From contig AP024680.1 in NCBI GenBank assembly GCA_025999275.1, positions 556,522 to 620,521 on the forward strand: a DNA stretch of 64,000 nucleotides, read 5' to 3'. Positions 1 through 64,000 of this stretch are shown piece by piece. The number at the start of each line of letters is the position of its first letter. Position 1 is the stretch's first letter. The DNA comes from Patescibacteria group bacterium (GTDB lineage: Bacteria; Patescibacteriota; Microgenomatia; UBA8517). The position numbers and the translations under genes were made by a program. The notes beneath the pieces were generated by a model. The model was given only the letters and a program-made list of their open reading frames with translations, was not told where the DNA came from and did no database searches.

Positions 1-1812
1 TTAATTTATGGAAATTTTCCTTCCATAGTTTTTTCTCAATCATCTTTTAGTGTAGATTCATTTATTACTTATGATGTAGATGAAAATGGCGATGCCAATG
101 TGGTACAAGATATAACCTTAACAAATGAAGTAGCTGAAGTTTATGCCAAAAGTTATACAGTTTCCTTGGCAAACTTTAAACCGGAATATGTCAAAGCTGA
201 AAGTGGAGGAACGGAGATACCGGTTAGAAAAGAGGAAAATGGGAACAAGACATCATTAAGCCTTGATTTCCCAGATATCAAAGTTGGCAAAGGAGCTAGT
301 AGAAACTTCAAATTAACATATAGAATTCGAGAATTTGCCCAAAAGACTGGAGAAGTTTGGGAGCTTTATCTTCCCTATCAGACTGATATTGAAAATTTTA
401 AAAATTATCGTCTGACGCTTTTTGTTCCAATCTCTTTTGGAAACCTTGCCTATTCTTCTCCTGAACCAGAGAAAAAGTTTACCCAAGGAAATAAAAATGG
501 GTTTGAATTTACAAAGGAAAGACTTAAGAATAGTGGTGTAAACTTGGGTTTTGGAAACTTTCAGATATTCTCTTTTACACTAATTTATCACCTTGAAAAC
601 CCACTTGAAAAAGAAGCTATTACCAAAATTGCCCTACCTCCAGATGGTTCATTTCAGCGTGTATTTTATAAAGAAATTGATCCGAAACCAATTAAGATTG
701 GTGTTGACAATGACGGCAATTGGCTTGCAGATTACAGACTTCAACCAAGAGAGAGACTTGAGGTTAAAGCAATCGGTTATGCTCAAATTTTTCCATATCC
801 TCAAAAAATAAGAGATTTTGACAAAGAGATTCTTTACAAAAATACCCTACCACAAAAATATTGGGAATCAGATAGTCCAGAAATTAAAAGAATAGCTCAA
901 AACTTACGATCAATTAAAGAAGTTTATGATTATGTCGTTAATATCTTAAATTATGATTATGATAGAGCAAAACCCAATGTCCAGAGACTTGGCGCAAAAG
1001 CCGCACTTGAGAATCCAAATTCAGCCATATGCATGGAATTTACAGACCTGTTTGTTGCCATTTTAAGAGCCAAGGGAATTCCAGCAAGAGAAATAAATGG
1101 GTATGCTTATACCGAAAACCCAAAGCTCATGCCTCTTTCTCTTGTAAATGATGTTCTTCATTCCTGGCCTGAATATTGGGACGAATCAAAAAAGATATGG
1201 GTTCCAGTTGATCCAACCTGGCAAAAGACCAATGTCCAAGCTGACTTTTTTGAAAAGCAAGATCTTCGCCACTTTGCATTTGTAATCCATGGAGAAAGTT
1301 CAACTTACCCTCCAAGTGCCGGGTCTTATAAACTTGGTTATCAGCCTCAAAAAGATGTTTTTATTACTCTAGGAGGGCAGCCTGAATTGGTAAATAATCA
1401 AATCTCCACTGATGTCCAAATAATAACCAACATTCCCCTAATTAGTTATAAAGCTAGAATTAATATTAAGAATGAAGGCCAATCTGCTATCTATAATCAG
1501 AAAGTTTTGGTTCTTTTTGATCAAGATGAAGTAAAAGAGGAAAAGATAGCATATCTCTTACCGTTTTCTAATTACGAATTTGAAGTTAATATACCTTTTA
1601 GTTTTCTTGCTCAAAAAACTCCATATAAAATTTCCATAATTTCTGTAAATATCAAAAAAGAGGTTAAGGGGGTAAAAGAACAAGTTTTATTGGCTAATAT
1701 TTTAGTAATTTTTGCGCTAGTGATATTATTAATGATCTTTATTATCATAAAGTTTAATAAAATTAACTTCCAAATTATATTGAGTAAATTTTATATACAC
1801 AGGAAACAATGA
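1..1812 (+). CDS. transglutaminase-like domain protein with C-terminal TM anchor. The 5' end is partial: the frame is open from nt 1, and the ORF-track start at 100 is an internal GTG.
   Basis: Cys-protease-like core NSAICMEFTDLFVAILRAKGIPAREINGYAY is typical of the transglutaminase-like superfamily. Hydrophobic C-terminal segment. No in-frame stop between nt 1 and 100. Confidence 0.55.
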   Translation, partial: LIYGNFPSIVFSQSSFSVDSFITYDVDENGDANVVQDITLTNEVAEVYAKSYTVSLANFKPEYVKAESGGTEIPVRKEENGNKTSLSLDFPDIKVGKGASRNFKLTYRIREFAQKTGEVWELYLPYQTDIENFKNYRLTLFVPISFGNLAYSSPEPEKKFTQGNKNGFEFTKERLKNSGVNLGFGNFQIFSFTLIYHLENPLEKEAITKIALPPDGSFQRVFYKEIDPKPIKIGVDNDGNWLADYRLQPRERLEVKAIGYAQIFPYPQKIRDFDKEILYKNTLPQKYWESDSPEIKRIAQNLRSIKEVYDYVVNILNYDYDRAKPNVQRLGAKAALENPNSAICMEFTDLFVAILRAKGIPAREINGYAYTENPKLMPLSLVNDVLHSWPEYWDESKKIWVPVDPTWQKTNVQADFFEKQDLRHFAFVIHGESSTYPPSAGSYKLGYQPQKDVFITLGGQPELVNNQISTDVQIITNIPLISYKARINIKNEGQSAIYNQKVLVLFDQDEVKEEKIAYLLPFSNYEFEVNIPFSFLAQKTPYKISIISVNIKKEVKGVKEQVLLANILVIFALVILLMIFIIIKFNKINFQIILSKFYIHRKQ

Positions 1813-3149
1813 ACAAAAAAGTTGTTCTTAAAATTTCCAAGAAATTAAAAGAAAGTAATTTATCTAAATTACCAAGGAACCCCGGTGTTTATTTCTTTAT
1901 GTCTGATAAAAAAGAGGTTTTATATGTTGGCAAAGCTAAAAACCTCAAGAATAGAATTTCAAGTTATTTTTCAAATCTAATTGTAGGTAAAACAAAAACA
2001 ATGGTTGAAAAATCAAAGTATTTAAGTTTTATCAAAACAGAAAGTGAGATAGAAGCATTAATACTCGAAGCAAATTTAATCAAAAAATATAAACCAAAAT
2101 ACAATATCATTCAGAAAGATGATAAAAGTCCTTTATATATCTTAATAACCAAAGAAAAATACCCTCGTCTAATATTAGGAAGAAAAAAAGATATCCAAAA
2201 AAAAGACTTAATAGGTTTCTACGGTCCTTTTCTTTCAACAAGAACAGCCAAAAGAATTTTAAGAAGCATTAGAAAATTTATTCCCTTTTCTGATCATAAA
2301 ATTGGCAGAAAGCCTTGTATGTATAGCCAAATCAATCTCTGTAATCCTTGCCCAAATTTTATAGAATCAATTGATAATAAACAAGAAAATAGATTACTCT
2401 TTAAAAAATATTTACAAAATATTAAAAGAGTTAGACTCTTTCTGGAAGGAGATATAAAAAGGGTCGAAAGAGAATTAAACAAAGAAATGGAATCTTTTAT
2501 TGATAAAGAAGATTTTGAAAATGCAAAAGAAATAAAAGAAAGGATTGAATCGCTTAGATTATTAACCAAACCCCTTAACAAAACCGATGAGTATTTAGAA
2601 AATCCAAATTTACTTCAAGATAAAATTAAGATTGAACTTAATTCACTTTTAGAATTTCTAAACAACTTCTTTAAGATTAAAAAACTAAAAAGAATAGAGT
2701 GTTATGATGTGTCACATTTGTCTGGAATTTTAGGAACTGCGTCGATGGTGGTTTTCATAGATGGTGAGAAAAGTAGCAGTGATTACCGTCATTTTAGATT
2801 AAAAGAAAGCTCAAACGACGACCAAAAATCGTTGTTAGAAATATTAAATCGTAGAATAAAATATCTTAAAGACTGGGGAAAACCAGATCTTGTTATAGTT
2901 GATGGTGGCCGACCACAATTATCAGCAGTGTGGAAAGTATTTTTCCAAAACAAAATACCTGTTATTGGAATTGCAAAAAAATTTGAAGAATTAGTTATTC
3001 CAATATTTGAAAACAACAGGATAAAATATTTTAAATATAAAATAAAAGATAAACCATTTGGAAATTTAATTATTAGGATTAGAGACGAAACGCACCGATT
3101 TGCTTTAAGATATCATCGCAAACTCATCCTCAATAGACCAAAACTTTGA
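1809..3149 (+). CDS. uvrC: UvrC-like excinuclease with an N-terminal GIY-YIG domain and a C-terminal RNase-H-like endonuclease domain. Short form without the HhH tail.
   Basis: GIY-YIG motif PGVYFFMSDKKEVLYVGKAKNLKNR. C-terminal VDGGRPQLSAVWKVF..IPVIGIAKK resembles the UvrC endonuclease domain. 4-nt overlap with the upstream gene. Confidence 0.6.
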   Translation: MNKKVVLKISKKLKESNLSKLPRNPGVYFFMSDKKEVLYVGKAKNLKNRISSYFSNLIVGKTKTMVEKSKYLSFIKTESEIEALILEANLIKKYKPKYNIIQKDDKSPLYILITKEKYPRLILGRKKDIQKKDLIGFYGPFLSTRTAKRILRSIRKFIPFSDHKIGRKPCMYSQINLCNPCPNFIESIDNKQENRLLFKKYLQNIKRVRLFLEGDIKRVERELNKEMESFIDKEDFENAKEIKERIESLRLLTKPLNKTDEYLENPNLLQDKIKIELNSLLEFLNNFFKIKKLKRIECYDVSHLSGILGTASMVVFIDGEKSSSDYRHFRLKESSNDDQKSLLEILNRRIKYLKDWGKPDLVIVDGGRPQLSAVWKVFFQNKIPVIGIAKKFEELVIPIFENNRIKYFKYKIKDKPFGNLIIRIRDETHRFALRYHRKLILNRPKL

Positions 3150-3184
3150 CTTTTAATAAAAACTCTCTATATACTTAAATTAGA

Positions 3185-3589
3185 ATGATTAAGAAAGTCA
3201 TTAAGATATTTGCAATTGAAGTTCTAGCTTTATACATCATTAATCAATTGATATCAGGATTGGTGTTTGAAAACGGAACAAAAACCTTTTTAATTACCGC
3301 CGTCGCCTTGAGTATAGCTGCTTATTTAGTTAAACCAATTATAAATCTTCTTATTTTACCTTTGAATTTAATTACTTTTGGTTTTTTCCGCTGGATTTCC
3401 TCTGCTGTAGCTCTATACCTAGTAACTCTTGCTGTAAACCAATTCAAGATAGAAAGGTTTTTCTTTCCAGGTTATGAAAATGTATGGTTTTCAATTCCAA
3501 AGCTTGACTTTAGAGGATTTTTGGCAATAATCTTCTATTCTCTTACGCTTTCAATCTTGACCTCCATAATAAGTTGGGTATTTAAATAA
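3185..3589 (+). CDS. small 4-TM membrane protein, DUF360/holin-4-like. Paralogue of 19597..19935.
   Basis: Hydrophobic throughout. Shares the P..LP...TFG.F motif architecture with ORF 19597..19935. Confidence 0.35.
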   Translation: MIKKVIKIFAIEVLALYIINQLISGLVFENGTKTFLITAVALSIAAYLVKPIINLLILPLNLITFGFFRWISSAVALYLVTLAVNQFKIERFFFPGYENVWFSIPKLDFRGFLAIIFYSLTLSILTSIISWVFK

Positions 3590-3617
3590 TTAGACATTAT
3601 GAGTTATAATTGCTCAT

Positions 3618-3833
3618 ATGGAAAAACTTATTCTCACCATTCAAATTATCTCGGCCATATCGGTAATCTTTCTGGTTACTATCCAAACCAAAGGTACGGG
3701 TTTAGGAAGAAGCTTTGGTCAAAGTGGTTCAGTATCCTTTAAAAGAAGGGGGATAGAAAAATTAGTTTTTAGAGCAACATTTTTATTTTCAGGACTTTTC
3801 CTTCTAACTTCTATTCTACAAATCTTTATTTAG
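3618..3833 (+). CDS. secG: preprotein translocase subunit SecG
   Basis: Pattern LLVTIQTKGTGLGRSFGQSGS...RRGIEKLVFRATFLFSGLFLLTSIL matches the SecG signature (LLQ.KG.GL..G....RG.E..L.R.T). Confidence 0.65.
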   Translation: MEKLILTIQIISAISVIFLVTIQTKGTGLGRSFGQSGSVSFKRRGIEKLVFRATFLFSGLFLLTSILQIFI

Positions 3834-3843
3834 AGATAATTTT

Positions 3844-5175
3844 ATGTCTTTCTCTTTAAGATATTCTCTAAAGCTAATACAAGCGTTTTTGTTAAGATTT
3901 AAGTCCCTCATTTTAATAGGTTTCTTGATGGGTGTTCTTATATTCTTCTTACTAAAGTTTGTAATTTTACCTTTCATAACGTTAGGTAAAACAGAAAGAA
4001 TTGGTATTGTAGGAAAATATAGAATTGAAACTTTGCCTAACGACATTCTTTCACTTATAAGTTACGGGTTAAGTAGAAATAATTCAGACGGTTCATCCGA
4101 GCCAATGTTGGCCAAATCTTGGGAAACTCCCGATAAGGGAAAAACTTGGATATTTTATTTAAACGAAAATCTTTTTTGGCAAGATGGAACAAAAATTAAA
4201 AGCAGTGATATCTCATATAACTTTTCTGATGTCGAAATAGAAAAACCAGATGAAAAAACTATTATCTTTAAGTTAAAAAACCCTTTTTCTCCTTTCCCAA
4301 CAGTTGTCTCAAAGCCAATTTTTAAAAAGGGATTGCTTGGAGCAGGGGATTGGAAAGTAAAGAAGATCTCTATTTCAGGTGGTTATGTAGAAAAACTTAT
4401 ATTAACTGACAAAAATAAAAATCAAAAAATTTTTAGATTTTATCCCACAGAAGATAGGTTAAAGTTGGCATTAAAAATGGGAGAAGTCGATATAATAGAG
4501 AACCTTCTTGATCCAACACCGTTTGATAAATGGTCGAGTCTAAAAATAAAGGAAAATATTAACAAGAAACAAATAGTTACTATTTTCTTCAACAGCAACG
4601 ACAAATTTCTTTCCGAAAAAGTTATTAGACAAGCCCTTTACTATGCTATTGATAAAAATAAACTAAGCAGTAATAGTGCATATTCACCAATTTATCCTGA
4701 ATCGTGGGCTTATAATCCTTTAATAAAACATTATGATTTTGATCTTGATAAAGCTAAAAAGATGATTAACTCTTTACCTGCAGAAGCAAAGAAAGACTTA
4801 AGTATAAACCTTACTACCACTCCAGCACTTTTAGATTCTGCTGAAAAAATTGTCAAGATGTGGAAAGAGTTGGGTATCAACTCTAGCGTTCAAATCTCAT
4901 CAATAATACCAGACAATTATCAAGCGCTACTAGTTATATTTGAACCGCCTGTTGATCCTGACCAATATCCAATTTGGCATTCCACCCAGACAAATATAAA
5001 CTACTCTCAATACAAAAACCCTCGTATTGATTCTCTTCTCGAGGAAGGAAGAAGTAAACTTGATCTAGAAGATAGAAAAAAGATTTATTTTGATTTTCAA
5101 AGATTCTTGCTTGAGGAAGCTCCAGCAGCCTTTCTTTATCATCCGACTTTTTACACTATCTCTAGGAAAAAATAA
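3844..5175 (+). CDS. extracellular solute-binding protein, family 5 (Opp/Dpp-like). No cognate permease genes are adjacent.
   Basis: N-terminal TM/signal anchor. The region ENINKKQIVTIFFNSNDKFLSEKVIRQALYYAIDKNKL is typical of SBP_bac_5. Confidence 0.45.
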   Translation: MSFSLRYSLKLIQAFLLRFKSLILIGFLMGVLIFFLLKFVILPFITLGKTERIGIVGKYRIETLPNDILSLISYGLSRNNSDGSSEPMLAKSWETPDKGKTWIFYLNENLFWQDGTKIKSSDISYNFSDVEIEKPDEKTIIFKLKNPFSPFPTVVSKPIFKKGLLGAGDWKVKKISISGGYVEKLILTDKNKNQKIFRFYPTEDRLKLALKMGEVDIIENLLDPTPFDKWSSLKIKENINKKQIVTIFFNSNDKFLSEKVIRQALYYAIDKNKLSSNSAYSPIYPESWAYNPLIKHYDFDLDKAKKMINSLPAEAKKDLSINLTTTPALLDSAEKIVKMWKELGINSSVQISSIIPDNYQALLVIFEPPVDPDQYPIWHSTQTNINYSQYKNPRIDSLLEEGRSKLDLEDRKKIYFDFQRFLLEEAPAAFLYHPTFYTISRKK

Positions 5176-5589
5176 AAACTTGTGATTGTAAATCTAATTT
5201 TACATAATACAGATTATGTTTGAATTTTTTCTATCCTTAATTTTTGGTTACGAGATAGCCAAAAATAATTCAAAACCAGGCTCAAAATTACACCAAAAAC
5301 TTCCCTTTATTAAAATAAAATTTATACAAATTAGTCCAAACCTAAAAATAGATTTTAGAGAGAAGATTATTCACATTCACCACTGGCTTTATATGTCTTT
5401 ACTACTAATAATTTCCTTTACTGCTAAAGATTCTTTTCTCACTTCAGTTTTTTTTTCAAGGAGAGGATGTTAAGAAGAATAACTCAAGGATTAACTTTTT
5501 CAGATTGGAAAAAGATAATAATTTCAAAAAACGATAAGAAAAATCCCGATATATCAAGCTAATCCAAATCGAATACGAGAAGATGTTAT

Positions 5590-5664
5590 GGGTGGCTGAG
5601 CGGATTTGAACCGCCAACCCCTTGCTCCACAGGCAAGTGCTCTAACCATTGAGCTACAGCCACC
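5590..5664 (-). tRNA. tRNA-His (anticodon GTG) with an encoded G-1, giving an 8-bp acceptor stem
   Basis: Reverse complement folds as a cloverleaf: acceptor GGTGGCTG/CAGCCACC, anticodon loop CTGTGGA, T-loop TTCAAAT, discriminator C. Confidence 0.8.
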
Positions 5665-5746
5665 AAGTGATTTAATTTTAACAAATAGAGTCCTGTTTCA
5701 CAAATAGTTGACAACACCATCCTTTTTGTTGCACAATGAGTATGTT

Positions 5747-6415
5747 ATGGACGAACCTGCCAAAAATGAAAAGAAGATTAAGGTTGAAGTAGTTAAAGAA
5801 GAGCCTGGTTTTAAAGGAAAAGAAAACAATACTCCCCAAATAGAAAGTCAAAAAGAGAAAGTTCAAGTCAAAGAACAACAAGTTCTAGAAAAGGTTGAAA
5901 TAGAAAAAGTAGATAATCCAACAGAAGAAAAAGCCATCCAGCAAAAAACGCCGTTTTGGATTTTGTTTTTAGTATTCCTGCTTGGATTGACTTTGGGAGC
6001 AGGGTTAATTGGAGGTATATTTTATTATAAATCAAAAGTTGAAAAGAGTCAGATTGCAACCAGTTCACCCACTCCTGAAACATTAATAAACAAAGAAGAT
6101 GTAAAAGAAACTCCAAAACCAGAAGAAACAAAAATTTCTGACCTAAAAGTTTTAATTTTAAATGGTTCAGGAATAAAAGGTGAAGCTGGAAAAGTAGAAG
6201 CACTACTTAAGGAAGCTGGTTTCGAGAAGACCGAGACTGGAAACGCAGACTCCTATGACTATAAAGATACTAATATTTTTATTAAACCAAACATAAATGA
6301 TTCTGTTTACGAAAAGATAATTGACATCCTGGAGGGATATAGTTTAAAGAAAGCTGACTTAGAAACGAGCTCAGGATACGATATTAAAATTATTGTGGGG
6401 AAGACTAAAAATTAG
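5747..6415 (+). CDS. membrane-anchored protein with a C-terminal LytR_C-like domain. The ORF-track TTG start at 5708 is probably upstream extension; ATG 5747 (MDEPAKNEKK) is more likely.
   Basis: Single TM segment (FWILFLVFLLGLTLGAGLIGGIFYY). C-terminal LKVLILNGSGIKGEAGKVEALLKEAGF resembles the LytR cell-envelope attenuator C-terminal domain. Confidence 0.4.
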   Translation: MDEPAKNEKKIKVEVVKEEPGFKGKENNTPQIESQKEKVQVKEQQVLEKVEIEKVDNPTEEKAIQQKTPFWILFLVFLLGLTLGAGLIGGIFYYKSKVEKSQIATSSPTPETLINKEDVKETPKPEETKISDLKVLILNGSGIKGEAGKVEALLKEAGFEKTETGNADSYDYKDTNIFIKPNINDSVYEKIIDILEGYSLKKADLETSSGYDIKIIVGKTKN

Positions 6416-6503
6416 ATCGACTCCTTCTTGTTTGATGCTTCCATAATCTGGTAAAATACAAATACTGTTCTTTGAGATGGACCATTATTATTTGGAACTT
6501 CTA

Positions 6504-6587
6504 GCCGAGATGGTGGAATGGTATACACGCAGGACTTAAAATCCTGTGGTCCAATGGACCGTGAGGGTTCGAGTCCCTCTCTCGGCA
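6504..6587 (+). tRNA. tRNA-Leu (anticodon TAA), class II with long variable arm
   Basis: Acceptor GCCGAGA/TCTCGGC, anticodon loop CTTAAAA, variable arm TGGTCCAATGGACCGT, T-loop TTCGAGT. Confidence 0.8.
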
Positions 6588-6597
6588 CAACTTTCAA

Positions 6598-6674
6598 CGG
6601 GGTGTAGCTCAGTTGGCTAGAGTGCGCGCTTTGGGAGCGTGAGGTCGACGGTTCGAGTCCGTCCACCCCGACCA
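6598..6674 (+). tRNA. tRNA-Pro (anticodon TGG), CCA encoded
   Basis: Acceptor CGGGGTG/CACCCCG, anticodon stem-loop CGCGC-TTTGGGA-GCGTG, T-arm GACGG-TTCGAGT-CCGTC, 3' ACCA. Confidence 0.8.
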
Positions 6675-6738
6675 ATACTACCAACCAGCACACAAAAAAC
6701 AAATTAACTAGATACAAAACCAAACGAATAAAAATCCT

Positions 6739-7563
6739 TCAAGAAAAATCAGAAAAATCTCTAGAATCCAAACCTAGAAGCGCAATTGCCTTGCCTACTT
6801 CATAACCAACATAATCTACTTCAGGATGAGTTTGACCAGGATGACCACAAATTCTGTAGCGTAAAATTTCAGCAGCGAGAGGAGCCAACCTAGCTGTAAT
6901 TTCCACAAATTGTCCAGTCATTCTGCCATAAATACCTGTTCTTTCATTTGCAGAAATACCCAAAAGAACAGCATTCCAAAAATGATAAGTATCACCAGCT
7001 GGATCTTCTAAGTTTTGATTAAGGCAAAGAGCAGCAACTACATTTTGCCAATTAGCAATACGTTCTCTAGAAATTTTAAGATCAGGAGTAATTCTCTTGT
7101 CAAAACCACGAGCAATAGCTCGTGTTGCAACAGACAATTTAAATACTGCTAGAGAAGCATCTCTCTCTAAGTAATCTAAAGCTAGAGATAATTGTTCTGA
7201 CAATAATAGTGGTCTCCCAGCTTGTCTTGCTTTTTCTTCCAACAAAGAAACAAGTATTTCTATATTACCAATTCTTTCAATAAACTGCTGTGAGAAGGGC
7301 TGGTTGTGTTGGTCTGAAAATGCTGCATAAAATTTTAATATCTCCGCTTTTGATATACCAAACCCAGCCTTAAGTGGGGTAAAACAGATATCTGGTCTTT
7401 GTTTCAACACCCTAAACAAATCATCCAAAATATTTTCGGGAGAGCAATTATGAAAGATTATTTTTTCTGTTCTATAAACAATCCTTTGCAATTCGAGGGG
7501 GTACGCGTTACTAGCAGCACTACTAACTACCCTTGTGATTGATAATGCCTTTTCCGTTAGCAT
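6739..7563 (-). CDS. hypothetical protein, compositionally atypical (Arg/Ala/Leu-rich, Lys-poor). No recognisable domain.
   Basis: Long clean ORF between tRNA-Pro and tRNA-Gly. Amino-acid and codon composition differ from the Lys/Ile/Asn-rich neighbours. Confidence 0.4.
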   Translation of the reverse strand: MLTEKALSITRVVSSAASNAYPLELQRIVYRTEKIIFHNCSPENILDDLFRVLKQRPDICFTPLKAGFGISKAEILKFYAAFSDQHNQPFSQQFIERIGNIEILVSLLEEKARQAGRPLLLSEQLSLALDYLERDASLAVFKLSVATRAIARGFDKRITPDLKISRERIANWQNVVAALCLNQNLEDPAGDTYHFWNAVLLGISANERTGIYGRMTGQFVEITARLAPLAAEILRYRICGHPGQTHPEVDYVGYEVGKAIALLGLDSRDFSDFS

Positions 7564-7737
7564 ATTTATTTTCCAAGCCCGAACCTTTTTAAATTTTAAT
7601 ATTATAGGTTAATATTTTAACTGTAAAGAAAGAATAATTCAATAGTTATTGATTAAATAATTCAAAAACCATCGCTCTATAAAATTCATTAGAAATAGCA
7701 AGAATTTTATATACAAGGAAATTTGGGAGTTTAAATT

Positions 7738-7811
7738 TGGAGCGGGCACGGAGAATCGAACTCCGATCTACTCCTTGGAAGGGAGTTGTTGAGCCTTTCA
7801 ACTATGCCCGC
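7738..7811 (-). tRNA. tRNA-Gly (anticodon TCC), CCA encoded
   Basis: Reverse complement: acceptor GCGGGCA/TGCCCGC, anticodon stem-loop ACTCC-CTTCCAA-GGAGT, T-arm CGGAG-TTCGATT-CTCCG. Confidence 0.75.
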
Positions 7812-7866
7812 AACCTGCTAATTATAACAATTTAAGAAATGAGCCTCAACCTCCACTTTCAGTAAT

Positions 7867-8471
7867 CTAATCAAGGCTATCTAAAAACTCAATTACATTA
7901 TCTTCATAAATAGGTTTTTTCATCTCCAGGTCTCTGTAACTGTGGTCAGCGTTTGATACTTCGTGGTAAATTATATTTTTTGATACAGCATCACTCGTAT
8001 CCCTTTTTACAACCTCGATATTTCCAAACTTATCCTTCTCTCCCTGGATAATGGTAATTTTTCCGGTAAAGTTATTTAGCTTAACTTCCCCAGTTACATA
8101 GCCAAGAATGATTACTTCATATAGCTTTTTCTCTTTATCAGTCAAGCTGTTTAGATAATAGCTAGCTATAATTCCACCAAGAGACTTACCAATAAACCTG
8201 ACGCGGGCAAATTTATCAAAATAAGCAATAGACAACATTTCCCTTAGTACTTCTAATTCTTCTTTTAACTCAGGTCCAGAAGAGTGATCATCTCCTCTTT
8301 CTAAGAAAGGAAAATTAAACATAATTACACTGTTGCCTTTACTTTTAGAGTGTTCAAACAATTTTTGCATAAAAGGAGAATCTATACCCCCCCCGATCCG
8401 CCATGCAAAATCACATCTAAATTAGTAGCTCTACTATTGTGGTAATGTATAAAACTAGTCAACTTACTCAT
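7867..8471 (-). pseudogene. alpha/beta hydrolase gene interrupted by a frameshift at a C8 (G8 on the coding strand) homopolymer at 8387..8394. Either a pseudogene or a homopolymer-length assembly error.
   Basis: The downstream ORF (7867..8370) carries the nucleophile elbow GKSLGG. The upstream short frame MSKLTSFIHYHNSRATNLDVILHGGSGG ends in the G-run. Adding one G fuses both into a single hydrolase with HGG oxyanion motif plus GxSxG. Confidence 0.55.
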
Positions 8472-8480
8472 TTTTTTCAA

Positions 8481-10196
8481 TTAAAATTTTGATCTTGAAA
8501 TAACTGCTTCTACAAAAGAAACAAAAATGGGGTGGGGTGATAGAGGACGACTTAAGTACTCAGGATGAAATTGGACCCCCACAAAAAATGGGTGATCCTT
8601 TATTTCTATCGCTTCAACCAGCTTCCCATCAGGAGAAACACCGGAAACTAAAAACCCAGCTTTTTCAAATCTTCGGCGATATTCAAGGTTAAATTCATAA
8701 CGATGTCTATGCCTTTCATAGATTAAAAGATTCTCCGACTTAATTGATTCATTTTTCCTCAAAGGATTAGGGAAAAACCATGGGCTAGATTCCAAACTAC
8801 CATATTTTCTGTAAGCGCTTTCAAGCTTTGTTTGAGGACTAACCAAACATGGCCAGGCTCCAAGCCTGATAGTTGCCCCATACTGCTTCTTTTCAAGATA
8901 TGCTTTCTGATTGGGCATTATATGAATAACAGGGTGGGGAGTTTGGGGATCAACCTCCTGACTATTGGCCCCTTTCAGACCAAGCACATTTCTTGCAAAC
9001 TCGATTGTTGCCATTTGCATGCCAAAGCAAAGACCAAGATAGGGAATTTTATTAACTCGTGCAAACTCAACTGCTAAAATTTTTCCTTCTACTCCTCTTG
9101 ACCCCCAACCCTGTGGAACAATAATCCCATCAACAGCGGATAAAATATCCTTGAGCTTATCTTTACTTATAGTCTCAAGATACGAAGAGTCAATCCAATT
9201 TATATCAACTTGGCAAGAAAGAAAGGCTGCTGCATGCTTTAGCGACTCAACAACACAAACATAAGAATCAGATAAAAGGTAATCACCTGTTTTTTGGTAT
9301 TTTCCCACAATTCCAATTTTAACCTTTTTCTTGACAAAAGAAGCTCTCTTGACCATATTTCTCCAGACTGAAAGAAGTCTTGATTCTCTCTTCTTTTTCC
9401 TAAGCTTCAATAATTTTATAATCTTTTTATCTAGCTTTTGTTTCTCAAGATAAAGCGGAATCTCATAGATATTTTTAACATCGGGGTTTGAGATTATGTT
9501 TTCCAAGGCAACACCAGAAGATAAGGCAATCTTTTCTTTCCTTTTGGTATCAACCTCATTTTCAGCTCGGCAGATTATAAAGTCAGGCTGAATTCCAAGC
9601 GAATGAAGCTGGGAAATAGATTGTTGAATAGGTTTTGACTTAAGTTCTCCTATTGAAGGGGGAGCGGGAAGATATCCTACATGTACAAAACAAACATCAC
9701 CCGGATATTTCAGCCTTAGCCTTCTTGCAGCCTCAAAAAATAAAAGACCTTCATATTCACCAACAGTTCCTCCAAGTTCAACAATAACAACATCAGCCTT
9801 GTGAGCCTTACCAGCTTCAAAGAAACGCTTGATTATTTCAGGTGGAATATGATGATAGGGCTGAACACATGCTCCATCATAGAAAAGAGCTCGTTCTTTG
9901 TCCAAAACTTCCTTATAAACCTGTCCACTTGTTAAGTAATTAGCTCTTAAGAGAGTTTCATTTAAAAATCTTTCATAGTGGCCCAGATCCTGATCTGTCT
10001 CAATTCCGTCATGAGTAACAAACACCTCACCATGTTCAATTGGATTCATTGTCCCAGCATCAATATTCAAATACATATCACACTTCATTATTGTTACTTT
10101 GTATCCTGAAGCTTTGAGAAGAAGTCCTATTGAGGCGGCTGTTACTCCTTTCCCCAATCCGCTTAAAACTCCACCTGAAACAATTATAAACCTCAT
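8481..10196 (-). CDS. pyrG: CTP synthase (glutamine-hydrolysing)
   Basis: N-terminal MRFIIVSGGVLSGLGKGVTAASIG synthase domain and C-terminal class-I glutamine amidotransferase (GLCFGMQ, HPEY). Length 571 aa. Confidence 0.95.
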   Translation of the reverse strand: MRFIIVSGGVLSGLGKGVTAASIGLLLKASGYKVTIMKCDMYLNIDAGTMNPIEHGEVFVTHDGIETDQDLGHYERFLNETLLRANYLTSGQVYKEVLDKERALFYDGACVQPYHHIPPEIIKRFFEAGKAHKADVVIVELGGTVGEYEGLLFFEAARRLRLKYPGDVCFVHVGYLPAPPSIGELKSKPIQQSISQLHSLGIQPDFIICRAENEVDTKRKEKIALSSGVALENIISNPDVKNIYEIPLYLEKQKLDKKIIKLLKLRKKKRESRLLSVWRNMVKRASFVKKKVKIGIVGKYQKTGDYLLSDSYVCVVESLKHAAAFLSCQVDINWIDSSYLETISKDKLKDILSAVDGIIVPQGWGSRGVEGKILAVEFARVNKIPYLGLCFGMQMATIEFARNVLGLKGANSQEVDPQTPHPVIHIMPNQKAYLEKKQYGATIRLGAWPCLVSPQTKLESAYRKYGSLESSPWFFPNPLRKNESIKSENLLIYERHRHRYEFNLEYRRRFEKAGFLVSGVSPDGKLVEAIEIKDHPFFVGVQFHPEYLSRPLSPHPIFVSFVEAVISRSKF

Positions 10197-10305
10197 TAAC
10201 TACTTGCCTAAATTAAAACAGAGAAAAAAAATTGTCAATAAGAATTTTTATTGTGCTTCCAAAGGCGGTCAGACCCTACCCCTTGTTCTGACAAAATTTG
10301 CCTAG

Positions 10306-10377
10306 TGCGCCCGGAGGGAATTGAACCCCCATCCCTTGTTCCGAAGACAAGTGCTCTATCCATTGAGCTACGAGCGC
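10306..10377 (-). tRNA. tRNA-Arg (anticodon TCG)
   Basis: Reverse complement: acceptor GCGCTCG/CGGGCGC (one G-U pair), anticodon stem-loop CTTGT-CTTCGGA-ACAAG, T-loop TTCAATT. Confidence 0.7.
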
Positions 10378-10485
10378 AAATTTTTTACCAATCTGAAAAC
10401 CTATTAAAGCCAGAATAATCAAAACTATAAGCAGAAATCAAAGAACTTTAAACTACCAGCTTTTACCCTTATAATTATAGCTTAA

Positions 10486-11568
10486 ATGAGCGACATTAAC
10501 CAGCAAATAAGCCAAATTGAAAAAGAAATAAGAGAAACTCCATATCACAAGGGGACAGAACACTATATAGGGCTTTTAAGAGCAAGGATAGCAAGACTCA
10601 AAGATAAGCTCTTGGAAAAAGAAAGCAAAAAATCAGGTGGTGGGGGAGGGTACGCTGTCAAAAAACAAGGTGATGCAACAATTGTTTTGGTTGGCCCACC
10701 ATCAGTTGGAAAATCAACACTCATAAATACTTTAACAAATGCCAATTCTAAAATTGCTCCATATGCTTTTACAACAGTTTCTGTAATTCCTGGGATGATG
10801 GAATACAAGAATGCCAAAATACAAATTCTTGATGTTCCTGGGTTAATTGAAGGAGCAGAGGAAGGCAAAGGAAGAGGAAAGGAGGTAATCTCAGTTATTA
10901 GAGGATGTGATTTGCTTATTATCATTGCAGAACCAGGCAAAGAAGAAGCTTTCAGAAGAATAACTTTAGCCTTGGAGAGAAATGGCATAAGAATTAACAA
11001 ATTAAAACCCGACATAAAAATAGAGAAAAAAGTAGATGGCGGAATAAAGATTTTTTCAAACATAAAGCAAGAATTGGCAAAAGAAACTATAAAAGAAATA
11101 ATTCAGGAGATGGGAATTAAAAATGCCGAAATAAAGATTAATCAAAAAATCACAATCGAAGATCTTATTGACAGCCTTTCAAGAAATAGAGTTTATGTAC
11201 CAGCTATATTTGCAATCAATAAATCAGATCTTCTGCTAGAAGAAAAACAAGGTGATGGAACTTTAGAAAATCCTGTTTTGATAAGCGCTCAAGAAAAAAG
11301 AGGACTTGATGTTTTGGTTGAAACTATATGGAGAAAGCTTGATCTTATTAACGTATATCTTGTAAAACCTGATGAGGAACCTTCTTTTAATAATCCAATA
11401 GTGGTCAAAAATAATTTAACATTGTACGACATTGCTAGGGAGATAGGAGAGGATTTTGCCAACTCAAAAACAAGCGCTATGATTTGGGGAAATGGAGCTA
11501 AATTTCCCGGTCAACAAGTCTCTCTTGAAACAAAAGCAAAAGAAGGAATGATGATAAGATTTATCTAA
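10486..11568 (+). CDS. OBG-superfamily GTPase of the DRG/Rbg1-like type, with C-terminal TGS domain
   Basis: N-terminal IEKEIRETPYHKGTEHYIGLLRARIARLKDKLL resembles DRG N-termini. Motifs present: G1 GPPSVGKST, G3 DVPG, NKSD. C-terminal TGS-like segment. Confidence 0.6.
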   Translation: MSDINQQISQIEKEIRETPYHKGTEHYIGLLRARIARLKDKLLEKESKKSGGGGGYAVKKQGDATIVLVGPPSVGKSTLINTLTNANSKIAPYAFTTVSVIPGMMEYKNAKIQILDVPGLIEGAEEGKGRGKEVISVIRGCDLLIIIAEPGKEEAFRRITLALERNGIRINKLKPDIKIEKKVDGGIKIFSNIKQELAKETIKEIIQEMGIKNAEIKINQKITIEDLIDSLSRNRVYVPAIFAINKSDLLLEEKQGDGTLENPVLISAQEKRGLDVLVETIWRKLDLINVYLVKPDEEPSFNNPIVVKNNLTLYDIAREIGEDFANSKTSAMIWGNGAKFPGQQVSLETKAKEGMMIRFI

Positions 11569-11575
11569 CTTCTTG

Positions 11576-11648
11576 TGAGCCTGGAAGGACTCGAACCTTC
11601 AACCGTTACCTTAAGAGGGTACTGCTCTGCCAATTGAGCTACAGGCCC
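11576..11648 (-). tRNA. tRNA-Lys (anticodon CTT)
   Basis: Reverse complement: acceptor GGGCCTG/CAGGCTC, anticodon loop CTCTTAA, T-arm GAAGG-TTCGAGT-CCTTC. Confidence 0.7.
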
Positions 11649-11661
11649 AAATTTTTCAAAG

Positions 11662-11734
11662 TGTCCCTGGAGAGAGTCGAACTCTCAACCTTTCCCTTAG
11701 AAGGGGACTGCTCTATCCATTGAGCTACAGGGAC
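11662..11734 (-). tRNA. tRNA-Arg (anticodon TCT)
   Basis: Reverse complement: acceptor GTCCCTG/CAGGGAC, anticodon loop CTTCTAA, T-arm GAGAG-TTCGACT-CTCTC. Confidence 0.7.
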
Positions 11735-11845
11735 AAATTTTTATAATTATAGCAATTTTACAATTTAATTTCAGCCTAATGCAAAATAAAATAAAATATT
11801 GACTTTTTGAAAAAATAATTCAATATAAAAACAAATTTTAATAAA

Positions 11846-12880
11846 GTGAAAAATAATAAGACTAATGGTTACCAACTTCCAAAAACTGCCGCAATTCTTT
11901 ATAGCGAAGTAAAAAGGAAGTATTTTCCCACCAGAGAGCAATATTTGACTGAAAAAGATGCCAAGAAAGATGCGCAACTAGTAGCAAAATATCTCAAAAA
12001 ATTAGGTTTGAAAGTTTATCTTTATCCTGGAAGCGACTATGTCTTTGAGATTTTAAGAAAAAAAAGACCTGATGTAGTTCTAAACATGGTTGACTCCGTC
12101 AAGGGGATTGAAAATCTGTCTGCCTCTATTCCCGGAGCGCTTGAGCTTTTAGACCTGCCTTATACAGGGGCTGCAATCTTGGGTAAATCTCTTGACACAA
12201 ATAAATTCTTGGTTAAGAAGCTTCTCCAACAAGCAGGAGTTCCTGTACCAAATTACCAGCTCTTGGATTCTGCCAATTACTACCTTGATCCAACATTAAG
12301 GTTTCCTTTAATTTCCAAACTTAACGAAATTCATGGCGGAGTAGAAATAAATCAAGATAGCGTATCTGAAAATCCGAAACATCTAAACCAAAGAGTAAAA
12401 TACCTAATTTCAACCTACAAACAACCAGTACTAGTTGAGGAATTTATAGTAGGAAGGGAAATTACGGCAATCTTACTTGAAGGATTAAACAAAAAAGTTT
12501 ACTTAGCAGAAAAAATATTTAAAAAGAGAGATCAAAAATACGTATTTTCCACTTTTGAAGATCAGTGGGTCAAGTCAAATAGGGAAAGTTTTGAATATAA
12601 AAAATATCACGATCCGCTTCTTCGAGAATATGTCAAAAAGGCTTTTGATGTTGTCCAGATGTATGATTACGGAAAATTTGACATTAGAATGGATCAATCG
12701 GGAAGATATTTTTTTATTGATGCAAATTGCAATCCCGCTTTTGGTCCAAAAGAAGCTGATGTAGCTTTATCTTCAATTCTTGATCTTTACGACATCTCTT
12801 TTCTCGAGATACTAAAAAGGCTTCTTTTAAACACAGTTAGAGATTTCCAGGGAAAAGAAAGATTGCCAGTTCCATTTTAA
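11846..12880 (+). CDS. ATP-grasp enzyme, D-alanine--D-alanine ligase-like
   Basis: N-terminal pre-ATP-grasp region, central GVPVPNY.., C-terminal ATP-grasp fold (EEFIVGREITAILLEG, FDIRMDQSGRYFFIDANCNPAFG). Confidence 0.5.
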   Translation: MKNNKTNGYQLPKTAAILYSEVKRKYFPTREQYLTEKDAKKDAQLVAKYLKKLGLKVYLYPGSDYVFEILRKKRPDVVLNMVDSVKGIENLSASIPGALELLDLPYTGAAILGKSLDTNKFLVKKLLQQAGVPVPNYQLLDSANYYLDPTLRFPLISKLNEIHGGVEINQDSVSENPKHLNQRVKYLISTYKQPVLVEEFIVGREITAILLEGLNKKVYLAEKIFKKRDQKYVFSTFEDQWVKSNRESFEYKKYHDPLLREYVKKAFDVVQMYDYGKFDIRMDQSGRYFFIDANCNPAFGPKEADVALSSILDLYDISFLEILKRLLLNTVRDFQGKERLPVPF

Positions 12881-12908
12881 TTGAAAGGGGTTTTTGGTAA
12901 AATATAGG
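12881..12908 (+). promoter_or_regulatory. candidate sigma70-like promoter for the tRNA cluster: TTGAAA-N16-TATAGG
   Basis: Hexamers at 12881..12886 and 12903..12908, about 9 nt upstream of tRNA-Leu(CAG). Confidence 0.35.
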
Positions 12909-12916
12909 TATATCTT

Positions 12917-13003
12917 GCAGGTGTGGCGGAACTGGCAGACGCATACGGTTCAGGACCGTATGGACTTTAAAAGTCCTTAGAGGTTCAAATCCTCTCACCT
13001 GCA
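12917..13003 (+). tRNA. tRNA-Leu (anticodon CAG), class II
   Basis: Acceptor GCAGGTG/CACCTGC, anticodon stem-loop TACGG-TTCAGGA-CCGTA, long variable arm, T-loop TTCAAAT. Confidence 0.8.
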
Positions 13004-13018
13004 CAGAATTATTTTCTT

Positions 13019-13100
13019 GCGCGGGTGGTGAAATTGGTATACACGCAGTCTTGAGGAGGCTGTGCCTTCGGGCGTGCAGGTTCAAGTCCTGTCCCGCGCA
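13019..13100 (+). tRNA. tRNA-Leu (anticodon GAG), class II
   Basis: Acceptor GCGCGGG/CCCGCGC, anticodon stem-loop CAGTC-TTGAGGA-GGCTG, variable arm TGCCTTCGGGCGTGC, T-loop TTCAAGT. Confidence 0.75.
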
Positions 13101-13105
13101 CAACA

Positions 13106-13179
13106 GACCGCTTAGCTCAGCTGGTTAGAGCGTCTGACTTACATTCAGAAGGCCGGGGGTTCGAATCCCTCAGCGGTCA
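13106..13179 (+). tRNA. tRNA-Val (anticodon TAC)
   Basis: Acceptor GACCGCT/AGCGGTC, anticodon stem-loop TCTGA-CTTACAT-TCAGA, T-arm CGGGG-TTCGAAT-CCCTC. Confidence 0.8.
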
Positions 13180-13350
13180 CCTTCATGTCTATAGAAAGCA
13201 AATACCAAAAAGTATCAATTCAATATTGGTTAGCTATGATCTCAAGAAGATTTTATACAATCCTTTCATCTTATCCAGAACTTGTTTTTATACTCAAAAT
13301 AATAGTGGGGATAATTTTTGCCTTTTTAGTATTTTTTATTTTAAGAAGAT

Positions 13351-13378
13351 TTGTCGGAAATTAATTTTTTGATATAAT
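13351..13378 (+). promoter_or_regulatory. candidate sigma70-like promoter: TTGTCG-N16-TATAAT, about 20 nt upstream of tRNA-Phe
   Basis: Hexamers at 13351..13356 and 13373..13378 in a 200-bp AT-rich spacer inside the tRNA cluster. Confidence 0.45.
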
Positions 13379-13398
13379 ATATTTTGAAATATCTTTTT

Positions 13399-13471
13399 GC
13401 CGAGATAGCCAAGGTGGTCACGGCGGGCGCCTGAAGAGCGTCAGATGTGTGTTCGACTCACACTCTCGGCA
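13399..13471 (+). tRNA. tRNA-Phe (anticodon GAA) with atypical 3-bp D-stem and large D-loop; CCA encoded
   Basis: Acceptor GCCGAGA/TCTCGGC, anticodon stem-loop GGCGC-CTGAAGA-GCGTC, T-arm GTGTG-TTCGACT-CACAC, 3' ACCA. Confidence 0.6.
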
Positions 13472-13489
13472 CCACAAAAAAATAATAAT

Positions 13490-13562
<73 letters not shown>

Positions 13563-13627
13563 CCGACAGAGATGTCTATAATTAAAAGGGTAGTTGACAC
13601 AAACTCTCCTTTATGGCATCCTAGAGG

Positions 13628-14296
13628 TTGAGACGGCAAACTTTTGGCTTTATGAGACCATTTTACAAATTTAAGGAGAACCTCAACTTATGGCAAGAAA
13701 TCACATTTATTTTTGTATTTTTTCTCACCACACCCTTGATTATAATTATTTCTACATTTGCCTTAATATCTTTACAAAATTCGCAAGAAAACAAAGTAAT
13801 CAGACTTAAGGCTATACAAAACCAAAATTACAACAATGTGCCAGTGGTCTTATCGGCATCAGTAAATACTGTTCCGCAAATTGAGTCAAAAATTACTACT
13901 GACGATGCAAGAGTTGAACTAGTCAGAAAATATTTAAATTTTTATAAATCTCCACTTGAACCATACGCACAACTAATAGTTTTAGAATCGGATAAAAATC
14001 ATATAGACTGGAGACTTTTAATAGCAATAGCCCAGCAGGAATCAAATCTATGTAAAGTAATACCTGAAGGAAGTTATAACTGTTGGGGTTGGGGAATACA
14101 CAGTCGAGGTACACTAATGTTTGATTCATATGAGCAAGCTATAAAAGTTATAGCAAGAGGAATAAGAAAGAACTACATAGAAAAGGGTTATATCAATGTA
14201 GAAGATATTATGAAAAAATATACTCCCCGCTCTAATGGTAGTTGGGCCTTTGGGGTAAGCAAATTTATGGAAGATATTACTGTACCTTGGTATTAA
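13628..14296 (+). CDS. putative peptidoglycan hydrolase of the lysozyme-like superfamily (glucosaminidase/SLT-like), N-terminal TM anchor. Paralogue of 15296..15808.
   Basis: The DWRLLIAIAQQESNLC...YNCWGWG block resembles glucosaminidase/SLT catalytic regions and the AIAGVESNFG...YNAYGWA block of ORF 15296. Confidence 0.4.
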   Translation: MRRQTFGFMRPFYKFKENLNLWQEITFIFVFFLTTPLIIIISTFALISLQNSQENKVIRLKAIQNQNYNNVPVVLSASVNTVPQIESKITTDDARVELVRKYLNFYKSPLEPYAQLIVLESDKNHIDWRLLIAIAQQESNLCKVIPEGSYNCWGWGIHSRGTLMFDSYEQAIKVIARGIRKNYIEKGYINVEDIMKKYTPRSNGSWAFGVSKFMEDITVPWY

Positions 14297-14309
14297 ACAC
14301 TTCAATATT

Positions 14310-15074
14310 ATGCCGGCACACTACGACTACTACGATTATCCATCTTACTGGCAAAACAGGGAATACGAGCATAATTCAGAAATTATAGCTCTAGACTCTT
14401 TCTTGGAGAAAATTCCTAAAATAAAATCACTTATAGATATAGGCGCAGGTTACGGAAGATTAACTCCAGAATACGCACATCGAGCTAGAAAAATAGTTAT
14501 TTGTGATCCATCTGCTAAATTACTTAAAATAGCAAGAGAAAACTTTGGAAATATAAAAAACATCAGATTTCTCCAATCGAGAGTTGAAAACTTAAAAAAA
14601 TATTTTAAAGCCAACTCCTTTGACACCGCGATCTTGGTCAGGGTTTTGCATCATATTGAAAACCCTGAAAAAAATTTAAGAATAATTTCTAAAATTATTA
14701 AAAAAGGTGGTTATATAATCTTAGAACATGCCAACAAAAGACACTTCAAAGCTGTCGTCAGCGAGATGTGCAAGGGGAATTTTACCTTTCCTATTGATAT
14801 CTTCCCTAAGGACATTAGATGTGCCAAAAATATCAAAAAGAAGACAATTCCATTTATTAATTATCATCCTGATGAAATAGAAAAAATACTTATCAGCAAC
14901 GGTTTTGAAATAATCGAAAAACGTTCTGTCTCTAACTTCAGAAACAGATTTTTTAAAAAGGTTTTACCTTTAGATCTTCTTCTTTCCCTTGAAGAAAAGT
15001 CTCAAAAGATCTTAGGGAAAATAAATTTCGGTCCATCTATTTTTATTCTCGCCAAAAAGATAGAGGAAGATTGA
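14310..15074 (+). CDS. class I SAM-dependent methyltransferase
   Basis: Motif I LIDIGAGYGRLTP, post-I acidic CDPS, motif II-like ILVRVLHHI. Confidence 0.6.
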   Translation: MPAHYDYYDYPSYWQNREYEHNSEIIALDSFLEKIPKIKSLIDIGAGYGRLTPEYAHRARKIVICDPSAKLLKIARENFGNIKNIRFLQSRVENLKKYFKANSFDTAILVRVLHHIENPEKNLRIISKIIKKGGYIILEHANKRHFKAVVSEMCKGNFTFPIDIFPKDIRCAKNIKKKTIPFINYHPDEIEKILISNGFEIIEKRSVSNFRNRFFKKVLPLDLLLSLEEKSQKILGKINFGPSIFILAKKIEED

Positions 15075-15130
15075 ACATATATCCCTTATCCATAAATAAT
15101 ACATCATCAACAAGGCTAGATGATAAAAAC

Positions 15131-15159
15131 TTGACAATCCTCTAGTAATATGCTATAGT
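15131..15159 (+). promoter_or_regulatory. near-consensus sigma70 promoter TTGACA-N17-TATAGT
   Basis: Hexamers at 15131..15136 and 15154..15159. Predicted TSS near 15166, feeding a ~110 nt structured leader that ends at the terminator at 15249..15276. Confidence 0.5.
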
Positions 15160-15248
15160 ATCAACTAGATTCTGAGGCTAACCTAGTTTACTAGGATTTT
15201 GGCGTCGGAATTTTCCCCGGAGCTTCCCTTATAGGGAGCTCCCTAAAA

Positions 15249-15276
15249 AGGACTCTTGGAAACAAGAGTCCTTTTT
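15249..15276 (+). terminator. intrinsic terminator: 10-bp stem AGGACTCTTG/CAAGAGTCCT, loop GAAA, followed by a T5 run
   Basis: Perfect hairpin followed by TTTTT, located 20 nt upstream of the ATG of ORF 15296. Preceded by a second imperfect palindrome GGAGCTTCCC..GGGAGCTCC at 15219..15243. Confidence 0.6.
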
Positions 15277-15295
15277 AGTTTAAAAACAAAAAGCC

Positions 15296-15808
15296 ATGAA
15301 AATAAAAACAGTAATTATCACCCTCTTTTTTCTATCAACCGCAATTAAGCCGGCAGGAGCTCATATTGCCGAAAATTCAGCTGAGATTAAAAGTAAAAAA
15401 ACAAGTAAAACAGACACAAGGATTATAACTTTAACTCATTATCTTAGCAAAAAGAAATCTCCTCTTGTAAACCAAGCTGAAAAATTTATTCAGGAAGCAG
15501 ATAAAAATAATCTAGATTGGAGACTTATCCCAGCTATTGCCGGCGTTGAATCTAATTTTGGTAAAAGAATACCTACTAACTCATATAACGCCTATGGATG
15601 GGCTAATGGAAATTATTACTTTAAATCATGGGAAAATTCAATTGAAACTGTCTCAAAAACATTAAAGACCAAATATATTGATAGAGGCGCTATTAAAATA
15701 CATCAAATTGCCAAAATATATGCTCCTCCAAGCTCCAGTTGGACAAACAAGGTCAAATATTTTACCAATCAAATAGACCCAACTGGTATTGCATTTGATA
15801 TAAATTAA
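15296..15808 (+). CDS. secreted lysozyme-like (glucosaminidase/SLT-like) protein. Paralogue of 13628..14296.
   Basis: Signal peptide MKIKTVIITLFFLSTAIKPAGA. Contains LDWRLIPAIAGVESNFG...YNAYGWANG. Confidence 0.4.
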   Translation: MKIKTVIITLFFLSTAIKPAGAHIAENSAEIKSKKTSKTDTRIITLTHYLSKKKSPLVNQAEKFIQEADKNNLDWRLIPAIAGVESNFGKRIPTNSYNAYGWANGNYYFKSWENSIETVSKTLKTKYIDRGAIKIHQIAKIYAPPSSSWTNKVKYFTNQIDPTGIAFDIN

Positions 15809-15859
15809 ATTTCTTCTTTATATTGAAGGCCCTTATAAAAGTGATAAAATAAACTCAGC

Positions 15860-15942
15860 GCCCCGATGCTGGAATTGGCAGACAGGCACGCTTTAGGAGC
15901 GTGTGCCTAAAAGGCGTAGAGGTTCAAATCCTCTTCGGGGCA
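15860..15942 (+). tRNA. tRNA-Leu (anticodon TAG), class II
   Basis: Acceptor GCCCCGA/TCGGGGC, anticodon stem-loop CACGC-TTTAGGA-GCGTG, variable arm TGCCTAAAAGGCGT, T-loop TTCAAAT. Confidence 0.8.
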
Positions 15943-16091
15943 CAAATGATAAAAAAAGAAACTATTCAAATTGCCAAAAATAAAAAAAATGAAGAAGAAA
16001 GTATACTTGCTTTCATTCCCCTCATTGTATTCTTTGTAACATTCTTAATAATATATTTCCTAATTAAGATATACAGAGTAAAATCCAATAT

Positions 16092-16595
16092 ATGACCAAG
16101 CACATACTTTTTCCAATAGCCTTAGTTGCACTAATAATTATTGTTCTCGGTTTAGTTGTAAAAAAATATAATCCAGTAATTTTTAACCAACCCCAAACAA
16201 AAACAAGGGTAAATGAAACAAATTCACCAAAGGTAGAAATCGGTGATACAGAAATAGAAGTAGAAATAGCCGATACCGAAGAAGAAAGAGCCAATGGTCT
16301 TTCAGGGAGGGATTCTATGGATGAAAATAAGGGAATGTTATTTGTATTTCCAAAAGGTTCGAATGCTACTTTTTGGATGAAGGATATGAAATTTGACATC
16401 GATATAATTTGGATAAGAAATTCAAAAGTAGTTAAAATTGATAAGAATGTCAAAGCACCAACTCCAGGCACTCCCGACAATAAACTAACTCTTTATCCTT
16501 CAGGCCAACCTATCGATTATGTTCTTGAAGTTAACGCTGGTTTTGCAGATAAAAAGGGAGTCAAAGTGGGAGACACTATAATATTATCTATCTAA
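16092..16595 (+). CDS. DUF192 (COG1430) family protein with N-terminal TM anchor
   Basis: ADTEEERANGLSGRDSMDENKGMLFVFP...FWMKDMKFDIDIIWI...YVLEVNAGFA matches DUF192 conserved blocks. Confidence 0.65.
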   Translation: MTKHILFPIALVALIIIVLGLVVKKYNPVIFNQPQTKTRVNETNSPKVEIGDTEIEVEIADTEEERANGLSGRDSMDENKGMLFVFPKGSNATFWMKDMKFDIDIIWIRNSKVVKIDKNVKAPTPGTPDNKLTLYPSGQPIDYVLEVNAGFADKKGVKVGDTIILSI

Positions 16596-17128
16596 CATTT
16601 AAATTCAAAATCTTTAATTAGTTTATAAGAAGATCCTTTTGAAGAAAGTCTTGATTCAAAAATAGAGAATGAACATATATTTTCCTCAATAGACACTCTA
16701 TTATATAATTCCTTAATATCTTTTATTTCTCTAAATCTTGCAATAGTTATGTGAGGAACAAATTTTTTACTCACCGAAGAGAAACCAAGTGATTTCTCTA
16801 AAAATGATTTAATTCTCAAAATATCAGGATTTGGTCTACCTTTAATCCAAATTAAACGTGAGTTTTTGGTATTTGGACCTGTTGAAATATTATCAAAGGT
16901 AATTTTAAAAGGTTTTAACTCTGAATTCTTCAATCTATCCTCCACTTTTAAAATAACATTATCAACATTCTCTTCATACCAAGGAGGAATAATGGTCAGA
17001 TGAAGATTTTCAGGCTTGATTAATCTAAAATCTTGCTCATAAAGCCAGGGGTTTTTCTTAATCCAGCTCTTGATAAAGACCAACATTTTCTCGGAAATCT
17101 TGATACCGACAAAAATCCTCTTTTTCAT
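16592..17128 (-). CDS. RNA 2',3'-cyclic phosphodiesterase / 2'-5' RNA ligase (2H phosphoesterase, LigT/ThpR-like)
   Basis: Two H-x-T-x motifs (HLTI and HITIAR) at the spacing typical of the 2H family. About 178 aa. Confidence 0.7.
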   Translation of the reverse strand: MKKRIFVGIKISEKMLVFIKSWIKKNPWLYEQDFRLIKPENLHLTIIPPWYEENVDNVILKVEDRLKNSELKPFKITFDNISTGPNTKNSRLIWIKGRPNPDILRIKSFLEKSLGFSSVSKKFVPHITIARFREIKDIKELYNRVSIEENICSFSIFESRLSSKGSSYKLIKDFEFKC

Positions 17129-17172
17129 AATTCTTGCTCAAATAAAAATTATACTCTAAACTTTAAATTGAA

Positions 17173-18570
17173 GTGGAAAAACAAAAATTCAGAATTAAGA
17201 AAATGCCTCAACCTTTGCCTTTAAAAAAGCTGCTGGGCCCCAGTTTTATTTTGCTGGGGTTGGGGCTGGGAAGTGGAGAAGTAATTCTCTGGCCATACTT
17301 AACCTCAAAATACGGTATGGGAATAATCTGGGGAGCAGTTTTGGGTATTACTCTTCAATTTTTCTTAAATATGGAAATAGAAAGATACACTCTTGCTAGA
17401 GGAGAAAGTGTTTTCGTTGGCCTTGCAAGAAAATATAAAAAGATAGCACCATTTTGGTTTATTATTTCAACACTTCTGCCGTGGATGTGGCCTGGTATAA
17501 TTGCAAGTTCAGCAAAAATAATTTCAAATTTGGCTGACTTTAGATATACAGGAATAGTTCCTTCATTGATGTTAATTAGTATTGGAACCATTTTCACTCT
17601 TGGGTCAATAGTTTATAAAACCCAAGAAAAACTACTCAAACTGGTAATTGGTTTGAGTGTACCTACAATAATTTTAATTACCCTTTTTCTATTAAAAAAA
17701 GATGAATTGCCAAATTTAGCTTATGGAATAATTGGTAGGGGAGATGGCTATTGGTTTTTGCCTGCTGGAATATCAATAGCCACTTTTTTGAGCGCCTTTG
17801 CTTATGCAGGAGCTGGTGGAAATCTAAATTTAGCTCAAAGTTTTTATATTAAAGAAAAAGGCTACGGAATGGGAAAATATTCAGGAAGAATTACAAGCAT
17901 ACTGACAGGGAAAAAAGAAAAAATAAACCTGGAAGGTTTTAGATTTCCTCTAAACCCAAAAAACTTATCGAGATTTAAACTCTGGTGGAAAAGAATCAAT
18001 ATTGAACACTTGGTAGTTTTTTGGCTTACGGGAGCTTTTACAATGGTTACGCTTTCGTTTTTAGCATACCTAACAGTGGGAAAACAGAATAGCAATTATC
18101 AAGGAATAGAGTTTTTGATCTATGAATCAAAAATAATAGGATCATCTCTTTACCCAATATTAGGAAATTTATTTCTTACTATCTGCGGAGTAACGCTCTA
18201 TTTTACTCAATTCTCAGTTATCGATGCTACATCAAGAATAATGAGTGAAAATTTGATTCTAATTAAACCAGACAGGTTCAGAGTTGAAGATCTTCCCAAA
18301 TTTTATTATGTTTTTTTATGGCTACAAATAATACTTGGTGTAATTATATTTTCACTAGGGTTAACCGAGCCTTTTATACTCCTTGTCATCGGAGCTGTAC
18401 TTAATGCCTTCACAATGTTTATATACTCCTTTTTGGTGTTTAGACTAAATAACACCAGCCTCGAAGTGCCATTAAGGCCAAACATATTTAGGAACACAAT
18501 GCTTCTATTAGCATTTCTCTTTTACGGTGTGTTTGGACTAGTCACTATTATCCAATATTTTCAAAAATAA
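17173..18570 (+). CDS. polytopic membrane transporter, Nramp-related (LeuT fold), with divergent metal-site motif
   Basis: About 11 TM segments. N-terminal GPSFILLGLGLGSGEVILWPYLTSKYGMGIIWGAVLGITLQFFLNMEIERYTLARGE aligns with the Nramp TM1-2 region, but DPGN is replaced by GSGE. Confidence 0.4.
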   Translation: MEKQKFRIKKMPQPLPLKKLLGPSFILLGLGLGSGEVILWPYLTSKYGMGIIWGAVLGITLQFFLNMEIERYTLARGESVFVGLARKYKKIAPFWFIISTLLPWMWPGIIASSAKIISNLADFRYTGIVPSLMLISIGTIFTLGSIVYKTQEKLLKLVIGLSVPTIILITLFLLKKDELPNLAYGIIGRGDGYWFLPAGISIATFLSAFAYAGAGGNLNLAQSFYIKEKGYGMGKYSGRITSILTGKKEKINLEGFRFPLNPKNLSRFKLWWKRINIEHLVVFWLTGAFTMVTLSFLAYLTVGKQNSNYQGIEFLIYESKIIGSSLYPILGNLFLTICGVTLYFTQFSVIDATSRIMSENLILIKPDRFRVEDLPKFYYVFLWLQIILGVIIFSLGLTEPFILLVIGAVLNAFTMFIYSFLVFRLNNTSLEVPLRPNIFRNTMLLLAFLFYGVFGLVTIIQYFQK

Positions 18571-19572
18571 ATGAGGAGAAAACTAATAATCGCATTTTTG
18601 ATAAGCACAATAATATTTTTGATAGCATATCAGACAAATTATAAAAATAAAAATAAACCTAGTTTAATCAATCAAACTCCAAAAACAGAAAAAATTCTTG
18701 AAAAATATTCAGTAGAGAATTTGGCTAAATCAGATATAAAAGATGGAGATATTTTGATAAAGGAAAAAATTGAAGAAAAAGAAAAATTTAATTCTTACAT
18801 TTTTGAATTCAGATACAACCCCAACTTAGATGGAAAAACTATTAAGAAAACAACGGGAATGATAAACATTCCAAAAGAGGGAAATAAATTCCCATTGGTA
18901 ATAATGATAAGAGGATATGTTAATCCAAAAATATACAAAACAGGAATCGGCTCAAAAAATTTAAGTTATTTTCTTGCTAATAACGGTTTTTTAACTATTG
19001 CACCCGATTTTTTGGGCTATGCTGATTCTGACAAAGAAGCTGAAAATATTTTTGAATCTAGATTCCAAACTTACACAACAATACTTTCTTTGATTAAATC
19101 AACAAAGAAGATAGAAAAATGGGACGGAAAAAACATTTTCATTTGGGGGCATTCCAATGGAGGCCAAATATCAATTTATACAATCGAGGTAATAAATAAC
19201 AATATACCAACAGTCCTGTGGGCTCCTGTATCAAAGCCTTTTCCTTACTCAATTCTTTACTATACTGACGAAGCTGAAGATAAAGGAAAATTTATAAGAA
19301 AAGAGTTGGCTAAGTTTGAAGAAGTTTACAGTGTTGAAGATTTCTCAATTACCAATCACTTTGACAAAATAAACTCAAAAATATTAATAATTCAAGGGGC
19401 ATTAGATGATGCTGTTCCAGAAAAATGGTCAAGGCAACTTTATCAAACCCTAAAAGAAATGGGTAAAGATGTAAGTTACAAAGTATATCCAGCAGATCAT
19501 AATCTAAGACAATCTTGGCAACAAGCAGCAGAGGAAACACTGTCTTTTTATAAGCAAAATTTGACAGAATGA
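18571..19572 (+). CDS. alpha/beta hydrolase (S9 peptidase / dienelactone hydrolase-like) with N-terminal TM anchor
   Basis: Nucleophile elbow GHSNGG and C-terminal catalytic Asp/His region (LIIQGALDDAVP, ADHN). Confidence 0.5.
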   Translation: MRRKLIIAFLISTIIFLIAYQTNYKNKNKPSLINQTPKTEKILEKYSVENLAKSDIKDGDILIKEKIEEKEKFNSYIFEFRYNPNLDGKTIKKTTGMINIPKEGNKFPLVIMIRGYVNPKIYKTGIGSKNLSYFLANNGFLTIAPDFLGYADSDKEAENIFESRFQTYTTILSLIKSTKKIEKWDGKNIFIWGHSNGGQISIYTIEVINNNIPTVLWAPVSKPFPYSILYYTDEAEDKGKFIRKELAKFEEVYSVEDFSITNHFDKINSKILIIQGALDDAVPEKWSRQLYQTLKEMGKDVSYKVYPADHNLRQSWQQAAEETLSFYKQNLTE

Positions 19573-19596
19573 TAATAAAAGTAATATAGTTAAATT

Positions 19597-19935
19597 ATGA
19601 AATTATTAATGAGATTGATCATAAATGTATTTGCCTTATATGTAGTGGAATATTTGGTGCCTGGATTTAGACTAGAAAATATCTGGGCAGCAACAGTTGC
19701 AGCAATAGTCATTGGCATAGTAAATACATTCATAAGACCAGTGCTTCAAATAATCACCCTACCCATATCAATAGTCACTTTTGGACTCTTTTCTCTTTTG
19801 ATAAATGTTGGCCTTTTATATCTTGCAAGCTTTGTTGTGCCTGGTTTTGAAATAGCAAACTTTCTTACCGCTTTCGTTGCCTCAATTGTTCTTTCTTTAG
19901 TTTCTTGGTTTTTGGGGCATCTTGCCAAAGACTAA
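19597..19935 (+). CDS. small 4-TM membrane protein, DUF360/holin-4-like
   Basis: Hydrophobic 112 aa. Motif RPVLQIITLPISIVTFGLFSLLIN shared with ORF 3185. Confidence 0.4.
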   Translation: MKLLMRLIINVFALYVVEYLVPGFRLENIWAATVAAIVIGIVNTFIRPVLQIITLPISIVTFGLFSLLINVGLLYLASFVVPGFEIANFLTAFVASIVLSLVSWFLGHLAKD

Positions 19936-19950
19936 TATGGCCAAAGGCTT

Positions 19951-19986
19951 TATTAAGAAAAAAGAAGGCCCAAACCAATCGGGGCC
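19951..19986 (-). terminator. hairpin plus T-rich tract oriented for minus-strand transcripts, lying in a region with only plus-strand genes
   Basis: GGCCC-N10-GGGCC stem at 19968..19986. On the minus strand it is followed by TTCTTTTTTCTT (complement of 19951..19965). Confidence 0.3.
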
Positions 19987-20095
19987 AAAATATAGAACTC
20001 CTGATTTTTTTAAGGGAAAAACCTTTAGCCCCAAATCTTCTTTTGCCAAGTTCAATCCTTCAACCTTCAAAATTCAACATAAAGGGTAGTTGAAA

Positions 20096-20194
20096 GTAGC
20101 AAGTAGCACGTAGTAAGTAGTAAGGGAAAGGAATATAGATTTAGGATTTAGGATTTAGGATTTAGGATTTAAGAATTATGAATAATGAATTAAG
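20096..20194. repeat. intergenic modular repeat, locus A: GTAGCAAGTAGCACGTAGTAAGTAGTAAGGG module, (GATTTAG)x5 heptad array at 20138..20172, then GAATTATGAATAATGAATTAAG module
   Basis: The same modules recur, in either orientation, at 32724..32850, 36369..36555, 53711..53985, 59761..60095 and 63822..63859. Confidence 0.7.
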
Positions 20195-20325
20195 AAAGAC
20201 GGGTAAAAGTGCCTGTTTCAACAACGGGCCCATTATTAACACCCACTTGTTTGCAAAATATTAAACCTGCATTAATATCTATCTTCATCTATCTATTTAT
20301 CCTTTTTTAAGATATAATAGCTCCT

Positions 20326-21201
20326 ATGGCTAAAACAAAGGAAGAAAAAATAACAAGAGTTATTGCTAAAAATGATGATGGCTCAATACAAATAACCTTC
20401 AGTGTGCCTAAAGGAATTGTGGCCAAAGCTGAAGAAAAAGCTTTAAGCGAGATAGGGAAGGACATACAAGTTCCCGGATTCAGAAAAGGAAAAGCGCCAA
20501 TCTCAAAAGTAAAAGAAAATATTCGTCAAGAAGAACTAATTGAAAAAATACTCACTAACACTGTTCTTCCAGCTTTAAGAGAAGCATTTGAAGAAGAAAG
20601 AATAAAACCCATTGTTTATCCAAAATTTGAACTAGTCTCCATCAAAGAGGGTGAAGATTGGCAAGTTAGAGTACTCACTTGCGAGCTTCCAGATGTGGAT
20701 CTGGCAAATTATAAAGAAAAAATAATTAAAGACTTAAAACCAAACCAAATTTGGACTCCAGACAAAAAGGGAGAAGAGAGCACCAAAGAAAGCCGAGAAG
20801 AAAAAGAACAAAAAGTGATTGAGTCTTTGATTAAAAATATAGATATAAAAATTCCAAATCTTTTAATAGAAGAGGAAGTTAATAGCCGTCTATCACAACT
20901 TTTGGAAAGAATAGAAAAGCTTGGGCTAAGTTTGGAAAAATATTTGGAATCGATAGGAAAAACTGCCCAGAGCTTAAGAGAAGAATACGAAAAACAAACA
21001 AAAGAAGCCATTGCTCTTGAATTAATCCTTAACAAAATAGCTCAACAAGAAAATATAAAAGTAGAAGAAAAAGAAGTTGATGAAATATTAAAAATATCAG
21101 GAGAGAATCTTAATAACAAAGATGACCTGCAAAGGAGAGAACTGGTAAAAAATATAATCTCAAGAAGAAAAGCTCTAGAATTTTTAACCTCTTTGATATA
21201 A
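20326..21201 (+). CDS. tig: trigger factor, short form lacking the central FKBP-type PPIase domain
   Basis: Ribosome-binding signature VPGFRKGKAP in the N-domain plus a C-terminal helical-arm domain. Only 291 aa. Confidence 0.6.
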   Translation: MAKTKEEKITRVIAKNDDGSIQITFSVPKGIVAKAEEKALSEIGKDIQVPGFRKGKAPISKVKENIRQEELIEKILTNTVLPALREAFEEERIKPIVYPKFELVSIKEGEDWQVRVLTCELPDVDLANYKEKIIKDLKPNQIWTPDKKGEESTKESREEKEQKVIESLIKNIDIKIPNLLIEEEVNSRLSQLLERIEKLGLSLEKYLESIGKTAQSLREEYEKQTKEAIALELILNKIAQQENIKVEEKEVDEILKISGENLNNKDDLQRRELVKNIISRRKALEFLTSLI

Positions 21202-21225
21202 AATAATTAGGCTGCCAATAATAAG

Positions 21226-21825
21226 ATGGCAAAATCTGATCTTCATAATAGAAAAGGAAAGAGAAATTATGTTGAAAACCTCAGGGAAAATGATGATTTT
21301 CTTACTTCTTTGGCCTCAAATATCAACCCCCTTGATCTGATTCAAGAGATCGTTGGAATCCAAAAAACAAATGAGGAATATGCAAAAAAAGATTTTAGGC
21401 CCGGCGAATCAATAGAAATATCATCAATCAAGCCATCCGAAAGAAGTTTTTTTAACTTGCCAACCGAGTTTAGTATCTTTAGCCAAGAAAGAAGAGAAAC
21501 TGAAAGAAAAATCGCCGAACTTAAAGCTGAGCTTAAAGCAATTATCAATGAGATAAAGTTGTTGGCAAAATCAACAGAAAATGTAAAAGAAGAAATTAAA
21601 GCAATACCTGAACAGGCACCTGAGGACGCTGGTACTTATCATCTTTTCTTCTTCGAGCAGATATTAAAAATTGTAAGAAACGCTCGTCTTCAAATAGAAA
21701 AAGCCTCTGTTTGGCTCGAGGCCTCAAGCAAAAGATCTCGTATGAAATATTGGACAAGGTATAAAAAGCATGGCTCAAGTTTTCTTCTTTCTGCTGATCA
21801 CTATCTCACCAGATCCGCGGGTTAG
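21226..21825 (+). CDS. hypothetical coiled-coil protein
   Basis: Clean ORF with host-like composition, predicted coiled coil (ELKAELKAIINEIKLL), no recognisable domain. Confidence 0.35.
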   Translation: MAKSDLHNRKGKRNYVENLRENDDFLTSLASNINPLDLIQEIVGIQKTNEEYAKKDFRPGESIEISSIKPSERSFFNLPTEFSIFSQERRETERKIAELKAELKAIINEIKLLAKSTENVKEEIKAIPEQAPEDAGTYHLFFFEQILKIVRNARLQIEKASVWLEASSKRSRMKYWTRYKKHGSSFLLSADHYLTRSAG

Positions 21826-21896
21826 TCAAATGACAAGGACGGACCTTGTCAATAAAGCTTGCAGATTCTCTACTGTTAACATAAAATATGTAACAA

Positions 21897-21970
21897 GGAC
21901 GGTTAGCTCAGTTGGTTAGAGCGTTCGCTTGACGTGCGAAAGGTCAGGGGTTCGAGTCCCTTACCGTCCA
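21897..21970 (+). tRNA. tRNA-Val (anticodon GAC)
   Basis: Acceptor GGACGGT/ACCGTCC, anticodon stem-loop TTCGC-TTGACGT-GCGAA, T-loop TTCGAGT. Confidence 0.8.
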
Positions 21971-22269
21971 CAGTTTTGGAAAATTTAGATTGTCGGGTAA
22001 TGGCACCCGCCGCGCCCACCCCGCGGCGAGTGTTGCAAAGCCCTGTTTATACACCCAAAAAAGACACCGCAATTAAAGAAAAAAAGAAAAACGCAAAAAA
22101 TTTTAACGTCCTAAAACTCAAATGGCGCAATCTGTTGGACACAGAATTGTGCCATCAAAAAAGCAATCCCTTTTTGCTGTGTCCAATAAACCAATAAAAA
22201 TATATCAATTTTCTGGAGGCAAAAGCTACATTTTTTGCTTTTCTGTAAAAAAATTGATATACTACGATT

Positions 22270-23349
22270 ATGCCCGAAGATATAACCAGTGTTAAACAAG
22301 GTATACAAGAAGTAAATCCAGTAGTGGATAAGTTGCGCGAACTCAACCCAATAGAAAAGTTAAGGTCAACTCTAATGGAAGAACATCACCCATACGGGTT
22401 ACTTTTGATGTCAGCGCCTTTTATTTCTGCTGCAGGACCAACGGCATATCACATTGATGATTTAGGATTATCTTCATCTTCACTTTTAGTTTACAGTTCA
22501 TCTGATACAAACCACGGTCAACCAGGAAAATTATTGAAAGACTTTAGTAGTGCGGGTGCACTTGGTTTATTCTCTTCTGGTCATAGCCCTGAAGCCTCAT
22601 TAACTTCTGCAGGTTTTGCTTTATCATCTATGGGTAACGAAGAAGATCAGTTACATATGCCAATTGCAGCGTTGCTCTCCGTTTTAGGTGCTTCGGCTGG
22701 GTCTGATCCAAATTTGGCAAATGCTTTTCGTAATTCGTTTGAATTTACAGCCCCTCAAGCAGAGGCTATGGTTGTTCCTCTTTCGGCTTCCGCCAAACAA
22801 AAAGAAGTCAAATCTTTTTCTCTTAACAGAATGGAAATACGAGATAACAAATTAAGAGTTGGGAGCGTGGTTGCAAATGTATGCGTTTATATTGGGCGAA
22901 AGGAATTTACAATTACTGGTGGAGGGTTAGATAAGCCTTATGTGATTAAACCTGGCGATATTTTTTTAACACTCCATGTTAATCAGAGTGGAGAACAATA
23001 TGCTCAAATGGAACCTATTGCCCGTGTTCGAGCAATTAAGCGCGACTTTCAGAAATTATGTAGATTATTGGAAAAACCTGATCAATTTGAATTATCCGAT
23101 GAACAAAGACAGCAAATAGAGAGATTAAGGGAAGCACCTATGATAGGCGTTAGTCATCTTGTCAAACTGATTGCCGCACGAGGTTTGCCAACCTGGGGTA
23201 TTGAGTCTCTACCAAAACTTGTTCAACAATTTCACACTTTTGATTCCCAAGTTGTTTCTAAATTATTTGGTGGTCAACGGAAGGTGAATTCAATGGACAT
23301 TAGAGTGATGTTTCTCCCCGCATCTATGCGAAGCCAGATAATGGCTTAG
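22270..23349 (+). CDS. hypothetical protein, compositionally atypical (Ser/Ala/Gly/Leu-rich, Lys-poor), in a tRNA-bracketed segment
   Basis: 359-aa clean ORF. Local GC and codon usage differ from the flanks. No recognisable catalytic motif. Confidence 0.4.
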   Translation: MPEDITSVKQGIQEVNPVVDKLRELNPIEKLRSTLMEEHHPYGLLLMSAPFISAAGPTAYHIDDLGLSSSSLLVYSSSDTNHGQPGKLLKDFSSAGALGLFSSGHSPEASLTSAGFALSSMGNEEDQLHMPIAALLSVLGASAGSDPNLANAFRNSFEFTAPQAEAMVVPLSASAKQKEVKSFSLNRMEIRDNKLRVGSVVANVCVYIGRKEFTITGGGLDKPYVIKPGDIFLTLHVNQSGEQYAQMEPIARVRAIKRDFQKLCRLLEKPDQFELSDEQRQQIERLREAPMIGVSHLVKLIAARGLPTWGIESLPKLVQQFHTFDSQVVSKLFGGQRKVNSMDIRVMFLPASMRSQIMA

Positions 23350-23515
23350 CATAATTGCTCGGCGGAGCCGAGCAAAAATCGCGCGCGTGAAACATAAGCG
23401 AGGTCGAAAGCTGGGTGTGAAGATGACACTCTAAGTTGATAGAGGCACTCGCAGTGCTACCTTTGAAATTCAGTCCGAATTTTTTCGTAAAGAGTCCACT
23501 CAATTTGTATATAGA

Positions 23516-23589
23516 GGGCCCGTAGCTCAGCTGGCTAGAGCGCCTGGCTGGCAGTCAGGAGGTCAGGGGTTCGATCCCCCTCGGGTCCA
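23516..23589 (+). tRNA. tRNA-Ala (anticodon GGC) with G3:U70 identity pair
   Basis: Acceptor GGGCCCG/CGGGTCC (G3-T70), anticodon stem-loop CCTGG-CTGGCAG-TCAGG, T-arm AGGGG-TTCGATC-CCCCT. Confidence 0.8.
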
Positions 23590-23730
23590 CTACAAAATTT
23601 AGTCATCTATCTACAAAACACTAAATAAAACTAGTAAATTTAAATTATTTTTTTTAAAATTACATTTTTAAAAGTATCGCATTGTATAATTGTCTAGATT
23701 TTTACCCACAAAAGTTTTAATATATCAACA

Positions 23731-25473
23731 ATGGATCAAAACGAAAAATTAAGAGCACTGAGACACACTACCGAACACGTTTTAACTCAGGCTGTTTTGA
23801 GGCTTTTCCCCAAAGTAAAAATGGCTATGGGGCCAGCAACCGATGAGGGTTTCTATTTTGACTTTGACCCCAATGGAGAACAAATTAGCGAAAAAGATTT
23901 TCCCAAAATAGAAGCAGAAATGGAAAAAATTATCAAAGCAGATTTACCACTAAAAAGGGAGGAAATTACTCTTGACGAGGCAAGAAAAGTTTTTGCAGAT
24001 AATCCCTACAAACTTGAATGGTTAGATGAAATTGAAAAAAGAAAAGAAAAACCCACAATCTATAGAACCGGAAATGAATTTGTAGATCTTTGTGCAGGAC
24101 CCCATGTTAGCTCAACTGGCAAAATAAAAGCCTTCAAACTTATCTCTATCGCCGGTGCCTACTGGCATGGAGACGAAAGAAATAAAATGTTAACCCGAAT
24201 TTATGGAACTGCTTTTGAAACAAAAGAAGAGCTTGAAAAATACCTAAAAAATTTAGAGGAAGCAAAAAAAAGAGACCATAGAAAAATCGGCAAAGACTTA
24301 GATCTATTCCTGCTAACAGACGAAGTTGGACCAGGGCTTCTAATACTTAAGCCAAAAGGGGCTATTATAAGGCGAGAAATAGAAAACTTCATAATTGAAG
24401 AACAAACTAAAAGAGGGTATCAGCATGTCTACACCCCTCATATCGGCCGAAAACAACTTTGGAAAACCTCCGGCCATTGGGATTTATACCGGGACAAGAT
24501 GTATTCGCCAATGAAAATAGACCAAGATGAATATTTAGTCAAACCAATGAATTGTCCATTCCATATGGCAGTTTACAAATCTCAAAAAAGAAGCTATAGG
24601 GAACTCCCATTAAGAATTGCTGAAATTGCAACAGTTTATCGCTATGAAAAACCTGGAGAACTTTCAGGAATGTTAAGAGTAAGACACATCACTCAAGATG
24701 ACGCACATATTTTTTGCCGAGAAAACCAAGTAGTTAATGAATTTATAGGGGTATTTGATTATATGTCCTACTTGCTTGAAACATTTGGCCTTAATAATTA
24801 CTACCTAAGGCTAGGTCTAAGATCTCCAAAAGAAAAATATCTTGGCAATGACGAAATATGGGAAAAGGCAGAAAAAGAAATAGTAAAGGCAATAGAGAAA
24901 AAAGGATTGAAATATGTTAAAAGCTATGGAGATGCGGCTTTTTATGGACCAAAGCTTGATGTAATAATTAAAGATGCCATAGGAAGAGAGTGGCAGTGCG
25001 GAACAATACAAGTTGATTTTATGCTTCCAGAGCGTTTTGGTCTTGAGTATGTAAACGAAAAAGGAGAGATAGAAAGACCGGTTTTAATCCACAGAGCTCC
25101 ACTAGGTTCAATCGAGAGGTTTCTTGCCATAATAATTGAAAATTACGCAGGCAACTTTCCAGCTTGGTTATCACCCATACAAGTAAGAGTTTTGCCTATT
25201 ACCGAAAGGAATGTCAAATATGCCCAAGATATTACAGAAAAACTTGAGACAAATGGTATAAGAGCCGAAATCGATTTAAGGAATGAAACCTTGGGAGCAA
25301 AAATACGCGACGCACAACTTGAAAAAGTATATCTAATGGTTATAGTAGGTGACAAAGAAGAAAAAGAAAATAAAGTAGCTGTAAGAAACAGACACGGAAA
25401 AGATAACGGTTTGCAAACAATTGAGTCTCTAATCGAAGACCTTAACAATAAAATAAAACAAAAGCTTCCGTAA
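23731..25473 (+). CDS. thrS: threonine--tRNA ligase (class II), short N-terminus
   Basis: Editing/second-additional domain (HTTEHVL, CAGPH) and catalytic core HIGRKQLWKTSGHWDLYRDKMY, motif 2/3 region, C-terminal anticodon-binding domain. Confidence 0.9.
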   Translation: MDQNEKLRALRHTTEHVLTQAVLRLFPKVKMAMGPATDEGFYFDFDPNGEQISEKDFPKIEAEMEKIIKADLPLKREEITLDEARKVFADNPYKLEWLDEIEKRKEKPTIYRTGNEFVDLCAGPHVSSTGKIKAFKLISIAGAYWHGDERNKMLTRIYGTAFETKEELEKYLKNLEEAKKRDHRKIGKDLDLFLLTDEVGPGLLILKPKGAIIRREIENFIIEEQTKRGYQHVYTPHIGRKQLWKTSGHWDLYRDKMYSPMKIDQDEYLVKPMNCPFHMAVYKSQKRSYRELPLRIAEIATVYRYEKPGELSGMLRVRHITQDDAHIFCRENQVVNEFIGVFDYMSYLLETFGLNNYYLRLGLRSPKEKYLGNDEIWEKAEKEIVKAIEKKGLKYVKSYGDAAFYGPKLDVIIKDAIGREWQCGTIQVDFMLPERFGLEYVNEKGEIERPVLIHRAPLGSIERFLAIIIENYAGNFPAWLSPIQVRVLPITERNVKYAQDITEKLETNGIRAEIDLRNETLGAKIRDAQLEKVYLMVIVGDKEEKENKVAVRNRHGKDNGLQTIESLIEDLNNKIKQKLP

Positions 25474-25522
25474 AGAATATTGATTTAAATGATTTTTTCT
25501 AGTAAAATGAATTAGGTTTTTT

Positions 25523-26098
25523 TTGAAGAATAAATTGAAAGACATCTTAAGCAACTGGCGAATAAATCAAAAAATAAGAGCTGAGAAAGTAAGAGTTATT
25601 GATGCTGACAAGAAATTTGTCGGCATTATGACTTTAAAAGAGGCTCTTGAAAAAGGCCAAGAATTAGGCCTTGATTTAGTAGAGATTGCGCCAAAAGCCA
25701 ATCCTCCAGTTGTAAGGATGATTGAACTCGGCAAGTTTAAATACGAGCAGGAAAAGCGGCTTAAAAAAGAGAAAAAGGGTGCCAAGGGTGGTGAAACAAA
25801 GGAAATAAGATTCTCACCCTTTATTGCTGAGGCTGATTATCAAAACAGAATTGAAAGAATAAGAGAATTTTTAAAAGAAGGAAATAAAGTAAGAATAGTT
25901 GTCAAATTCAAAGGTGCACAAATGGGTAGTAAAGATTTTGGGTATGATTTAATAAAAAGAGTAATATCAGAGGTTGGCCTACCTATAAATATAGATATGG
26001 AACCAAAATTCTTAGGAAGACATTTAGCTAGCGTCATTTCACCTATGTCAAAATCAAAAAAGGAAGGAGAAAACAAAAATGCCGAAAACCAAAACTAA
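25523..26098 (+). CDS. infC: translation initiation factor IF-3. The start is uncertain because infC often uses a non-ATG start.
   Basis: KIRAEKVRVIDADKKFVGIMTLKEALEKGQELGLDLVEIAPKANPPVVRMIELGKFKYEQEK plus C-domain RIVVKFKGAQM. Precedes rpmI-rplT as in the canonical operon. Confidence 0.85.
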   Translation: MKNKLKDILSNWRINQKIRAEKVRVIDADKKFVGIMTLKEALEKGQELGLDLVEIAPKANPPVVRMIELGKFKYEQEKRLKKEKKGAKGGETKEIRFSPFIAEADYQNRIERIREFLKEGNKVRIVVKFKGAQMGSKDFGYDLIKRVISEVGLPINIDMEPKFLGRHLASVISPMSKSKKEGENKNAENQN

Positions 26099-26282
26099 AA
26101 AAATTATTACCAAAAGGTTTAGATTAACTAAAAAGGGAAAATTATTACGAAAACAAGGGTTTAAAAGGCATCTAAATGCTAAAAAATCGTCTAAAAGAAA
26201 GAGATCTTTGGGAAGAACAGTTAAAACACATAAAACCTGGGCCAAAAAAATAAAAAGGGCTCTAGGTAAAAATAAGTCATAA
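26079..26282 (+). CDS. rpmI: 50S ribosomal protein L35
   Basis: MPKTKTKKIITKRFRLTKKGKLLRKQGFKRHL..., basic 67 aa, overlaps the infC 3' end. Confidence 0.85.
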   Translation: MPKTKTKKIITKRFRLTKKGKLLRKQGFKRHLNAKKSSKRKRSLGRTVKTHKTWAKKIKRALGKNKS

Positions 26283-26283
26283 A

Positions 26284-26622
26284 ATGGCAAGGACAAAATC
26301 AATAGCATCAAGAAAACATCGAAAGATTTTGAAAAAGGCTAAAGGTTATAGGCAAGCAAGAAGTAGAAGAATAAAAACAGCCAAAGAGGCTGTACTTCAT
26401 GCAGGCCAGTACGCCTATATTGGCAGAAAAAATAAAAAAAGAGATTTGAGAAAGCTTTGGATTATTAGATTAAACGCTGCTGCAAGAAAGGAAGGCATTT
26501 CTTATTCCAAACTTATAAAACTTCTAAAAGAAAATAATGTAGAAATAGACAGAAAAATTCTAAGTAACATCGCTGTTAAATTTCCTGAAGTTTTCAAAAA
26601 AATAGTTGCTAGCCTAAAATGA
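26284..26622 (+). CDS. rplT: 50S ribosomal protein L20
   Basis: MARTKSIASRKHRKILKKAKGYRQARSRRIKTAKEAV...LWIIRLNAAARKEGISYSKLI. Confidence 0.9.
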   Translation: MARTKSIASRKHRKILKKAKGYRQARSRRIKTAKEAVLHAGQYAYIGRKNKKRDLRKLWIIRLNAAARKEGISYSKLIKLLKENNVEIDRKILSNIAVKFPEVFKKIVASLK

Positions 26623-26688
26623 CATCTTTAATTTACACCAGCTTTTGCTTTAGAATAATAAAGTAAGGCTGGGGTAAAGTGTTTTTTT

Positions 26689-26717
26689 ACCTCCGCCAGA
26701 AATCGGAGGTTTTTTTT
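26689..26717 (+). terminator. intrinsic terminator (stem ACCTCCG/CGGAGGT, T7-8 tail). Its 3' arm contains the pheS Shine-Dalgarno GGAGG.
   Basis: Hairpin at 26689..26710 followed by TTTTTTT at 26711..26717, directly abutting the pheS ATG at 26718. Also preceded by a T7 run. Confidence 0.6.
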
Positions 26718-27728
26718 ATGAACGAGGAAATAATAAATTTAAAAAACGAAGCTTTTGCACAAATAAACACAGCCAGTGATACAAAAGAGTTGGAAGAAAT
26801 TCGAATTGCTTATTTAGGTAGAAATGGCAAATTAACTTCCTTAATCAAAAGAATAAAAGAAGTGCCCCCAGAAAAAAGATCACAAGTGGGCAGTCTTATT
26901 AACGAAACTAAAAAAAATCTCGAAAATCTCCTCTCAGATAAAAAGCAGGAAATAATCAAAAGCCTAACAGAAAAAAGAGAATGGTTTGACTTAAGTATTC
27001 CAGGAATCAAACCAGAAATGGGCCACAAACACCCCTTAAAAGAGGTCTTAGAGGAGGTTAAGGATGTATTCAGATACCTAGGTTATCAAGTAGCCGAAGG
27101 ACCAGAAATAGAATCAGATTATTACAACTTTGAAGCACTAAATATTCCAAAGGATCATCCGGCACGAGACACTCAGATGACTTTTTATCTAGAAAATGGA
27201 AAAATACTACGAACACAAACCTCAGCTATGCAAGTTAGGGTCATGGAAAAAACAAAACCACCTTTTAGAGTTTTGGTGCCAGGAAGAAATTTCAGATTTG
27301 AACAAGTTGACGCTTCACACGGTTTTGAGTTTTGGCAAGTAGAGGGGTTTGCTGTTGATAAAAATATACGCTTCACCGATTTGTTGGGAACTATCAGTTT
27401 TGTGTTGAAAAAACTTTTTGGGGAAGAAGCAAAATTAAGATTTGCCACAACCAATTTCCCGTTTGTCGAGCCTGGAGTTGATACATACTTACAATGCACT
27501 ATTTGTAAAGGAAAGGGCTGCCCTTTTTGCAAAAACACAGGCTGGAGTGAGATAATGCCTGCCGGAATGATTCACCCTGAAGTTCTAAAAAAGGGAAAAA
27601 TCAATCCACAAGAGTGGCAGGGTTTTGCCTTTGCAATAGGCTTTTCAAGAATTGTTAATCTAAGATATCAAATAGATGATTTAAGAATTCTCACAACACC
27701 GGACATAAGAATTTTATCTCAATTTTAA
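26718..27728 (+). CDS. pheS: phenylalanine--tRNA ligase alpha subunit. The ORF-track GTG at 26679 lies in the terminator; ATG 26718 is the more likely start.
   Basis: N-terminal MNEEIINLKNEAFAQINTASDTKELEEIRIAYLGRNGKLT, class II core motifs (FRVLVPGRNFRFE, GFAFAIGFSRI). Confidence 0.9.
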   Translation: MNEEIINLKNEAFAQINTASDTKELEEIRIAYLGRNGKLTSLIKRIKEVPPEKRSQVGSLINETKKNLENLLSDKKQEIIKSLTEKREWFDLSIPGIKPEMGHKHPLKEVLEEVKDVFRYLGYQVAEGPEIESDYYNFEALNIPKDHPARDTQMTFYLENGKILRTQTSAMQVRVMEKTKPPFRVLVPGRNFRFEQVDASHGFEFWQVEGFAVDKNIRFTDLLGTISFVLKKLFGEEAKLRFATTNFPFVEPGVDTYLQCTICKGKGCPFCKNTGWSEIMPAGMIHPEVLKKGKINPQEWQGFAFAIGFSRIVNLRYQIDDLRILTTPDIRILSQF

Positions 27729-27729
27729 A

Positions 27730-29679
27730 ATGTTAGTTCCAATTTCCTGGCTCAAAGAATACGTAGAAATAAAAATGCCGCTTCAAGATTTGATGTGGCG
27801 CTTAACAGAGATTGGCTTAACTTGCGAAAGGACAGAAAAAATAAATGGAGAAGACGTCCTAGATATAGAAGTTACAGCCAATAGACCAGACTGGATGAGT
27901 ATTTTGGGTGTAGCTCAAGAGGTAGCGGCAATACAAAATACAAAAGTCAAAGAACCCGCTCTAAAAAAGATAAAAATACCCAAAGACAGCTGGCCAATAA
28001 AGCTCGAAAACAATTTTCAAGCAATAAGACGCTGGACAGGAATTATAATCTCAGATATTGAAATTAAACCTTCACCAACGTGGCTTCAAAAGAGATTAAT
28101 CTCAGTTAACTTAAGACCTATAAACAACGTTGTTGATATCACCAATTTTGTAATGTTTGAAATGGGCATCCCCATGCATGCCTTTGATTACGATGAGATT
28201 AAAGGGCATCTAATGAAAGTTGAGCTTGCCAAAGGGGGAGAGGATTTTACTAGCGTCGATGGAATTTCCTATAAACTTCCCAAAAATGCAATAATTATAA
28301 AGGATAACGAAAGAATTATTGATTTAGCAGGAATAAAAGGTGGTTTAAATTCGGGGATAAAACAAACCACAAAAAACATATTTCTCCATTCGACCATAAA
28401 CAATCCAGTCCTGATTAGGAGAGCTTCTATAGCCTTGGGTTTAAGAAGCGATGCATCTGCAATCTATGAAAGGGGACCAGATATAGGAGGAACTACAAAA
28501 GCCATAAACAGAGTGGTAGACCTAATACTTGAAACAGCAGGGGGAAAAGTCTCATCAAAAATTATTGATCTAAAAGATAAAGATTATAAACCATATAACC
28601 TTAAATTAAGACTTGATCGCCTAAGTAATGTACTAGGTATTAATATCAACAAAGAAAACGTGATTAAAATTCTTGACAGTCTCAATCTTAAACCCAAATT
28701 AAAAAATAAAGAAGTAATTTGCCTTATACCAACAAAGAGAAGTGATCTTAAGATTGAAGAAGATTTGATTGAAGAGGTTGCAAGAATCTACGGATATAAC
28801 AAATTTCCACTAACACTACCTCAAGGAGAGGTTAGAAAAGAAAAAATAGCTTATTTTCAAGACGATTCTATTCAAAAAAAATTACGCGAGATAATGATAT
28901 CCTCAGGATATTCAGAAACAATGAATTACTCACTGGTATCAGAAAAAACTATTAAAAATAGCCTTGGAAAGACCGAAAATCATATTAAAATAACAAACCC
29001 AGTAAGTGAGGAGTACCAATATCTTCGCACATCACTTCTACCAAGTTTAATTATGGCAACAAAGATCAACCAAGAAACAAAAATAAAATTATTTGAGATT
29101 GACAAAGTCTTTCCTGAAGAAAATTATAAAATATCAGCAGTTGCAAATGGAGTTGAATTTAGAGAATTCAAGGGTGTAATTGATCTAATACTAGAAAGGC
29201 TCCCGATTTCAGATTATGAAATAATATTTGAAACCAAAGACAATATTTGGCATCCAACAAAAAGCGCAACCATTAAGATAAATGATAAAGAAATTGGCTA
29301 CTTTGGTGAAATCAATCCTCAAGTAAAAGAAAATTTTGGTATAAAAGATATGCTTTGGGCATTTGAGCTTGATATAGAAACTTTACATAAAAATATAAAA
29401 CAAAAGATATATAGACCTATAAGTAACTATCCCCCGCAAATTGAGGATCTAACTTTTACGTTTCCCGCCAAAACAAGGATAAGAGAAGTCATAAATTCAA
29501 TTAAAAAAACCAGTCAATTAATCAAAAAAGTGGAGTTGATAGATATATTTGAAAATGCCTTTACATTCAGAATAATTTACCAGAGTTTTCAAAAAACCCT
29601 AGATAATAAAACTGTAAAGAGAATCAGAGAAAAAATAATAAGAAATTTGAACAAAAATTACGCGGGAAAAATAAAATAA
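27730..29679 (+). CDS. pheT: phenylalanine--tRNA ligase beta subunit, short form (649 aa)
   Basis: N-terminal MLVPISWLKEYVEI, B3/4 and B5-like regions, C-terminal anticodon-binding-like domain. 1-nt gap after pheS. Confidence 0.85.
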   Translation: MLVPISWLKEYVEIKMPLQDLMWRLTEIGLTCERTEKINGEDVLDIEVTANRPDWMSILGVAQEVAAIQNTKVKEPALKKIKIPKDSWPIKLENNFQAIRRWTGIIISDIEIKPSPTWLQKRLISVNLRPINNVVDITNFVMFEMGIPMHAFDYDEIKGHLMKVELAKGGEDFTSVDGISYKLPKNAIIIKDNERIIDLAGIKGGLNSGIKQTTKNIFLHSTINNPVLIRRASIALGLRSDASAIYERGPDIGGTTKAINRVVDLILETAGGKVSSKIIDLKDKDYKPYNLKLRLDRLSNVLGININKENVIKILDSLNLKPKLKNKEVICLIPTKRSDLKIEEDLIEEVARIYGYNKFPLTLPQGEVRKEKIAYFQDDSIQKKLREIMISSGYSETMNYSLVSEKTIKNSLGKTENHIKITNPVSEEYQYLRTSLLPSLIMATKINQETKIKLFEIDKVFPEENYKISAVANGVEFREFKGVIDLILERLPISDYEIIFETKDNIWHPTKSATIKINDKEIGYFGEINPQVKENFGIKDMLWAFELDIETLHKNIKQKIYRPISNYPPQIEDLTFTFPAKTRIREVINSIKKTSQLIKKVELIDIFENAFTFRIIYQSFQKTLDNKTVKRIREKIIRNLNKNYAGKIK

Positions 29680-29681
29680 TT

Positions 29682-30026
29682 TCAAATCTTTTTAACCCTT
29701 ACACCTTCATTTGAAGGAGTTATTCTCTCAGTAATATAACGGACCCCTTTTAACAACGATTCGTCTTCTTCTAACAAATCATCGTTAGGAGGAAAAAGAA
29801 TATCTCTCTCGTTGTCAAAATCTTCTCTACTCAAAATACCCAATTTTAGCTTCATGCGTAAACACCACCACTGATGTAATAGATTTTCGACCCTTTCGTC
29901 GGGAAACTCTTCAATACCAAGATGATCTAAAAGAGAATGCCTCCATTCAGACCAAAAAGGACCACCAAAGAGTTTCGCTTCTTCTTCATCAACAGGGCAA
30001 CAATGTCTTGTTATTTCTCTTGTCAT
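29682..30026 (-). CDS. hypothetical small acidic Trp-rich protein, compositionally atypical
   Basis: 114 aa, pI acidic, 6 Trp and 3 Cys, Lys-poor. No recognisable domain. Convergent with pheT. Confidence 0.35.
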   Translation of the reverse strand: MTREITRHCCPVDEEEAKLFGGPFWSEWRHSLLDHLGIEEFPDERVENLLHQWWCLRMKLKLGILSREDFDNERDILFPPNDDLLEEDESLLKGVRYITERITPSNEGVRVKKI

Positions 30027-30086
30027 ACAAATATTGCCTTATTAGCAAATATTATAAAACACTTTGTCAAATCTTATAAGCTAATA

Positions 30087-32702
30087 TCAAATAACAGGAG
30101 TAGGGGAAGGGGTTAAATTAAAACCGGGGCTTTGAGTGGGGACAGGAGTACTTGGCACATAGTCCCAATTAACACCCACGCCTATTGTTATCTCTTTTTC
30201 TGACTGATGGCCATCTTTATCTTTCGCTTTCACCTTTAGCTTATGAACGCCATTATCCAAGTTAACAATAACATTATATGGTGGTTTATCAAAAGATTTA
30301 AAGATTTTGCCATCTATCTCAAGAGAAACATTTTTAATATCAGAGGTTGAATCAGCTAATAACATCACCTCAAAACTATTAGACAAATTAGAATCCTTGT
30401 CTTTAGGATTTTTAAAATCAACCATCAACGGATTTGAAGAACCACAATAATCAGTTGGCGGATGATATCTGGGATCGGTTTGGGTAGATAACCAATTTAA
30501 TATTGCCTCCTGCCATTTGTTTGGCCCGCCACCTGAGGTTGGATCTTCTTCCTTAAAAATAAAGTATTCTTTTTCCTCATAATTTCCACTCTCAATATCA
30601 GCTGGGGTTGCTATTTTACCATCTGTTTTACAAACTTTTAATTTAACATGGACAGGATCATCGCCGGGTTCAGTACCTTTAATAAAGATTTCAGGTCTTG
30701 AGGGAAAACCATCATGAGCTCTATAACCCGAAACAACATCCACATCCACAGTTTCAATCCCATCAGGCCGCTCAAAACCTATATTTGGTTTGCCTGAAAG
30801 AGATTCAAGCAATATCCTTCTCCAGATAGGAGATGCTCCCGAAACTCCTGAAGCCACTTGTTTCATCTCCGAATTATCATTGTTGCCAACCCAAACCCCA
30901 ACCATTACTTGAGTATTCCCTCCAATAGCCCAGTTATCTCTCTTATCATTAGTTGTTCCTGTTTTTACCATTACAGTCCTTCCAGGAATATTTAAAAGAG
31001 AATTAGGACCAAAGACATCTTTTCTAGCATCATTATCAGAAAGAATATTGGCCACTAGATAAGCAACCTGAGGGCTAATTACTGGATTTAGCTTTTTGGG
31101 TTTTACCTCTTCTAGAACTTTGCCATTTATATCCTCAACTTTCAAAATAGCTATCGGATTGACACGATAGCCCTGATTAACAAACGCGCAATAAGCTCCT
31201 GTCAACTCTAACAACCTTACCTCACCACCTCCCAATGTCAAAGAAAGGCCCAACTTGCTTAAAGTATCTTCTGATGGCTCAAGCGAATTAATACCCAAAT
31301 CATAAGCCAAACTCAGAACATTTTTAATTCCAACCATTGCTAATATCTTTACAGCCGGAATATTAAGAGAATTTCCCAAAGCATATCTGACCTGAACAGG
31401 ACCGCGATACTTACCATCATAATTAGCAGGTTTATAAGGTTTACCCCCCTGACCAGTCCCAAACTCAGTTGGAACATCCATTAAAAGGGTAGAAGGGGTA
31501 TAACCCTTCTTAAAAGCAGCTGCGTAAGTTATTGGTTTTATTGCAGATCCGGGCTGACGTAGAGAAAGAGTTACATTCACCTGACCATCATAATTTGGGT
31601 CAGAAAAGTTTTTAGAACCAACCATAGCCAAGATCTCTCCTGTCTCGGGATCTAAAACAACAGAAGCCCCATTTGTGATATTTAACTTCTCAACTTTAGA
31701 GATTTCTTCCTTAACAATACTTTCAGCTTTCTCTTGAAGTTTTAAATCAAGAGTCGTCGTAACACGCAAACCCCCATTCTCAACCACTTCTTGGCCATAC
31801 TTTTCCTCTAGTATCTTCTGTATATACTGAACAAAATGAGGAGCTTTAAAACCCACCTCTCTTGGTTTAAATGTAACATTGGGCAATTGATCTAAAGCCT
31901 CCTTCTCCTGTTCGGCAGTAATGTAACCATCCTCCCTCATTCTACGCAAGACTGCTTTGGTTCTTTCAATATAAGCTTTAGGCGTAGAAGAGTAGGGAGA
32001 ATAAACAGAAGGCCGTTGAGGAAGCCCAGCCAATATTGCTGATTCTACCAAATCAAGATCTTTAACTTTTTTGCCAAAATACATTTCAGAAGCCGTTTCC
32101 ACACCCCACGCTGTTCCTCCATAAGGAGCTTCGTTTAAGTACATCTGCAAGATCTGATCTTTCGTATATTTTCTCTCTATTTGAACTGCCAAGATAAACT
32201 CCCTGATCTTGCGAAAAATTGTCCTTTCAGAACTCAAGAGAGTGTTCTTTACCAGCTGTTGAGTTAAAGTTGAACCACCCTGAAGTTTGTGACGAAACAC
32301 AATATTAAAGATCGCTCGCAAATAGCCAGTGACATCAAATCCTTGGTGTTTGTAAAAATTCTTATCTTCGATTGCCACTGTCGCTTGTTTTAAATAAAGG
32401 GGGATATCTTCAAAAGCAACTGGCGTTCTTCTTTTGTCTTGAAATATGTCGTATAAAACTTCTCCATTCCTATCTAGAATCTTAGTAGAATAACCTTCTC
32501 GACGAACAACTTTATCAGGAGAGGGAAGATTAAAAGCAAAAAGAGGAATCAAAATCAAAAAGGCAATAAATAAGGCCAATAAAGAGAGGAAAGCAATTTT
32601 GGCAAAAAACAAAACCCTTCGACTTTTTTCAAGCCGTTGGGAACTAGAAACAGTAAAGCGCGAGATTTTTTTCCTCCTTAAAACTCTTTTCCAATTTGCC
32701 AT
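30087..32702 (-). CDS. mrcA: class A penicillin-binding protein (GT51 transglycosylase plus transpeptidase) with C-terminal Ig-like extension. The start is moved to the internal Met (MANWKR) because the ORF-track N-terminus is encoded by the intergenic repeat.
   Basis: GT51 motifs (EDKNFYKHQGFD, QGGSTLTQQLVKN). Transpeptidase motifs SAIK (SxxK), SLN, KTGT. Single N-terminal TM segment. Confidence 0.9.
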   Translation of the reverse strand: MANWKRVLRRKKISRFTVSSSQRLEKSRRVLFFAKIAFLSLLALFIAFLILIPLFAFNLPSPDKVVRREGYSTKILDRNGEVLYDIFQDKRRTPVAFEDIPLYLKQATVAIEDKNFYKHQGFDVTGYLRAIFNIVFRHKLQGGSTLTQQLVKNTLLSSERTIFRKIREFILAVQIERKYTKDQILQMYLNEAPYGGTAWGVETASEMYFGKKVKDLDLVESAILAGLPQRPSVYSPYSSTPKAYIERTKAVLRRMREDGYITAEQEKEALDQLPNVTFKPREVGFKAPHFVQYIQKILEEKYGQEVVENGGLRVTTTLDLKLQEKAESIVKEEISKVEKLNITNGASVVLDPETGEILAMVGSKNFSDPNYDGQVNVTLSLRQPGSAIKPITYAAAFKKGYTPSTLLMDVPTEFGTGQGGKPYKPANYDGKYRGPVQVRYALGNSLNIPAVKILAMVGIKNVLSLAYDLGINSLEPSEDTLSKLGLSLTLGGGEVRLLELTGAYCAFVNQGYRVNPIAILKVEDINGKVLEEVKPKKLNPVISPQVAYLVANILSDNDARKDVFGPNSLLNIPGRTVMVKTGTTNDKRDNWAIGGNTQVMVGVWVGNNDNSEMKQVASGVSGASPIWRRILLESLSGKPNIGFERPDGIETVDVDVVSGYRAHDGFPSRPEIFIKGTEPGDDPVHVKLKVCKTDGKIATPADIESGNYEEKEYFIFKEEDPTSGGGPNKWQEAILNWLSTQTDPRYHPPTDYCGSSNPLMVDFKNPKDKDSNLSNSFEVMLLADSTSDIKNVSLEIDGKIFKSFDKPPYNVIVNLDNGVHKLKVKAKDKDGHQSEKEITIGVGVNWDYVPSTPVPTQSPGFNLTPSPTPVI

Positions 32703-32723
32703 CAAAATAATTCTAGCATAAAA

Positions 32724-32850
32724 AGTAGTAGCAAGTAGCAAGGATAAAGAAATTAAGAATTATTAGTTAAGAATTATGAATAATGAGATATGGAGTATGG
32801 GAAGATAATTCAAAATTCAAAATTCAGAATTCAAATTTAAAAATTAAAAG
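32724..32850. repeat. intergenic modular repeat, locus B: AGTAGTAGCAAGTAGCAAGG, TTAAGAATTATGAATAATGAG, (AATTCAAAA)n block
   Basis: Same modules and order as locus A. Its 5' part overlaps the ORF-track N-terminus of the PBP gene. Confidence 0.65.
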
Positions 32851-32901
32851 TATTCTTACAACTTCTGTCTTTTGAATCTTAAACTATCCTTTTTACTGGA
32901 C

Positions 32902-32926
32902 CCTTTAAAGATTGAATCTTTAAAGG
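32902..32926. promoter_or_regulatory. perfect 10-bp inverted repeat CCTTTAAAGA-ttgaa-TCTTTAAAGG between the divergent PBP1a and tyrS genes (candidate operator)
   Basis: Perfect palindrome with a 5-nt spacer. No adjacent T-tract on either strand, so it is not a terminator. Confidence 0.3.
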
Positions 32927-32945
32927 TGCAAACAAAACACAGCTC

Positions 32946-32973
32946 TTTACTCAAAATAAATTTGAGCTAAAAT
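32946..32973 (+). promoter_or_regulatory. candidate promoter TTTACT-N16-TAAAAT for tyrS
   Basis: Hexamers at 32946..32951 and 32968..32973, 8 nt upstream of the tyrS ATG. Confidence 0.35.
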
Positions 32974-32980
32974 AGAACCA

Positions 32981-34123
32981 ATGAATGTAGAAGAAGTATT
33001 AACAAGAGGAGTAGAAGAAATATTACCTTCAAAAAAGGGCCTTGCTGATCTCATATCCAGAAGGAAGATTACCTTATACCAAGGCTTTGATCCAACAGCT
33101 GATTCTCTTCATATAGGACATTTAGCTGGAATCATGAAACTTAGGCAATTCCAAAAACTTGGCCACAAGGTAATTTTTCTAATCGGAGATTTTACCGCTC
33201 AAATAGGAGATCCCACCGGCAAAATTTCTGCGCGCAAAAAACTCACCAAAGAACAGGTTCAAAAAAATCTAAAAGGCTGGCTAAAAATAATCAGGCGTTT
33301 AATAGATTTCAAGGGTAAAAACAAAGCTATTATATCCTATAACTCCAAATGGAACGAAAAGATAACATTTGAGGATTTAATAGAAATAACAAGCAATTTC
33401 ACTGTTCAGCAAATGATAGAGCGTGACATGTTCCAAGAGAGAATAAAAATGGGTAATCCAATCTACCTCCATGAATTTTTATATCCAGTAGCTCAAGCCA
33501 TAGACAGTGTAAAGATGGGGGTAGATCTTGAAATAGGAGGAACTGACCAGCTTTTTAACATGTTGGCAGGTAGACAACTAGTAAAAGCGACAACAGGCAA
33601 AGAAAAATATGTGATGACACTAAAACTTTTGTCTGACAAAGAGGGGAAAAAAGTGGGCAAAACAGAAGGCAATGCAATTTTTCTTAATCAACCACCAGAA
33701 GATATATTTGGAGCAATAATGTCGTTCCCTGATCAAATACTAAAAACCGCTTTTGAACTCTTTACCGACCAGAATTTAGAGGCCTTAGAAAAGTCAATTA
33801 AGCAAGATCCAATGAGAGAAAAGAAAAGACTTGCATTTGAAATAACTAAGATAATCTACGGTGAAAGAAAAGCAGCAAATGCTCAAAAAATATTTGAAAA
33901 AAACTTTCAACAAAAAGCTCCCATTTATAATCTGAAAATCAAAAAGGGTAAAAATCTCTTAGAAACTGTCTCAAATGTTTTGAAAAGTAAATCCGAAGCC
34001 AAAAGACTTATCAACGCTGGTTCTGTTGATATTAACGAACAAACCGTTAAGAACTACTTAATCCCTGTAAGAAGTGGTGATAGAATAAAGATCGGCAAAA
34101 AGATATTTGCAATTGTAGAATAA
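32981..34123 (+). CDS. tyrS: tyrosine--tRNA ligase with C-terminal S4 domain
   Basis: HIGH motif (SLHIGHLAG), KMSKS-type KVGKT, C-terminal S4-like RLINAGSVDINEQTV. Confidence 0.85.
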   Translation: MNVEEVLTRGVEEILPSKKGLADLISRRKITLYQGFDPTADSLHIGHLAGIMKLRQFQKLGHKVIFLIGDFTAQIGDPTGKISARKKLTKEQVQKNLKGWLKIIRRLIDFKGKNKAIISYNSKWNEKITFEDLIEITSNFTVQQMIERDMFQERIKMGNPIYLHEFLYPVAQAIDSVKMGVDLEIGGTDQLFNMLAGRQLVKATTGKEKYVMTLKLLSDKEGKKVGKTEGNAIFLNQPPEDIFGAIMSFPDQILKTAFELFTDQNLEALEKSIKQDPMREKKRLAFEITKIIYGERKAANAQKIFEKNFQQKAPIYNLKIKKGKNLLETVSNVLKSKSEAKRLINAGSVDINEQTVKNYLIPVRSGDRIKIGKKIFAIVE

Positions 34124-34233
34124 TGTTCAGAAAAAAACATCGCAAATTACTAGTGATTATTGTTCTTATTGCCATATTAGGACTTATTTTATCCTCAATC
34201 TTGCCACTTTTAATTTACAGCCAAAGGTTTTAA
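34123..34233 (+). CDS. small hydrophobic protein (36 aa) absent from the 60-aa ORF track
   Basis: ATG overlaps the tyrS stop (TAATG). MFRKKHRKLLVIIVLIAILGLILSSILPLLIYSQRF is a single TM helix with a basic N-terminus. It ends 4 nt before the recG ATG. Confidence 0.35.
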   Translation: MFRKKHRKLLVIIVLIAILGLILSSILPLLIYSQRF

Positions 34234-34237
34234 TAAA

Positions 34238-36244
34238 ATGGATTTAAACGATCCTGTTACAAAACTCCCTCTTGTGGGGCATCATTATTCTTCACTACTT
34301 GAAAAAGCTAATATTTCAACCGTTTACGATCTTCTTTTTTATATTCCTTATCGCTATCTTGACTTCAGCAAAGAAACAGAAATAGCCAAAGCAAAAATAG
34401 GCGATATCGTTACTATCTGTGGCAAAGTAGTTGAGATTAAAAATACATACACAAAAAGAGGACTGACAATCCAAACCGCCAAAGTTATTGATAAAACTGG
34501 AGCAATCAATATTATCTGGTTCAACCAACCTTACTTAGTTAATAATATTAAAAAAAACGAGATATATTCTTTCGCGGGAAAGATAACATTATTTAAAAAC
34601 AAAAAAACTATAGTCTCACCGGAATATGAGAAAAAAGAAAAAAGTGGAATCCACACAGGAAGACTAGTACCCCTTTATAGCAGCATCAAAGGAATAACTT
34701 CCAAATGGTTAAGATCAAGGATTAACCAGGCGCTTGAAATATATAAAGATAAAATAGAAGAAAAATTGCCAACTTCTACTCTTAGAAAGCTAGGGTATCC
34801 AAAAATAAATGACGCATTTTGGTATATACACCATCCTCAAAATGAAGAGGAAATTAAAAAGGGAAGGGAAAGGTTGGCTTTTGAAGAATTCTTAAAACTT
34901 CAGATTACAAGCCTAATAAAGAAAATAAACTGGCAAAAAAACAACACCGCTCCCATATTAAAAAACAATCAAGAAACAATCAAGTCTTTCCTAAAACTCA
35001 TTCCTTTCGAATTAACCAGAAGCCAAGAAAGAAGTGTTAAAGAAATAGCAACTGATCTAAACAATAAAATCCCAATGAATCGGCTTTTAGAAGGGGATGT
35101 TGGAAGTGGAAAAACTATTGTTGCGGCATTTGCTTGTTTTTTAGCAGTCAAAAACAAGAAAAAATCAGTCCTAATGGCACCAACTGAGATTTTGGCGAAA
35201 CAGCACTACAACACTTTCAAAAAAATATTTGAAAAAGAAAAAATTGGAATAGGATTGGCAACAGCCTCAGAAAAAAAGAATCTTGAAAACTCAGACATAA
35301 TTATTGGAACCCACGCTTTAATCTATAAAAGTGTCAATTTTGATAAAATTGGCCTTATTGTAATTGACGAACAACACAAATTTGGAGTTAAACAAAGAGC
35401 TTCTTTGGTTGAAAAGGTAAAAAAGGGAGAATATCAACCCCACATCTTGACTATGACAGCAACCCCAATTCCTAGAACTATAGCTCTTACTGCCTATGGA
35501 AATCTCGACCTATCTTTGCTTGAAGAAATGCCAAAAGGTAAAAGAAATGTTGTAACCTGGATTGTTCCAGAAGAAAAAAGAATCCCAGCCTACCTTTGGA
35601 TAAAAGAAAAAATAGAAAAGGAAAGAGAACAGGTTTTTGTTGTTTGTCCATTAATTGAAGAGTCGGAAAAAGAAAGTATGAAGCAGATTAAAGCAGCAGA
35701 ATCTGAATATATAAAACTGAAAGAAATATTTAAGAACCAAAAAATAGGCCTTCTTCATGGAAAATTAAAAACTAAAGAAAAGGATGAAATAATTCAAAAA
35801 TACAAAAACGGAGAGATTAGTATATTAGTATCAACACCCGTTGTGGAAGTAGGAATTGATGTCCCTAATGCAAACATAATGATAATCGAGGCAGCAGATA
35901 GATTTGGATTGGCACAACTTCATCAACTAAGAGGAAGGGTGGGAAGAGGGGAAAAGAAGGGTTATTGTCTACTTTTTAGTGAAAGCCAGTCTAAAAAGGC
36001 CTACAAAAGGCTAGAGGCACTAAGAAAAGAGTCTTCGGGATTCAAATTAGCAGAGATTGACTTATCACTAAGGGGACCTGGTGAGGTTTGGGGAACAAAA
36101 CAACATGGCTTTCCAGAACTTAAAGTAGCTAAATGGTCAGACACGGAAATAATCAAAAAGGCAAGAGAGACTGCTGAAGAAATATTATCTAACAAAAATA
36201 AATATAAAAAGATAATATCAGAGTGGGAAAGCAAAATCGTTTAG
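34238..36244 (+). CDS. recG: ATP-dependent DNA helicase RecG
   Basis: Wedge/OB N-domain, helicase motif I GDVGSGKT, motif II DEQHKFG, RecG C-terminal TRG-like region. Confidence 0.9.
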   Translation: MDLNDPVTKLPLVGHHYSSLLEKANISTVYDLLFYIPYRYLDFSKETEIAKAKIGDIVTICGKVVEIKNTYTKRGLTIQTAKVIDKTGAINIIWFNQPYLVNNIKKNEIYSFAGKITLFKNKKTIVSPEYEKKEKSGIHTGRLVPLYSSIKGITSKWLRSRINQALEIYKDKIEEKLPTSTLRKLGYPKINDAFWYIHHPQNEEEIKKGRERLAFEEFLKLQITSLIKKINWQKNNTAPILKNNQETIKSFLKLIPFELTRSQERSVKEIATDLNNKIPMNRLLEGDVGSGKTIVAAFACFLAVKNKKKSVLMAPTEILAKQHYNTFKKIFEKEKIGIGLATASEKKNLENSDIIIGTHALIYKSVNFDKIGLIVIDEQHKFGVKQRASLVEKVKKGEYQPHILTMTATPIPRTIALTAYGNLDLSLLEEMPKGKRNVVTWIVPEEKRIPAYLWIKEKIEKEREQVFVVCPLIEESEKESMKQIKAAESEYIKLKEIFKNQKIGLLHGKLKTKEKDEIIQKYKNGEISILVSTPVVEVGIDVPNANIMIIEAADRFGLAQLHQLRGRVGRGEKKGYCLLFSESQSKKAYKRLEALRKESSGFKLAEIDLSLRGPGEVWGTKQHGFPELKVAKWSDTEIIKKARETAEEILSNKNKYKKIISEWESKIV

Positions 36245-36368
36245 AAACCACAAATTCAATTAAAAATTAAAGTGAAAAATCCAAAGTTAACTCAAACAAT
36301 TAAGTTGCTAGATGCCCTCCAATAGAGCAACCAGCTTGTCCCCAGTAGATAGTATAGAAATTTTAAAC

Positions 36369-36555
36369 TCTAAATCTTCCCTTACTACTTACTACTTACT
36401 CCTGTTTTCAATCTTCCCATAATTCATGCCCCATTATCCATAATTCATAAACCATAAATCTTAAATCTTGATCCCTTTCTCACTCGCTACTTTCTGCCTG
36501 CTATTTATTTGCCACAGTCTTTAATTTTTAACTTTGAATTTTGAACTTTGAACTC
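36369..36555. repeat. intergenic modular repeat, locus C (inverted orientation): CCCTTACTACTTACTACTTACTCC, CATAATTCAT modules, CTAAATC units, (TTTTGAACTTTGAA)n
   Basis: 36379..36402 is the exact reverse complement of 20104..20127. The other modules are reverse complements of the locus A/B modules. Confidence 0.7.
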
Positions 36556-36612
36556 TTATCCTAAAAAACAATATTCTATTGCCTCTAACTACCACAAGCC
36601 AAAAGTCAATCC

Positions 36613-36682
36613 TTAACTGTTAATCGCCAATTGTTAATCGTTAATTGTTAACCGTTAATTGTTAATTGTTAGATGTTAATTG
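36613..36682. repeat. tandem heptad array (TTAATTG)x10, with variants TTAATCG, TTAACCG, TTAGATG, CCAATTG, overlapping the -35 of the rpmF promoter
   Basis: Ten contiguous 7-nt units counted directly. The last unit supplies TTGTCA of the downstream promoter. Confidence 0.75.
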
Positions 36683-36708
36683 TCATCTTCCTGTTGCATT
36701 AATATAAT
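36680..36708 (+). promoter_or_regulatory. candidate sigma70 promoter TTGTCA-N17-TATAAT for rpmF-nusB-acp-like-rnc
   Basis: Hexamers at 36680..36685 and 36703..36708, 24 nt upstream of the rpmF ATG. Confidence 0.5.
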
Positions 36709-36731
36709 ATTTAAGAGTAAAATATAAGCCT

Positions 36732-36893
36732 ATGACACCGTTACCAAAGAGAAAGCACACAAGAAGTAGAAGTGGAAAAAGGCGAAACAGCCAGTCTAAT
36801 CGATTTCTTTTGCCAAACCTTGTTGTTTGCCCTAACTGCAAAAAATTAAAACTGCCACACAAGCTTTGTGGAAATTGCCAAATGTATAGTTAA
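36732..36893 (+). CDS. rpmF: 50S ribosomal protein L32 (53 aa, below the ORF-track cutoff)
   Basis: [53 protein letters not shown] matches the bL32 pattern (PKRK.S..R...RR, CPNCG..KLPH..C..CG.Y). Confidence 0.8.
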
Positions 36894-36895
36894 GG

Positions 36896-37258
36896 ATGAA
36901 ATCTCCAAAAGATCCAAGGCATCAAAAAAGAAGAGAAATTGTAAAACTTATATTTGCTGAAGAATTTGCCCACCAACAAAATATTAACAAAATTGTTAAA
37001 GAGATTCTTGACAAAAAAGAAGAAATTGATAAATTGATTAGCGAGGGAGCACCTCTATGGCCAATCGAAAAGCTCAATAAAATAGATTTGGCTATTTTAA
37101 GATTGGCTGTATGGGAGTTATTAAAAAAAGACGCCCCGCCAAAAGTAATAATAGACGAGGCCATTGAACTTGCTAAGGAGTTTGGAAGCGAAAATTCTCC
37201 CGCTTTTGTAAATGGTGTTCTTGGTTTCATATATCAAAAGTTAGAAAATAAAAATTAA
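36896..37258 (+). CDS. nusB: transcription antitermination factor NusB
   Basis: RREIVKLIF.., [49 protein letters not shown] matches NusB conserved blocks. Confidence 0.85.
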
Positions 37259-37260
37259 CT

Positions 37261-37518
37261 ATGGAAAAGGATGACAAAAAATTTAAAAAATACTTAGAAA
37301 TAACTAGAAAGGTTCTTTCCCAAATATTGGGAACAGACTCTGTTGATATCCAACTTGAAGATTCGTTCACTGAAGATCTTCACATGGGGCCTACCGAAAT
37401 TGCCGATTTCATTCAACTAATGAACGACAATGGTTTTAGCTTAGATGATCTTGATCTTGAGGAGATAGATACTGTAGAAGAATTTGTCGATTATCTTGTT
37501 AACAATGAAGAAGTTTGA
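37261..37518 (+). CDS. acyl carrier protein-like protein lacking the conserved phosphopantetheine-attachment serine
   Basis: 85 aa, acidic. FTEDLHMGPTEIADFIQLMNDNGF aligns with the ACP [23 protein letters not shown] block, with Pro in place of the DSL Ser. Sits in the conserved acpP-rnc position. Confidence 0.45.
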   Translation: MEKDDKKFKKYLEITRKVLSQILGTDSVDIQLEDSFTEDLHMGPTEIADFIQLMNDNGFSLDDLDLEEIDTVEEFVDYLVNNEEV

Positions 37519-38179
37519 AGATTTTAAATTAATAAAAGATAATTTCAAAAATCCTAAAATCATAGAGGAGGCTTTAACACACCGTTCTTGGGTAAATGAA
37601 CACCCTGGTATAAGAGACAATAATGAAAGATTAGAATTTCTAGGAGACGCCATACTTGAATTTGTAGTCTCAAAAGAGCTGTTTCTAAAGTTTCCATCTA
37701 AAAAGGAAGGTTTTCTAACCACACTAAGAGCCAACCTTGTTAACACTTCAAGTCTAGCTCAAACTGCAAATAGTTTAGGTTTAGGTAAAGAATTATTTCT
37801 GTCCAAAGGAGAAGAAGAAACAGGGGGAAGAAAAAACCCTTCTCTTTTGGCCAATACATTAGAGGCCATTATAGGAGCATTATTTATTGATCAAGGTCTC
37901 TCAAAAGCCGAAGAATTTATACAAAAAAATATACTCAACAAAACCAAAGAAATGATAAAACAACCACTAAAAGACCCCAAAAGCAGGCTTCAGGAAAAAA
38001 TCCAGGCACAAGGATTGCCAGCACCAAAATACACTGTAATTAAAGAATCAGGTCCCGACCATCAAAAAACATTTGTAGTTAAAGCAACAATTAACGGTAA
38101 AGATCTAGCCCAAGGAAAAGGGAGAAGTAAATCTGAAGCTGAACAAAACGCAGCTAAAGAAGCGCTAAAGGGGTTGTAA
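37505..38179 (+). CDS. rnc: ribonuclease III. Start taken at ATG 37505 (MKKFEDFKL), overlapping the upstream gene by 14 nt.
   Basis: RNase III signature ALTHRSW..NERLEFLGDAILEFVVS. C-terminal dsRBD (KDPKSRLQEKIQAQGLPAPKYTV...GKGRSKSEAEQNAAKEAL). Confidence 0.9.
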   Translation: MKKFEDFKLIKDNFKNPKIIEEALTHRSWVNEHPGIRDNNERLEFLGDAILEFVVSKELFLKFPSKKEGFLTTLRANLVNTSSLAQTANSLGLGKELFLSKGEEETGGRKNPSLLANTLEAIIGALFIDQGLSKAEEFIQKNILNKTKEMIKQPLKDPKSRLQEKIQAQGLPAPKYTVIKESGPDHQKTFVVKATINGKDLAQGKGRSKSEAEQNAAKEALKGL

Positions 38180-38211
38180 TAATAAACCAAATAGATTAAA
38201 ATTAAAGCCTT

Positions 38212-38433
38212 ATGATTAAAATCAGACTTTCAAGAGTAGGAAAAAACAACAACCCATTTTATAGAATTGTTGCTATAGAAGAAACCAAAAAGAGAGAGGG
38301 AAAAGCTAATAATGTAATAGGGTTCTGGAACCCAAAAGAAAATAAAATTGAAATTAATAAAGAAAAACTCGATAAGTGGTTAAAAATGGGAGCTGTTTTA
38401 AATCAATCAGTTAAAAAATTGCTCGAAATTTAA
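38212..38433 (+). CDS. rpsP: 30S ribosomal protein S16
   Basis: MIKIRLSRVGKNNNPFYRIVAIEETKKREGKANNVIGFWNP. Confidence 0.85.
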   Translation: MIKIRLSRVGKNNNPFYRIVAIEETKKREGKANNVIGFWNPKENKIEINKEKLDKWLKMGAVLNQSVKKLLEI

Positions 38434-38438
38434 TTATT

Positions 38439-38669
38439 ATGGAAGAATTGCTTAAATTCATAATTTCTTCTATCCTACCAGGTAAGGAAATTCCTATAAC
38501 CAAAGAGGAAACCGAAGATGGCTTAATTACTTTTCTAGTTAAACCCAAAGAAGAAGACGCTGGAATTCTAATAGGAAAAGATGGTAAAGTTATTAAAGCA
38601 ATCAGTCAAATCTTAAAAATAAAAGCTACTTTAAACAAGAAAAAAGTAATCATAAAAGTCGTTTCATAA
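38439..38669 (+). CDS. KH-domain RNA-binding protein (KhpA/YlqC-like)
   Basis: 76 aa, GILIGKDGKVIKAISQILK KH motif. Conserved position after rpsP. Confidence 0.65.
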   Translation: MEELLKFIISSILPGKEIPITKEETEDGLITFLVKPKEEDAGILIGKDGKVIKAISQILKIKATLNKKKVIIKVVS

Positions 38670-38683
38670 AACACTAAATTCCC

Positions 38684-39400
38684 CTAAAGAGCTGAAGAGA
38701 ATGGATTATCCCTTTGGAAAGGTCCGTTGGGAGAAGGATTTGAGACTTCTGGCTTTTTGAAATTTCCTAAATCGATTAATAAGTTTCGTTCTGAATCAGT
38801 AATCTTTTGAATTGGAGAATCTGTCTGAATCTTAGCTGCAAAGGGACTCCAAAAAGAATTAATTGTTATTTCAGCTAAAACAACATCACCTTCTGGAGAA
38901 AAACTCAATTTACTTACAGACATAAGCGGCAAGGTGTTCTCCACCTCCTTTAAGAAAGAAATTATTTGATCAAAGTTACCAACTACGCTTAAATTAAAAC
39001 TTGAAGTATTCACCACCGTTTTATCATCCCCTTCTGCACCAACCCTAACACTATATTCATCAAGTGGTAGAAGGTAAAAATTAAGAAGTAATCTTAATTG
39101 AGAAAAAGACAGTAAAACCGGATTTTCTTCAGGTAAAGCAATACTTACTGGATCATAGAAAATACCTACAATTTCAGATTTGGCCCTTAAAAGCTCCTTT
39201 TCTTTATCAGCCAAAATTGCCTCTTTTGCCTTAATATCAGCCAGGGTATTTCTTTGTTCTGAAATTTTAGAAAGACCAACTTTAATTACTGTTCCAAAAA
39301 GAAAAATAATAATTAAGAAATACAAAGATGGAAAAAGCGAAGAAGTTCTTCTTAAATTAGATAAATTTGTTACAACATCATTCTCTTTAATCTTTATCAT
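38684..39400 (-). CDS. pilO: type IV pilus assembly protein PilO-like (bitopic, coiled coil)
   Basis: N-terminal TM (LFPSLYFLIIIFLFGTVIKV), coiled-coil segment, periplasmic domain. Third gene of the pilM-pilN operon. Confidence 0.5.
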   Translation of the reverse strand: MIKIKENDVVTNLSNLRRTSSLFPSLYFLIIIFLFGTVIKVGLSKISEQRNTLADIKAKEAILADKEKELLRAKSEIVGIFYDPVSIALPEENPVLLSFSQLRLLLNFYLLPLDEYSVRVGAEGDDKTVVNTSSFNLSVVGNFDQIISFLKEVENTLPLMSVSKLSFSPEGDVVLAEITINSFWSPFAAKIQTDSPIQKITDSERNLLIDLGNFKKPEVSNPSPNGPFQRDNPFSSAL

Positions 39401-39403
39401 ATT

Positions 39404-39925
39404 TTATTCAAGTTTTACTTCCAATTGATAACCTTTTTGAGGAGTAAATCCTAAAGAATTAATAACCCCCTTTTCATAAGATTTAATTTCTTGAATAGCT
39501 GAAAGCAGTCTTTCTAAATCAGAGTATGTTAAAACTGTTGCTGAAAATAAAAACTTACCTTGGTTAAATTCAACATCATCAAGGCTAACCCCATTAACTG
39601 ATTTTAGAATTGTATTAAACTCTTCTAGTCTTTCTACTAACTGTCTTGATTGTAATATCTCACTTGATTTGCGCACTCTATCCTTAATAAAGACATACTG
39701 AGATTCAACTTGAGAAAGAGCCTTTATCTTATTTCTATACTCTTCTTGCCGAGCCTTAGCCTGATTAATAGCATTTTGGTTCAAAACAATTAACGCCACG
39801 AAAACAAGAGTGATAATGAAAAATAATACTGTTACCACCAGATTTATACTCCTAAAAGCTTGTTCAAAGCTATACCAGCTAATTTTTTGTGACTTACCAG
39901 AAGGATAAAGGTTTATTTCAGCCAT
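39404..39925 (-). CDS. pilN: type IV pilus assembly protein PilN-like
   Basis: N-terminal INLYP motif, single TM, coiled coil. Directly follows pilM. Confidence 0.55.
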   Translation of the reverse strand: MAEINLYPSGKSQKISWYSFEQAFRSINLVVTVLFFIITLVFVALIVLNQNAINQAKARQEEYRNKIKALSQVESQYVFIKDRVRKSSEILQSRQLVERLEEFNTILKSVNGVSLDDVEFNQGKFLFSATVLTYSDLERLLSAIQEIKSYEKGVINSLGFTPQKGYQLEVKLE

Positions 39926-39926
39926 T

Positions 39927-40949
39927 TTATTTACCCCCTCTCAACGCTAATCCAATTGACACACCATATAGATGCATGTAATCAATTACACTTTTTTGCA
40001 AATCCCCCGGAACCTCTACTCTCAAGAAAGGATTACCCACCAAAACTTCCAAATCAAGTTCTTTTGTAAAATAGGGCATTAGATCCGGCAAACCAGCCAA
40101 CCCCCCTGAAATAATTATTTGCTTAGGCTTTTCCTCCGTAGAATTTTCAGAAATAAAGTATTGAATAGCCTTTTTAATCTCATCTAATAACGACCGCATT
40201 ACAGGTTCCATAGCATGCCTTACTTTTCCCTCAAGCAAGGTGGGCGAAAAGCCATAGGCTTTTTTATACTGTTCAGCCTGGGTGGCATCTATTCTTAATT
40301 CCTGAACTATTGCTCGATTTAACGCATCTCCTCCTATTGGAATAGAACGAGAAAACCACAAATCACCCATCTTGGTAACACCAATATCACTTGAGGCTGC
40401 TCCCAAATTAACAATAACTGAAAGCTCTGTTTGGGAAGCTAAAGATCGAGCAAGAGATAAAAGTTCATTTTCCACTGCTATTACATTTAAACCTGCAAGT
40501 TGGGATAAAAGAACATATTTTTCAACTAAAGATCTGCGAGCAGCCACTAAAAGAACTTTTACCCGTGGAGGGTTTGACTTCTCGTCCCTTAAAACAATCT
40601 GGTACTGCATGACTGCTTCTTCAAGAGGAATCGGTACATATTGGTCCGCCTCCCATTTTAAAGCGGCATCGATCTCCTGATCACTTAAAAGAGGAAAAGT
40701 AACAAGTTTTACAAAAGCAAAACGTTCAGGTAAAGAAATAATAACTTCACGACTTGATATCTTGGCTTCATTAAAGAGCTTTTTAATAATATCCGCCAAA
40801 GGAACTAGTTCTTTTTCTTCTTTTACATTTTCAATCACAATACCAGAATATCCTACAACCCCAGACCCTCTTAAATACCATTTATTTTGCTTTTTCTCAA
40901 GCTCAACAACCTTAATAGATTTAGAACCAATATCAAGTCCTACGCTCAT
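39927..40949 (-). CDS. pilM: type IV pilus assembly protein PilM (actin-like ATPase fold)
   Basis: MSVGLDIGSKSIKVVELEKK... and GGDALNRAI actin/FtsA-like phosphate motifs. 340 aa. Confidence 0.8.
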   Translation of the reverse strand: MSVGLDIGSKSIKVVELEKKQNKWYLRGSGVVGYSGIVIENVKEEKELVPLADIIKKLFNEAKISSREVIISLPERFAFVKLVTFPLLSDQEIDAALKWEADQYVPIPLEEAVMQYQIVLRDEKSNPPRVKVLLVAARRSLVEKYVLLSQLAGLNVIAVENELLSLARSLASQTELSVIVNLGAASSDIGVTKMGDLWFSRSIPIGGDALNRAIVQELRIDATQAEQYKKAYGFSPTLLEGKVRHAMEPVMRSLLDEIKKAIQYFISENSTEEKPKQIIISGGLAGLPDLMPYFTKELDLEVLVGNPFLRVEVPGDLQKSVIDYMHLYGVSIGLALRGGK

Positions 40950-40954
40950 AAAAA

Positions 40955-41818
40955 TTACTGTTTTGAAAGATCCCCAGAACTAACTAAACCAGCTTCAAAT
41001 ACACTCAAGGGAGTACGATAATAATCAGCTACTTCAACTTGTCTTACTGTACCACCAGAATAACCACGAGAAACCAAAAGCTTTCCCTGAGAAGGAAGAA
41101 CACCTCCTTGAACATTCACTCCAAGTCCAGAAGAATAACCGTATAAAACCCTAATAACAGCAAAAAGAGGTCTGGTAAGATCAGAAATGTTAATGCTCCC
41201 AGAAGAAAAAGAATAGCCATTTTGACCCCCAGAGGCAGCTGTAAAACCGTTAACAGCACGCCTCGAAGAAATGGGGTCGAAAGCAAATCGCTTAACCCTT
41301 ATGCCACTAAAATTTGGAGTAGAAGCAATGGCTCCACTCAAACCCAAAGTATCATAATAAACAACAACTTCAACAGCGGTATTATTACCATTCCAAAACA
41401 CAGTAAAACTACTTCCATTAAAACAAATTTTGTTTGTACAAGTAAGTCTCAAGCCATCATCGGTGTGGGAAACAAACCAAACAGTTGCCGTATCCCCATT
41501 GTTATAATTGTCACTAAAACTAAAAAAATTTCCTCCCTCATCCAAAGTATAAGACTGGGCAGATTCTATAAATGCATCATTTCCTAATTGTTCACCTGAT
41601 ATATTAGTCTCTCCAATTAATAACCTTTCTATACCAGCTTCTGCTGCAGAAAAAGCTTTAGAAGAGTTTTCCTCAACCTCACTAATTGAAACGTCTGTTA
41701 CAGATCTAGACACAACCGAAAGAACAATTGTCAAAACAACAGCCATTCCCAAAATTACAAGAAGTACAGCTTGACCTGAAGACTTTTTCAAGAACTTATA
41801 ACTGGCAGTATGTTTCAT
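40955..41818 (-). CDS. PilX-N domain pilus-associated protein
   Basis: SGQAVLLVILGMAVVLTIVLSVVSRS...AFSAAEAGIERLL matches the PilX N-terminal pattern (hydrophobic helix then AAEAG). Confidence 0.5.
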   Translation of the reverse strand: MKHTASYKFLKKSSGQAVLLVILGMAVVLTIVLSVVSRSVTDVSISEVEENSSKAFSAAEAGIERLLIGETNISGEQLGNDAFIESAQSYTLDEGGNFFSFSDNYNNGDTATVWFVSHTDDGLRLTCTNKICFNGSSFTVFWNGNNTAVEVVVYYDTLGLSGAIASTPNFSGIRVKRFAFDPISSRRAVNGFTAASGGQNGYSFSSGSINISDLTRPLFAVIRVLYGYSSGLGVNVQGGVLPSQGKLLVSRGYSGGTVRQVEVADYYRTPLSVFEAGLVSSGDLSKQ

Positions 41819-41865
41819 AAATCTAAACCAGTTTATGACTAAAAAATAAACAAGTCAAGTACTTC

Positions 41866-42360
41866 TCACTTCAAGTAATTCCTCAAAAAAATTCTGGATG
41901 AGACGGTAGCAACATCCGACTCAACCCCACTAGTACCTAAACTACTAGCAGTCAGATTGATAACAACAACTCCGTTAGAAACCAAAGAACTACAATCAAA
42001 ACCACAGTTACTAAGATTAATATTCGCTCCAGTTAGATCAGAGCCATTCATAACAAGATTATTTGAATTACAACTCAAATTCACAGAAATACCATTTTGA
42101 TCAGTAAAAGATAATCTAGGAGATTGATTTTGAGGATCCAAACAAGATACGGAATTGTTTTTTGCCTCTCTTAAAGACCTTTCAACAATAGAAACAGCAT
42201 TCTCAAGTTCAGACCTTACCTTCATAGAAGATTCACTTTTTCTTACTCCTTTCATAGAGGTGCCAACCAGATTCCCAACCAAAACTGCTATTCCAGCAAA
42301 AAGGCCTGTTACTACCAGCATCTCAATTAAAGTAAATCCCCATATTTTAACTGTTTTCAT
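41866..42360 (-). CDS. minor pilin with prepilin-type N-terminal cleavage/methylation domain
   Basis: GFTLIEMLVVTGLFAGIAVL class III signal with E+5. Confidence 0.6.
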   Translation of the reverse strand: MKTVKIWGFTLIEMLVVTGLFAGIAVLVGNLVGTSMKGVRKSESSMKVRSELENAVSIVERSLREAKNNSVSCLDPQNQSPRLSFTDQNGISVNLSCNSNNLVMNGSDLTGANINLSNCGFDCSSLVSNGVVVINLTASSLGTSGVESDVATVSSRIFLRNYLK

Positions 42361-42361
42361 A

Positions 42362-42832
42362 TTATTCGGTCAATGAAAAAATAGACTCAACTTTTGTTAT
42401 ATGATTCCCAGCACTATCACTCCATGTAACCACAACTGTTGCCTTAATCTTAGGTTTCTGACCCACTCCTAGATCATATTTATAAAGCATCAATTCTCGT
42501 TTAAAAACACCACCTAAAGAATAGCTCGAGCAACTACCAGGGCTATCAAAGTTTAAGCTGTTTAAACAAAAGTCTATATTATTAAGATTGGTGTCAGCTC
42601 TATAATTTAGAATATTATACCAATTATCCCTTTTATATGCCCTTAACCACTCCATTGCCTCTTCAACGTACCTTTTTGCCATTGTTTGCCTTTTGGCAAA
42701 ATAGGCTGCCTTAATTGAAAGTGCCGAAAGGCCAACAACAGCAACTATTATTATCACTATTAAAGCTAAAGCTACAAGAAGCTCTACTAAAGATTGGCCT
42801 TTATCACCCTTAGATTTTTTAAATCTTTTCAT
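42362..42832 (-). CDS. minor pilin/pseudopilin-like
   Basis: KGQSLVELLVALALIVIIIVAVVGL prepilin-like N-terminus with Gly-1 and Glu+5. Confidence 0.5.
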   Translation of the reverse strand: MKRFKKSKGDKGQSLVELLVALALIVIIIVAVVGLSALSIKAAYFAKRQTMAKRYVEEAMEWLRAYKRDNWYNILNYRADTNLNNIDFCLNSLNFDSPGSCSSYSLGGVFKRELMLYKYDLGVGQKPKIKATVVVTWSDSAGNHITKVESIFSLTE

Positions 42833-42835
42833 TAT

Positions 42836-43339
42836 CTAATTAGTATATGTCATACTTATCTTACCAGAAGTTGAAACCGTAATATTAATATAAGGATTTA
42901 ATGTTCCAGACCTTAAAATTCTAAAAGAGACACCACCATCAGCACCTCCTGTCACAGCCCTGAAAACAATGCTCACAGAAGAATCAGCAATCTCAAAACC
43001 ATTTGGCATACTCCTATTAATAACACTTGTATAATAATTAACACCAGACAAGCGGCAAACACGCCTTATGCTGTAAGAAGTTGCACTATTAAGATAAAAA
43101 TTATAACCGTAAAAATAACCTTGGCTACCACAATACGCATCCTTTCCAGACATAGCATAACTTTGAGCAAGTCTTAGATCTCCTTCAACTTGCCTGGCAG
43201 CAGCCCATAAAGCTTGTTTTTGTGAATAAGCGCGGAAATTAGCATAACCAAGGCCAACCAAAATAGAAATAACCAAAATTGAAACAAGAAGCTCAATTAA
43301 TGTAAAACCTGAATTTTTAAAGGCAGATTTTGACTCCAT
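42836..43339 (-). CDS. minor pilin (GspH/FimT-like)
   Basis: SGFTLIELLVSILVISILVGL prepilin signal. Confidence 0.6.
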   Translation of the reverse strand: MESKSAFKNSGFTLIELLVSILVISILVGLGYANFRAYSQKQALWAAARQVEGDLRLAQSYAMSGKDAYCGSQGYFYGYNFYLNSATSYSIRRVCRLSGVNYYTSVINRSMPNGFEIADSSVSIVFRAVTGGADGGVSFRILRSGTLNPYINITVSTSGKISMTYTN

Positions 43340-43354
43340 ATAAACATAATAATT

Positions 43355-43804
43355 TCAAGGATTCGTAACTTTGTAATTACAACCTATACCACAGTTGCCT
43401 CCGCAACCACTTACAGCTGCTCCACCACCTTCCAGAGAGGCGCAAAGAGCATAAGTATTACAATTTCCAGAAGGAGAACAAGTGTAAGTATAAAATCTAG
43501 AAGGGGAAAGTGGGTCGGAAGGATTCGAAGCTATATAACTCGAAAGTGGTAGGGAAGAAGCATTAAAATCAGAAATACTGGGATATCTGCCATTATCAGC
43601 CTTATACATCTCAAGGGCAGAGCGAATAGATTCTAAATCTGACTTTCTTTTTGCGTCTCTTGAACTCTTACGCGCATTTTGGATACCAAAAAGGGAGAGG
43701 GAGATTAAAATTCCAATTATAGAAATAACCACAAGAAGTTCAATTAAAGTGAAACCTAATTTTTTTGTAAAAAACATTCTTTGATAAAAAAATCTCCTTG
43801 CCAT
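43355..43804 (-). CDS. type IV pilin paralogue, Cys-rich C-terminus. The internal Met at MFFTKKLG gives a typical short leader.
   Basis: LGFTLIELLVVISIIGIL plus conserved core SRDAKRKSDLESIRSALEMY..GRYP. Eight Cys in the last 45 aa. Confidence 0.7.
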   Translation of the reverse strand: MARRFFYQRMFFTKKLGFTLIELLVVISIIGILISLSLFGIQNARKSSRDAKRKSDLESIRSALEMYKADNGRYPSISDFNASSLPLSSYIASNPSDPLSPSRFYTYTCSPSGNCNTYALCASLEGGGAAVSGCGGNCGIGCNYKVTNP

Positions 43805-43810
43805 AAGCTA

Positions 43811-44251
43811 TCACAAAGGACATGTTCCACTCGTTGGAGCAGAACTTGTTTCCCCAGACTTGCCAGTTGAACAAACCACCCAATACGGCCCAGTACTATA
43901 AGCTTCTATCTGCGCCCAAAGAACATACTCAGAACCATTCGTGGATCTTCTATAACCATAGGGGTATGTTGAATCATCAGGACAATTTGTTATGCTCAAA
44001 GCACTACAAAGATTAGACATGCCTGTACCTGAGATAGAAGGGTAAACTCCAGCGGTAATATTAGCATAATTCTCAAGAGCAGCTTGATATTGCCTTAAAT
44101 CAGACTTTCTTCTCGTATCCCGCGCTTGTTTTTGCGAACGAGAATAAGAAACCAAAGCCAAAGAAGCAAGAATACCAATAATAGAGATAACCACCAAAAG
44201 TTCAATCAAGGTAAAACCTATCTTGTCATAATTGATATATCTTATCCTCAT
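43811..44251 (-). CDS. type IV pilin paralogue
   Basis: IGFTLIELLVVISIIGILASL plus core ARDTRRKSDLRQYQAALENY..GVYP. Confidence 0.7.
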   Translation of the reverse strand: MRIRYINYDKIGFTLIELLVVISIIGILASLALVSYSRSQKQARDTRRKSDLRQYQAALENYANITAGVYPSISGTGMSNLCSALSITNCPDDSTYPYGYRRSTNGSEYVLWAQIEAYSTGPYWVVCSTGKSGETSSAPTSGTCPL

Positions 44252-44262
44252 ATTAAACTAAA

Positions 44263-44772
44263 TCAAGGCTTAACCTCGTAAACACAACCGTCAACACCCG
44301 ATAACCAAGAGCAAGTTGCACCAGTCTTACACTTATCATCTGCTTTGTTTTCAAGGCAAGCCGAGAGAGTATAGTCTTCATTTGAAATCCGGACATAATT
44401 ATAACTTCTTGCTGAGCCCTGTGGGTCTTTAGGAAGAACATTCATATAAACAACATTGCTACTACCGGCAGAAAAAGTTCCCCCCCAAGTGCAGACACTG
44501 TTTCCACTTGTACCACAACCCATAATGCTCCCACCACTAGAATTAGGATATCTGCCATAATCATTATAATAAGTCCTTAAAGCAGTCTGAATATTCCTTA
44601 AATCAGATTTCCTTTGAGCATCGCGAGCTCTTTGGCGAGTTGCATTGTAATTGGCAACAAGAAGTGTAGCTAGAATCCCAATAATAGAAATTACTACAAG
44701 AAGTTCAATTAAAGTAAAACCAAATACTTGGAAGTTTATTCTTTTATCTGATTGAGCAGGAAAATTAAGCAT
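44263..44772 (-). CDS. type IV pilin paralogue
   Basis: FGFTLIELLVVISIIGILATL plus core ARDAQRKSDLRNIQTALRTYYNDYGRYP. Confidence 0.7.
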   Translation of the reverse strand: MLNFPAQSDKRINFQVFGFTLIELLVVISIIGILATLLVANYNATRQRARDAQRKSDLRNIQTALRTYYNDYGRYPNSSGGSIMGCGTSGNSVCTWGGTFSAGSSNVVYMNVLPKDPQGSARSYNYVRISNEDYTLSACLENKADDKCKTGATCSWLSGVDGCVYEVKP

Positions 44773-44797
44773 AATTTAATTATACAACAATTTATTT

Positions 44798-45355
44798 TTA
44801 CAAAGCATCCTTAGGTGTAACATTAGCACTTGTAATTGCAAAATTACAAGAACCATTACAATTATTACCCACAGGTACGCCAGTAGCAGAACAATCAGAG
44901 TTTATGCAATTCTGATCCTTATCGTTTTCAAGGTGGGCAAAAAGCCTAAACGACTGGCCATTGGAAACATAATAGTAAGAAAAACCTCCTGGATCTTTAG
45001 GCAAAGACTTAAAATAAAGAACATCCCTATCAGCATCCCTAAATTCACTGTTGTAATCTGGAGCCCCCCATTGACAAATACTTGGAGTTGTACTGCTATA
45101 GTATGGACAACCCAAGATCTTACCATTATAAGAAGATGGATAAAATCCTTTATCAGAATAAAACATCTCCAAAGCATTTGCAATTTGCTTTAAATCAGAT
45201 TTCCGTTTTGCATCACGAGACCTCATTTGAGAAGACCTAAAACTACTCAAGGCAATGGTTGAAAGGATTCCCAAAATAGTTATAGCTACCAGAAGCTCTA
45301 TAAGAGTAAATCCTAAACCATTCTTCCTTAAAAAATTAAAAATGGGCATAATCAA
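44798..45355 (-). CDS. type IV pilin paralogue
   Basis: LGFTLIELLVAITILGILS plus core SRDAKRKSDLKQIANALEMFYSDKGFYP. Confidence 0.7.
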   Translation of the reverse strand: MIMPIFNFLRKNGLGFTLIELLVAITILGILSTIALSSFRSSQMRSRDAKRKSDLKQIANALEMFYSDKGFYPSSYNGKILGCPYYSSTTPSICQWGAPDYNSEFRDADRDVLYFKSLPKDPGGFSYYYVSNGQSFRLFAHLENDKDQNCINSDCSATGVPVGNNCNGSCNFAITSANVTPKDAL

Positions 45356-45374
45356 TTAATTTATATTAGCGAGA

Positions 45375-45932
45375 TCATCTTACTATTTCAACCCCATTAC
45401 TTCTTGCTGCGTTACAAAATACTATTCCACACTTAATTTTTTGCAAAAGAATATTCTTATTGTAATCCGGCATTCTTCTAGTTTCATAACTCACATAAAC
45501 ATAATACTTGCCATCCTTAAATTCATACCTATAACTATAACCCTTATCAGATAGGGGATCTTGGGGGATTATTTCAAGAAAAGCTGGATAATTACCGTCT
45601 AAAGCATCACGCAAAGCATCCTTTCCCCAATCGCAAGGCACCAAATTCACCAACTTATCCCTCACTGCACCAGGTTCCCTTACTCCCAATCCATTTTGAT
45701 CTTTCAAAACCTTAGTATCTTCACCAGCACAAGCAATTATTCGACCGTCATCAGATACTTCAGGATAATAACCAAAAGCTTGCCGGTAGGCTTCTAAAGC
45801 CTGCGCCACTAGGCTAATATCAGCATTCCTTTTTACATCCCTTTCTCTTTTTTTCGCCTCAGAAAAGCCATAAAAAGAAACAACTAATACCAACAGGAAA
45901 ACCAAAAAAACTCTTAATGATTCTTTAATCAT
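45375..45932 (-). CDS. pilin-like paralogue lacking a canonical prepilin cleavage motif. Start placed at an internal Met; the ORF track runs to 45986.
   Basis: Retains the family core KRERDVKRNADISLVAQALEAYRQAFGYYP and a hydrophobic helix (LRVFLVFLLVLVV), but has no G-F-T-L-I-E. Confidence 0.4.
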   Translation of the reverse strand: MIKESLRVFLVFLLVLVVSFYGFSEAKKRERDVKRNADISLVAQALEAYRQAFGYYPEVSDDGRIIACAGEDTKVLKDQNGLGVREPGAVRDKLVNLVPCDWGKDALRDALDGNYPAFLEIIPQDPLSDKGYSYRYEFKDGKYYVYVSYETRRMPDYNKNILLQKIKCGIVFCNAARSNGVEIVR

Positions 45933-46585
45933 CACTGGCATTGATTTATAGAATTTCCGTTCCCGTCTATACACAAACCACGACAATCGCTTTGGGAAAA
46001 GTTTGGCTGACAGACCGGTATCTTAGTATAAGGATCAATAGAGATAGGTTGGCACACGCCAGAGAAACAGCCATAATAAGTACCAGTAGCATCAGGTGGA
46101 ACATTTGGATTACCCGACTTAAAAGGATCTGGAGCAGAAGGGGTAGTCACATAGTAATTAAAACCATAGCTTTGACTAGGACCGCAACCGTTCTCACAAC
46201 CTAATTCTTTTATCTTTGGATCACCTATGTATTCTAAATTGGTAAATATCCATGCCCACTTTGCGCAAACAGAACTAGGATCAGCATAATAAACATAATC
46301 AGTTTTTGTATGAGGATCACATGGAATCGCTGATATATAAGATTTTAAAATCCCAGCATCAGCACCCCTGCAAGATGGTAAGTAAGGGGGATAACAATTA
46401 TTGTCCTTCTCATATTCCTCAAGCGCTATCTTAATCCTATCAAGATCTGACTTTCTTCTTGCGTCATAGCCTTTACTAATCTGACTTTTAAATACAAAGA
46501 TAGAAATTACTACCATTAAAGACAAAAATGCTATAACTATCAAAACTTCAATCATCGTAAATGCTAAAAAAATATTTTTCCTCAT
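45932..46585 (-). CDS. Cys-rich pilin paralogue with variant leader (AFTMIEVLIV). ATG overlaps the pilD stop (ATGA).
   Basis: Core GYDARRKSDLDRIKIALEEYEKDNNCYP. 14 Cys in the C-terminal 150 aa. Confidence 0.55.
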   Translation of the reverse strand: MRKNIFLAFTMIEVLIVIAFLSLMVVISIFVFKSQISKGYDARRKSDLDRIKIALEEYEKDNNCYPPYLPSCRGADAGILKSYISAIPCDPHTKTDYVYYADPSSVCAKWAWIFTNLEYIGDPKIKELGCENGCGPSQSYGFNYYVTTPSAPDPFKSGNPNVPPDATGTYYGCFSGVCQPISIDPYTKIPVCQPNFSQSDCRGLCIDGNGNSINQCQ

Positions 46586-47319
46586 CTTAAAAATAAAATT
46601 AGCTTTTCTCCAAATAAAAATACTAGCCAAAAGGAAAAGACCAAAAACGGACCAAAGGGAATTTGCTTCCCAAATTTCGCTTTACCTATTAAAATAAGAA
46701 TAACCCCTAGAATAGCACCCGTCAAGAAAGAAATAAAAATCCACAAGACCCCAAGAGGAAATCCCATAAAAAATCCAAGGGGTAGGGCAAGTTTAACATC
46801 TCCCAATCCCATTCCATGACCTTTTGTCACAAGATGCAAAAATAAAAGAAACAAAGATAAAGAAAAAGCAATTAATAAATTTAGATAAAAATTTTGATCT
46901 TTTATAAATAGGGAAGTGGTAAGAAAAAAAATAAAAAGTAAATAGGTTAAGCCATCAAAAATAACCTTATGTTCAAGGTCAATAATAAAAATTACTTCAA
47001 GAACAATAAAAACAAAAAGCAGTAAGGGTATGGACAAGGTCCGACCCTGTCCAAAGCTGTAGATCAAAATAAAGCCTAAAGCAGTGGATAGCTCAATTAT
47101 GGGATAACGATAGGAAATTTTTTTGCCGCAATTACGACATTTTCCGCCAAGAATAATAAAAGAGAGGAGGGGAATGTTATCATACCAAGAAATTTTACGA
47201 TTGCATTTAGGACAAAAAGATCTGCCTGAAACAAATGAAATTCCTAGTGGTAAGCGGTATGATAGAGCAGAAACAAAAGATCCAAAAACAAGACCCAAGA
47301 TAAATACTAGAAAGGACAT
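46582..47319 (-). CDS. pilD: prepilin peptidase (A24 family)
   Basis: N-terminal Zn-finger-like CPKCNRKISWYDNIPLLSFIILGGKCRNCGKKI, polytopic with catalytic Asp region. Confidence 0.9.
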   Translation of the reverse strand: MSFLVFILGLVFGSFVSALSYRLPLGISFVSGRSFCPKCNRKISWYDNIPLLSFIILGGKCRNCGKKISYRYPIIELSTALGFILIYSFGQGRTLSIPLLLFVFIVLEVIFIIDLEHKVIFDGLTYLLFIFFLTTSLFIKDQNFYLNLLIAFSLSLFLLFLHLVTKGHGMGLGDVKLALPLGFFMGFPLGVLWIFISFLTGAILGVILILIGKAKFGKQIPFGPFLVFSFWLVFLFGEKLILFLR

Positions 47320-47321
47320 AA

Positions 47322-48983
47322 TTAAAAAGAAATACCCATACTCTGAACTTGACTATAAATTTTCTTTGCATCCTCAATTCTTCCTCTTCTGACATAAAAA
47401 GCAACCAAACCCATGAGAAGATCTATATTTTGGTTATCAATTTTAAGAGCTTCAAGATAATATTTTTCAGCCTCTTCATAATCTTCTTGTTTCTCCTTAA
47501 TCGAACCCATATACTGCATTGCTCTTACTGATTTTGGATTAATTTTTAGAACTTTTTCCAATTCTTGTAAAGATTTCTCGTATTCTTTTTTATTATAATA
47601 TAAAGAGGCAAAACCTAAATGTGAGATTTCCGTATCCGGTTTTATCTCTGCCAGTTTTCTAAACACCTCCTCCGCTTTATCGATTTCCCCTTCAGACAAA
47701 TAAACACCAGAAAGGCCAACCTCGGTAACAAAATGCTGCGAAGAATTCAAATAAGCATCTTCCCAAAAAGAACGGCTGTCCTTAAAAGCAAAAATATGAT
47801 TTCTATTACCCTTCCAAAAAAATATCACAACTAATAAAGATAGCAATAAAAAAACTTTTCTGTAAGATAGACCTAATCTAACGAAATTAATTTGAGAAAA
47901 AGATAAAAGAAGACCCACCAAAGGCAAATAAAGCCTATGTTCGTAAATTATGTTTGGTTCGCCAGGCATAAGATTAACAAAAGTGGGAAAAAGCAAGACT
48001 AAAAACCATATTAACCCAAAAACAAAAATTTTCCTTCTTTTTTTTGAAACAAAAAGAAAGAAGGATAAAAACAAAAAGATTAAAAATAAAATCCCAAATT
48101 TTATATTAGAGTTGGTTAAATCCAAAATAGGGAACACCGAAAGATTAAATGGCCAAACTATTTTTCCAAAATATGTTAAGTAACCAGGAATCACAACCCT
48201 AGGAAAATACGAAAGCCAATTTGTATGAACTAAATAACCCAAATAACTACCCTGTTTATCACTAAAATTTAAGGCCATAAAATACCACAAAACAAAAATA
48301 ACCATAAAGGCAGAGAAAACAAGCAAAGATCTTTTAATATGCTTTTTCCAATCTAAAATTAGGAATAAATATGCCAAAAGTATTACAAGAAAGAAAATAG
48401 CAGTTTCTTTTACAAAAACAGACAAAAAAGCAAAAAAAAGAAAAAAAAGAAAATCTTTTAAGCCGCCAGATTTAAGATAATTCAAAAAATAAAAAAAATT
48501 AGAAATAGAAAAAACTAAAAGCAAACTGTCATTCCTGCCCGGCACCCAAGCAATGGTCTGCATTAAAACAGGATGCAAAGCAAATATAAGAGTCACAAAT
48601 AGAGCAACGTATATTTGAACCTCCAAACGCAGCATTAATTTATACACCAAGATAATCGATACCAAATGCAACACTATATTAGTAAGATGATAACCTCTAA
48701 AGTTATCCTTGAAAAACAAAGCATCTAAAATAAAAGAAATTGTAAGTATCGGTCGATAATAAAAGGCTGTACTGTCAGAAAGATACATTACGTTAGTTTT
48801 GAAAGAATTAATAATATTTGCGGGATTAAAAATATAAGAGAATCTATATTTAATTAATAACGCATCATCTAAATTGACATATTGAAAATTTAAAGAGTCT
48901 TGGTAGAAAATAAAAGATAAAAACAAAACAAGAAACAAAAAAATAAGAGAGGAAAAAACATATCCACGCCCACGGGGCCTCAT
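47322..48983 (-). CDS. polytopic membrane protein with C-terminal TPR repeats, TMTC/PMT_2-like GT-C glycosyltransferase (DUF1736-type). Start moved to an internal Met to avoid overlap with the upstream pilin.
   Basis: About 11 TM segments, HPVLMQTIAWVPGRND block resembling DUF1736/TMTC, 3-4 TPR units in the last 150 aa. Confidence 0.5.
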   Translation of the reverse strand: MRPRGRGYVFSSLIFLFLVLFLSFIFYQDSLNFQYVNLDDALLIKYRFSYIFNPANIINSFKTNVMYLSDSTAFYYRPILTISFILDALFFKDNFRGYHLTNIVLHLVSIILVYKLMLRLEVQIYVALFVTLIFALHPVLMQTIAWVPGRNDSLLLVFSISNFFYFLNYLKSGGLKDFLFFLFFAFLSVFVKETAIFFLVILLAYLFLILDWKKHIKRSLLVFSAFMVIFVLWYFMALNFSDKQGSYLGYLVHTNWLSYFPRVVIPGYLTYFGKIVWPFNLSVFPILDLTNSNIKFGILFLIFLFLSFFLFVSKKRRKIFVFGLIWFLVLLFPTFVNLMPGEPNIIYEHRLYLPLVGLLLSFSQINFVRLGLSYRKVFLLLSLLVVIFFWKGNRNHIFAFKDSRSFWEDAYLNSSQHFVTEVGLSGVYLSEGEIDKAEEVFRKLAEIKPDTEISHLGFASLYYNKKEYEKSLQELEKVLKINPKSVRAMQYMGSIKEKQEDYEEAEKYYLEALKIDNQNIDLLMGLVAFYVRRGRIEDAKKIYSQVQSMGISF

Positions 48984-48994
48984 AACTAATTTCG

Positions 48995-49555
48995 TCAAGG
49001 CAGACAAGAGTACGGGGAAACAGTGTTGCCACAAACAGTGGCTGCAACTGGCTGTAAATCTGCAGGTAATCCGCTTCCACTAGTACTCCCACACCTATTA
49101 TTAGCTTCTGTCCTAAAAGAACCTGATTGAGGAGCAAAACAAACATAATAACTATCACCTGCTTGACCTCGATTAAATATAAAGAGAGGGTTGTAACCCG
49201 AAGTAGTAATTCTATTAACAAAAGATTGCTTTATCTCTTCTGTACCTGCAGCTGACAACTGAGCAAGAACCGAAGTCGTTCCAGAACCAGACCAAGTAGT
49301 AGTAATTCGCGTCCAAGGTACAGCAGCACCAGCTGTCCCAGCTCCTGTCTGCCAAGGATAATAACCCCTTGATGCATAATACCTATCAATAGCCCCTATC
49401 AACTGCTCGGCATCAGATCGGGAACCGGTATCTCGAGAACGATTAATCTGCTCAATCGGATTAATTGCTGCTAAAACTGCAACAGCTAGAATTCCCAACA
49501 CCGCAATGACTATAAGAAGCTCAATTAAAGTAAAACCTTTAATAGAAGATTTCAT
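48995..49555 (-). CDS. type IV pilin, candidate major pilin (Gly/Thr/Ser/Ala-rich globular domain)
   Basis: KGFTLIELLIVIAVLGILAVAVLAA prepilin signal. Core SRDTGSRSDAEQLIGAIDRYY..GYYP. Higher GC and low Lys, typical of surface-exposed pilin. Confidence 0.65.
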   Translation of the reverse strand: MKSSIKGFTLIELLIVIAVLGILAVAVLAAINPIEQINRSRDTGSRSDAEQLIGAIDRYYASRGYYPWQTGAGTAGAAVPWTRITTTWSGSGTTSVLAQLSAAGTEEIKQSFVNRITTSGYNPLFIFNRGQAGDSYYVCFAPQSGSFRTEANNRCGSTSGSGLPADLQPVAATVCGNTVSPYSCLP

Positions 49556-49565
49556 ATCTGGTTAA

Positions 49566-49593
49566 AGTAAAACATAGCAAAAAAAGATTGTCA
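49566..49593 (-). promoter_or_regulatory. candidate promoter for the major pilin: TTGACA (complement of 49588..49593) -N16/17- TTTTAC/TTTACT
   Basis: Consensus -35 is found 35 nt upstream of the pilin ATG on the minus strand. The -10 is weak. Confidence 0.3.
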
Positions 49594-49608
49594 AGGGGTA
49601 ATTTAGCT

Positions 49609-50820
49609 TTAAAATTGGCTAGTCAGATTATAAATCGGCAAAATAACCGCAATAACCAAAAAACCAACTCCGATCCCCAAAACTATCATTACTAAAGGCT
49701 CTATTGCAGAAGTTAAAGCTTTAACTTTTTGATCAGATTCAACTTCAAAAACATGACTAACTTTTGCTAGCACCTCGCTCATCTTACCAGTCTCCTCTCC
49801 AACAGCCACCATTTGAGAAAGAATGTAGGGAAAAGCTTCAGAATGTTTGGCAAAAGCATAAGCCAATGGAAAACCTTTTTCAACATCTTTAGAACTATCT
49901 TCAAGAGCGTCACCTATGACAGCATTGCCAGAAATTTGGGAAAGGATAGACAGAGCTTCAAGAATAGAAACTCCAGCTCCAACCAAAAGACTTAATGTTC
50001 TTGTTAACTCTGTTAGTGCTACCTGCCTTTGCAAATCACCAAAAATGGGGATCTTTAAAATCAACTCATCTATCTTTCTTCTACCGGTTTTTGTTTTCCT
50101 ATAAGTAATAAAGAAATTAAATAAAAAGGCAATAATAATAAGCATCAACCACCAAAATTTGGCAAAAAAACCAGAAACAGACATCAGAACCTTGGTTGGT
50201 CCGGGAAGATCTGCCCCAAATTCAGAATAAAGGCTTAGCATCTTGGGAATAACAAAGATCATCATTATAGCAGCCACCAAAACCATACCAATAACAACAA
50301 TTACCGGATAAATCAGCGCCCCTTTAACTTTCCCTTTAAATTCAACCTGCTTCTCCATATTATCAGACAACCTTGACAAAACATTATCCAAAACTCCTCC
50401 TGCCTCTCCAGCTTTAAGAAGAGCAATGTAGGTAGGCGAAAAAACATTAGGATATTTTCCAATCGCATTAGAAAGAGATTGACCTTCTTGGACATCAGCC
50501 AAAATTTGCGTTAGCATATCTTTCAAAGCTGCATTCTGAGCCTGATTTTTCAAAATAAGCAAGGATTCAGTGATAGGTAAACCAGCATTAACCATAGTCG
50601 CTAATTGACGAGTAAATGTGGCTACATCATCCTCTTTAATTCTATTTTTGAATTTATTTAGAATTAAGTTCAAATTATCTTCCCTTTGGCTGGATAAAGA
50701 AAGTAAAATCAAATCTTTTTCTCTTATCAAAGAGGCAGCATGTCTTTCATCATTGGCCTCAACCAATCCAGAAACAAGCTTGCCATTTCTATCTTTTGCT
50801 TTGAAGTTAAATCTCCTCAT
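49609..50820 (-). CDS. pilC: type IV pilus inner-membrane platform protein (GspF/PilC family)
   Basis: Two T2SSF-type repeats, 3 TM segments, about 403 aa. Confidence 0.9.
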   Translation of the reverse strand: MRRFNFKAKDRNGKLVSGLVEANDERHAASLIREKDLILLSLSSQREDNLNLILNKFKNRIKEDDVATFTRQLATMVNAGLPITESLLILKNQAQNAALKDMLTQILADVQEGQSLSNAIGKYPNVFSPTYIALLKAGEAGGVLDNVLSRLSDNMEKQVEFKGKVKGALIYPVIVVIGMVLVAAIMMIFVIPKMLSLYSEFGADLPGPTKVLMSVSGFFAKFWWLMLIIIAFLFNFFITYRKTKTGRRKIDELILKIPIFGDLQRQVALTELTRTLSLLVGAGVSILEALSILSQISGNAVIGDALEDSSKDVEKGFPLAYAFAKHSEAFPYILSQMVAVGEETGKMSEVLAKVSHVFEVESDQKVKALTSAIEPLVMIVLGIGVGFLVIAVILPIYNLTSQF

Positions 50821-50825
50821 CTAAT

Positions 50826-51890
50826 TTATACTTCACCCTTAACTAGACGTAATAGTTCATCTGGCCGAAGAGAATAAGACTGTGCCACTTCAATAGAAAC
50901 TTTTCCTTCTTTAACAAGCTGTGCCAAAGACATCTCCAGAGTTGACATTCCAAATTCCTGAGAAGTCTGAATAATGTTATCCAAAAGATGTGTTTTACCC
51001 TCCCTTATCACAGATCTAACAGCTGGTGTTCCAAGCATCAACTCATAAGCAACAACGCGACCACCACCAATTGCTGGAAGCAGTCTCATAGAAAAGACAC
51101 CCTCAATAGTGTTTGAAAGTTGAAGTCTAATCTGACCTTGTTGGTTTTCAGGAAAAACATCAACAATCCTGTCTATAGTTTGGGAAGCTGAATTAGTATG
51201 CAATGTGGCAAAAACCAGATGACCAGTTTCGGCTACAGTTAGAGCTGCTGAAATGGTCTCTAGATCACGCATTTCACCAATCATCACCACGTTTGGATCT
51301 TCTCTTAACACGCTACGAAGAGCAATCTGCCAAGAATGAGTATCAAAACCAACTTCTCTTTGGGAGATTATAGACTTATCAGGTCTAATTATAAACTCTA
51401 TCGGATCTTCAATTGTTACTATATGTTCACTTCTACTCCTATTAATCTCATCAAGTATGGATGCCAAGGTTGTTGACTTACCATGACCAGTAGGTCCAGT
51501 AATTAATACAAGCCCCTGCCTTAACTTAGTAAAAGAGTGTAAAATTGTCGGCAGACCAAGCTCTTCAATTGTCAAAATCTGGCTGGGAATAACACGAAAC
51601 GAAAAAGAATAGCTGCCTTTTTGAAAATAAGCATTCACCCTAAACCTAGCAGAATCTCCTAAATAAAAAGAAAAGTCCAAATCTTTATTAACCTTAAACC
51701 TTTCAAATTGATCCGGTTTTAAAACAGTAGCAGCTACCTTTTCAACAAATTCGTTAGTTACAATCGGCTCATTGGACACAGAAAAAAGCTGGCCATCTAC
51801 TCGCAAAGACGGAGGGACTCCTACAACTAAGTGCAGATCTGAAGCTCTTTTTTCAACTGCTAGATTTAAAAGTTGGATTACATCAAGCAT
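50826..51890 (-). CDS. pilT: twitching-motility retraction ATPase PilT
   Basis: Walker A GPTGHGKSTT, Asp box, His box. 354 aa without an N-terminal extension. Confidence 0.9.
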   Translation of the reverse strand: MLDVIQLLNLAVEKRASDLHLVVGVPPSLRVDGQLFSVSNEPIVTNEFVEKVAATVLKPDQFERFKVNKDLDFSFYLGDSARFRVNAYFQKGSYSFSFRVIPSQILTIEELGLPTILHSFTKLRQGLVLITGPTGHGKSTTLASILDEINRSRSEHIVTIEDPIEFIIRPDKSIISQREVGFDTHSWQIALRSVLREDPNVVMIGEMRDLETISAALTVAETGHLVFATLHTNSASQTIDRIVDVFPENQQGQIRLQLSNTIEGVFSMRLLPAIGGGRVVAYELMLGTPAVRSVIREGKTHLLDNIIQTSQEFGMSTLEMSLAQLVKEGKVSIEVAQSYSLRPDELLRLVKGEV

Positions 51891-51922
51891 AGGACAGTAT
51901 TTGATTTAGACTACAACAAATT

Positions 51923-53680
51923 CTAATCCTGTGCAACCCTCAAAACCTCTTCAATCGTGGTTATTCCTTCAAGAACTTTAAGATAACCATCTTGTTTCAT
52001 TGTTACCATACCTTCCTCTCGAGCCACCTTCTCTATATCACTAGCTGATTTACGTTCCAATATCAATCTACTAATTTTCTCACTTACAGGCATAACCTCA
52101 AATATACCAATACGACCATAATAGCCAGAGCCTCCACAAACTGGGTCGCCAGTTCCATGATAAAGTTTTGTTATTTCTTTGTCTTTAGGCCAAAGGGGGC
52201 CTAAAACGTTCTTCATATCTTCAATCACTTTAGGATCAGGGGCATATTCCTCTTTACAATCTTCATGAATTTTCCTGACAACCCTCTGCGCCAAAACCGC
52301 AGTCATGGAAGAGGCTAAAAGATAAGGTTCAGCACCCATATCCAAAAGTCTAGGTAAAGCCCCAGCTGCATCATTGGTATGAAGGGTAGAAAACACCAAA
52401 TGACCAGTTAAAGACGCTTGAATTGCTAAATCTGCCGTCTCTCGATCACGAATCTCTCCCACAAGAATAATATTTGGATCTTGTCTTAAAAAGGCTCTTA
52501 GACCAGAAGCAAAAGTCAAACCAGCAGCTGGGTTGACTTGAACTTGGTTAACACCCGGGATTTTATATTCAATAGGGTCTTCAAGAGTAACTATGTTGAC
52601 TTTTGGAGTATTTATTCTTGAAATTATCGAATATAAAGTGGTTGTCTTTCCAGAACCAGTGGGACCACAAATAATAATAATTCCATGTGGCCTAAGTATT
52701 GCATTTTCAAGATTTTTAAGAGCTAATCCTCTTAAACCAAGTTCTGGTAATTCCGGTACTCCACCTGTTTTTTTCAGAAGCCTCATTACCACTTTTTCCC
52801 CCCAGGCAGTAGGCAAGGTGGAAACACGCAAGTCCACATCCTCAGAAGCGCCTGCAAAATTAAACCTACCATCCTGAGGCACTCTCTTTTCATCTATTTT
52901 TAAACCTGAAAGTATCTTTATCCTTGAAACTAAAGCTTCATGCAAAGGTTTAGGAATGGTTAGTTTTTCCTGTAAAATACCATCAATTCTATAACGAACT
53001 CTTGTAGATTTTTCCTGAGGTTCGATGTGAATATCAGAAGCTCTCGCACGTACCGCAAAATCAAGAATCTGAGTAACAATCTCGGCAATTTTTTCATCTT
53101 TAATAAAACCAATCTTTGCACCAGAAAGGCCATTGGCTCCTTGTTTCAACTCTGGCTCGACATCTTTTAAAGCTTCTGTTACCTCCTTTGATAGAGAAGT
53201 GGCATAGCGGACAGTAATAAATTCGTCCAACCTGGTTTCATCACACGCGTAAGGCTTTACTCTTAGGTTAGTTTTCTGCTCAATAAACTCAATAGCAAAT
53301 AAATCAAGAGGGTTTGCCATTGCCAGATCTAAAGTTTTGGAAAGCTTGTCAATCCCAAGTGGAAAAACCTTAAACCTCTCAGCAATCTCTTTAGGTAAAA
53401 CAGCCATCGCTTCTGGAGAGGCTGGGGCGGTGGTTAAATCAACAAATGGAATATTAAATAATTTAGCCTTTGCCTTAGCAATATCGGCTGGAGATACAAC
53501 ATCCAAAGACTTAATAATTACTTCTTGATCCTTACCTGTCTCTATTTCTGCAAGTTTTATCTCTTTAGCCTTATCCTCAGTCAAAGCTCCCTGACTAACC
53601 AAGATATCAACAAGAGTAGAACCAGTTGATTGAGATTTGCCAGTTTTTGACTGATCCTGTAGCGGGGCAGTGTTGTTCAT
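51923..53680 (-). CDS. pilB: type IV pilus extension ATPase PilB (GspE family)
   Basis: N-terminal GspII-like domain, Walker A GPTGSGKTTT, tetracysteine-like CGGSGYYGR. Confidence 0.9.
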   Translation of the reverse strand: MNNTAPLQDQSKTGKSQSTGSTLVDILVSQGALTEDKAKEIKLAEIETGKDQEVIIKSLDVVSPADIAKAKAKLFNIPFVDLTTAPASPEAMAVLPKEIAERFKVFPLGIDKLSKTLDLAMANPLDLFAIEFIEQKTNLRVKPYACDETRLDEFITVRYATSLSKEVTEALKDVEPELKQGANGLSGAKIGFIKDEKIAEIVTQILDFAVRARASDIHIEPQEKSTRVRYRIDGILQEKLTIPKPLHEALVSRIKILSGLKIDEKRVPQDGRFNFAGASEDVDLRVSTLPTAWGEKVVMRLLKKTGGVPELPELGLRGLALKNLENAILRPHGIIIICGPTGSGKTTTLYSIISRINTPKVNIVTLEDPIEYKIPGVNQVQVNPAAGLTFASGLRAFLRQDPNIILVGEIRDRETADLAIQASLTGHLVFSTLHTNDAAGALPRLLDMGAEPYLLASSMTAVLAQRVVRKIHEDCKEEYAPDPKVIEDMKNVLGPLWPKDKEITKLYHGTGDPVCGGSGYYGRIGIFEVMPVSEKISRLILERKSASDIEKVAREEGMVTMKQDGYLKVLEGITTIEEVLRVAQD

Positions 53681-53710
53681 TAGTATTTAATTTAAACTAT
53701 TTTCAACAAA

Positions 53711-53985
53711 CTAGCAAGGGGAAAGAATCAAGATTTATGAATTATGGATTAAGGGATAGAAATTATGGGGAAATAATCCAAAAGTTAAAATTCAAAAGTT
53801 TACTTAGATAATTAAATAATTTTAAATTTTGAATTGTATTTTTGAATTTTGCCTTTTGACTTTTAAGTTAATTTTTTTAGATATTAGAGTTTGAGATTTG
53901 AAAAGTTTATATAACTTTTAATTTTTAACTTTGAATTTTGAATTATTTTCCCATGCCCCATCCTCCATTATTCATTATTCATTTC
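53711..53985. repeat. intergenic modular repeat, locus D. A ~275 bp imperfect palindrome built from the family modules: left arm CTAGCAAGGGGAAAG, GAATTATGG, AATTCAAAAGTT; right arm AACTTTGAATTTTGAATT, CATTATTCATTATTCAT.
   Basis: The right-arm modules are reverse complements of the left-arm modules. Confidence 0.65.
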
Positions 53986-54004
53986 CTATTGCTATAATCC
54001 AAGT

Positions 54005-54613
54005 ATGAATTCTTTTTTAATTGTCTCAAAAGACGAGGAAAAAATAGAAGAAAAAATAGAAGAAATCACTAAAACAAATAGCGCCATTAAATCAAATTTC
54101 AGCCTAAAAAAAATTAATGACGCAAGAGAACTAAAACAACTAACCAAACTTTCTCACAATCAAAAGCTTGCCATCATTATAAGAAACATAGAAGAAGCCT
54201 CCACCCCAGCCTTAAATGCAATTCTTAAAAATATAGAGGAACCAAATCAAAACATCATTTTCATACTAACAACTAAAAATATAAAATCTGTTTTACCCAC
54301 AGTAGTCTCAAGATGCCAAATTATCAAATTAAAATCAGAGGAAAAGATAGATGCCAAAATAGCCTCTAAATACTTAGAATTTCTAAATCTCAAAAAAGGC
54401 TCACAACTTCTCTTCATTAACAAGATACAGAAAAGAGAAGATGCATTAAAATTCCTCAAGGAACTCATTCTGACATGCCAAGAAAACATTCATCAAGAAG
54501 AAAATCGTGAGAAAATCGCCAATTGTCTTATCCAAGCACATCAAGCCATTTTAGCCATAAAGGCTAATGGCAATGTCAAACTACAGTTGACAAGAATGGT
54601 GATCAACATCTAG
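54005..54613 (+). CDS. holB: DNA polymerase III clamp-loader delta-prime-like subunit, minimal form without P-loop
   Basis: ALNAILKNIEEPNQNIIFILTTKNIKSVLPTVVSRCQIIKL matches the sensor-1/SRC region of delta-prime. Confidence 0.55.
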   Translation: MNSFLIVSKDEEKIEEKIEEITKTNSAIKSNFSLKKINDARELKQLTKLSHNQKLAIIIRNIEEASTPALNAILKNIEEPNQNIIFILTTKNIKSVLPTVVSRCQIIKLKSEEKIDAKIASKYLEFLNLKKGSQLLFINKIQKREDALKFLKELILTCQENIHQEENREKIANCLIQAHQAILAIKANGNVKLQLTRMVINI

Positions 54614-54633
54614 GATTACTACTGTCAAAAAAC

Positions 54634-56624
<1,991 letters not shown>

Positions 56625-56707
56625 CCAAAATAGTTATTGACAAGACAAAGAAGACTTCCATAAAATAAAACACAACTCGGCTAACGAGTTGATTTTTTTA
56701 TTAAAAA

Positions 56708-58948
56708 ATGAATGACCTTTCTCTAATCGAAAGAGGAATGCTAGCTGCTGTTTTAGGAGTAGCTGTCATAAGCTTGGCATATGCTTTCTGGATTTGGAAA
56801 AATGTAACCTCCTTTCCAAAAGGATCAGAAAAGATGCAGTCAATATGGAAGGCAATTAAGCTGGGAGCAGAAGGTTACCTTAGAAAACAACTCAGAACTA
56901 TCATCATAGCCATAATAGTATTAACAACACTACTATTTCTTAGTGTTTATATAGTCCCTCCCTCAAAAGAGGCCGTGGCTATGTTTGGTGAATCTGCTGT
57001 CATTGTAGTGGCAATAGGAAGAGCAATTGCATTTATAATAGGCGCTTTATTTTCAACCATTGTTGGCCAACTGGGTATGAGGGTAGCAATTGAAGGCAAT
57101 ATTAGAGTTACTAACCAAGCAGTTAAAGGAAGTTATAACAAAGCTTTAACGGTGGCATATCGGTCCGGCACTTTTACAGGAATGTTAACTGACGGCTTGG
57201 GTTTATTGGGAGGTACTTTGATTTTTATAATCTTTGGCAAAGCAGCCCCTGATGCTCTTTTGGGTTTTGGTTTTGGAGGTACACTTGTAGCTTTATTTAT
57301 GAGAATTGGGGGTGGAATTTACACCAAAGCAGCAGATGTTGGAGCTGACCTTGTCGGGAAAGTAGAAAAAGATCTACCAGAAGACGATCCTAGAAATGCA
57401 GGTGTAATAGCCGACTTGGTAGGGGATAATGTTGGAGACTGTGCCGGAATGGCTGCTGATGTCTTTGAATCATATGAAGTTACTATTGTTTCTGCCCTAA
57501 TTCTGGGGCTGGTTTTGGTCCATCTAACAGGAAATAACTTCTGGATAATATATCCTTTGGTAGTAAGAGCAATAGGAGTTCTCTCGTCTATAATTGGCAC
57601 TCTTGCAGTTCCGGTATGGGAAAGGGTAAAAGTTAAATTTATCAAGGCTAAAGATGCCGAAGAAGCCATGTTTAGATCATACGAGCTCTCAAGCCTAATT
57701 ACTGTCTTCGGATCTCTAGCTTTTGCAATGTTCTACACAGGAGAATGGAAATTAGCTTTATTAAACACTATTGGGGTCTTACTAGCAGTCTTCTTCAATC
57801 CATTGACTTCCTACTTCACTTCCTACAACAAAAAGCCTGTCTTGGAAATAGCAAATTCCACTAAAACCGGTACCGCAACAACAATTCTTTCCGGACTTGG
57901 CGTAGGAATGGAAGCAAGTGTTTTCAGTATCATTGCCATTGCTCTTGCAATTGCCTCAAGTGTGGTAATTTATGCAGGACATGATCCAATATACATGCTC
58001 TACGGAGTAGCAATGATTGGTATTGGTATGCTTTCGCTAACCGGCAACAATGTTGCCATGGATTCATTTGGCCCAATTGCTGACAATGCCAACGGAATCG
58101 GAGAAATGGCGGGTGTTAGCAAAAAAGCTTGGAAGATAATGGCTGATCTGGATGCTGTAGGAAACACCACCAAAGCTATAACCAAACAAGTAGCAATAGC
58201 ATCAGCTGTCATTGCTGCAACCAGCTTGTTTTTCTCTTACGTAACCGATGTTGGTATAGTACAAGCAAGGTTGGGATTTGAACCAATCAAATCAATCCGT
58301 ATTTCAACCCTAGAAGGAATCATTGGCTTTTTATTGGGTGGAGCTCTACCTTTCCTTTTCTCTGCTTATTCAATTAAAGCCGTAGCAAAAGCCGCCAACA
58401 AAGTTGTAGAAGAAGTAAGAAAACAATTTGCCATTAAAGGAGTGTTGGAAGGCAAAAAGACTCCCGAATACGACAAAGTAGTTGCCATCACAACCGCTGC
58501 CGCTCAAAAAGAGCTGTTGACCTTGGTGGCTATATCTGTATCGCTACCACTGTTTGTAGGAGCAATATTTCAAGTTGAAGCTCTTGGAGCATTTTTGGCA
58601 GGAGTAATATTGGTTGGTCAACTCATGGCCGTATTTATGGCTATTGCTGGAGGAGCGCTCGATAACACCAAAAAATTTATTGAGGATGGAAATCTAGGAG
58701 GAAAAGGCTCTTTTTCTCACAAAGCAAGTGTTGAGGGCGACACAGTAGGAGATCCTCTAAAAGATACCGCTGGCCCTGCATTAAACCCAATGATCAAAGT
58801 GGTCAATTTAGTAAGCTTGATCGCAGCCCCAGTTATTGTACAATATAAAAACAAAAATGAACTTTTGGTGTTCGGGTTAATAATGATTTTTATACTAGCT
58901 TGGGCTATCTCCAAAACCCACAAAGAATCGCAAACAACAATAGGTTAA
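56708..58948 (+). CDS. hppA: membrane-bound proton/sodium-translocating pyrophosphatase
   Basis: About 16 TM segments, GGIYTKAADVGADLVGKVE and DNVGDCAGMAADVFES signatures. 746 aa. Confidence 0.9.
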   Translation: MNDLSLIERGMLAAVLGVAVISLAYAFWIWKNVTSFPKGSEKMQSIWKAIKLGAEGYLRKQLRTIIIAIIVLTTLLFLSVYIVPPSKEAVAMFGESAVIVVAIGRAIAFIIGALFSTIVGQLGMRVAIEGNIRVTNQAVKGSYNKALTVAYRSGTFTGMLTDGLGLLGGTLIFIIFGKAAPDALLGFGFGGTLVALFMRIGGGIYTKAADVGADLVGKVEKDLPEDDPRNAGVIADLVGDNVGDCAGMAADVFESYEVTIVSALILGLVLVHLTGNNFWIIYPLVVRAIGVLSSIIGTLAVPVWERVKVKFIKAKDAEEAMFRSYELSSLITVFGSLAFAMFYTGEWKLALLNTIGVLLAVFFNPLTSYFTSYNKKPVLEIANSTKTGTATTILSGLGVGMEASVFSIIAIALAIASSVVIYAGHDPIYMLYGVAMIGIGMLSLTGNNVAMDSFGPIADNANGIGEMAGVSKKAWKIMADLDAVGNTTKAITKQVAIASAVIAATSLFFSYVTDVGIVQARLGFEPIKSIRISTLEGIIGFLLGGALPFLFSAYSIKAVAKAANKVVEEVRKQFAIKGVLEGKKTPEYDKVVAITTAAAQKELLTLVAISVSLPLFVGAIFQVEALGAFLAGVILVGQLMAVFMAIAGGALDNTKKFIEDGNLGGKGSFSHKASVEGDTVGDPLKDTAGPALNPMIKVVNLVSLIAAPVIVQYKNKNELLVFGLIMIFILAWAISKTHKESQTTIG

Positions 58949-58949
58949 T

Positions 58950-59744
58950 TTATCTTGTACAAAATATACTACCAACTTTTGATATCTCACTCAAAGTTGT
59001 TTTATCTGAATAAAACAAACTTGCCGTACCACCGTCAAGATTAATTGCATCAGCAATTCCCAAATTAAAATCATTGGTAATTTTCTCTATTAAGGCAGGA
59101 AGCTCCTCAAGTGTTGGCCCTTCTAATAGATTATTAATCCCCCAGAAAACCAAAAACACCACTTTGTTCTCACCAGTAACAGCAACTACAACCCTTCTCT
59201 CATGATTATAATTACTTCTGATGTTAACAACGCTCCCATTTTCAAATAGCAAAGGACCGCTTTGAACAGCAATTCTTAAAGAATCTCTTGGCTTTTCTCT
59301 GGTGATTCTAGGAGTATCAAATATGTTAACCGAGAAAATTCCGTTAAAAAGCTGGTTTTTGCGCCAAGGAGAAATTTCTCCATATTCACTAATAAAAAGA
59401 CCTATTGGCCTGAAATTCTCATCATAAAATCCACCATTAATTACATTCTTGCAGCTAAATTTCTCCTTAAGATACTCACCTTTATCGCCTGATGAAAAAT
59501 TTGGGAAGAGAAATAATTTTTCGGGATCAGCTAGAAAATAATCAAAAAAATATTCACTTGAGTCAATCTTAACCTTTAGGGCAGGGGACTCTTCCTTTAA
59601 ACCTAGAATTTTATCTTCCTTATCATCATTCCCTACAACAGGAGATTTAAAAAACACTTTATTGCCAAAATATAAAGCAGTAAAAGCAAATAATAGCAAC
59701 AAAAATAAGAAATATACTTTCTTCATTTTAGGACATAATACCAT
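58950..59744 (-). CDS. secreted phosphodiester glycosidase-like (NAGPA-type) protein
   Basis: Signal/TM N-terminus. NGGFYDENFRPIGLFI and AINLDGGTASLFY resemble the phosphodiester glycosidase family. Confidence 0.45.
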   Translation of the reverse strand: MVLCPKMKKVYFLFLLLLFAFTALYFGNKVFFKSPVVGNDDKEDKILGLKEESPALKVKIDSSEYFFDYFLADPEKLFLFPNFSSGDKGEYLKEKFSCKNVINGGFYDENFRPIGLFISEYGEISPWRKNQLFNGIFSVNIFDTPRITREKPRDSLRIAVQSGPLLFENGSVVNIRSNYNHERRVVVAVTGENKVVFLVFWGINNLLEGPTLEELPALIEKITNDFNLGIADAINLDGGTASLFYSDKTTLSEISKVGSIFCTR

Positions 59745-59760
59745 AACTAGAAGGGGAGTG

Positions 59761-60095
59761 GTAACGAATTATGGGAACATAATTCAAAAGTTAAAAGTCA
59801 AAAGCCCAAACTACAAGCTAAAAGTCAAAAGTTTTTCTCCTAAATAATTTTAAATTTTGAATTGTTGGCCCAAGGCTAACCAGCCTAGGGCTGGTACTTT
59901 TTAATTTTGATTTTTGAATTTTGAATTATTTTCTCATACCCCTTAATTCATTATTCATAATTCTTAACTATTACTATCGTATCCGTGTACTAGTCTACGG
60001 AACCGGTTATCACTTCTCTTAAATCTTAAATCCATATTCCTCTCCCTTACTACTTTCTACATCCTACTTGCTACTATTTCCCCCTTTTACCCCTT
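59761..60095. repeat. intergenic modular repeat, locus E. A ~330 bp imperfect palindrome, interrupted at 59866..59898 by a GC-rich palindromic insert TTGGCCCAAGGCTAACCAGCCTAGGGCTGGTAC.
   Basis: Left arm GAATTATGG / AATTCAAAAGTTAAAAGTCAAAAG. Right arm TTTTGAATTTTGAATT / CATTATTCATAATTC / TAAATCTTAAATC / CTTACTAC..CTTGCTACT. 59943..59968 is the reverse complement of 20167..20192. Confidence 0.7.
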
Positions 60096-60158
60096 GCTTT
60101 ATATAGGCTCGGTGGATAAAATTAATAAGGCTGTCATAAGCCTTTATTTTTTGCCAAA

Positions 60159-62792
60159 ATGGATATAGGAAAAGTCAAAACAGTCGAAATAACCTCCGAA
60201 CTCTCAAAAAGTTACCTTGACTATGCAATGAGCGTCATAGTCGCCCGCGCACTTCCTGACATCAGAGACGGCTTCAAACCAGTTCACCGAAGGATTCTTT
60301 ATGCGATGTATTTAATGGGCCTTGAACCAGGAAAACAATTCTCAAAATCAGCTAAAGTCGTCGGAGAAGTCTTGGGTAAATATCATCCTCACGGAGATAT
60401 GGCCGTCTACGACGCTTTAGTAAGGTTGGCACAAGATTTCTCTATGCGATATCCACTCGTTGAAGGTCAGGGAAATTTTGGCTCTGTTGATGGCGACCCG
60501 CCAGCAGCAATGCGCTACACAGAAGTACGACTTTCCAAATATGCTCCTTATATGCTTGCAGATATTGATAAGGATACTGTTGATTTTGTTGACAATTTTG
60601 ACGCCACACTAAAAGAGCCGGTGTTTTTGCCCGCACTTCTTCCAAACCTACTGTTAATGGGTTCTGAAGGAATAGCTGTTGGTATGGCTACTAGAATTCC
60701 ACCCCACAATCTAAAAGAAGTAGCAGACGGAATTATTCAAACCATAAAGAAAGGAAGAGTTGTTTTATTAAACGAAGAAAAGCAAAAGGAAGAAACCGAA
60801 TTTGTCATCAAAAAAATAAATCTTGTTGCCTCTGGAGAAGCTCAAAAATTAGAAGAAAAAGAGGTAACTCCGCAAAATTTAAGCTTTGAAAGCGATATTA
60901 CAATTGATGAGTTAATTCAAATTATCCCCGGTCCTGATTTTCCCACAGGAGGAGCAATATACAACGCCCAAAACCTAAGAGAGGTTTATGCAACAGGAAA
61001 GGGTAAAATAATAGTCCGAGGAATTGCTGAAATTAAGGAAGAAAAAGGCAAACCACAAATTGTAATCACCGAAATTCCATATCAGGTAAATAAAGCTCAG
61101 CTTGTCAAAGCAATAGCTGATCTTGTCAAAGACAAAAAAATAAATGGTATAGCCAACCTTAGAGATGAATCTGACAAAGAAGGTTTACGTGTTGTAATCG
61201 ATCTTAAAAGAGATGCCAAACCCAAGGCAGTCTTAAACAACCTCTACAAACACACCAAACTGCAAACTACATTTCCAGCCAATTTTGTTGCCTTAATTGA
61301 CGGCACACCACATTTGGTCAACCTAAAGCAAATCTTGGTCGAATATATTAAGCACAGACAAAAAGTAGTTACCCGAAGAACTATTTTTGAGTTAACCTCA
61401 GCCAAGAAAAGAGCCCACATATTAGAAGGTTTGAAAATTGCACTTGATAACCTTGATGAAGTTATAAAAACTATCCGCAATTCAAAAACACAAGAAGACG
61501 CCAAGAATAACTTAATGCAAAAATTTGGTCTAACCTCAATTCAGGCCAACGCAATTCTTGATATGCAGTTAAGACGCTTGGCAGCCCTTGAGAGAGAAAA
61601 GATTGAAAAAGAGTATGAAGAAATCAAAAAATTAATTGATGAGCTTACAGCAATCCTAAAAGATCCACAAAAAGTATTAGATATCATACTTAAAGAAACT
61701 CAAGAACTAAAAGAAAAACTTCAAGATGAAAGAAGAACTAAAATCTTCAAGCAAGATATAGGCGAATTCAAAGAGGAAGACTTAATCCCCTTAGAAGAAA
61801 ATTTGATTACTATCACCAAAACCGGATATATCAAAAGGGTTCCAAGAAACACATTTAAAGCGCAAAGAAGAGGGGGAAAAGGAATAAGCGGCATGACTGT
61901 AAAAGAAGAAGACGAGATTGAGCATATTATTGCTGCTACTACCCACGACAATCTATTATTCTTCACCAACAAGGGTAAGGTTTATGGCGCCAAAGTTTGG
62001 GAAATACCTGAATCTTCAAGAACAAGCAAAGGCCAAGCTATTGTCAATATATTAAATATAGAACAGGGAGAAAGAATAATGTCTATTCTACCTGTCAAAG
62101 AAGGGCAGGGAAAATACTTCGTGATGTCCACCAAAAAAGGAGTTGTAAAAAAGACCGAAATATCGGCATTTAAAAATATGAGAGCCTCAGGAATTATAGC
62201 CATTAGACTTGACCAAAACGACACTTTGGTTTCTGTTGACAAGACCTCAGGAGAAGACAACATCCTGCTTGTAACCAAAAAAGGAATGTCAATCAGATTT
62301 TCAGAAAAAGATATCCGGCCAATGGGCAGACCAACTTCAGGCATAAGGGGAATTAAGATCTCAAGTGACGACGAGGTGATTGGAATGGATGTCTTCAATC
62401 CAAAAGCTCCTGAAATTACAGATAAAAGAAGAAAAATATTCAGAGATATCCTAACAGTCTCAGAAAATGGAATTGGCAAAAGGACACCCATTGACCTTTT
62501 CCCTCTTCAAAAAAGAGCGGGGAAAGGTGTAAAAGCAGCCGTAATAACGCCCAAAACTGGCAATTTATCTGCTGTTACCACTGTAACTGAAAAAGTGGAT
62601 CAGGTGGTTATCACCTCAGCTTCAGGCCAGGTAATTAAACTTCCCCTCAAGAACATTCCTCAAATGGGAAGAGCCACTCAAGGAGTAATTTTAATGAGAT
62701 TTGCCAAAAAAGATGATAGTGTTGCCGGCGTAGCTACTTTAGAAAAAGATCTCACTGAAGAAGAAGAAAAAGAACAAAATAATTCTAATTAA
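60159..62792 (+). CDS. gyrA: DNA gyrase subunit A
   Basis: [29 protein letters not shown], active-site Tyr region, C-terminal beta-pinwheel repeats. 877 aa. Confidence 0.95.
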
Positions 62793-63745
62793 CGAGATTT
62801 GCCGTGATAACTGTCATAAACCTCCTTTAAGTGCTTGTGAGTCACATGTGTATAAATTTGGGTTGTTTGAATATTTTTGTGGCCCAACATCTCCTGAACA
62901 GACCTGATATCAGCTCCTGCCATCAAAAGATCGGTTGCAAAAGAATGACGCAATACGTGAGGAGTGGCATCAAATGGCAATTTAACCTTGTGAGAATATT
63001 TCTTAAGAATCCTTTGAACAGAACGGACACTTAAGCGCATCTTATCATCGCTTACTCCAACTGGAATATTTTTACTGTGCCTGATAAAAAGAGGCTTAAA
63101 GTTATCCTGTCTTGAATTTAAGTATTCTTCAAGCCACCCAGCGGCTCGACTAGAAAGAAAAACCACTCGAGCTCTTCCGCCTTTACCAACAACCCCAAAC
63201 TCACGCCTTTTTAAATCAACATTATCACGATTTAAAGAAACAAGCTCCGAAACCCTCAAACCCGTTGAAAAAAGAACTTCTAAAATAGCCTTATCACGCT
63301 TGCCAACAATAGTTGAAAGCGAAGGTGCATTAAGGAGTCTATCCACTTCTTTGCCACTTAAAAATTTTACCTGCCGATCGCCAATCTTTGGCAACTCTAT
63401 TTTGTCAGGAGCCATGACTTCTATATCATTCTTCAAACACCATTTCAAAAAGCTTCTTAAAGCAATTGAATGATAACCTTGAGTTTTTCTGGAAAGATTA
63501 CGGCCAAACTTATCTTGTAGGCGAGAAAGATAAAGCCGGTAGTTATGGATTAATTGAGGATTAATACTTTTAAGCACAGGCTTGATGTTTTGTTTCTCAA
63601 TCCAATTTAAAAATCTAATTAAATAATGCCTATAGTTTCTTATCGTTAGGGTAGAGGAGCCTTTTTCAATCTCCAAATATTCCAAGAAGTCTTCAATCCG
63701 AGCCTTAAGTTCGCTATTTTTAATTTCAGCTATATTGGCAGGCAT
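62789..63745 (-). CDS. xerC: tyrosine site-specific recombinase XerC/XerD
   Basis: R..H..R..Y catalytic set with [40 protein letters not shown]-terminal SAM-like core-binding domain. Confidence 0.85.
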
Positions 63746-63821
63746 TTATAAAAGTAACTAAATTAAGTTTAGACGCTGACTTTTAATTTGTCAATAACAT
63801 TGTGCGACGTGGGTAGGAAGA

Positions 63822-63859
63822 AACAACGAACAACAATCAACAACCAACAATCAAAAGCC
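63822..63859. repeat. degenerate heptad array (ACAACGA ACAACAA TCAACAA CCAACAA TCAAAAG) in the AT-rich intergenic region upstream of xerC (locus F)
   Basis: Five contiguous CAACAA-like 7-nt units. The region also carries AATTGAAAAATTG and TCAAAAACTTCAAATT, which resemble the family modules. Confidence 0.5.
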
Positions 63860-64000
63860 AAATAATTGAAAAATTGTATATTGCCGATTGATATTAATAT
63901 TCTAGACCGCAAATAATAAATTCCAAATCAAAAACTTCAAATTACAAGAATTAAAAATTCCTTATAAATAAATTTTTAATTTATATAAATTTAAAAAAAT

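Follow-up and report, generated by a model that had tools for sequence, protein, structure and literature searches.

Introduction

The STRR1-3 units of heterocystous cyanobacteria are the heptamers CCCCAGT, TTGGTCA and CAACAGT, and the modular intergenic repeats and MITEs of other bacteria include pneumococcal BOX (boxA-boxB(n)-boxC), REP/BIME of E. coli and Correia of Neisseria. A 7-nt register is not known to underlie BOX, REP/BIME or Correia. Across prokaryotes, no intergenic tandem repeat is more abundant than the heptamer, for which no function is known (SPADE survey; Mori et al., 2018, PMC6344855). Slippage tied to the polymerase footprint has been proposed (Mrazek, 2007, as relayed in PMC4679880 and PMC4692102), strains of Cyanothece differ by indels in 7-nt steps, and contigs have been seen to end in heptamer assemblages (PMC4679880). 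Arrays of TAACTGA occur in Beggiatoaceae, Cyanobacteria and Bacteroidetes (MacGregor, 2015, PMC4679880); in 'Maribeggiatoa' they immediately precede start codons, within the 5′ UTR and in one orientation, a placement from which translational control was suggested (PMC4679880). GGGAATC/GGGGAYT repeats are found in Xanthomonas and Nostoc (Rehm et al., 2015, PMC4692102), and Geobacter metallireducens carries multicopy heptanucleotide elements of 49 and 16 copies (Aklujkar et al., 2009, PMC2700814), dispersed families which show that heptamer arrays can exist as multicopy elements.

The genome studied here belongs to an uncultured bacterium of Candidatus Woesebacteria (CPR) and has a size of ~0.79 Mb (source contig, 785,860 bp). 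The window, i.e., the whole stretch of DNA analyzed, comprises 64,000 nt, and the repeat family described below was read over ~75 kb of the ~0.79-Mb genome. An earlier note on this DNA had reported six long intergenic spacers (loci A-F) assembled from common modules, and had missed their defining property, a 7-nt register. By this register the elements belong to an established class, the intergenic tandem heptanucleotide repeats of bacteria, within which they form a lineage-specific dispersed composite.

As far as the class is described in the accounts cited, it corresponds to the 'long SSRs' (Mrazek et al., 2007), the SPADE heptamer class (PMC6344855) and the STRR of Calothrix and Nostoc (cited in PMC4692102). 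Common to both are a unit of exactly 7 nt repeated head to tail, an intergenic location, different heptamers side by side, a patchy distribution among lineages, an apparently fast change in copy number and the lack of a known function. The Woesebacteria tracts differ in that the host is a CPR bacterium with a genome of ~0.8 Mb, in that short arrays are chained as in-phase arms of 100-200 nt and in that these arms are found repeatedly, as a dispersed family whose modules keep a fixed order. Assignment to STRR in the strict sense was rejected on account of the units present (GTAGCAA, GATTTAG, GAATTAT, AATTCAA, and GTTAATT) and the Woesebacteria/CPR host. Like the TAACTGA arrays (PMC4679880), the tracts occupy spacers close to gene starts, occur together with other heptamers in 'larger assemblages', fill near-identical spacers at more than one locus (as in Elizabethkingia), face shorter, repeat-free spacers in close relatives, coincide with contig ends and have the same unit in distant phyla. 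Unlike those of 'Maribeggiatoa', they are situated upstream of predicted promoters and in both orientations; many genes here look leaderless. With the GGGAATC/GGGGAYT repeats (PMC4692102) they have in common an intergenic position between the same gene pairs in related strains, a length and sequence that would vary highly between strains, and some inverted pairs suited to stem-loops or cruciforms, but those repeats are G-rich and form G-quadruplexes, whereas the present units, AT-rich and with one G each, have no G4 potential. The Geobacter elements are likewise dispersed families with four to five tandem heptanucleotides per copy, some paired or inverted, but each is a single GC-rich array of ~28-35 nt that also occurs within genes (PMC2700814). 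In the tracts described here, by contrast, at least four different arrays are chained per copy, often as ~300-bp palindromes.

Similarity to BOX, REP/BIME, and Correia lies in modularity, variable internal copy number, intergenic location in either orientation, hairpin potential, species-specific families and possible promoter-like boxes at the ends, but there is no known sequence similarity. REP/BIME units are imperfect palindromes of 20-40 nt that begin with a conserved 5′ GTAG and are partnered by a RAYT (Y1 transposase) gene; in the tracts, GTAG recurs only inside the non-palindromic GTAGCAA heptamer, and no Y1_Tnp domain was found in the window. In contrast to Correia elements and MITEs, no target-site duplication was seen at the ends of D and E and no RAYT or transposase partner among the window proteins scanned.

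Results

All of the modules proved to be short tandem arrays of 7-nt units, with TRF reporting period-7 arrays at every one of them (for example GATTTAG x4.9 with 100% matches, AATTCAA x6.1, and TTAATTG x10.1). Each arm consists of 14-29 consecutive heptamers in a single 7-nt register, forming a chain of four to six different heptamer arrays in which adjacent units differ by one to three substitutions. Lag-7 self-identity was 0.42-0.51 in the six named spacers, and the corresponding z-scores against dinucleotide shuffles were 6.8 (A), 5.8 (B), 9.6 (C), 7.3 (D), 6.8 (E), and 3.8 (F), vs. -1.8 to +1.6 in eight control spacers. The six long spacers are real, and all have anomalous 7-nt periodicity. 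A 100-nt sliding scan for period 7 picked exactly loci A-F, and the same scan gave no signal in the window for periods 5, 6, or 8-11. GC content of the spacers is 23-33%, and every tract is flanked by ORFs. Compared with shuffles, the modules show strong enrichment, and the composite pattern GAATWATGRATWAWGR-N10-ATGRGRA occurs five times with none expected. What had been read as an 11-mer, (AATTCAAAAGT)n, is really 7-periodic AATTCAA/AAGTTAA. Units of GATTTAG type number five in A, two in E, ~3 in C and one in the left arm of D, and those of AATTCAA six in B and three to four in D and E; copies differ chiefly in heptamer copy number, and their ends are ragged.

Locus A (20096-20200, + strand; arm-profile nhmmer E = 4.8e-27) is a single forward arm of 15 in-phase heptamers, with four units of GTAGCAA type at its start (20096-20123), a junction of GGGAAAG GAATATA (20124-20137), five of GATTTAG/GATTTAA in the middle (20138-20172) and GAATTAT GAATAAT GAATTAA at the end (20173-20193). 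The stop codon TAG at 20088-20090 lies 6 nt before its start, and ~115 nt separate its end from the predicted tig -10 box farther downstream (TATAAT, 20313-20318); the preceding 19938-20090, previously counted as part of the locus, is possibly a 51-aa ORF. Locus B (32725-32888, + strand; E = 1.7e-26) sits between the divergent PBP1a gene and tyrS and comprises a forward arm (32725-32856, + strand) of two GTAGCAA units, a AAGAATTAT/GAATAAT block, TATGGGAAGATAATTC and six AATTCAA units, followed by a short, degenerate inverted remnant (32863-32888). The PBP1a start is most likely at 32702 (ATG) rather than 32741, with a predicted extended -10 TGcTAGAAT at 32710-32718 on the - strand, and the predicted tyrS -10 is TAAAAT at 32968-32973.

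The main part of locus C (36252-36557, - strand; E = 5.9e-29) holds a reverse-orientation tract (36351-36557, - strand) of 29 in-phase heptamers, or ~1.5 units, in the order AATTCAAAG array, GTAGCGA, GATTTAA array, GAATTAT/GGATAAT...GGGAAG, GTAAGTA array and GATTTAG. Its short forward partner, AAAGT/AATCCAAAG (36252-36290, + strand), pairs with 36528-36549; inverted repeat I1 of this locus measures 22 nt and is 86% complementary. A promoter-proximal array, (GTTAATT/GTTAATC)n, follows at 36606-36686 (+ strand, ~10 units), and its last unit runs into the predicted rpmF -35 box (TTGTCA, 36680-36685; 17-nt spacer; -10 TATAAT, 36703-36708).

Locus D (53712-53996) fills the divergent pilB/holB spacer with a composite, imperfectly palindromic tract of ~285 bp that has a left arm at 53712-53810 (+ strand; E = 3.7e-17), an inner inverted AATTTTG array at 53818-53864 and a right arm at 53905-53996 (- strand; E = 1.5e-14). 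Its outer ends fall on predicted promoter boxes: TAGCAA at 53712-53717 is the predicted pilB -35 TTGCTA on the - strand, and TGCTATAAT at 53990-53998 is the predicted extended -10 of holB. Locus E (59747-60087), a composite collinear with D, has a short left arm (59747-59841, + strand; E = 7.1e-14), a centre (59842-59889) that includes a 25-nt word common to D (59841-59865), a GC-rich hairpin followed by a T-run (59879-59895) and a long right arm (59890-60087, - strand; E = 1e-32) with the full module set and, in addition, a degenerate insert of 52 nt. About 7 nt separate the end of the tract from the predicted gyrA -35 box that follows it (TTGCTT, 60094-60099; -10 TAAAAT, 60117-60122). Locus F (63820-63861, + strand) is a small array of CAACAAT/CGAACAA type that begins ~25 nt upstream of the predicted xerC -35 box (TTGACA, - strand, 63794-63789).

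Loci A-E have exact words of 17-26 nt in common, compared with at most 11 nt for pairs of control spacers, and they follow the same module order, as does a seventh copy, G, which lies just outside the window and has exact words in common with them. The claim that the modules are common to all six loci stands for A-E. The longest word that F has in common with any other locus is at most 11 nt and the nhmmer profile of the arms found no match in it, and F is a heptamer array only, rather than a family member. Copies are 76-89% alike; A, the right arm of E, and G have in common a block of ~45 nt that is roughly 85-90% identical by eye. Two pairs of segments reported as exact reverse complements contained 20 and 16 mismatches as they had been delimited, and exact matches were found a few bases away (20110-20128 on the + strand with 36377-36395 on the - strand, 19 nt; 20169-20194 on the + strand with 59942-59967 on the - strand, 26 nt). 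By comparison with shuffles and control spacers, the dispersed modular family, in either orientation, is genuine and not chance low complexity, and it explains the abnormally long spacers in this compact genome.

Most copies are single-arm, A, B, and G among them. D and E are composites ~285-340 bp long whose arms are inverted and whose outer ends are of TAGCAAG type, and they are collinear over left arm, centre (the 25-nt exact word) and right arm. Arm scores between the loci were 80 (D-right/E-right) and 56 (D-left/E-left), and those within a locus were 37 (D-left/D-right) and 43 (E-left/E-right); judged from these alignments, D and E appear to have been copied as whole composites. As single-stranded DNA both are predicted to fold more stably than shuffles (z = -3.2 and -3.9). 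Their earlier description as palindromes holds insofar as both are collinear imperfect palindromes, but E is only partly palindromic, with 49-nt arms that are 78% complementary and a right arm far longer than the left. Cruciform extrusion is doubtful on general cruciform kinetics, as the arms are only 74-82% complementary and 70-125 nt apart.

In syntenic relatives, array-free spacers span 40-105 bp. The pilB/holB spacer (locus D) measures 324 bp in the source genome vs. 65 bp in L122 and 101 bp in L123, and the PBP1a/tyrS spacer (locus B) ~279 bp vs. 83 bp in L128 and 104 bp in L129; arrays were absent in both relatives examined at each site. The recG/rpmF spacer (locus C) is 488 bp long vs. 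~40 bp in CP055308, being short and array-free in one of the two syntenic relatives examined. No period-7 signal was detected in the 22-kb syntenic loci of L122, L123, and L129, and the arm profile had no match in the array-free syntenic relatives, these three included. Since the spacers of relatives are not alignable, no precise junction between empty and filled site is definable. Both the genes and the gyrA core promoter are conserved in the array-free relatives. It had been argued that such long spacers in a compact genome are probably functional; this inference fails, because the extra DNA is absent from relatives with the same genes and core promoters. The proposed link to essential operons is uninformative, because nearly every gene in the window is a housekeeping gene.

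Closer relatives have heptamer tracts at loci C, E, and F, partly of other units. In L126 (93% GyrA identity), heptamer tracts of ~300 bp built of CCGATAG, CTGATGG, and TTGTATT occur upstream of gyrA, where the tract is a strong palindrome, and at the xerC-proximal contig end, where a large tract of different heptamers occupies the same place as locus F. By eye, the gyrA-upstream and xerC-proximal tracts share roughly 90% identity, and they are copies of one another. The GTTAATT array upstream of rpmF is kept in two species, with ~10 units in the source genome vs. three to four at the alignable same position in L128. Tracts occupy the spacers upstream of gyrA, xerC, and rpmF in two or three species, and orthologous spacers in sister species hold tracts of different heptamers; the sequence turns over at orthologous sites between close relatives.

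When the composite GAATTAT-type pattern was searched broadly, at least 120 sites matched over many phyla, vs. roughly 2-14 expected from composition, and they were often heptamer-armed hairpins. Among the matches listed, the unconstrained N10 stretch was itself 7-periodic in 80 of 120, an inverted partner lay within 250 nt in 32 of 120, and the loci held 104 period-7 arrays (71 different units) vs. 24, 12, 11, and 7 arrays of periods 5, 6, 8, and 9.

Discussion

On balance, the tracts are probably clusters of tandem heptanucleotide repeats, a lineage-specific dispersed composite of the heptamer SSR/STRR-like class that arose by slippage followed by intragenomic copying, a reading to which we give slightly better than even credence. 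In this Woesebacteria lineage, heptamer clusters would have grown to 100-200-nt arms in one 7-nt register, and the composite units, often head-to-head pairs, would have been copied into several promoter-upstream spacers. Strand slippage in steps of 7 nt may create arrays and change their length in situ, and point mutation followed by re-amplification could then yield a chain of related heptamers (GTAGCAA to GATTTAG to GAATTAT to AATTCAA). Whole arms or arm-centre-arm composites might subsequently be copied to other spacers by ectopic recombination, template switching between arrays or a trans-acting mobility function, after which the unit number of each copy would drift. The sites just upstream of core promoters would simply be places that tolerate extra DNA, and the tracts would be dispensable, near-neutral DNA that evolves quickly and does not act as a conserved regulator; if they influenced nearby promoters, this would be secondary. 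Simple slippage, however, does not explain the strong preference for period 7 over periods 5, 6, 8, and 9, and the occupation of the same spacers across species, the kept GTTAATT array and the -35-like TTGCTA in the outer modules would also fit a regulatory role.

A non-autonomous transposon, MITE-like or REP/BIME-like, would make the ~300-bp arm-centre-arm composite the mobile unit, with its transposase encoded elsewhere; single arms A, B, and G would be decayed or truncated copies and the heptamers a property of long terminal inverted repeats. A MITE-like mobile family had been one of three readings offered in the earlier note, and it came closest: the copies are alike, the composites are AT-rich, intergenic and, like MITEs, of a size between ~100 and 600 bp, with inverted outer ends, D and E appear to have been copied whole, the B and D spacers of relatives are short and lack arrays, families are species-specific and assemblies break at copies. 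We nevertheless regard such an element as unlikely. No target-site duplication was visible when the boundaries of D (caacaaa and aatccaa) and E (accataa and atttccc) were read directly, and the ~50 window proteins scanned include no mobile-element gene and no transposase, Y1/RAYT (Y1_Tnp domain) or integrase besides xerC, the only recombinase among them. Moreover, copies vary chiefly in heptamer number and have ragged ends, the majority are single arms, and the different heptamers in orthologous spacers of sister species would be unusual for independent MITE insertions. Somewhat less likely still is that the tracts are cis-regulatory DNA, that is, binding arrays for a nucleoid-associated protein or for one specific to the heptamers, or else UP elements or a stock of spare -35/-10 boxes, which tune the adjacent promoters of gyrA, holB-gyrB, rpmF, pilB, tyrS, and PBP1a. 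Arrays do stop 0-25 nt upstream of the predicted -35 boxes of rpmF, gyrA, xerC, pilB, and holB, the outer GTAGCAA module read outward is CTTGCTAC and coincides with the predicted pilB -35 and holB extended -10, and the rpmF-upstream GTTAATT array is kept in two species. In Nostoc, deletion of TTTTGAA/TTCAAAA arrays, whose unit is by rotation that of the AATTCAA module, altered the behaviour of the recO promoter (bioRxiv 10.1101/2022.06.06.494920). Yet the tracts are missing in syntenic relatives that retain the genes and the gyrA core promoter, heptamer sequence at the same site differs between sister species, the tracts have no consistent orientation with respect to the downstream gene (it is the opposite end of A and B that points to tig and tyrS), promoter-like matches within tracts are not enriched over shuffles, and units spaced 7 bp apart do not keep phase with the DNA helix.

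It is also conceivable, but quite improbable, that the tracts are transcribed as structured RNA, either as long hairpin terminators or insulators or as small RNAs that sponge a protein via repeated GGA motifs in (GATTTAG)n. Among the matches listed for other phyla, the arrays usually lie 3′ of a stop codon and form (GAATTAT)n-loop-(ATAATTC)n hairpins; here, loci A and C start 6-8 nt past stop codons, the centre of E is a GC hairpin followed by a T-run, and predicted folds are more stable than shuffles. B, D, and E, however, lie between divergent genes and upstream of both promoters, so that flanking mRNA should not cross them, and no promoter is predicted to drive the E-centre hairpin. In addition, similarity is lower between the two arms of a locus than between corresponding arms of different loci, which argues that pairing is not maintained, and Rfam 15 covariance models at gathering score returned only tRNAs in the window and no match for the tracts. 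Chance similarity among low-complexity, AT-rich spacers has a negligible probability, as has an artefact of assembly. The spacers are indeed AT-rich, and short AT-rich words recur by chance (12 matches expected for the AATTCAAAATTCAAAA pattern), but every shuffle control was exceeded, exact common words far outran those of control spacers, and profile E-values reached 1e-32. The sole other assembly of the source organism is 100% identical, and independent Logan contigs match locus A and the right-hand portion of locus E at 100% identity; with the shuffle, common-word and profile controls, these contigs refute chance and artefact. One independent Logan contig starts at window position 60031, within the right arm of locus E.

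Results

The six long spacers named in the earlier note (locus A, 19936-20325; B, 32703-32980; C, 36245-36731; D, 53681-54004; E, 59745-60158; F, 63746-64000) are all present in the sequence, and the property common to them is a 7-nt register, which that note did not state. Tandem Repeats Finder returned period-7 arrays at every module it had described, such as a GTAGCAA-type array (20094-20124), GATTTAG in 4.9 copies with 100% matches (20138-20171), AATTCAA in 6.1 copies (32807-32849), TTAATTG in 10.1 copies (36613-36683) and a CAACAAT array (63831-63854). Self-identity at a lag of 7 nt was 0.42-0.51 in the six spacers vs. ~0.23-0.32 in eight other spacers. Against dinucleotide-preserving shuffles, the lag-7 z-scores were 6.8 (A), 5.8 (B), 9.6 (C), 7.3 (D), 6.8 (E) and 3.8 (F), and those of the eight controls ranged from -1.8 to +1.6; several controls hold small genes according to Logan or JGI records, and they are still valid as periodicity controls. 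When a 100-nt sliding scan for one dominant period was run, period 7 was dominant at exactly these six loci, and no locus was returned for periods 5, 6, or 8-11. Arms (in-phase chains of heptamer arrays) cut into 7-nt chunks consist of 14-29 successive in-phase heptamers each, with 1-3 base differences between adjacent heptamers. In locus A, for example, the chunks read GTAGCAA, GTAGCAC, GTAGTAA, GTAGTAA, GGGAAAG, GAATATA, GATTTAG (four times), GATTTAA, GAATTAT, GAATAAT and GAATTAA.

Most of the added length in these six spacers is heptamer tract. Several apparent spacers contain small genes missed with an ORF cutoff of 100 aa, including SecG (~3618-3833) and ribosomal protein L35 (~26079-26282), each called in a Logan or JGI record, and probable acyl-carrier-like, S16 and KH-domain genes (37259-37483; 38180-38683), as judged by synteny with L128, a relative's locus; a possible 51-aa ORF (19938-20090) lies directly before locus A. 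With such genes taken into account, heptamer loci therefore make up most of the window's longest gene-free spacers. Gene-free spacers of ~200-300 bp without heptamer arrays occur at 13182-13398, 15075-15295, and 21972-22269.

A dispersed family in either orientation, as the earlier note had proposed, was borne out for five members in the window (A-E). The longest exact words common to these loci in either orientation are 17-26 nt, vs. ≤11 nt between control spacers and ≤14 nt between a locus and a control. Module patterns exceed their frequency in shuffles, and five copies of the composite GAATWATGRATWAWGR-N10-ATGRGRA were counted vs. zero expected. The two pairs reported as exact reverse complements were wrong as written, the true matches lying a few bases off: 20110-20128 is the reverse complement of 36377-36395, and 20169-20194 that of 59942-59967. 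Locus F, also counted as a member, has nothing beyond background in common with the other loci and is a separate small heptamer array. A profile of seven arms recovered only those seven arms and one extra copy (copy G), located at the far end of a same-strain Logan contig, ~5.9 kb past the window and upstream of a Na+/H+ exchanger gene. The window's first 20 kb and the adjoining 4.7 kb on the left contained no copy, and a scan of metagenome contigs with a long family-specific pattern gave zero matches, hence no more copies or strains. The same-strain Logan contigs (DRR290133), which come from independent short-read data, are 100% identical to the window. Three of their ends fall within heptamer elements: a 40,298-nt contig starting at window position 13535 has an inferred end at ~53832, in a 25-nt word that D and E have in common, and contig L001 extends from window position 60031, in E's right arm, to an end within copy G (L001:9810-9870).

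From its outer to its inner end, a full arm consists of a GGTAAAA/GTAGCAA array, a GGGARAGGAATATR junction, a GATTTAG array, a GAATTAT/GAATAAT block, (G)GGGnATGRGAAAATAATTC, and a AATTCAAAA array. Arms commonly occur in head-to-head pairs with their AATTCAAAA ends toward each other. Of the two loci described earlier as palindromes, D is indeed an imperfect one of ~285 bp, but the arms of E are unequal (left short, right long); remnants of a partner arm are kept in C and B, and A is one arm alone. Single strands of D and E folded better than their shuffles, with z-scores of -3.2 and -3.9. D and E are collinear, and their centers hold the 25-nt exact word on the same strand. Between loci, the right arms of D and E scored 80 and the left arms 56; within loci, left and right arms scored 37 (D) and 43 (E). 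Each arm thus resembles its counterpart at the other locus more than the opposite arm of its own locus, indicating that the composites were copied as units; the pairing between arms has undergone no homogenization since then. The only GC-rich feature within the tracts is a hairpin followed by a T-run at the center of E (59879-59895; ACCAGCCTAGGGCTGGT ACTTTTT); the genes on its two sides diverge, so a terminator would not be expected there.

The genes beside the loci match those guessed from the sequence (trigger factor, PBP1a, tyrS, recG, rpmF-nusB-rnc, pilB, holB-gyrB, gyrA, and xerC), and the rest of the window encodes housekeeping genes and a type IV pilus operon. The tracts sit immediately upstream of predicted core promoters. 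A GTTAATT array runs into the -35 box of the predicted rpmF promoter (TTGTCA-17-TATAAT, 11/12 consensus matches), E stops ~7 nt before the -35 box of a predicted gyrA promoter kept in four species, F begins ~25 nt upstream of a predicted xerC TTGACA, and the outer ends of D coincide with a predicted pilB -35 box (TTGCTA) and holB extended -10 box (TGCTATAAT). Of the 35 genes preceded by a spacer, 14 have a TAnnnT box whose end lies 5-9 nt upstream of the start codon, and 3 have a Shine-Dalgarno-like motif; boxes of this -10-like kind lie at 20313-20318 (tig), 32968-32973 (tyrS), 53993-53998 (holB), and 32710-32715 on the minus strand (PBP1a). These motif counts suggest that leaderless or near-leaderless mRNAs are widespread in this genome. 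Since transcripts probably begin at or near the start codon, the tracts would not lie within 5′ UTRs.

By GyrA and RecG placement, the window belongs to Candidatus Woesebacteria (CPR/Patescibacteria), with a genome of ~0.8 Mb. Gene order is kept in relatives over two stretches, pilB to the exchanger gene and thrS to the pilus operon. In CP055308.1 (86% GyrA and 62% RecG identity), the pilB|holB, PBP1a|tyrS, and recG|rpmF spacers measure 65, 104, and ~40 bp vs. 324, ~279, and 488 bp here; in a Logan relative (GyrA 86%), the pilB|holB spacer measures 101 bp. No period-7 signal was found anywhere in the 22-kb loci of these two. In L126, from a closer relative (GyrA 93%), a ~300-bp palindrome with a fold z of -10 lies upstream of gyrA, and another heptamer tract lies next to xerC, where the contig ends. 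Both are made of heptamers other than those here (CCGATAG, CTGATGG, CAGACTT, TTGTATT), and by eye the two tracts are ~90% identical to one another. In L128 (RecG 74%), PBP1a|tyrS is without arrays and the recG|rpmF spacer is packed with heptamer arrays, among them a GTTAATT array that is alignable with the one here and has fewer units. The dispersed family is specific to this genome: the close relatives L126 and L128 carry heptamer tracts partly of different units, and in only slightly more distant syntenic relatives such tracts are wholly absent. In these sequence comparisons, gain is restricted by lineage, turnover is fast, similarity within a genome is high, and some spacers have long stayed occupied.

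A scan of GTDB with the composite pattern, one genome being taken for each species, gave at least 120 sites vs. ~2-14 by chance (a composition-based estimate). Those listed come from Bacteroidota, Patescibacteria, Planctomycetota, Verrucomicrobiota, Cyanobacteriota, Chloroflexota, Thiotrichaceae, and other groups. Among the 120 matches listed, the unconstrained N10 is 7-periodic in 80, an inverted partner lies ≤250 nt away in 32, and the typical form is stop codon-(GAATTAT)n-GAGAA-loop-TTCTC-(ATAATTC)n. The rest of these listed loci hold 104 arrays of period 7 (71 distinct units), 24 of period 5, 12 of period 6, 11 of period 8, and 7 of period 9. The specificity of the underlying process is for length, not sequence. 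An identical 33-nt heptamer array, GAATTATGAATTAAGAATTAAGAATTATGGGGA, encodes KNYELRIKNYGE in frame (L030:127-159; L057:2222-2254; L086, minus strand, ~5447; L039:2621-2653) inside leucyl-tRNA synthetase genes of two CPR MAGs and a TsaE-like gene of a Saccharibacteria MAG. Relative to Bacillus homologs, the array presumably fills a variable segment and adds little length. Such in-frame arrays (3 × 7 nt = 7 codons) indicate that heptamer arrays seem able to enter CPR coding DNA.

Discussion

Long SSRs of many bacteria are described as being dominated by heptanucleotides, and a proposed explanation is polymerase slippage linked to a footprint of 7 nt (Mrazek, 2007, as cited in PMC4679880 and PMC4692102). 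Tandem heptamers have also been reported as the most abundant periodic intergenic DNA in many prokaryotes, with neither a function nor a cause for the prime period 7 known (PMC6344855). Related cases include the STRR of Calothrix and Nostoc, the GGGAATC arrays of Xanthomonas, some of which occur as inverted pairs (PMC4692102), and the multicopy elements of Geobacter metallireducens, with 4-5 tandem heptamers each (PMC2700814). The TAACTGA arrays of Beggiatoaceae, Cyanobacteria, and Bacteroidetes are likewise mixed heptamer assemblages, with repeat-free spacers in close relatives, indels between strains in 7-nt steps, and contigs that terminate in repeats (PMC4679880). Our literature search found no published report of heptamer repeats in CPR/Patescibacteria, and nothing relevant for the literal repeat sequence. 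The elements are a CPR-borne, dispersed composite form of this known kind of repeat. The best-supported reading is that the tracts are heptamer SSR clusters that would have grown and diversified in place by slippage in 7-nt steps, after which composite arms or palindromes would have been copied among the promoter-upstream spacers of this genome.

The earlier observation proved largely correct and its interpretation partly so: what stood is a dispersed, possibly mobile family, and the functional role also proposed did not find support. It is possible that the family is a true MITE. However, target-site duplications were sought at the ends of D and E and none was found, and the window encodes no transposase, reverse transcriptase, or Y1 nuclease. 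The tracts may have a regulatory role, and Nostoc TTTTGAA/TTCAAAA arrays near promoters have modest effects on reporter expression (bioRxiv 10.1101/2022.06.06.494920), yet such a role is unsupported here, where the tracts turn over and are lacking in relatives; because syntenic relatives do without them, the tracts are dispensable. Promoter-consensus matches inside the tracts were not above shuffles, which argues against stacks of working promoters. The position of B, D, and E between divergent genes makes an RNA role unlikely for loci so placed and a terminator role impossible for those three. Speculatively, arrays might be seeded by duplication of a local -35 box; this fits rpmF here but not L128, in which another array separates the GTTAATT array from the -35 box.

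The slippage-and-copying account leaves the excess of period 7 without explanation, here as elsewhere. A bolder reading, which we regard as improbable, is that the tracts are not passive slippage debris but the footprint of active, lineage-restricted copying in 7-nt steps that builds heptamer-armed palindromes and spreads them within a genome, conceivably by hairpin-primed or template-switching synthesis or by a dedicated trans-acting enzyme. If true, it would explain the preference for period 7 alone, the own heptamer tracts of each of the three array-bearing loci examined, the mutual copies formed by two tracts in one of them, the GAATTAT-type heptamer-armed hairpins in many phyla, and the 33-nt array recurring in frame inside CPR genes. 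An array-rich Woesebacteria genome of ~0.8 Mb, set beside syntenic relatives that lack arrays, would then provide the smallest comparative system known for finding the responsible factor. On any reading, these heptamer tracts occupy an ultra-small CPR genome, where spare DNA is little tolerated, and the contrast between array-rich and array-free genomes offers a clean background against which to look for the genes or replication properties that accompany heptamer proliferation. The tracts also break short-read CPR assemblies, and the spacers they inflate could be misread as regulatory regions or RNA genes.

Two further observations concern sequence near the loci. From xerC to a DUF5656 gene, ~0.9-1.3 kb is gene-free in all relatives (window 63746-64000 continued in L001:3716-4830; L122:13634-14556; L123:13634-14931). 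Identity between L122 and L123 is 75% across 668 nt, and shorter blocks of conservation reach this strain. The region yielded no credible Rfam match, no tRNA or tmRNA, and no ORF conserved in all three; Rfam returned only tRNAs over the window and nothing credible past locus F. The region is a candidate for a non-coding RNA gene not described before. The region upstream of gyrA is kept in four species (window 60088-60158; L126:331-404; L122:9926-10003; L123:9928-10003) and comprises a predicted promoter, CCCTTGCTTTA-N17-TAAAAT, then a short hairpin (GGCT...AGCC) and a T-run ending ~7-10 nt before the ATG; the hairpin and T-run resemble an intrinsic terminator within the gyrA leader and could be an attenuator.

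Follow-up and report, generated by a model that had tools for sequence, protein, structure and literature searches.

Within a 64,000-nt window, the whole stretch of DNA analysed from the Patescibacteria MAG KatS3mg088, a short segment between two tRNA genes carries a single 359-aa gene in DNA of raised GC content. The question posed by this locus is whether the segment is a foreign islet, recently inserted at a tRNA locus as the original prediction proposed, or a long-standing part of its genome. The bracketing by tRNA-Val(GAC) and tRNA-Ala(GGC) and the length and position of the ORF all agree with that prediction (Table 1). The window copy of the gene is annotated simply as 'hypothetical protein KatS3mg088_586', and a literature search on the segment returned nothing specific. 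The label of the MAG suggests a hot-spring origin of the genome.

Table 1. Features of the inter-tRNA segment and its borders, in window coordinates.
Feature	Coordinates	Strand	Description
Hairpin GACAAGG-ACGGA-CCTTGTC	21832..21850	+	7 nt past the DUF5660 stop codon; includes the first ACAAGGACGG copy (21833-21842)
ACAAGGACGG, second copy	21893..21902	+	Spans 4 nt of flanking sequence and nucleotides 1-6 of tRNA-Val; upstream of the segment
tRNA-Val(GAC)	21897..21971	+	Borders the variable slot on the left; 100% identity to L012 and L024
GC-rich stem-loop after tRNA-Val	21995..22043	+	Core stem 22004-22014/22022-22032 within an outer CGGG/CCCUG stem
Leader element	22122..22186	+	10-bp stems 22122-22131/22146-22155 and 22135-22144/22177-22186, of which only one can form at a time
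Promoter-like site	22235..22263	+	TTGCTT, 17-nt spacer, extended -10 TGaTATACT whose end is 6 nt upstream of the ATG; putative function
359-aa protein-coding gene	22270..23349	+	Family found only in Patescibacteria; no described domain
Conserved 3' element travelling with the ORF	23350..23503	+	9-bp hairpin (23355-23375), CGCG stem, GC-rich core (23398-23452), GAAAUUC/GAAUUUU stem, invariant CGAATTTTTTCGTAAAGAG (23476-23494)
tRNA-Ala(GGC)	23516..23590	+	Right border of the variable slot

The segment does stand out in its GC content (0.401, against 0.351 ± 0.028 in equal-sized windows), and a place among the top 2.4% of windows favours a recently acquired islet, integrated site-specifically at a tRNA gene and carrying an effector, toxin or surface protein. 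The silent sites contradict the description of the ORF as compositionally foreign, as its GC3 is 0.275, compared to 0.272 ± 0.041. The GC excess resides in codon position 1 (0.522 vs 0.438) and codon position 2 (0.400 vs 0.347), as well as in the structured spacers. A codon-use check, suggested along with the original prediction, ranks the ORF seventh among 58 ORFs by synonymous-codon likelihood, and the tetranucleotide distance of the segment is equalled or exceeded by 21.6% of windows. Lysine content, held to be unlike that of essentially every other protein, is 5.3% against a median of 8.5%, yet 13 of the 58 ORFs are equally or more lysine-poor; a combined Ser, Ala, Gly and Leu content of 36.8% lies within the window range of 22-40%. 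A Shine-Dalgarno-like motif precedes just 3 of the 58 window ORFs, and the promoter style of the gene, which lacks this motif, is that of the rest of the genome. In both its synonymous composition and its expression signals, the gene fits its host genome. Two sources could account for the high local GC: an Ala/Gly/Ser/Pro-rich acidic helical module of the protein would lift GC at the first two codon positions, and G-C-rich RNA stems would do so in the spacers of an AT-rich genome. In such a genome, a local rise in GC need not mean foreign origin, as amino-acid content and RNA stems can produce it; the question of origin is decided by GC3 together with conservation at silent sites.

Exact bracketing by two tRNA genes also speaks for integration at a tRNA locus. 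Against it, no integrase is encoded in 21972-23515, where the 359-aa gene is the sole ORF above 90 aa and has no Pfam match. A duplicated tRNA 3' end (attL/attR) was not found at the far border, and the repeat search gave just the general T-arm similarity between tRNA-Val and tRNA-Ala. The 10-nt repeat ACAAGGACGG, which had been read as a mark of insertion, exists at positions shifted by one nucleotide from those first reported (21833-21842 and 21893-21902). Both copies lie upstream of tRNA-Val and duplicate its 5' junction; they do not flank the ORF and represent no att duplication. Nor is the repeat a rare event, because the window holds 93 exact 10-mers repeated within 100 nt, compared to 23 ± 5 in Markov simulations. 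The palindrome around the first copy recurs near tRNA-Val in the related locus L024, at 7931-7949 (inverted) and 8144-8162.

Comparison with relatives that lack the ORF supports the reading of the inter-tRNA interval as a variable slot, filled with different cargo in different Woesebacteria-like relatives. In three such loci (L022-L024), a copper-resistance cluster of approximately 4.4 kb occupies the interval between tRNA-Val(GAC) and tRNA-Ala(GGC). Upstream, these loci match the window in gene order throughout (methyltransferase, tRNA-Leu, DUF192, LigT, S9 peptidase, holin_4_2, tig, DUF5660, tRNA-Val), and downstream L023 and the window have tRNA-Ala, thrS and infC in common; the collinearity of the flanks was confirmed by Pfam. 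The breakpoints of homology in the slot fall exactly at the tRNA ends, with similarity to the ORF-less relatives stopping at 21971/21972 and resuming with L023 and L024 at 23512-23515. The change of cargo could have run either way: the ORF may have been there first and the copper cluster have come later, or the copper cluster may be the older occupant. The surroundings of the tRNAs have gathered further genes in relatives: in L022 and L023, tRNA-Val is interrupted by a GIY-YIG element, and downstream of tRNA-Ala, L024 and L005 have a restriction-modification system or HTH genes. The presence of other cargo in collinear relatives and this hot-spot character of the tRNA neighbourhood are again features that an acquired islet would share.

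The long persistence of the arrangement points in the other direction. Relatives whose silent sites are saturated still have the order tRNA-Val–ORF–tRNA-Ala: in the independent assemblies L012, L013 and L015 it is preserved exactly at 78% amino-acid and 58% silent-site identity. L005 retains the ORF, its 3' element and tRNA-Ala, and L003, at 44% identity, shows the order tig–DUF5660–…–tRNA-Val(GAC)–two ORFs–homologue. Conservation of the ORF at this position in related genomes is what the original prediction itself had named as speaking against an islet. Because of this conserved synteny and the native silent-site composition, the foreign islet is largely refuted, and we regard it as very unlikely. 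Native codon use and tetranucleotide signature, as well as the consistently Patescibacteria-like nature of all homologues with a taxonomic clue, weigh against it as well. From the proposal of an islet at a tRNA locus, the slot with alternative cargo stands, and the recent foreign origin does not.

The segment is probably a self-contained, long-resident accessory gene cassette, located in an inter-tRNA slot of varying cargo, and not freshly imported DNA. We postulate that turnover of the slot might rely on its conserved flanks, tRNA and housekeeping genes, as substrates of homologous recombination, rather than on a tRNA-targeting integrase. The locus offers a clean case of an inter-tRNA replacement slot in the reduced genomes of Patescibacteria, with a bearing on how accessory functions are exchanged in tiny genomes; nothing in it overturns current understanding.

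The cassette is not fixed in place, an observation that counts against long residence. Homologues at 73-74% identity occur in other contexts (L006/L016 and L009-L011/L014), the flanks of L014 having no counterpart in the window, and those at 50-61% identity (L001, L002) show no synteny with it. A distant member, L025, lies within a run of housekeeping genes. Homologues often adjoin tRNA genes, namely tRNA-Val in the window, L012 and L003, and tRNA-Ile in L007.

The ORF is a genuine gene under purifying selection, with identities to its L012 counterpart of 85.8, 88.3 and 63.5% at the three codon positions. It has 17 homologues at 44-100% identity, and its family is small, comprising 57 clusters among 1.84 billion representatives, with members found only in Patescibacteria-type genomes and metagenome contigs. 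As anticipated, the protein has no recognisable domain: it matches nothing in Pfam, NCBIfam, PHROGs, PADLOC or the PDB sequences, and none of 51 family members has a Pfam match. The AlphaFold model has a pLDDT of 82, rising above 90 in the C-terminal domain, and Foldseek found no match to it with E ≤ 0.001 in the PDB or BFVD. Three parts can be distinguished, with isoelectric points of 5.1, 4.9 and 9.8, respectively. Residues ~1-60 contain an HHPYGLLL motif, residues ~61-160 are predicted to form an acidic helical bundle rich in Ser, Ala, Gly and Leu, and residues ~186-359 are modelled as a basic domain consisting of a beta-barrel and an alpha/beta core. Within the C-terminal domain, H236, S295, W309 and G334 are invariant, and R337-K338 and D343 are conserved. 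The motifs HHPYGLLL, LHVN, GxSHLVRL, LPTW and FHxxDSQxVSxxFGGxRKV characterize the family. The acidic bundle appears to be a dispensable accessory module, since short homologues lack it.

No evidence emerged for the role of effector, toxin or surface protein that had been suggested, which also counts against an islet. The protein has neither a signal peptide nor a transmembrane helix (the best 19-aa Kyte-Doolittle window scores 1.15), and the family has no matches among defence, phage or plasmid genes in PADLOC, PHROGs, IMG/VR and the phage and plasmid collections. A tentative reading is that of a soluble cytoplasmic protein whose basic C-terminal domain could be the working core, binding an anionic partner such as nucleic acid, with the acidic bundle as an accessory that may be dispensed with. 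This proposal draws on charge, conservation and a loose context. A steady location beside VirB4, VirB6 or pilin genes would mark an accessory protein of type IV secretion. In two Microgenomates-type loci, tandem paralogues adjoin a gene for a VirB4/TraG-type P-loop ATPase (L008) or a TrbC-like gene with multiple transmembrane segments (L019), a neighbourhood absent from the window, L001-L003 and L025. A conserved partner gene was considered and dismissed, as L003 and L008 have unrelated ORFs in front of their homologues. Well conserved, found only in Patescibacteria and lacking relatives in sequence or in PDB/BFVD structures, the family is worth pursuing by structural and functional study.

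Constraint extends beyond the coding sequence, with unexpected strength in both the leader, which is non-coding, and the 3' element. Identity is 81-87% in the 5' and 3' spacers but 58% at four-fold-type (silent) sites; the spacer hairpins show compensatory changes, and both spacers are under constraint. All three predicted inverted repeats are present, each longer than first described. The CGCCGCG/CGCGGCG hairpin at 22008-22014/22022-22028 extends to 22004-22032; its counterpart in L012 has a perfect 11-bp core, in which one A-U pair has become G-C and one C·A mismatch U-A. The inverted repeat GGACACAG/CTGTGTCC at 22137-22144/22177-22184 extends to 10 bp (22135-22144/22177-22186), and the leader element that contains it folds with z-scores of about -3.3, in L012 as in the window, and a 21-nt insertion in L012 leaves both stems intact. 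The GCUCGGC-GGA-GCCGAGC hairpin at 23357-23373, with its 9 bp spanning 23355-23375, is part of the 3' element.

The promoter-like site is near-invariant across all lineages, even in other genomic contexts. As its -10 motif ends so close to the ATG and no Shine-Dalgarno motif precedes the ORF, the mRNA would be leaderless or have a very short leader. Read by consensus, the gene would be transcribed from an extended -10 promoter of its own into an mRNA with little or no leader, as is usual for this genome. At its other end, the transcript would terminate in a structured 3' UTR.

The 3' element is found once per locus by nhmmer, always after the ORF, and is kept in L009-L011 and L014, although ARAGORN finds no tRNA-Ala there. 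This loyalty to the ORF, an identity of 83-87% between lineages compared to 49-58% at silent sites, compensatory changes at three pairs and the pI of 9.8 of the C-terminal domain would suit a protein-RNA pair, in which the element acts as a small RNA or cis-acting 3' UTR bound by the basic domain, either in autoregulation or as a ribonucleoprotein. We nevertheless consider such a pair unlikely. The element is missing downstream of homologues at 73% identity or below (L006/L016, L003, L025), so the protein does not need it. Moreover, predicted folds vary between lineages, both strands fold about equally well, covariation among just three independent lineages has no statistical power, and there is no Rfam match.

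Several other readings of the spacers were tried and set aside. In Rfam 15 only the two tRNAs pass, all other matches in 21700-23800 falling far below gathering. A split structured RNA (group I intron, RNase P RNA, tmRNA, SRP RNA or 6S RNA) is ruled out by a search at E ≤ 10 that returned just tRNAs, and further by the 5' and 3' GC-rich parts, which do not travel together in L009-type loci. The hairpins are not terminators, since no U-tract follows them and the terminator scan was empty there. The 5' hairpin and the long 3' hairpin do not form one repeat, having just GATGGCGCT in common, in L012, which is not significant. Beyond nucleotide conservation, nothing supports a small coding ORF within the leader (22122-22295) or, on the minus strand, within the 3' spacer (23324-23503).

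Promoter, ORF and 3' element together form a unit of ~1.28 kb (about 22227-23503) that is found, with intact non-coding ends, in two or more unrelated contexts. The contig L011 (1761 nt) has identical 141-nt ends around a 1620-nt unit, fitting a circle or a tandem duplication, and in L009, L010 and L014 the unit lies between direct repeats of 41-81 nt. These signatures would also fit active mobility. The L009-type unit includes a weak rve_2 transposase remnant.

Taken with the frequent position of homologues beside tRNA genes and the invariant His and Ser of the basic C-terminal domain, these features could describe a minimal self-mobilising or self-amplifying cassette, with the protein as a new recombinase or nuclease and the GC-rich hairpins as its recognition sites. 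Such a cassette is highly improbable. The unit is single-copy within the 64-kb window, the part of the genome checked, its 3' element is likewise limited to one per locus, and a family of this small size is not proliferating. The more distant homologues (L003, L006/L016, L025) lie in dense runs of housekeeping genes and lack conserved flanks, ordinary recombination between the 60-nt repeats of the L009-type unit would yield a circle or a tandem copy, and no nuclease or recombinase matched by profile or fold. There is similarly little probability that the portable unit is a minimal autonomous genetic element of Patescibacteria, whose protein would act on the GC-rich hairpins as a new recombinase or as half of a new RNA-protein pair. 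If true, the recombinase version would account for the circle-like 1620-nt contig and the shifting contexts. Guide-RNA elements of the TnpB or IS110 kind, retrons and type III toxin-antitoxin systems were rejected as candidates, with no profile matches and the 3' element absent from many homologues.

The segment can be set against several known systems. For single-ORF insertion sequences (IS110/IS1111, IS200/IS605-TnpB), a transposase or RuvC-type domain was not found in Pfam, NCBIfam, PHROG or PDB profiles or by Foldseek. Their multiple copies and wide spread are likewise missing, with one copy in the 64-kb window, 57 clusters, and none in the plasmid, phage and viral sets; a signature of a circular intermediate, or of a tandem, comes from the relative L011 rather than from the window. 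The segment resembles integron gene cassettes in its single ORF with a conserved, imperfect palindrome as 3' element, its one circle-like relative and its varied contexts. The segment differs in having its own promoter-like site, no integron integrase and no cassette array, and its neighbours are tRNAs, tig and thrS. Unlike most attC sites, its 3' element is conserved in sequence, and it is missing from many homologues. The G-C-rich stem-loops directly after the tRNA-Val 3' end and the stop codon, whose stems are kept by compensatory changes, resemble structured 3' UTRs and terminator-like stem-loops, but lack a U-tract, and at ~150 nt the 3' element is far longer than a terminator.

The gene resembles the lineage-restricted hypothetical families of Patescibacteria (CPR) in having no Pfam or NCBIfam model, a patchy distribution and housekeeping neighbours. 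It departs from them in being unusually well defined, with strong motifs and a confident model that has no Foldseek match in PDB/BFVD, and in the tandem paralogues beside VirB4- and TrbC-like genes in the two Microgenomates-type loci. With tRNA-linked genomic islets and replacement regions, the segment shares its exact boundaries at tRNA genes, the alternative cargo of ORF or copper-resistance cluster in one slot, and neighbouring tRNA sides that gather insertions in relatives. Of the features of integrase-mediated tRNA islands, alternative cargo in relatives is present, whereas an integrase, an att duplication and deviant silent-site composition are not. In contrast to such islets, the cargo here is a lineage-native gene kept over long divergence, and its turnover looks flank-mediated rather than site-specific.

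The open reading frame (ORF) between tRNA-Val(GAC) and tRNA-Ala(GGC) is separated from these genes by spacers of 298 nt and 166 nt, respectively, in an AT-rich window (mean GC 0.35, mean GC3 0.27) with many tRNA genes throughout. The neighbours of this inter-tRNA slot are housekeeping genes, with an S9-type hydrolase, a holin_4_2-family protein, trigger factor and DUF5660 upstream, and thrS, infC, rpmI, rplT and pheST downstream. A protein identical to the ORF product, 'hypothetical protein KatS3mg088_586', is encoded by a Patescibacteria MAG (785,860-bp contig). We consider the cassette, consisting of promoter, ORF and a conserved 3' element, to be probably a long-resident, natively expressed accessory unit in a slot whose cargo is replaced.

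Coordinates of the features (window positions unless a contig is named)
Feature	Position	Strand	Remark
tRNA-Val(GAC)	21897-21971		
Leader stems, 10 bp each	22122-22131/22146-22155 and 22135-22144/22177-22186		mutually exclusive; upstream of predicted promoter
Promoter-like site	22235-22263		TTGCTT, 17-nt spacer, TGaTATACT; nearly invariant; end 6 nt ahead of ATG
ORF, 359 aa	22270-23349	+	
tRNA-Ala(GGC)	23516-23590		
Spurious ORF, most codon-atypical in window	6412-6723	-	overlies tRNA-Leu and tRNA-Pro
Repeats flanking the unit, L009	65-127 and 1667-1747		
Repeats flanking the unit, L014	233-295 and about 1840-1915		

The original prediction described a compositionally foreign islet acquired at a tRNA locus. 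All of its small motifs were found in the sequence, and the raised local GC was borne out (0.401, top 2.4% among equal-sized windows); the foreign composition was not. GC3 of the ORF is 0.275, compared to 0.272±0.041 for the 58 window ORFs, and its GC excess sits in GC1 (0.522 vs 0.438) and GC2 (0.400 vs 0.347). The remainder comes from the spacers closest to the tRNAs, which contain G-C-rich stems (GC 0.45). A foreign mutational bias would appear elsewhere. By synonymous-codon likelihood the ORF is 7th of 58, and a spurious frame over tRNA genes is among the six that are more atypical. The tetranucleotide distance of the segment is matched or exceeded by 21.6% of windows. Lysine makes up 5.3% of the product (median 8.5%), a poverty that the original prediction set apart from nearly all other window proteins, yet 13 of the 58 ORFs are equally poor or poorer, notably a pilin-like cluster at 40955-49555. 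This minus-strand run of small Ser/Ala/Gly/Leu-rich proteins, more Lys-poor than the ORF product, adjoins a T2SSE-type ATPase (51923-53680); it is called pilin-like by composition, the Pfam check having covered its TPR protein at 47322-49034.

No Shine-Dalgarno motif precedes the ORF. Such motifs occur within 20 nt of the start in three of the 58 window ORFs of at least 100 aa (55 are without), and TATAAT-like boxes a few bases before the start codon are common in the genome, e.g. at tig, gyrB and the ORFs at 10486 and 54005. Both observations suggest that translation of leaderless or short-leader mRNAs is widespread in the genome. Together with the composition data, this pattern marks the composition and expression signals of the ORF as native, and its transcript would be leaderless with a structured 3' UTR.

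A 10-nt repeat near tRNA-Val is present, one base away from where it had been placed (21833-21842 and 21893-21902). Its first copy forms the 5' half of a hairpin, GACAAGG-ACGGA-CCTTGTC, directly past the DUF5660 stop codon. We rejected an attachment-site duplication, as both copies lie upstream of tRNA-Val and repeated 10-mers of this kind are frequent in the window (93 observed, 23±5 simulated). A similar palindrome is found near tRNA-Val in L024, a collinear Woesebacteria-like relative. The tRNA-Val(GAC) of L024 is identical to that of the window, with GACAAGGnnnnnCCTTGTC-type palindrome copies on each side, and is bracketed by ~80-nt AT-rich direct repeats of short gattt/aagattt-type units (about 7715-7790 and 8190-8270). 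A recent foreign islet brought in by an integrase, to which the tRNA site and the raised GC had pointed, is very unlikely given the native signals.

The proposed comparison of the tRNA-Val/tRNA-Ala interval gave a divided answer. The order tRNA-Val(GAC)–leader–ORF–3' spacer–tRNA-Ala(GGC) is kept in L012, L013 and L015 (78% amino acid identity), and chimeric assembly is ruled out because these are independent JGI and ENA assemblies. L005 (89% identity) retains ORF–3' spacer–tRNA-Ala, and L003 (44%) shows tig–DUF5660–…–tRNA-Val(GAC)–two ORFs–homologue. L005 is the closest relative; between window 22096-23515 and L005 69-1489, identity is 99% in the leader and 3' spacer, whereas the CDS reaches 96% at the nucleotide level but only 89% at the amino acid level. 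The CDS differences are even across codon positions (94.4/95.3/96.1% identity) and partly affect conserved residues (e.g. RKV to REV, PGD to PSD). Selection on the gene may have been relaxed or diversifying, or the contig may be poor, as L005 starts with Illumina adapter sequence.

Other cargo fills the slot in L022-L024, three long contigs of Woesebacteria-like relatives obtained with the DUF5660 neighbour as probe (DUF5660 identity 56-64%). Upstream of the slot, their collinearity with the window extends over about 7 kb; in L023 it continues downstream (tRNA-Ala, thrS, infC). In place of the ORF they carry a ~4.4-kb copper cluster between tRNA-Val(GAC) and tRNA-Ala(GGC) (e.g. L023 8120-12086), encoding an HMA protein, DsbD_2/cupredoxin, a CsoR-type repressor and a P-type ATPase. 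Nucleotide homology ends at the tRNA-Val 3' end and restarts 1-4 nt ahead of tRNA-Ala. ORF homologues also occur in other contexts: directly ahead of a 509-aa ORF in L006 and L016 (73-74% identity), with different flanks in L009-L011 and L014 (73-74%), and with no synteny to the window in L001 and L002 (50-61%). These contrasts make the slot variable and the gene accessory, although the gene took up residence here before the divergence to 58% silent-site identity. Cargo turnover may proceed through the conserved flanks.

Further variation surrounds both tRNA genes. In L023 (7665-8080) and likewise L022 (7664-8078), a ~350-nt insert interrupts the D-loop of a tRNA-Val(GAC), leaving a 5' fragment of 23 nt and a 3' fragment of 43 nt that are identical to the window's gene. 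The insert encodes a GIY-YIG endonuclease (Pfam E 2.8e-16) and contains, in addition, an intact second tRNA-Val(GAC) (80% identical); it looks like a homing element carrying its own replacement tRNA. The 3' side of tRNA-Ala(GGC) holds thrS in the window (23591-23730) and L023, HTH_3, DNA methylase and R.HinP1I restriction enzyme genes in L024 (12667-14603), and HTH_3 and HTH_17 (excisionase-like) genes in L005 (1490-2263).

The stretch common to tRNA-flanked and L009-type loci, window 22227-23503, comprises the promoter-proximal region, ORF and 3' element. The spacers are 81-87% identical to those of L012, compared to 58% at four-fold-type third positions; the comparison with L009 gives 83% for the 3' element and 49% for silent sites. 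This excess shows that the spacers are under constraint. In L012, a double change from A-U to G-C and one repaired mismatch preserve the hairpin past tRNA-Val, and the post-stop hairpin exchanges a G-C pair for C-G. Both leader stems (folding z about -3.3) remain intact in L012 although 21 nt are inserted there; they could belong to a DNA element or to an RNA that is pseudoknotted or switch-like. The 3' element (~150 nt) occurs once per locus, always past the ORF, including loci without ARAGORN-detected tRNA-Ala, which would suit a protein–RNA pair. It was not found after the homologues in L006/L016, L003 and L025, and Rfam gave no match. Its predicted folds vary between lineages, both strands folding about equally well, and three independent lineages are too few to prove a defined RNA structure. 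We regard such a pair as unlikely.

Some relatives show signs of mobility. A single copy of the unit lies between direct repeats of 41-81 nt in each of L009, L010 and L014, and these repeats contain variable GTAGGGTTG(Y)GTAGGGTG mini-repeats. In the L009-type unit, the promoter, ORF homologue and 3' element are joined by a short remnant with weak resemblance to the C-terminus of an rve_2 transposase (E 0.002, below Pfam's threshold). The first and last 141 nt of L011, a 1761-nt MEGAHIT contig, are identical, giving a 1620-nt unit that is a circle or else a tandem duplication. Either can be explained by recombination between the repeats, so a dedicated enzyme is not required. A self-mobilising cassette with a new recombinase is very unlikely.

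The ORF is a real gene of a small family found only in Patescibacteria so far. A word-indexed search returned 17 homologues at 44-100% identity, and an exhaustive profile search 57 clusters among 1.84 billion representatives, two being low-complexity false positives. Identity to L012 by codon position (85.8/88.3/63.5%) bears the signature of purifying selection on the protein. Alignment motifs are strong (HHPYGLLL, LHVN, APxIGxSHLVRL, LPTW, FHxxDSQxVSxxFGGxRKVxxxDIxV), and H236, S295, W309 and G334 are invariant in 51 sequences. No family member matched Pfam, the family profile matched no PDB sequence, and the window protein with three or four relatives gave nothing meaningful in NCBIfam, PHROGs and PADLOC; IMG/VR, phage and plasmid collections held no relatives. 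The product has neither signal peptide nor transmembrane helix. AlphaFold with the 51-sequence alignment reached a mean pLDDT of 82 (pTM 0.67), exceeding 90 in the C-terminal domain (188-359). With a pI of about 5, the N-terminus and the helical bundle rich in Ser, Ala, Gly and Leu are acidic; this middle bundle is missing from short homologues. The C-terminal domain is conserved and has a basic pI of 9.8. We tentatively postulate that this domain might be the functional core binding an anionic partner.

L007 (CAZGOA010000003.1), a GTDB record of an 'uncultured Gammaproteobacteria', carries a 254-aa short member 56 nt past tRNA-Ile(GAT) and an S9-type hydrolase like that at window 18571-19572; its gene content looks Patescibacteria-like, and the label may be mistaken. 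Tandem paralogues, distant members of the family, occur in L008 (labelled Candidatus Beckwithbacteria; 5428-7633 and 7560-9422), after dnaA-dnaN and beside a VirB4/TraG-P-loop ATPase, and in L019 (315-2714 and 3659-5071), where the neighbour is a multi-TM protein of 470 aa that weakly matches TrbC/VirB2; neither association was seen at the other family loci compared. As a whole, the finding is ordinary in kind, and its modest leads are an uncharacterised protein family, found so far in Patescibacteria only, and the constrained spacers.

Follow-up and report, generated by a model that had tools for sequence, protein, structure and literature searches.

Upstream of the rpmF operon of a Patescibacteria group bacterium an array of ten 7-nt units runs directly into a promoter-like motif. 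This arrangement raises the question whether the array regulates the operon or is repeat DNA whose boundary happens to lie there. The analysis covered a stretch of 64,000 nt, hereafter called the window. According to the homologues of its RNase III, the host belongs to Candidatus Woesebacteria within the CPR/Patescibacteria. We consider it rather probable that the TTAATTG array is a heptanucleotide long simple-sequence repeat and forms the promoter-proximal module of a 7-nt mosaic found in one Woesebacteria sub-clade. A dedicated switch for the ribosomal-protein operon it is probably not.

The array and the promoter region of rpmF

The spacer between recG and rpmF is 487 nt long and consists throughout of a chain of period-7 arrays. 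The following features were located at this locus:

34238–36244, plus strand: recG, the upstream neighbour; the recG-rpmF spacer begins at its stop codon
36345–36584, plus strand: rest of the heptad mosaic of the recG-rpmF spacer, several period-7 arrays upstream of the TTAATTG array
36381–36400, plus strand: three CTTACTA units, part of this mosaic
36431–36469, plus strand: CCATAAT/TCATAAA/TAAATCT units, part of this mosaic
36520–36554, plus strand: four to five TTTGAAC units, part of this mosaic
36585–36612, plus strand: four decayed in-register units (CTAACTA, CCACAAG, CCAAAAG, TCAATCC), from a period-28 row of Tandem Repeats Finder
36613–36682, plus strand: TTAATTG heptad array, ten units, four of them perfect
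36680–36708, plus strand: promoter-like TTGTCA-N17-TATAAT, 11 of 12 consensus positions, the promoter of the preliminary description
36694–36723, plus strand: conserved candidate core promoter TTGCAT-N18-TAAAAT, from the right-anchored comparison with relatives
36732–36893, plus strand: rpmF (ribosomal protein L32; Pfam L32p), first gene of the operon
36896–38669, plus strand: rest of the operon, with nusB, an 85-aa PP-binding (ACP-like) gene, rnc, rpsP and a KH-domain gene

Pfam confirmed the identities of the operon genes (L32p, NusB, S16, KH) as well as RNase III. An exact-protein look-up of L32 matched no record. The look-up of NusB led to a contig that is identical to the window and was uninformative on polymorphism. 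The plus strand of the mosaic at 36345–36584 is poor in G (7%).

Starting at 36613, the array reads in a single register TTAACTG, TTAATCG, CCAATTG, TTAATCG, TTAATTG, TTAACCG, TTAATTG, TTAATTG, TTAGATG and TTAATTG, and its last unit ends at 36682. The longest run of perfect units is two. Unit positions 3 (A) and 7 (G) do not vary across the ten units, and the variants are mostly T-to-C changes at positions 5 and 6. Tandem Repeats Finder assigned a period of 7 with 10.1 copies and 73% matches, and additionally a higher-order unit with a period of 14 and 81% matches. The four decayed units at 36585–36612 are the older, promoter-distal end of the array. The top lag-7 local score of the recG-rpmF spacer was 19; in 1000 dinucleotide shuffles it averaged 5.0 and never exceeded 12. 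Throughout the window the top lag-7 score was 34, and lags 4–12 scored 8–16. Tandem 7-nt copies thus exceeded chance expectation in the TTAATTG array, and lag 7 was the only lag enriched. The register reading, the Tandem Repeats Finder result, the shuffle test and the adjoining TTGTCA-N17-TATAAT motif and rpmF operon together confirm the preliminary description, which had reported an in-register array of ten 7-nt units with point variants. A second array of the TTAATTG type was not found in the 64-kb window.

The array or the leader might have encoded an RNA element. A search of the recG-rpmF spacer against Rfam at E ≤ 1 gave no match, by which a known RNA element at the array was ruled out. 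At gathering thresholds the whole window matched tRNAs alone. Folding (minimum free energy −20.8 kcal/mol, z-score −0.71) likewise ruled out that the array or the leader forms a structured RNA or a hairpin.

The array indeed abuts the motif TTGTCA-N17-TATAAT upstream of rpmF, as had been described. The last TTG of the array and the following TCA form TTGTCA (36680–36685), a spacer of 17 nt leads to TATAAT (36703–36708), and 23 nt lie between TATAAT and the rpmF ATG at 36732. With its consensus hexamers and a spacer within 16–18 nt the motif is of the sigma-70 type. The designation of this motif as the rpmF promoter fared less well: the consensus is strong, but among the relatives compared the pair is confined to the window and the near-identical strain L097, and conservation beyond L097 was not found.

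When the 80 nt preceding the rpmF ATG of the window and its relatives were compared with right anchoring, a different candidate emerged. It consists of TTGCAT (36694–36699) and TAAAAT (36718–36723), the latter located 8 nt 5' of the ATG. TAAAAT was present 7–10 nt 5' of the ATG in all lineages examined, including those that possess no array, and TTGC(A/T)(T/C) was located 17–18 nt upstream of it in four lineages. Other operon-first genes of the window, starting at 10486, 20326, 22270, 32981, 54005 and 54672, also carry a −10-like box 6–10 nt before the start codon, an indication of widespread leaderless transcription in this genome. The PBP and tyrS core promoters likewise place the −10 box close to the start codon. 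Most likely, the functional rpmF core is the conserved leaderless-type sequence TTGCAT-N18-TAAAAT-N8-ATG. The array ends 11 nt upstream of its −35 hexamer. Since TTGTCA/TATAAT is restricted to the window and L097, while TTGCAT/TAAAAT is conserved in the relatives, the fusion of the array to a −35 is probably incidental. The array may nevertheless truly supply a −35 via TTGTCA, because the 11/12 match is very strong and was kept in both strains. A fixed distance between array end and promoter was ruled out, as the last array lies between 9 and about 130 nt from the −10 box or ATG, depending on the spacer.

Heptad mosaics in the window and in related genomes

The preliminary description had mentioned two other heptad arrays in the window. 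Both exist (at 20138–20171 and 63822–63854), but two was an undercount: Tandem Repeats Finder detected about 20 period-7 arrays, all but two of which are located in six long spacers (20051–20196, 32724–32849, 36345–36682, 53750–53990, 59760–60090 and 63822–63859). The two exceptions, at 27930 and 34629, are short with 2.3 copies each. Every one of the six spacers carries two to five unit types strung together. Besides the recG-rpmF spacer these are:

20051–20196, no strand assigned: mosaic upstream of tig with TTCAACC, AAGTAGC, GATTTAG (five units) and GAATTAT types
32724–32849, no strand assigned: mosaic between the divergent PBP1 and tyrS genes with AGTAGCA, AATTAAG/GAATTAT and AATTCAA (six units)
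53750–53990, no strand assigned: mosaic between the divergent pilB and holB-like genes, with mirrored module orientation
59760–60090, no strand assigned: mosaic between the divergent NAGPA-family and gyrA genes, with mirrored modules
63822–63859, minus strand: CAACAAT-type array upstream of a xerC/D-like integrase gene

The GATTTAG array upstream of tig (20138–20171) is perfect and has 4.9 copies. In the pilB/holB-like spacer, 9 nt separate the end of a CATTATT array from the TATAAT that belongs to the holB-like gene. The mirrored modules of the NAGPA-family/gyrA spacer enclose a near-palindrome, CCGTGTACTAGTCTACGG, at 59983–60000. On the minus strand the array at 63822–63859 reads TTGATTG, TTGGTTG, TTGATTG, TTGTTCG and lies about 25 nt upstream of TTGACA-N17-TAAACT. 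The genes that flank the mosaics are housekeeping genes; they encode trigger factor, PBP1 and TyrRS, the products of the rpmF operon, PilB and a DNA polymerase III delta-prime-like protein, a NAGPA-family protein and GyrA, and a XerC/D-like recombinase.

Under a strict criterion nine period-7 arrays with a total of 347 nt were obtained in the window, and these are entirely non-coding. No strict arrays were found in the window at lags 5, 6, 8, 9 or 10. The pooled non-coding DNA showed autocorrelation peaks at lags 7, 14, 21 and 28, whereas the coding DNA showed period 3 only. The lag-7 identity of the six long spacers was 0.43–0.56, compared with about 0.3 at other lags; spacers with tRNA genes had no raised lag-7 identity. 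Across five sequences about 60 arrays were found, nearly all of them in non-coding DNA. In the window the mosaics make up about one third of the non-coding DNA, in a genome of roughly 0.8 Mb.

The arrays are partially dispersed as composite copies. The segment 36377–36552 of the recG-rpmF spacer matches 32727–32806, 20059–20168, 53708–53769, 53917–53942 and 59900–59925, which belong to four other spacers, in either orientation. A fixed orientation of the mosaics relative to the downstream gene, or a rut-like C-rich, G-poor strand, amounted to no more than a tendency: the G-poor strand faced toward the adjacent gene in five cases, was opposite in two and neutral in one. A replication origin or DnaA-box cluster and DNA-uptake sequences were dropped as explanations, because there are several mosaics with differing units per 64 kb and nothing points in that direction.

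Syntenic loci of relatives were obtained through exact-protein look-ups. The RNase III identity to the window was about 80% for L082 (CP058602.1, a contig of 818,817 bp), L086 and L094, 77% for L089, 73% for L091 (CP055308.1) and 67% for L092 (CP011214.1). Approximately 700 kb from distant relatives (species-representative genomes with a RecG identity of at most 53%) served as a negative control and contained almost no lag-7 arrays. The number of strict period-7 arrays per 20 kb was 5–7 in L082, L086 and L094, 2 in L089 and 0 in L091 and L092. In the three relatives with about 80% identity the recG-rpmF spacer is again a heptad mosaic with other units, namely ATTACAA, CTAAATT and ATAATAC types followed by 13–15 CYGAYRK units and by four to five CTTTTAC units, which adjoin the rpmF promoter. 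L089 possesses other units again, including three of the form TTAAWWG. In L091 recG and rpmF are only about 40 nt apart, and the 107-nt spacer of L092 is devoid of arrays. The PBP-tyrS spacer comprises 240–490 nt of mosaic in the window and in the 80% clade, and 80–100 nt without mosaic in L089, L091 and L092. With or without the mosaic, the short core promoters at both of its edges are conserved.

The heptad vocabulary is small and recurs across species. Inverted composite segments recur among the spacers of one genome, and the PBP-tyrS spacer of L082 contains an inverted copy of the composite found in the recG-rpmF spacer of L086. L094 carries a non-heptad element of 59–67 nt twice (97% identity) and also an 18-bp perfect palindrome twice; a near-copy of this palindrome is present in the window. 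Several short-read contigs break off inside heptad spacers. Such spacers break short-read assemblies and could serve as strain-typing markers.

The closest comparison was provided by L097, an independent assembly from sequencing run SRR23829991. Its downstream genes are 99.8% identical to those of the window (10 mismatches in 4702 nt), and the 49 nt between the array end and the rpmF ATG are identical. The array of L097 has 11 units instead of 10: TTTACTA, TTAATCG, CCAATTG, TTAATGG, TTAATGG, TTAATGG, TTAATTG, TTAATTG, TTAATTG, TTAGATG and CTAATTG. Thus, the copy-number polymorphism for which the preliminary description had proposed a comparison of strains was found. The flanking units were kept, and the interior differs by one 7-nt indel and by homogenisation at the level of units. 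TTAATGG occurs three times in L097 and is absent from the window array, the longest perfect run in L097 is three units, and the array identity is 82% with gaps counted. L082 and L086 behave similarly. Their coding sequences are 98.8–99.0% identical, whereas their recG-rpmF spacers are 70% identical, with arrays that differ in 7-nt steps (13 versus 15 units and 5 versus 4) and with whole modules swapped. Among the close relatives compared, spacer identity was 53–88% where coding identity was 95–99.8%; the mosaics evolve tens of times faster than the flanking genes. This pattern is the slow concerted evolution of a degenerate minisatellite and not the rapid switching of a perfect tract.

Origin and possible role of the array

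The arrays are confined to non-coding DNA, are numerous with concatenated unit types, are lineage-specific and vary between relatives, as is the case for LSSR/STRR repeats. They would grow, shrink and homogenise by replication slippage or unequal recombination in steps of 7 and 14 nt, and segments of the mosaics would spread among spacers through recombination between similar arrays. Expansion would proceed until sequence under purifying selection is met. The array presumably abuts the rpmF promoter because repeat DNA is tolerated only outside the coding sequence and the core promoter. There it occupies an UP-element-like zone, AT-rich and just upstream of the −35, from which it would modulate transcription at most. 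If it acts on transcription at all, for instance as AT-rich DNA ahead of the promoter, the effect is probably modest, and judged from its dispensability in the relatives the array appears to be unnecessary for the conserved core promoter. We infer that its regulatory role is weak or absent. Pure junk is nevertheless hard to credit, because the mosaics take about one third of the non-coding DNA in a streamlined genome of about 0.8 Mb. The recurrent heptad vocabulary, the invariant unit positions 3 and 7 and the tendency in the orientation of the G-poor strand could each reflect function.

The amount of repeat DNA, the shared vocabulary, the invariant A3 and G7 and the strand tendency are the reasons why an iteron-type operator stays the main rival of the repeat explanation, although we regard it as unlikely. 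A putative protein would bind the heptads cooperatively, one dimer or monomer per heptad, and set the transcription of rpmF-nusB-rnc-rpsP, with the unit number tuning the response. In favour of this, a −35-like hexamer adjoins the array end, the conserved −35 follows at 11 nt, and the variation of the array is concentrated at unit positions 5 and 6. The TTGATTG-type array at 63822–63859 likewise precedes a promoter-like motif, by about 25 nt, three TTAAWWG units occur in the recG-rpmF spacer of L089, and heptads that affect regulator binding have precedents (PMC4453562; Nostoc recO/recF preprint). However, the unit does not recur at other promoters in the 64 kb, and the TTGATTG array is only loosely related to it. 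Sister species have unrelated heptads or none in the orthologous spacer and keep the core promoter. At least seven unit families would require as many binding proteins in a genome of about 0.8 Mb. Furthermore, the spacers differ in how far the array end lies from the −10 box or ATG (9 to about 130 nt), and the interior of the array was reshuffled between strains that are 99.8% identical.

A MITE-like or SDR-like non-autonomous element that delivered or seeded the heptad arrays upstream of promoters is quite unlikely. The composite segments common to several spacers in either orientation, the two copies each of the 59–67-nt element and the 18-bp palindrome in L094 with the near-copy in the window, the mirrored module order at divergent spacers and the contigs breaking at mosaics agree with such a footprint. 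On the other hand, the TTAATTG array is unique in the window, the order of the modules is not constant between copies, and no terminal inverted repeats, target-site duplications or transposase were identified. The 7-nt indel and the homogenisation of units between strains are changes of the slippage type. For the most part a mobile element would complement the explanation as a slippage repeat and would not replace it.

As a speculative and improbable idea, the shared vocabulary of CTTACTA, TAAATCT, ATAATTC, TTTGAAC, CTTTTAC, CYGAYRK and TTAATTG would constitute a functional upstream code for leaderless housekeeping promoters. Its readers might be one or a few DNA-binding or nucleoid proteins phased to the heptads; alternatively, an activity devoted to generating heptads might write it. 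In either case the code would organise and tune these promoters in a lineage with very few transcription factors, and array turnover would then be a heritable fine-tuning of core operons such as rpmF-nusB-rnc.

A classical contingency locus, in which slipped-strand mispairing in the array would switch or grade the downstream operon, is highly improbable: the 10 and 11 units of near-identical strains, the 7-nt steps in sister species (13 versus 15 and 5 versus 4 units) and the 7-nt repeats of hmw (PMC12721329) would fit, but only four of ten units are perfect and the longest perfect runs are two (window) and three (L097), as against perfect hmw tracts of 11–63 units; both candidate −35 hexamers lie downstream of the whole array, so that changes in unit number leave the −35/−10 spacing, the frame and the UTR unaffected; the downstream genes are essential housekeeping genes and not of the surface, virulence or restriction type; and similar arrays lie in spacers beside other housekeeping genes. 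The degenerate units, the position upstream of the −35, the housekeeping operon, the heptad arrays in five other spacers and the orthologous spacers that contain unrelated heptads or none likewise speak against the phase-variable or copy-number-tunable promoter of the preliminary description as a dedicated device. As far as the evidence goes, the rpmF promoter does not have in this array a regulatory device of its own. It is a real, fast-evolving member of a known repeat class in a new and somewhat unexpected host lineage.

Comparison with known heptanucleotide repeats

For the STRR heptanucleotide repeats of cyanobacteria, a 1990 work by Mazel is said to be a source. The LSSR/STRR repeats share with the mosaics of the window the tandem 7-nt units, the several types per spacer, the intergenic location and the lineage specificity, and also the variability between close relatives and the lack of an established function. 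They differ in that the host of the window is a CPR bacterium with a genome of about 0.8 Mb and that the units are AT-rich and mostly degenerate. Unlike LSSR/STRR repeats, the mosaics of the window are placed between leaderless-type core promoters. According to the passages on such repeats in PMC4679880 and PMC4692102, Mrazek et al. (2007) described heptanucleotide LSSR/STRR repeats in cyanobacteria (Calothrix, Nostoc, Microcystis) and Xanthomonas. The same passages state that in some lineages intergenic DNA is enriched in heptameric SSRs, that these vary widely in length and sequence among close relatives, and that polymerase slippage was proposed as the cause (PMC4692102; PMC4679880). The TTTTGAA arrays of Nostoc, which are located near promoters and start codons (preprint), match the TTTTGAA/TTTGAAC arrays of the window.

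TAACTGA direct repeats have been reported from marine Beggiatoaceae, cyanobacteria and Bacteroidetes (MacGregor 2015, PMC4679880). The units TAACTGT and TAATTGT of the window match TAACTGA at 6/7 and 5/7 positions. Like the mosaics of the window, these repeats are often mixed with other heptamers and show strain indels in 7-nt increments. In 'Maribeggiatoa' two to six perfect TAACTGA copies lie a few nucleotides from the start codon; this position, presumably inside the 5' UTR, points to control of translation. The ten copies in the array of the window, in contrast, are degenerate and precede the promoter of a gene that is probably leaderless. Identity of the window unit with the published TAACTGA repeat was ruled out, as its consensus TAATTGT agrees at only 5/7 positions.

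Three regulatory systems were compared in addition. The omega (RHH) repressor of plasmid pSM19035 has operators of 7–10 contiguous WATCACW heptads at promoters. The array of the window resembles these operators in its approximately ten contiguous heptads that overlap or abut the −35, and one dimer per 7 bp would be workable. The omega system belongs to a plasmid, its cognate protein is known and all promoters under its control share one heptad, whereas the unit of the window does not recur in 64 kb. ToxR, ToxT and H-NS act on the TTTTGAT heptads of the ctxAB promoter in Vibrio cholerae. These heptads lie immediately upstream of the promoter in three to seven copies, depending on the strain, and their copy number affects how regulators bind and activate (PMC4453562 and its reference 21). 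The two arrays have in common that they are AT-rich direct heptads immediately upstream of a promoter with a strain-variable copy number. However, ctxAB is a single virulence locus with known regulators, whereas the window contains a housekeeping operon and many unit types occur genome-wide; in contrast to the ctxAB heptads, the array is replaced or absent in relatives. In the case of hmw1/hmw2 of Haemophilus influenzae, ATCTTTC repeats of variable number grade expression; these perfect tracts of 11–63 units are located in the 5' UTR and form a hairpin that is processed by RNase III (PMC12721329). The 7-nt unit and the varying repeat number are shared with the window, and the perfect tracts in the 5' UTR, the hairpin and the contingency adhesin genes are not.

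The searchable literature yielded no account of heptad mosaics from CPR bacteria, Woesebacteria included. Heptad mosaics were known from cyanobacteria, Xanthomonas, Beggiatoaceae and some Bacteroidetes, and they now appear in a streamlined CPR genome of about 0.8 Mb. The process that generates these repeats is not confined to large, repeat-rich genomes. Sister genomes with and without mosaics, which have the same syntenic spacers and core promoters, offer a compact comparative system for the function of heptad arrays. TTAAYYG arrays are present in at least 120 diverse metagenome contigs with GC contents of 22 to 67% and in 58 viral contigs. Many of these arrays lie inside mosaics of other heptads, and some are perfect with 8–15 units.

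Promoter-like boxes close to start codons

The first genes of several operons in the window carry a TATAAT- or TAAAAT-like box located 6-10 nt upstream of the ATG. This arrangement was found at the following positions:

10486, 20326, 22270, 32981, 36732, 54005 and 54672: operon-first start codons with a close -10-like box

An obvious Shine-Dalgarno sequence was absent at these seven start codons. The spacing between box and ATG is kept in related Woesebacteria at rpmF, tyrS and PBP. Taken together, the close boxes, the lack of an obvious Shine-Dalgarno sequence and the conserved spacing suggest that leaderless mRNAs are widespread in this Woesebacteria lineage.

Other window genes and the names of RecG relatives

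Two further features of the window were recorded:

37261-37518: gene of 85 amino acids, between nusB and rnc, whose Pfam match to PP-binding (acyl-carrier-like) domains is weak
11576-11734, - strand: two adjacent tRNA genes

The 85-aa gene overlaps the start of rnc, and its position between nusB and rnc is conserved across related loci. The tRNA pair is a tandem duplication of 86 nt with 80% identity.

Among the species-representative genomes, RecG was matched best by the metagenome-assembled genomes L002-L004 (CAZGHY010000047.1, CAZBXB010000005.1 and CAZKWZ010000017.1), which are titled 'uncultured Gammaproteobacteria'. These titles look unreliable, because the RNase III of the window places it in the Woesebacteria.

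Heptad mosaics and embedded elements

The heptad mosaic between recG and rpmF holds short-read contig ends of related strains (L083-L085, L087, L088, L090 and the near-identical L097). Thus, heptad-mosaic spacers are suggested as breakpoints in assemblies of this clade.

In the related locus L094, an 18-bp perfect palindrome, CCGTGTACTAGTACACGG, lies within the heptad mosaics of two spacers (4953-4970 and 8895-8912), and a copy with two mismatches is found in the NAGPA-gyrA spacer of the window (59983-60000). Either a site for a protein or a small mobile element could account for this palindrome. L094 also contains a non-heptad element of 59-67 nt, including a tRNA T-arm-like stretch (GGTTGGAATCC), in 97% identical copies at 8706-8772 and, inverted, at 4986-5044. 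The copies are located in separate spacers 3.7 kb apart and both are flanked by TAAATCT-type heptads.

TTAATTG-type heptads in other contigs

In two unrelated metagenome contigs a TTAAYTG array adjoins the 16S rRNA gene, at its 3' end in L130 (3310-3344) and at its 5' end in L134 (2865-2899). In a third metagenome contig, L175, a CRISPR-like direct repeat (GTCGCACTCCGCAAGGAGTGCGTGGATTGAAAC) occurs twice, and a TTAACTG/TTAATTG heptad run (~300-345) lies between its copies; this run looks like a CRISPR spacer built of heptad repeats. The 15-kb contig L230 (GC 33%, filed as viral) is a further genome with TTAATTG as a dispersed repeat. Perfect arrays of 4-15 units occupy four sites between 8780 and 12340, two of which share the 3' flank TTAATGTTCCAAAAAACGATATTGTGGGTGGTGG.
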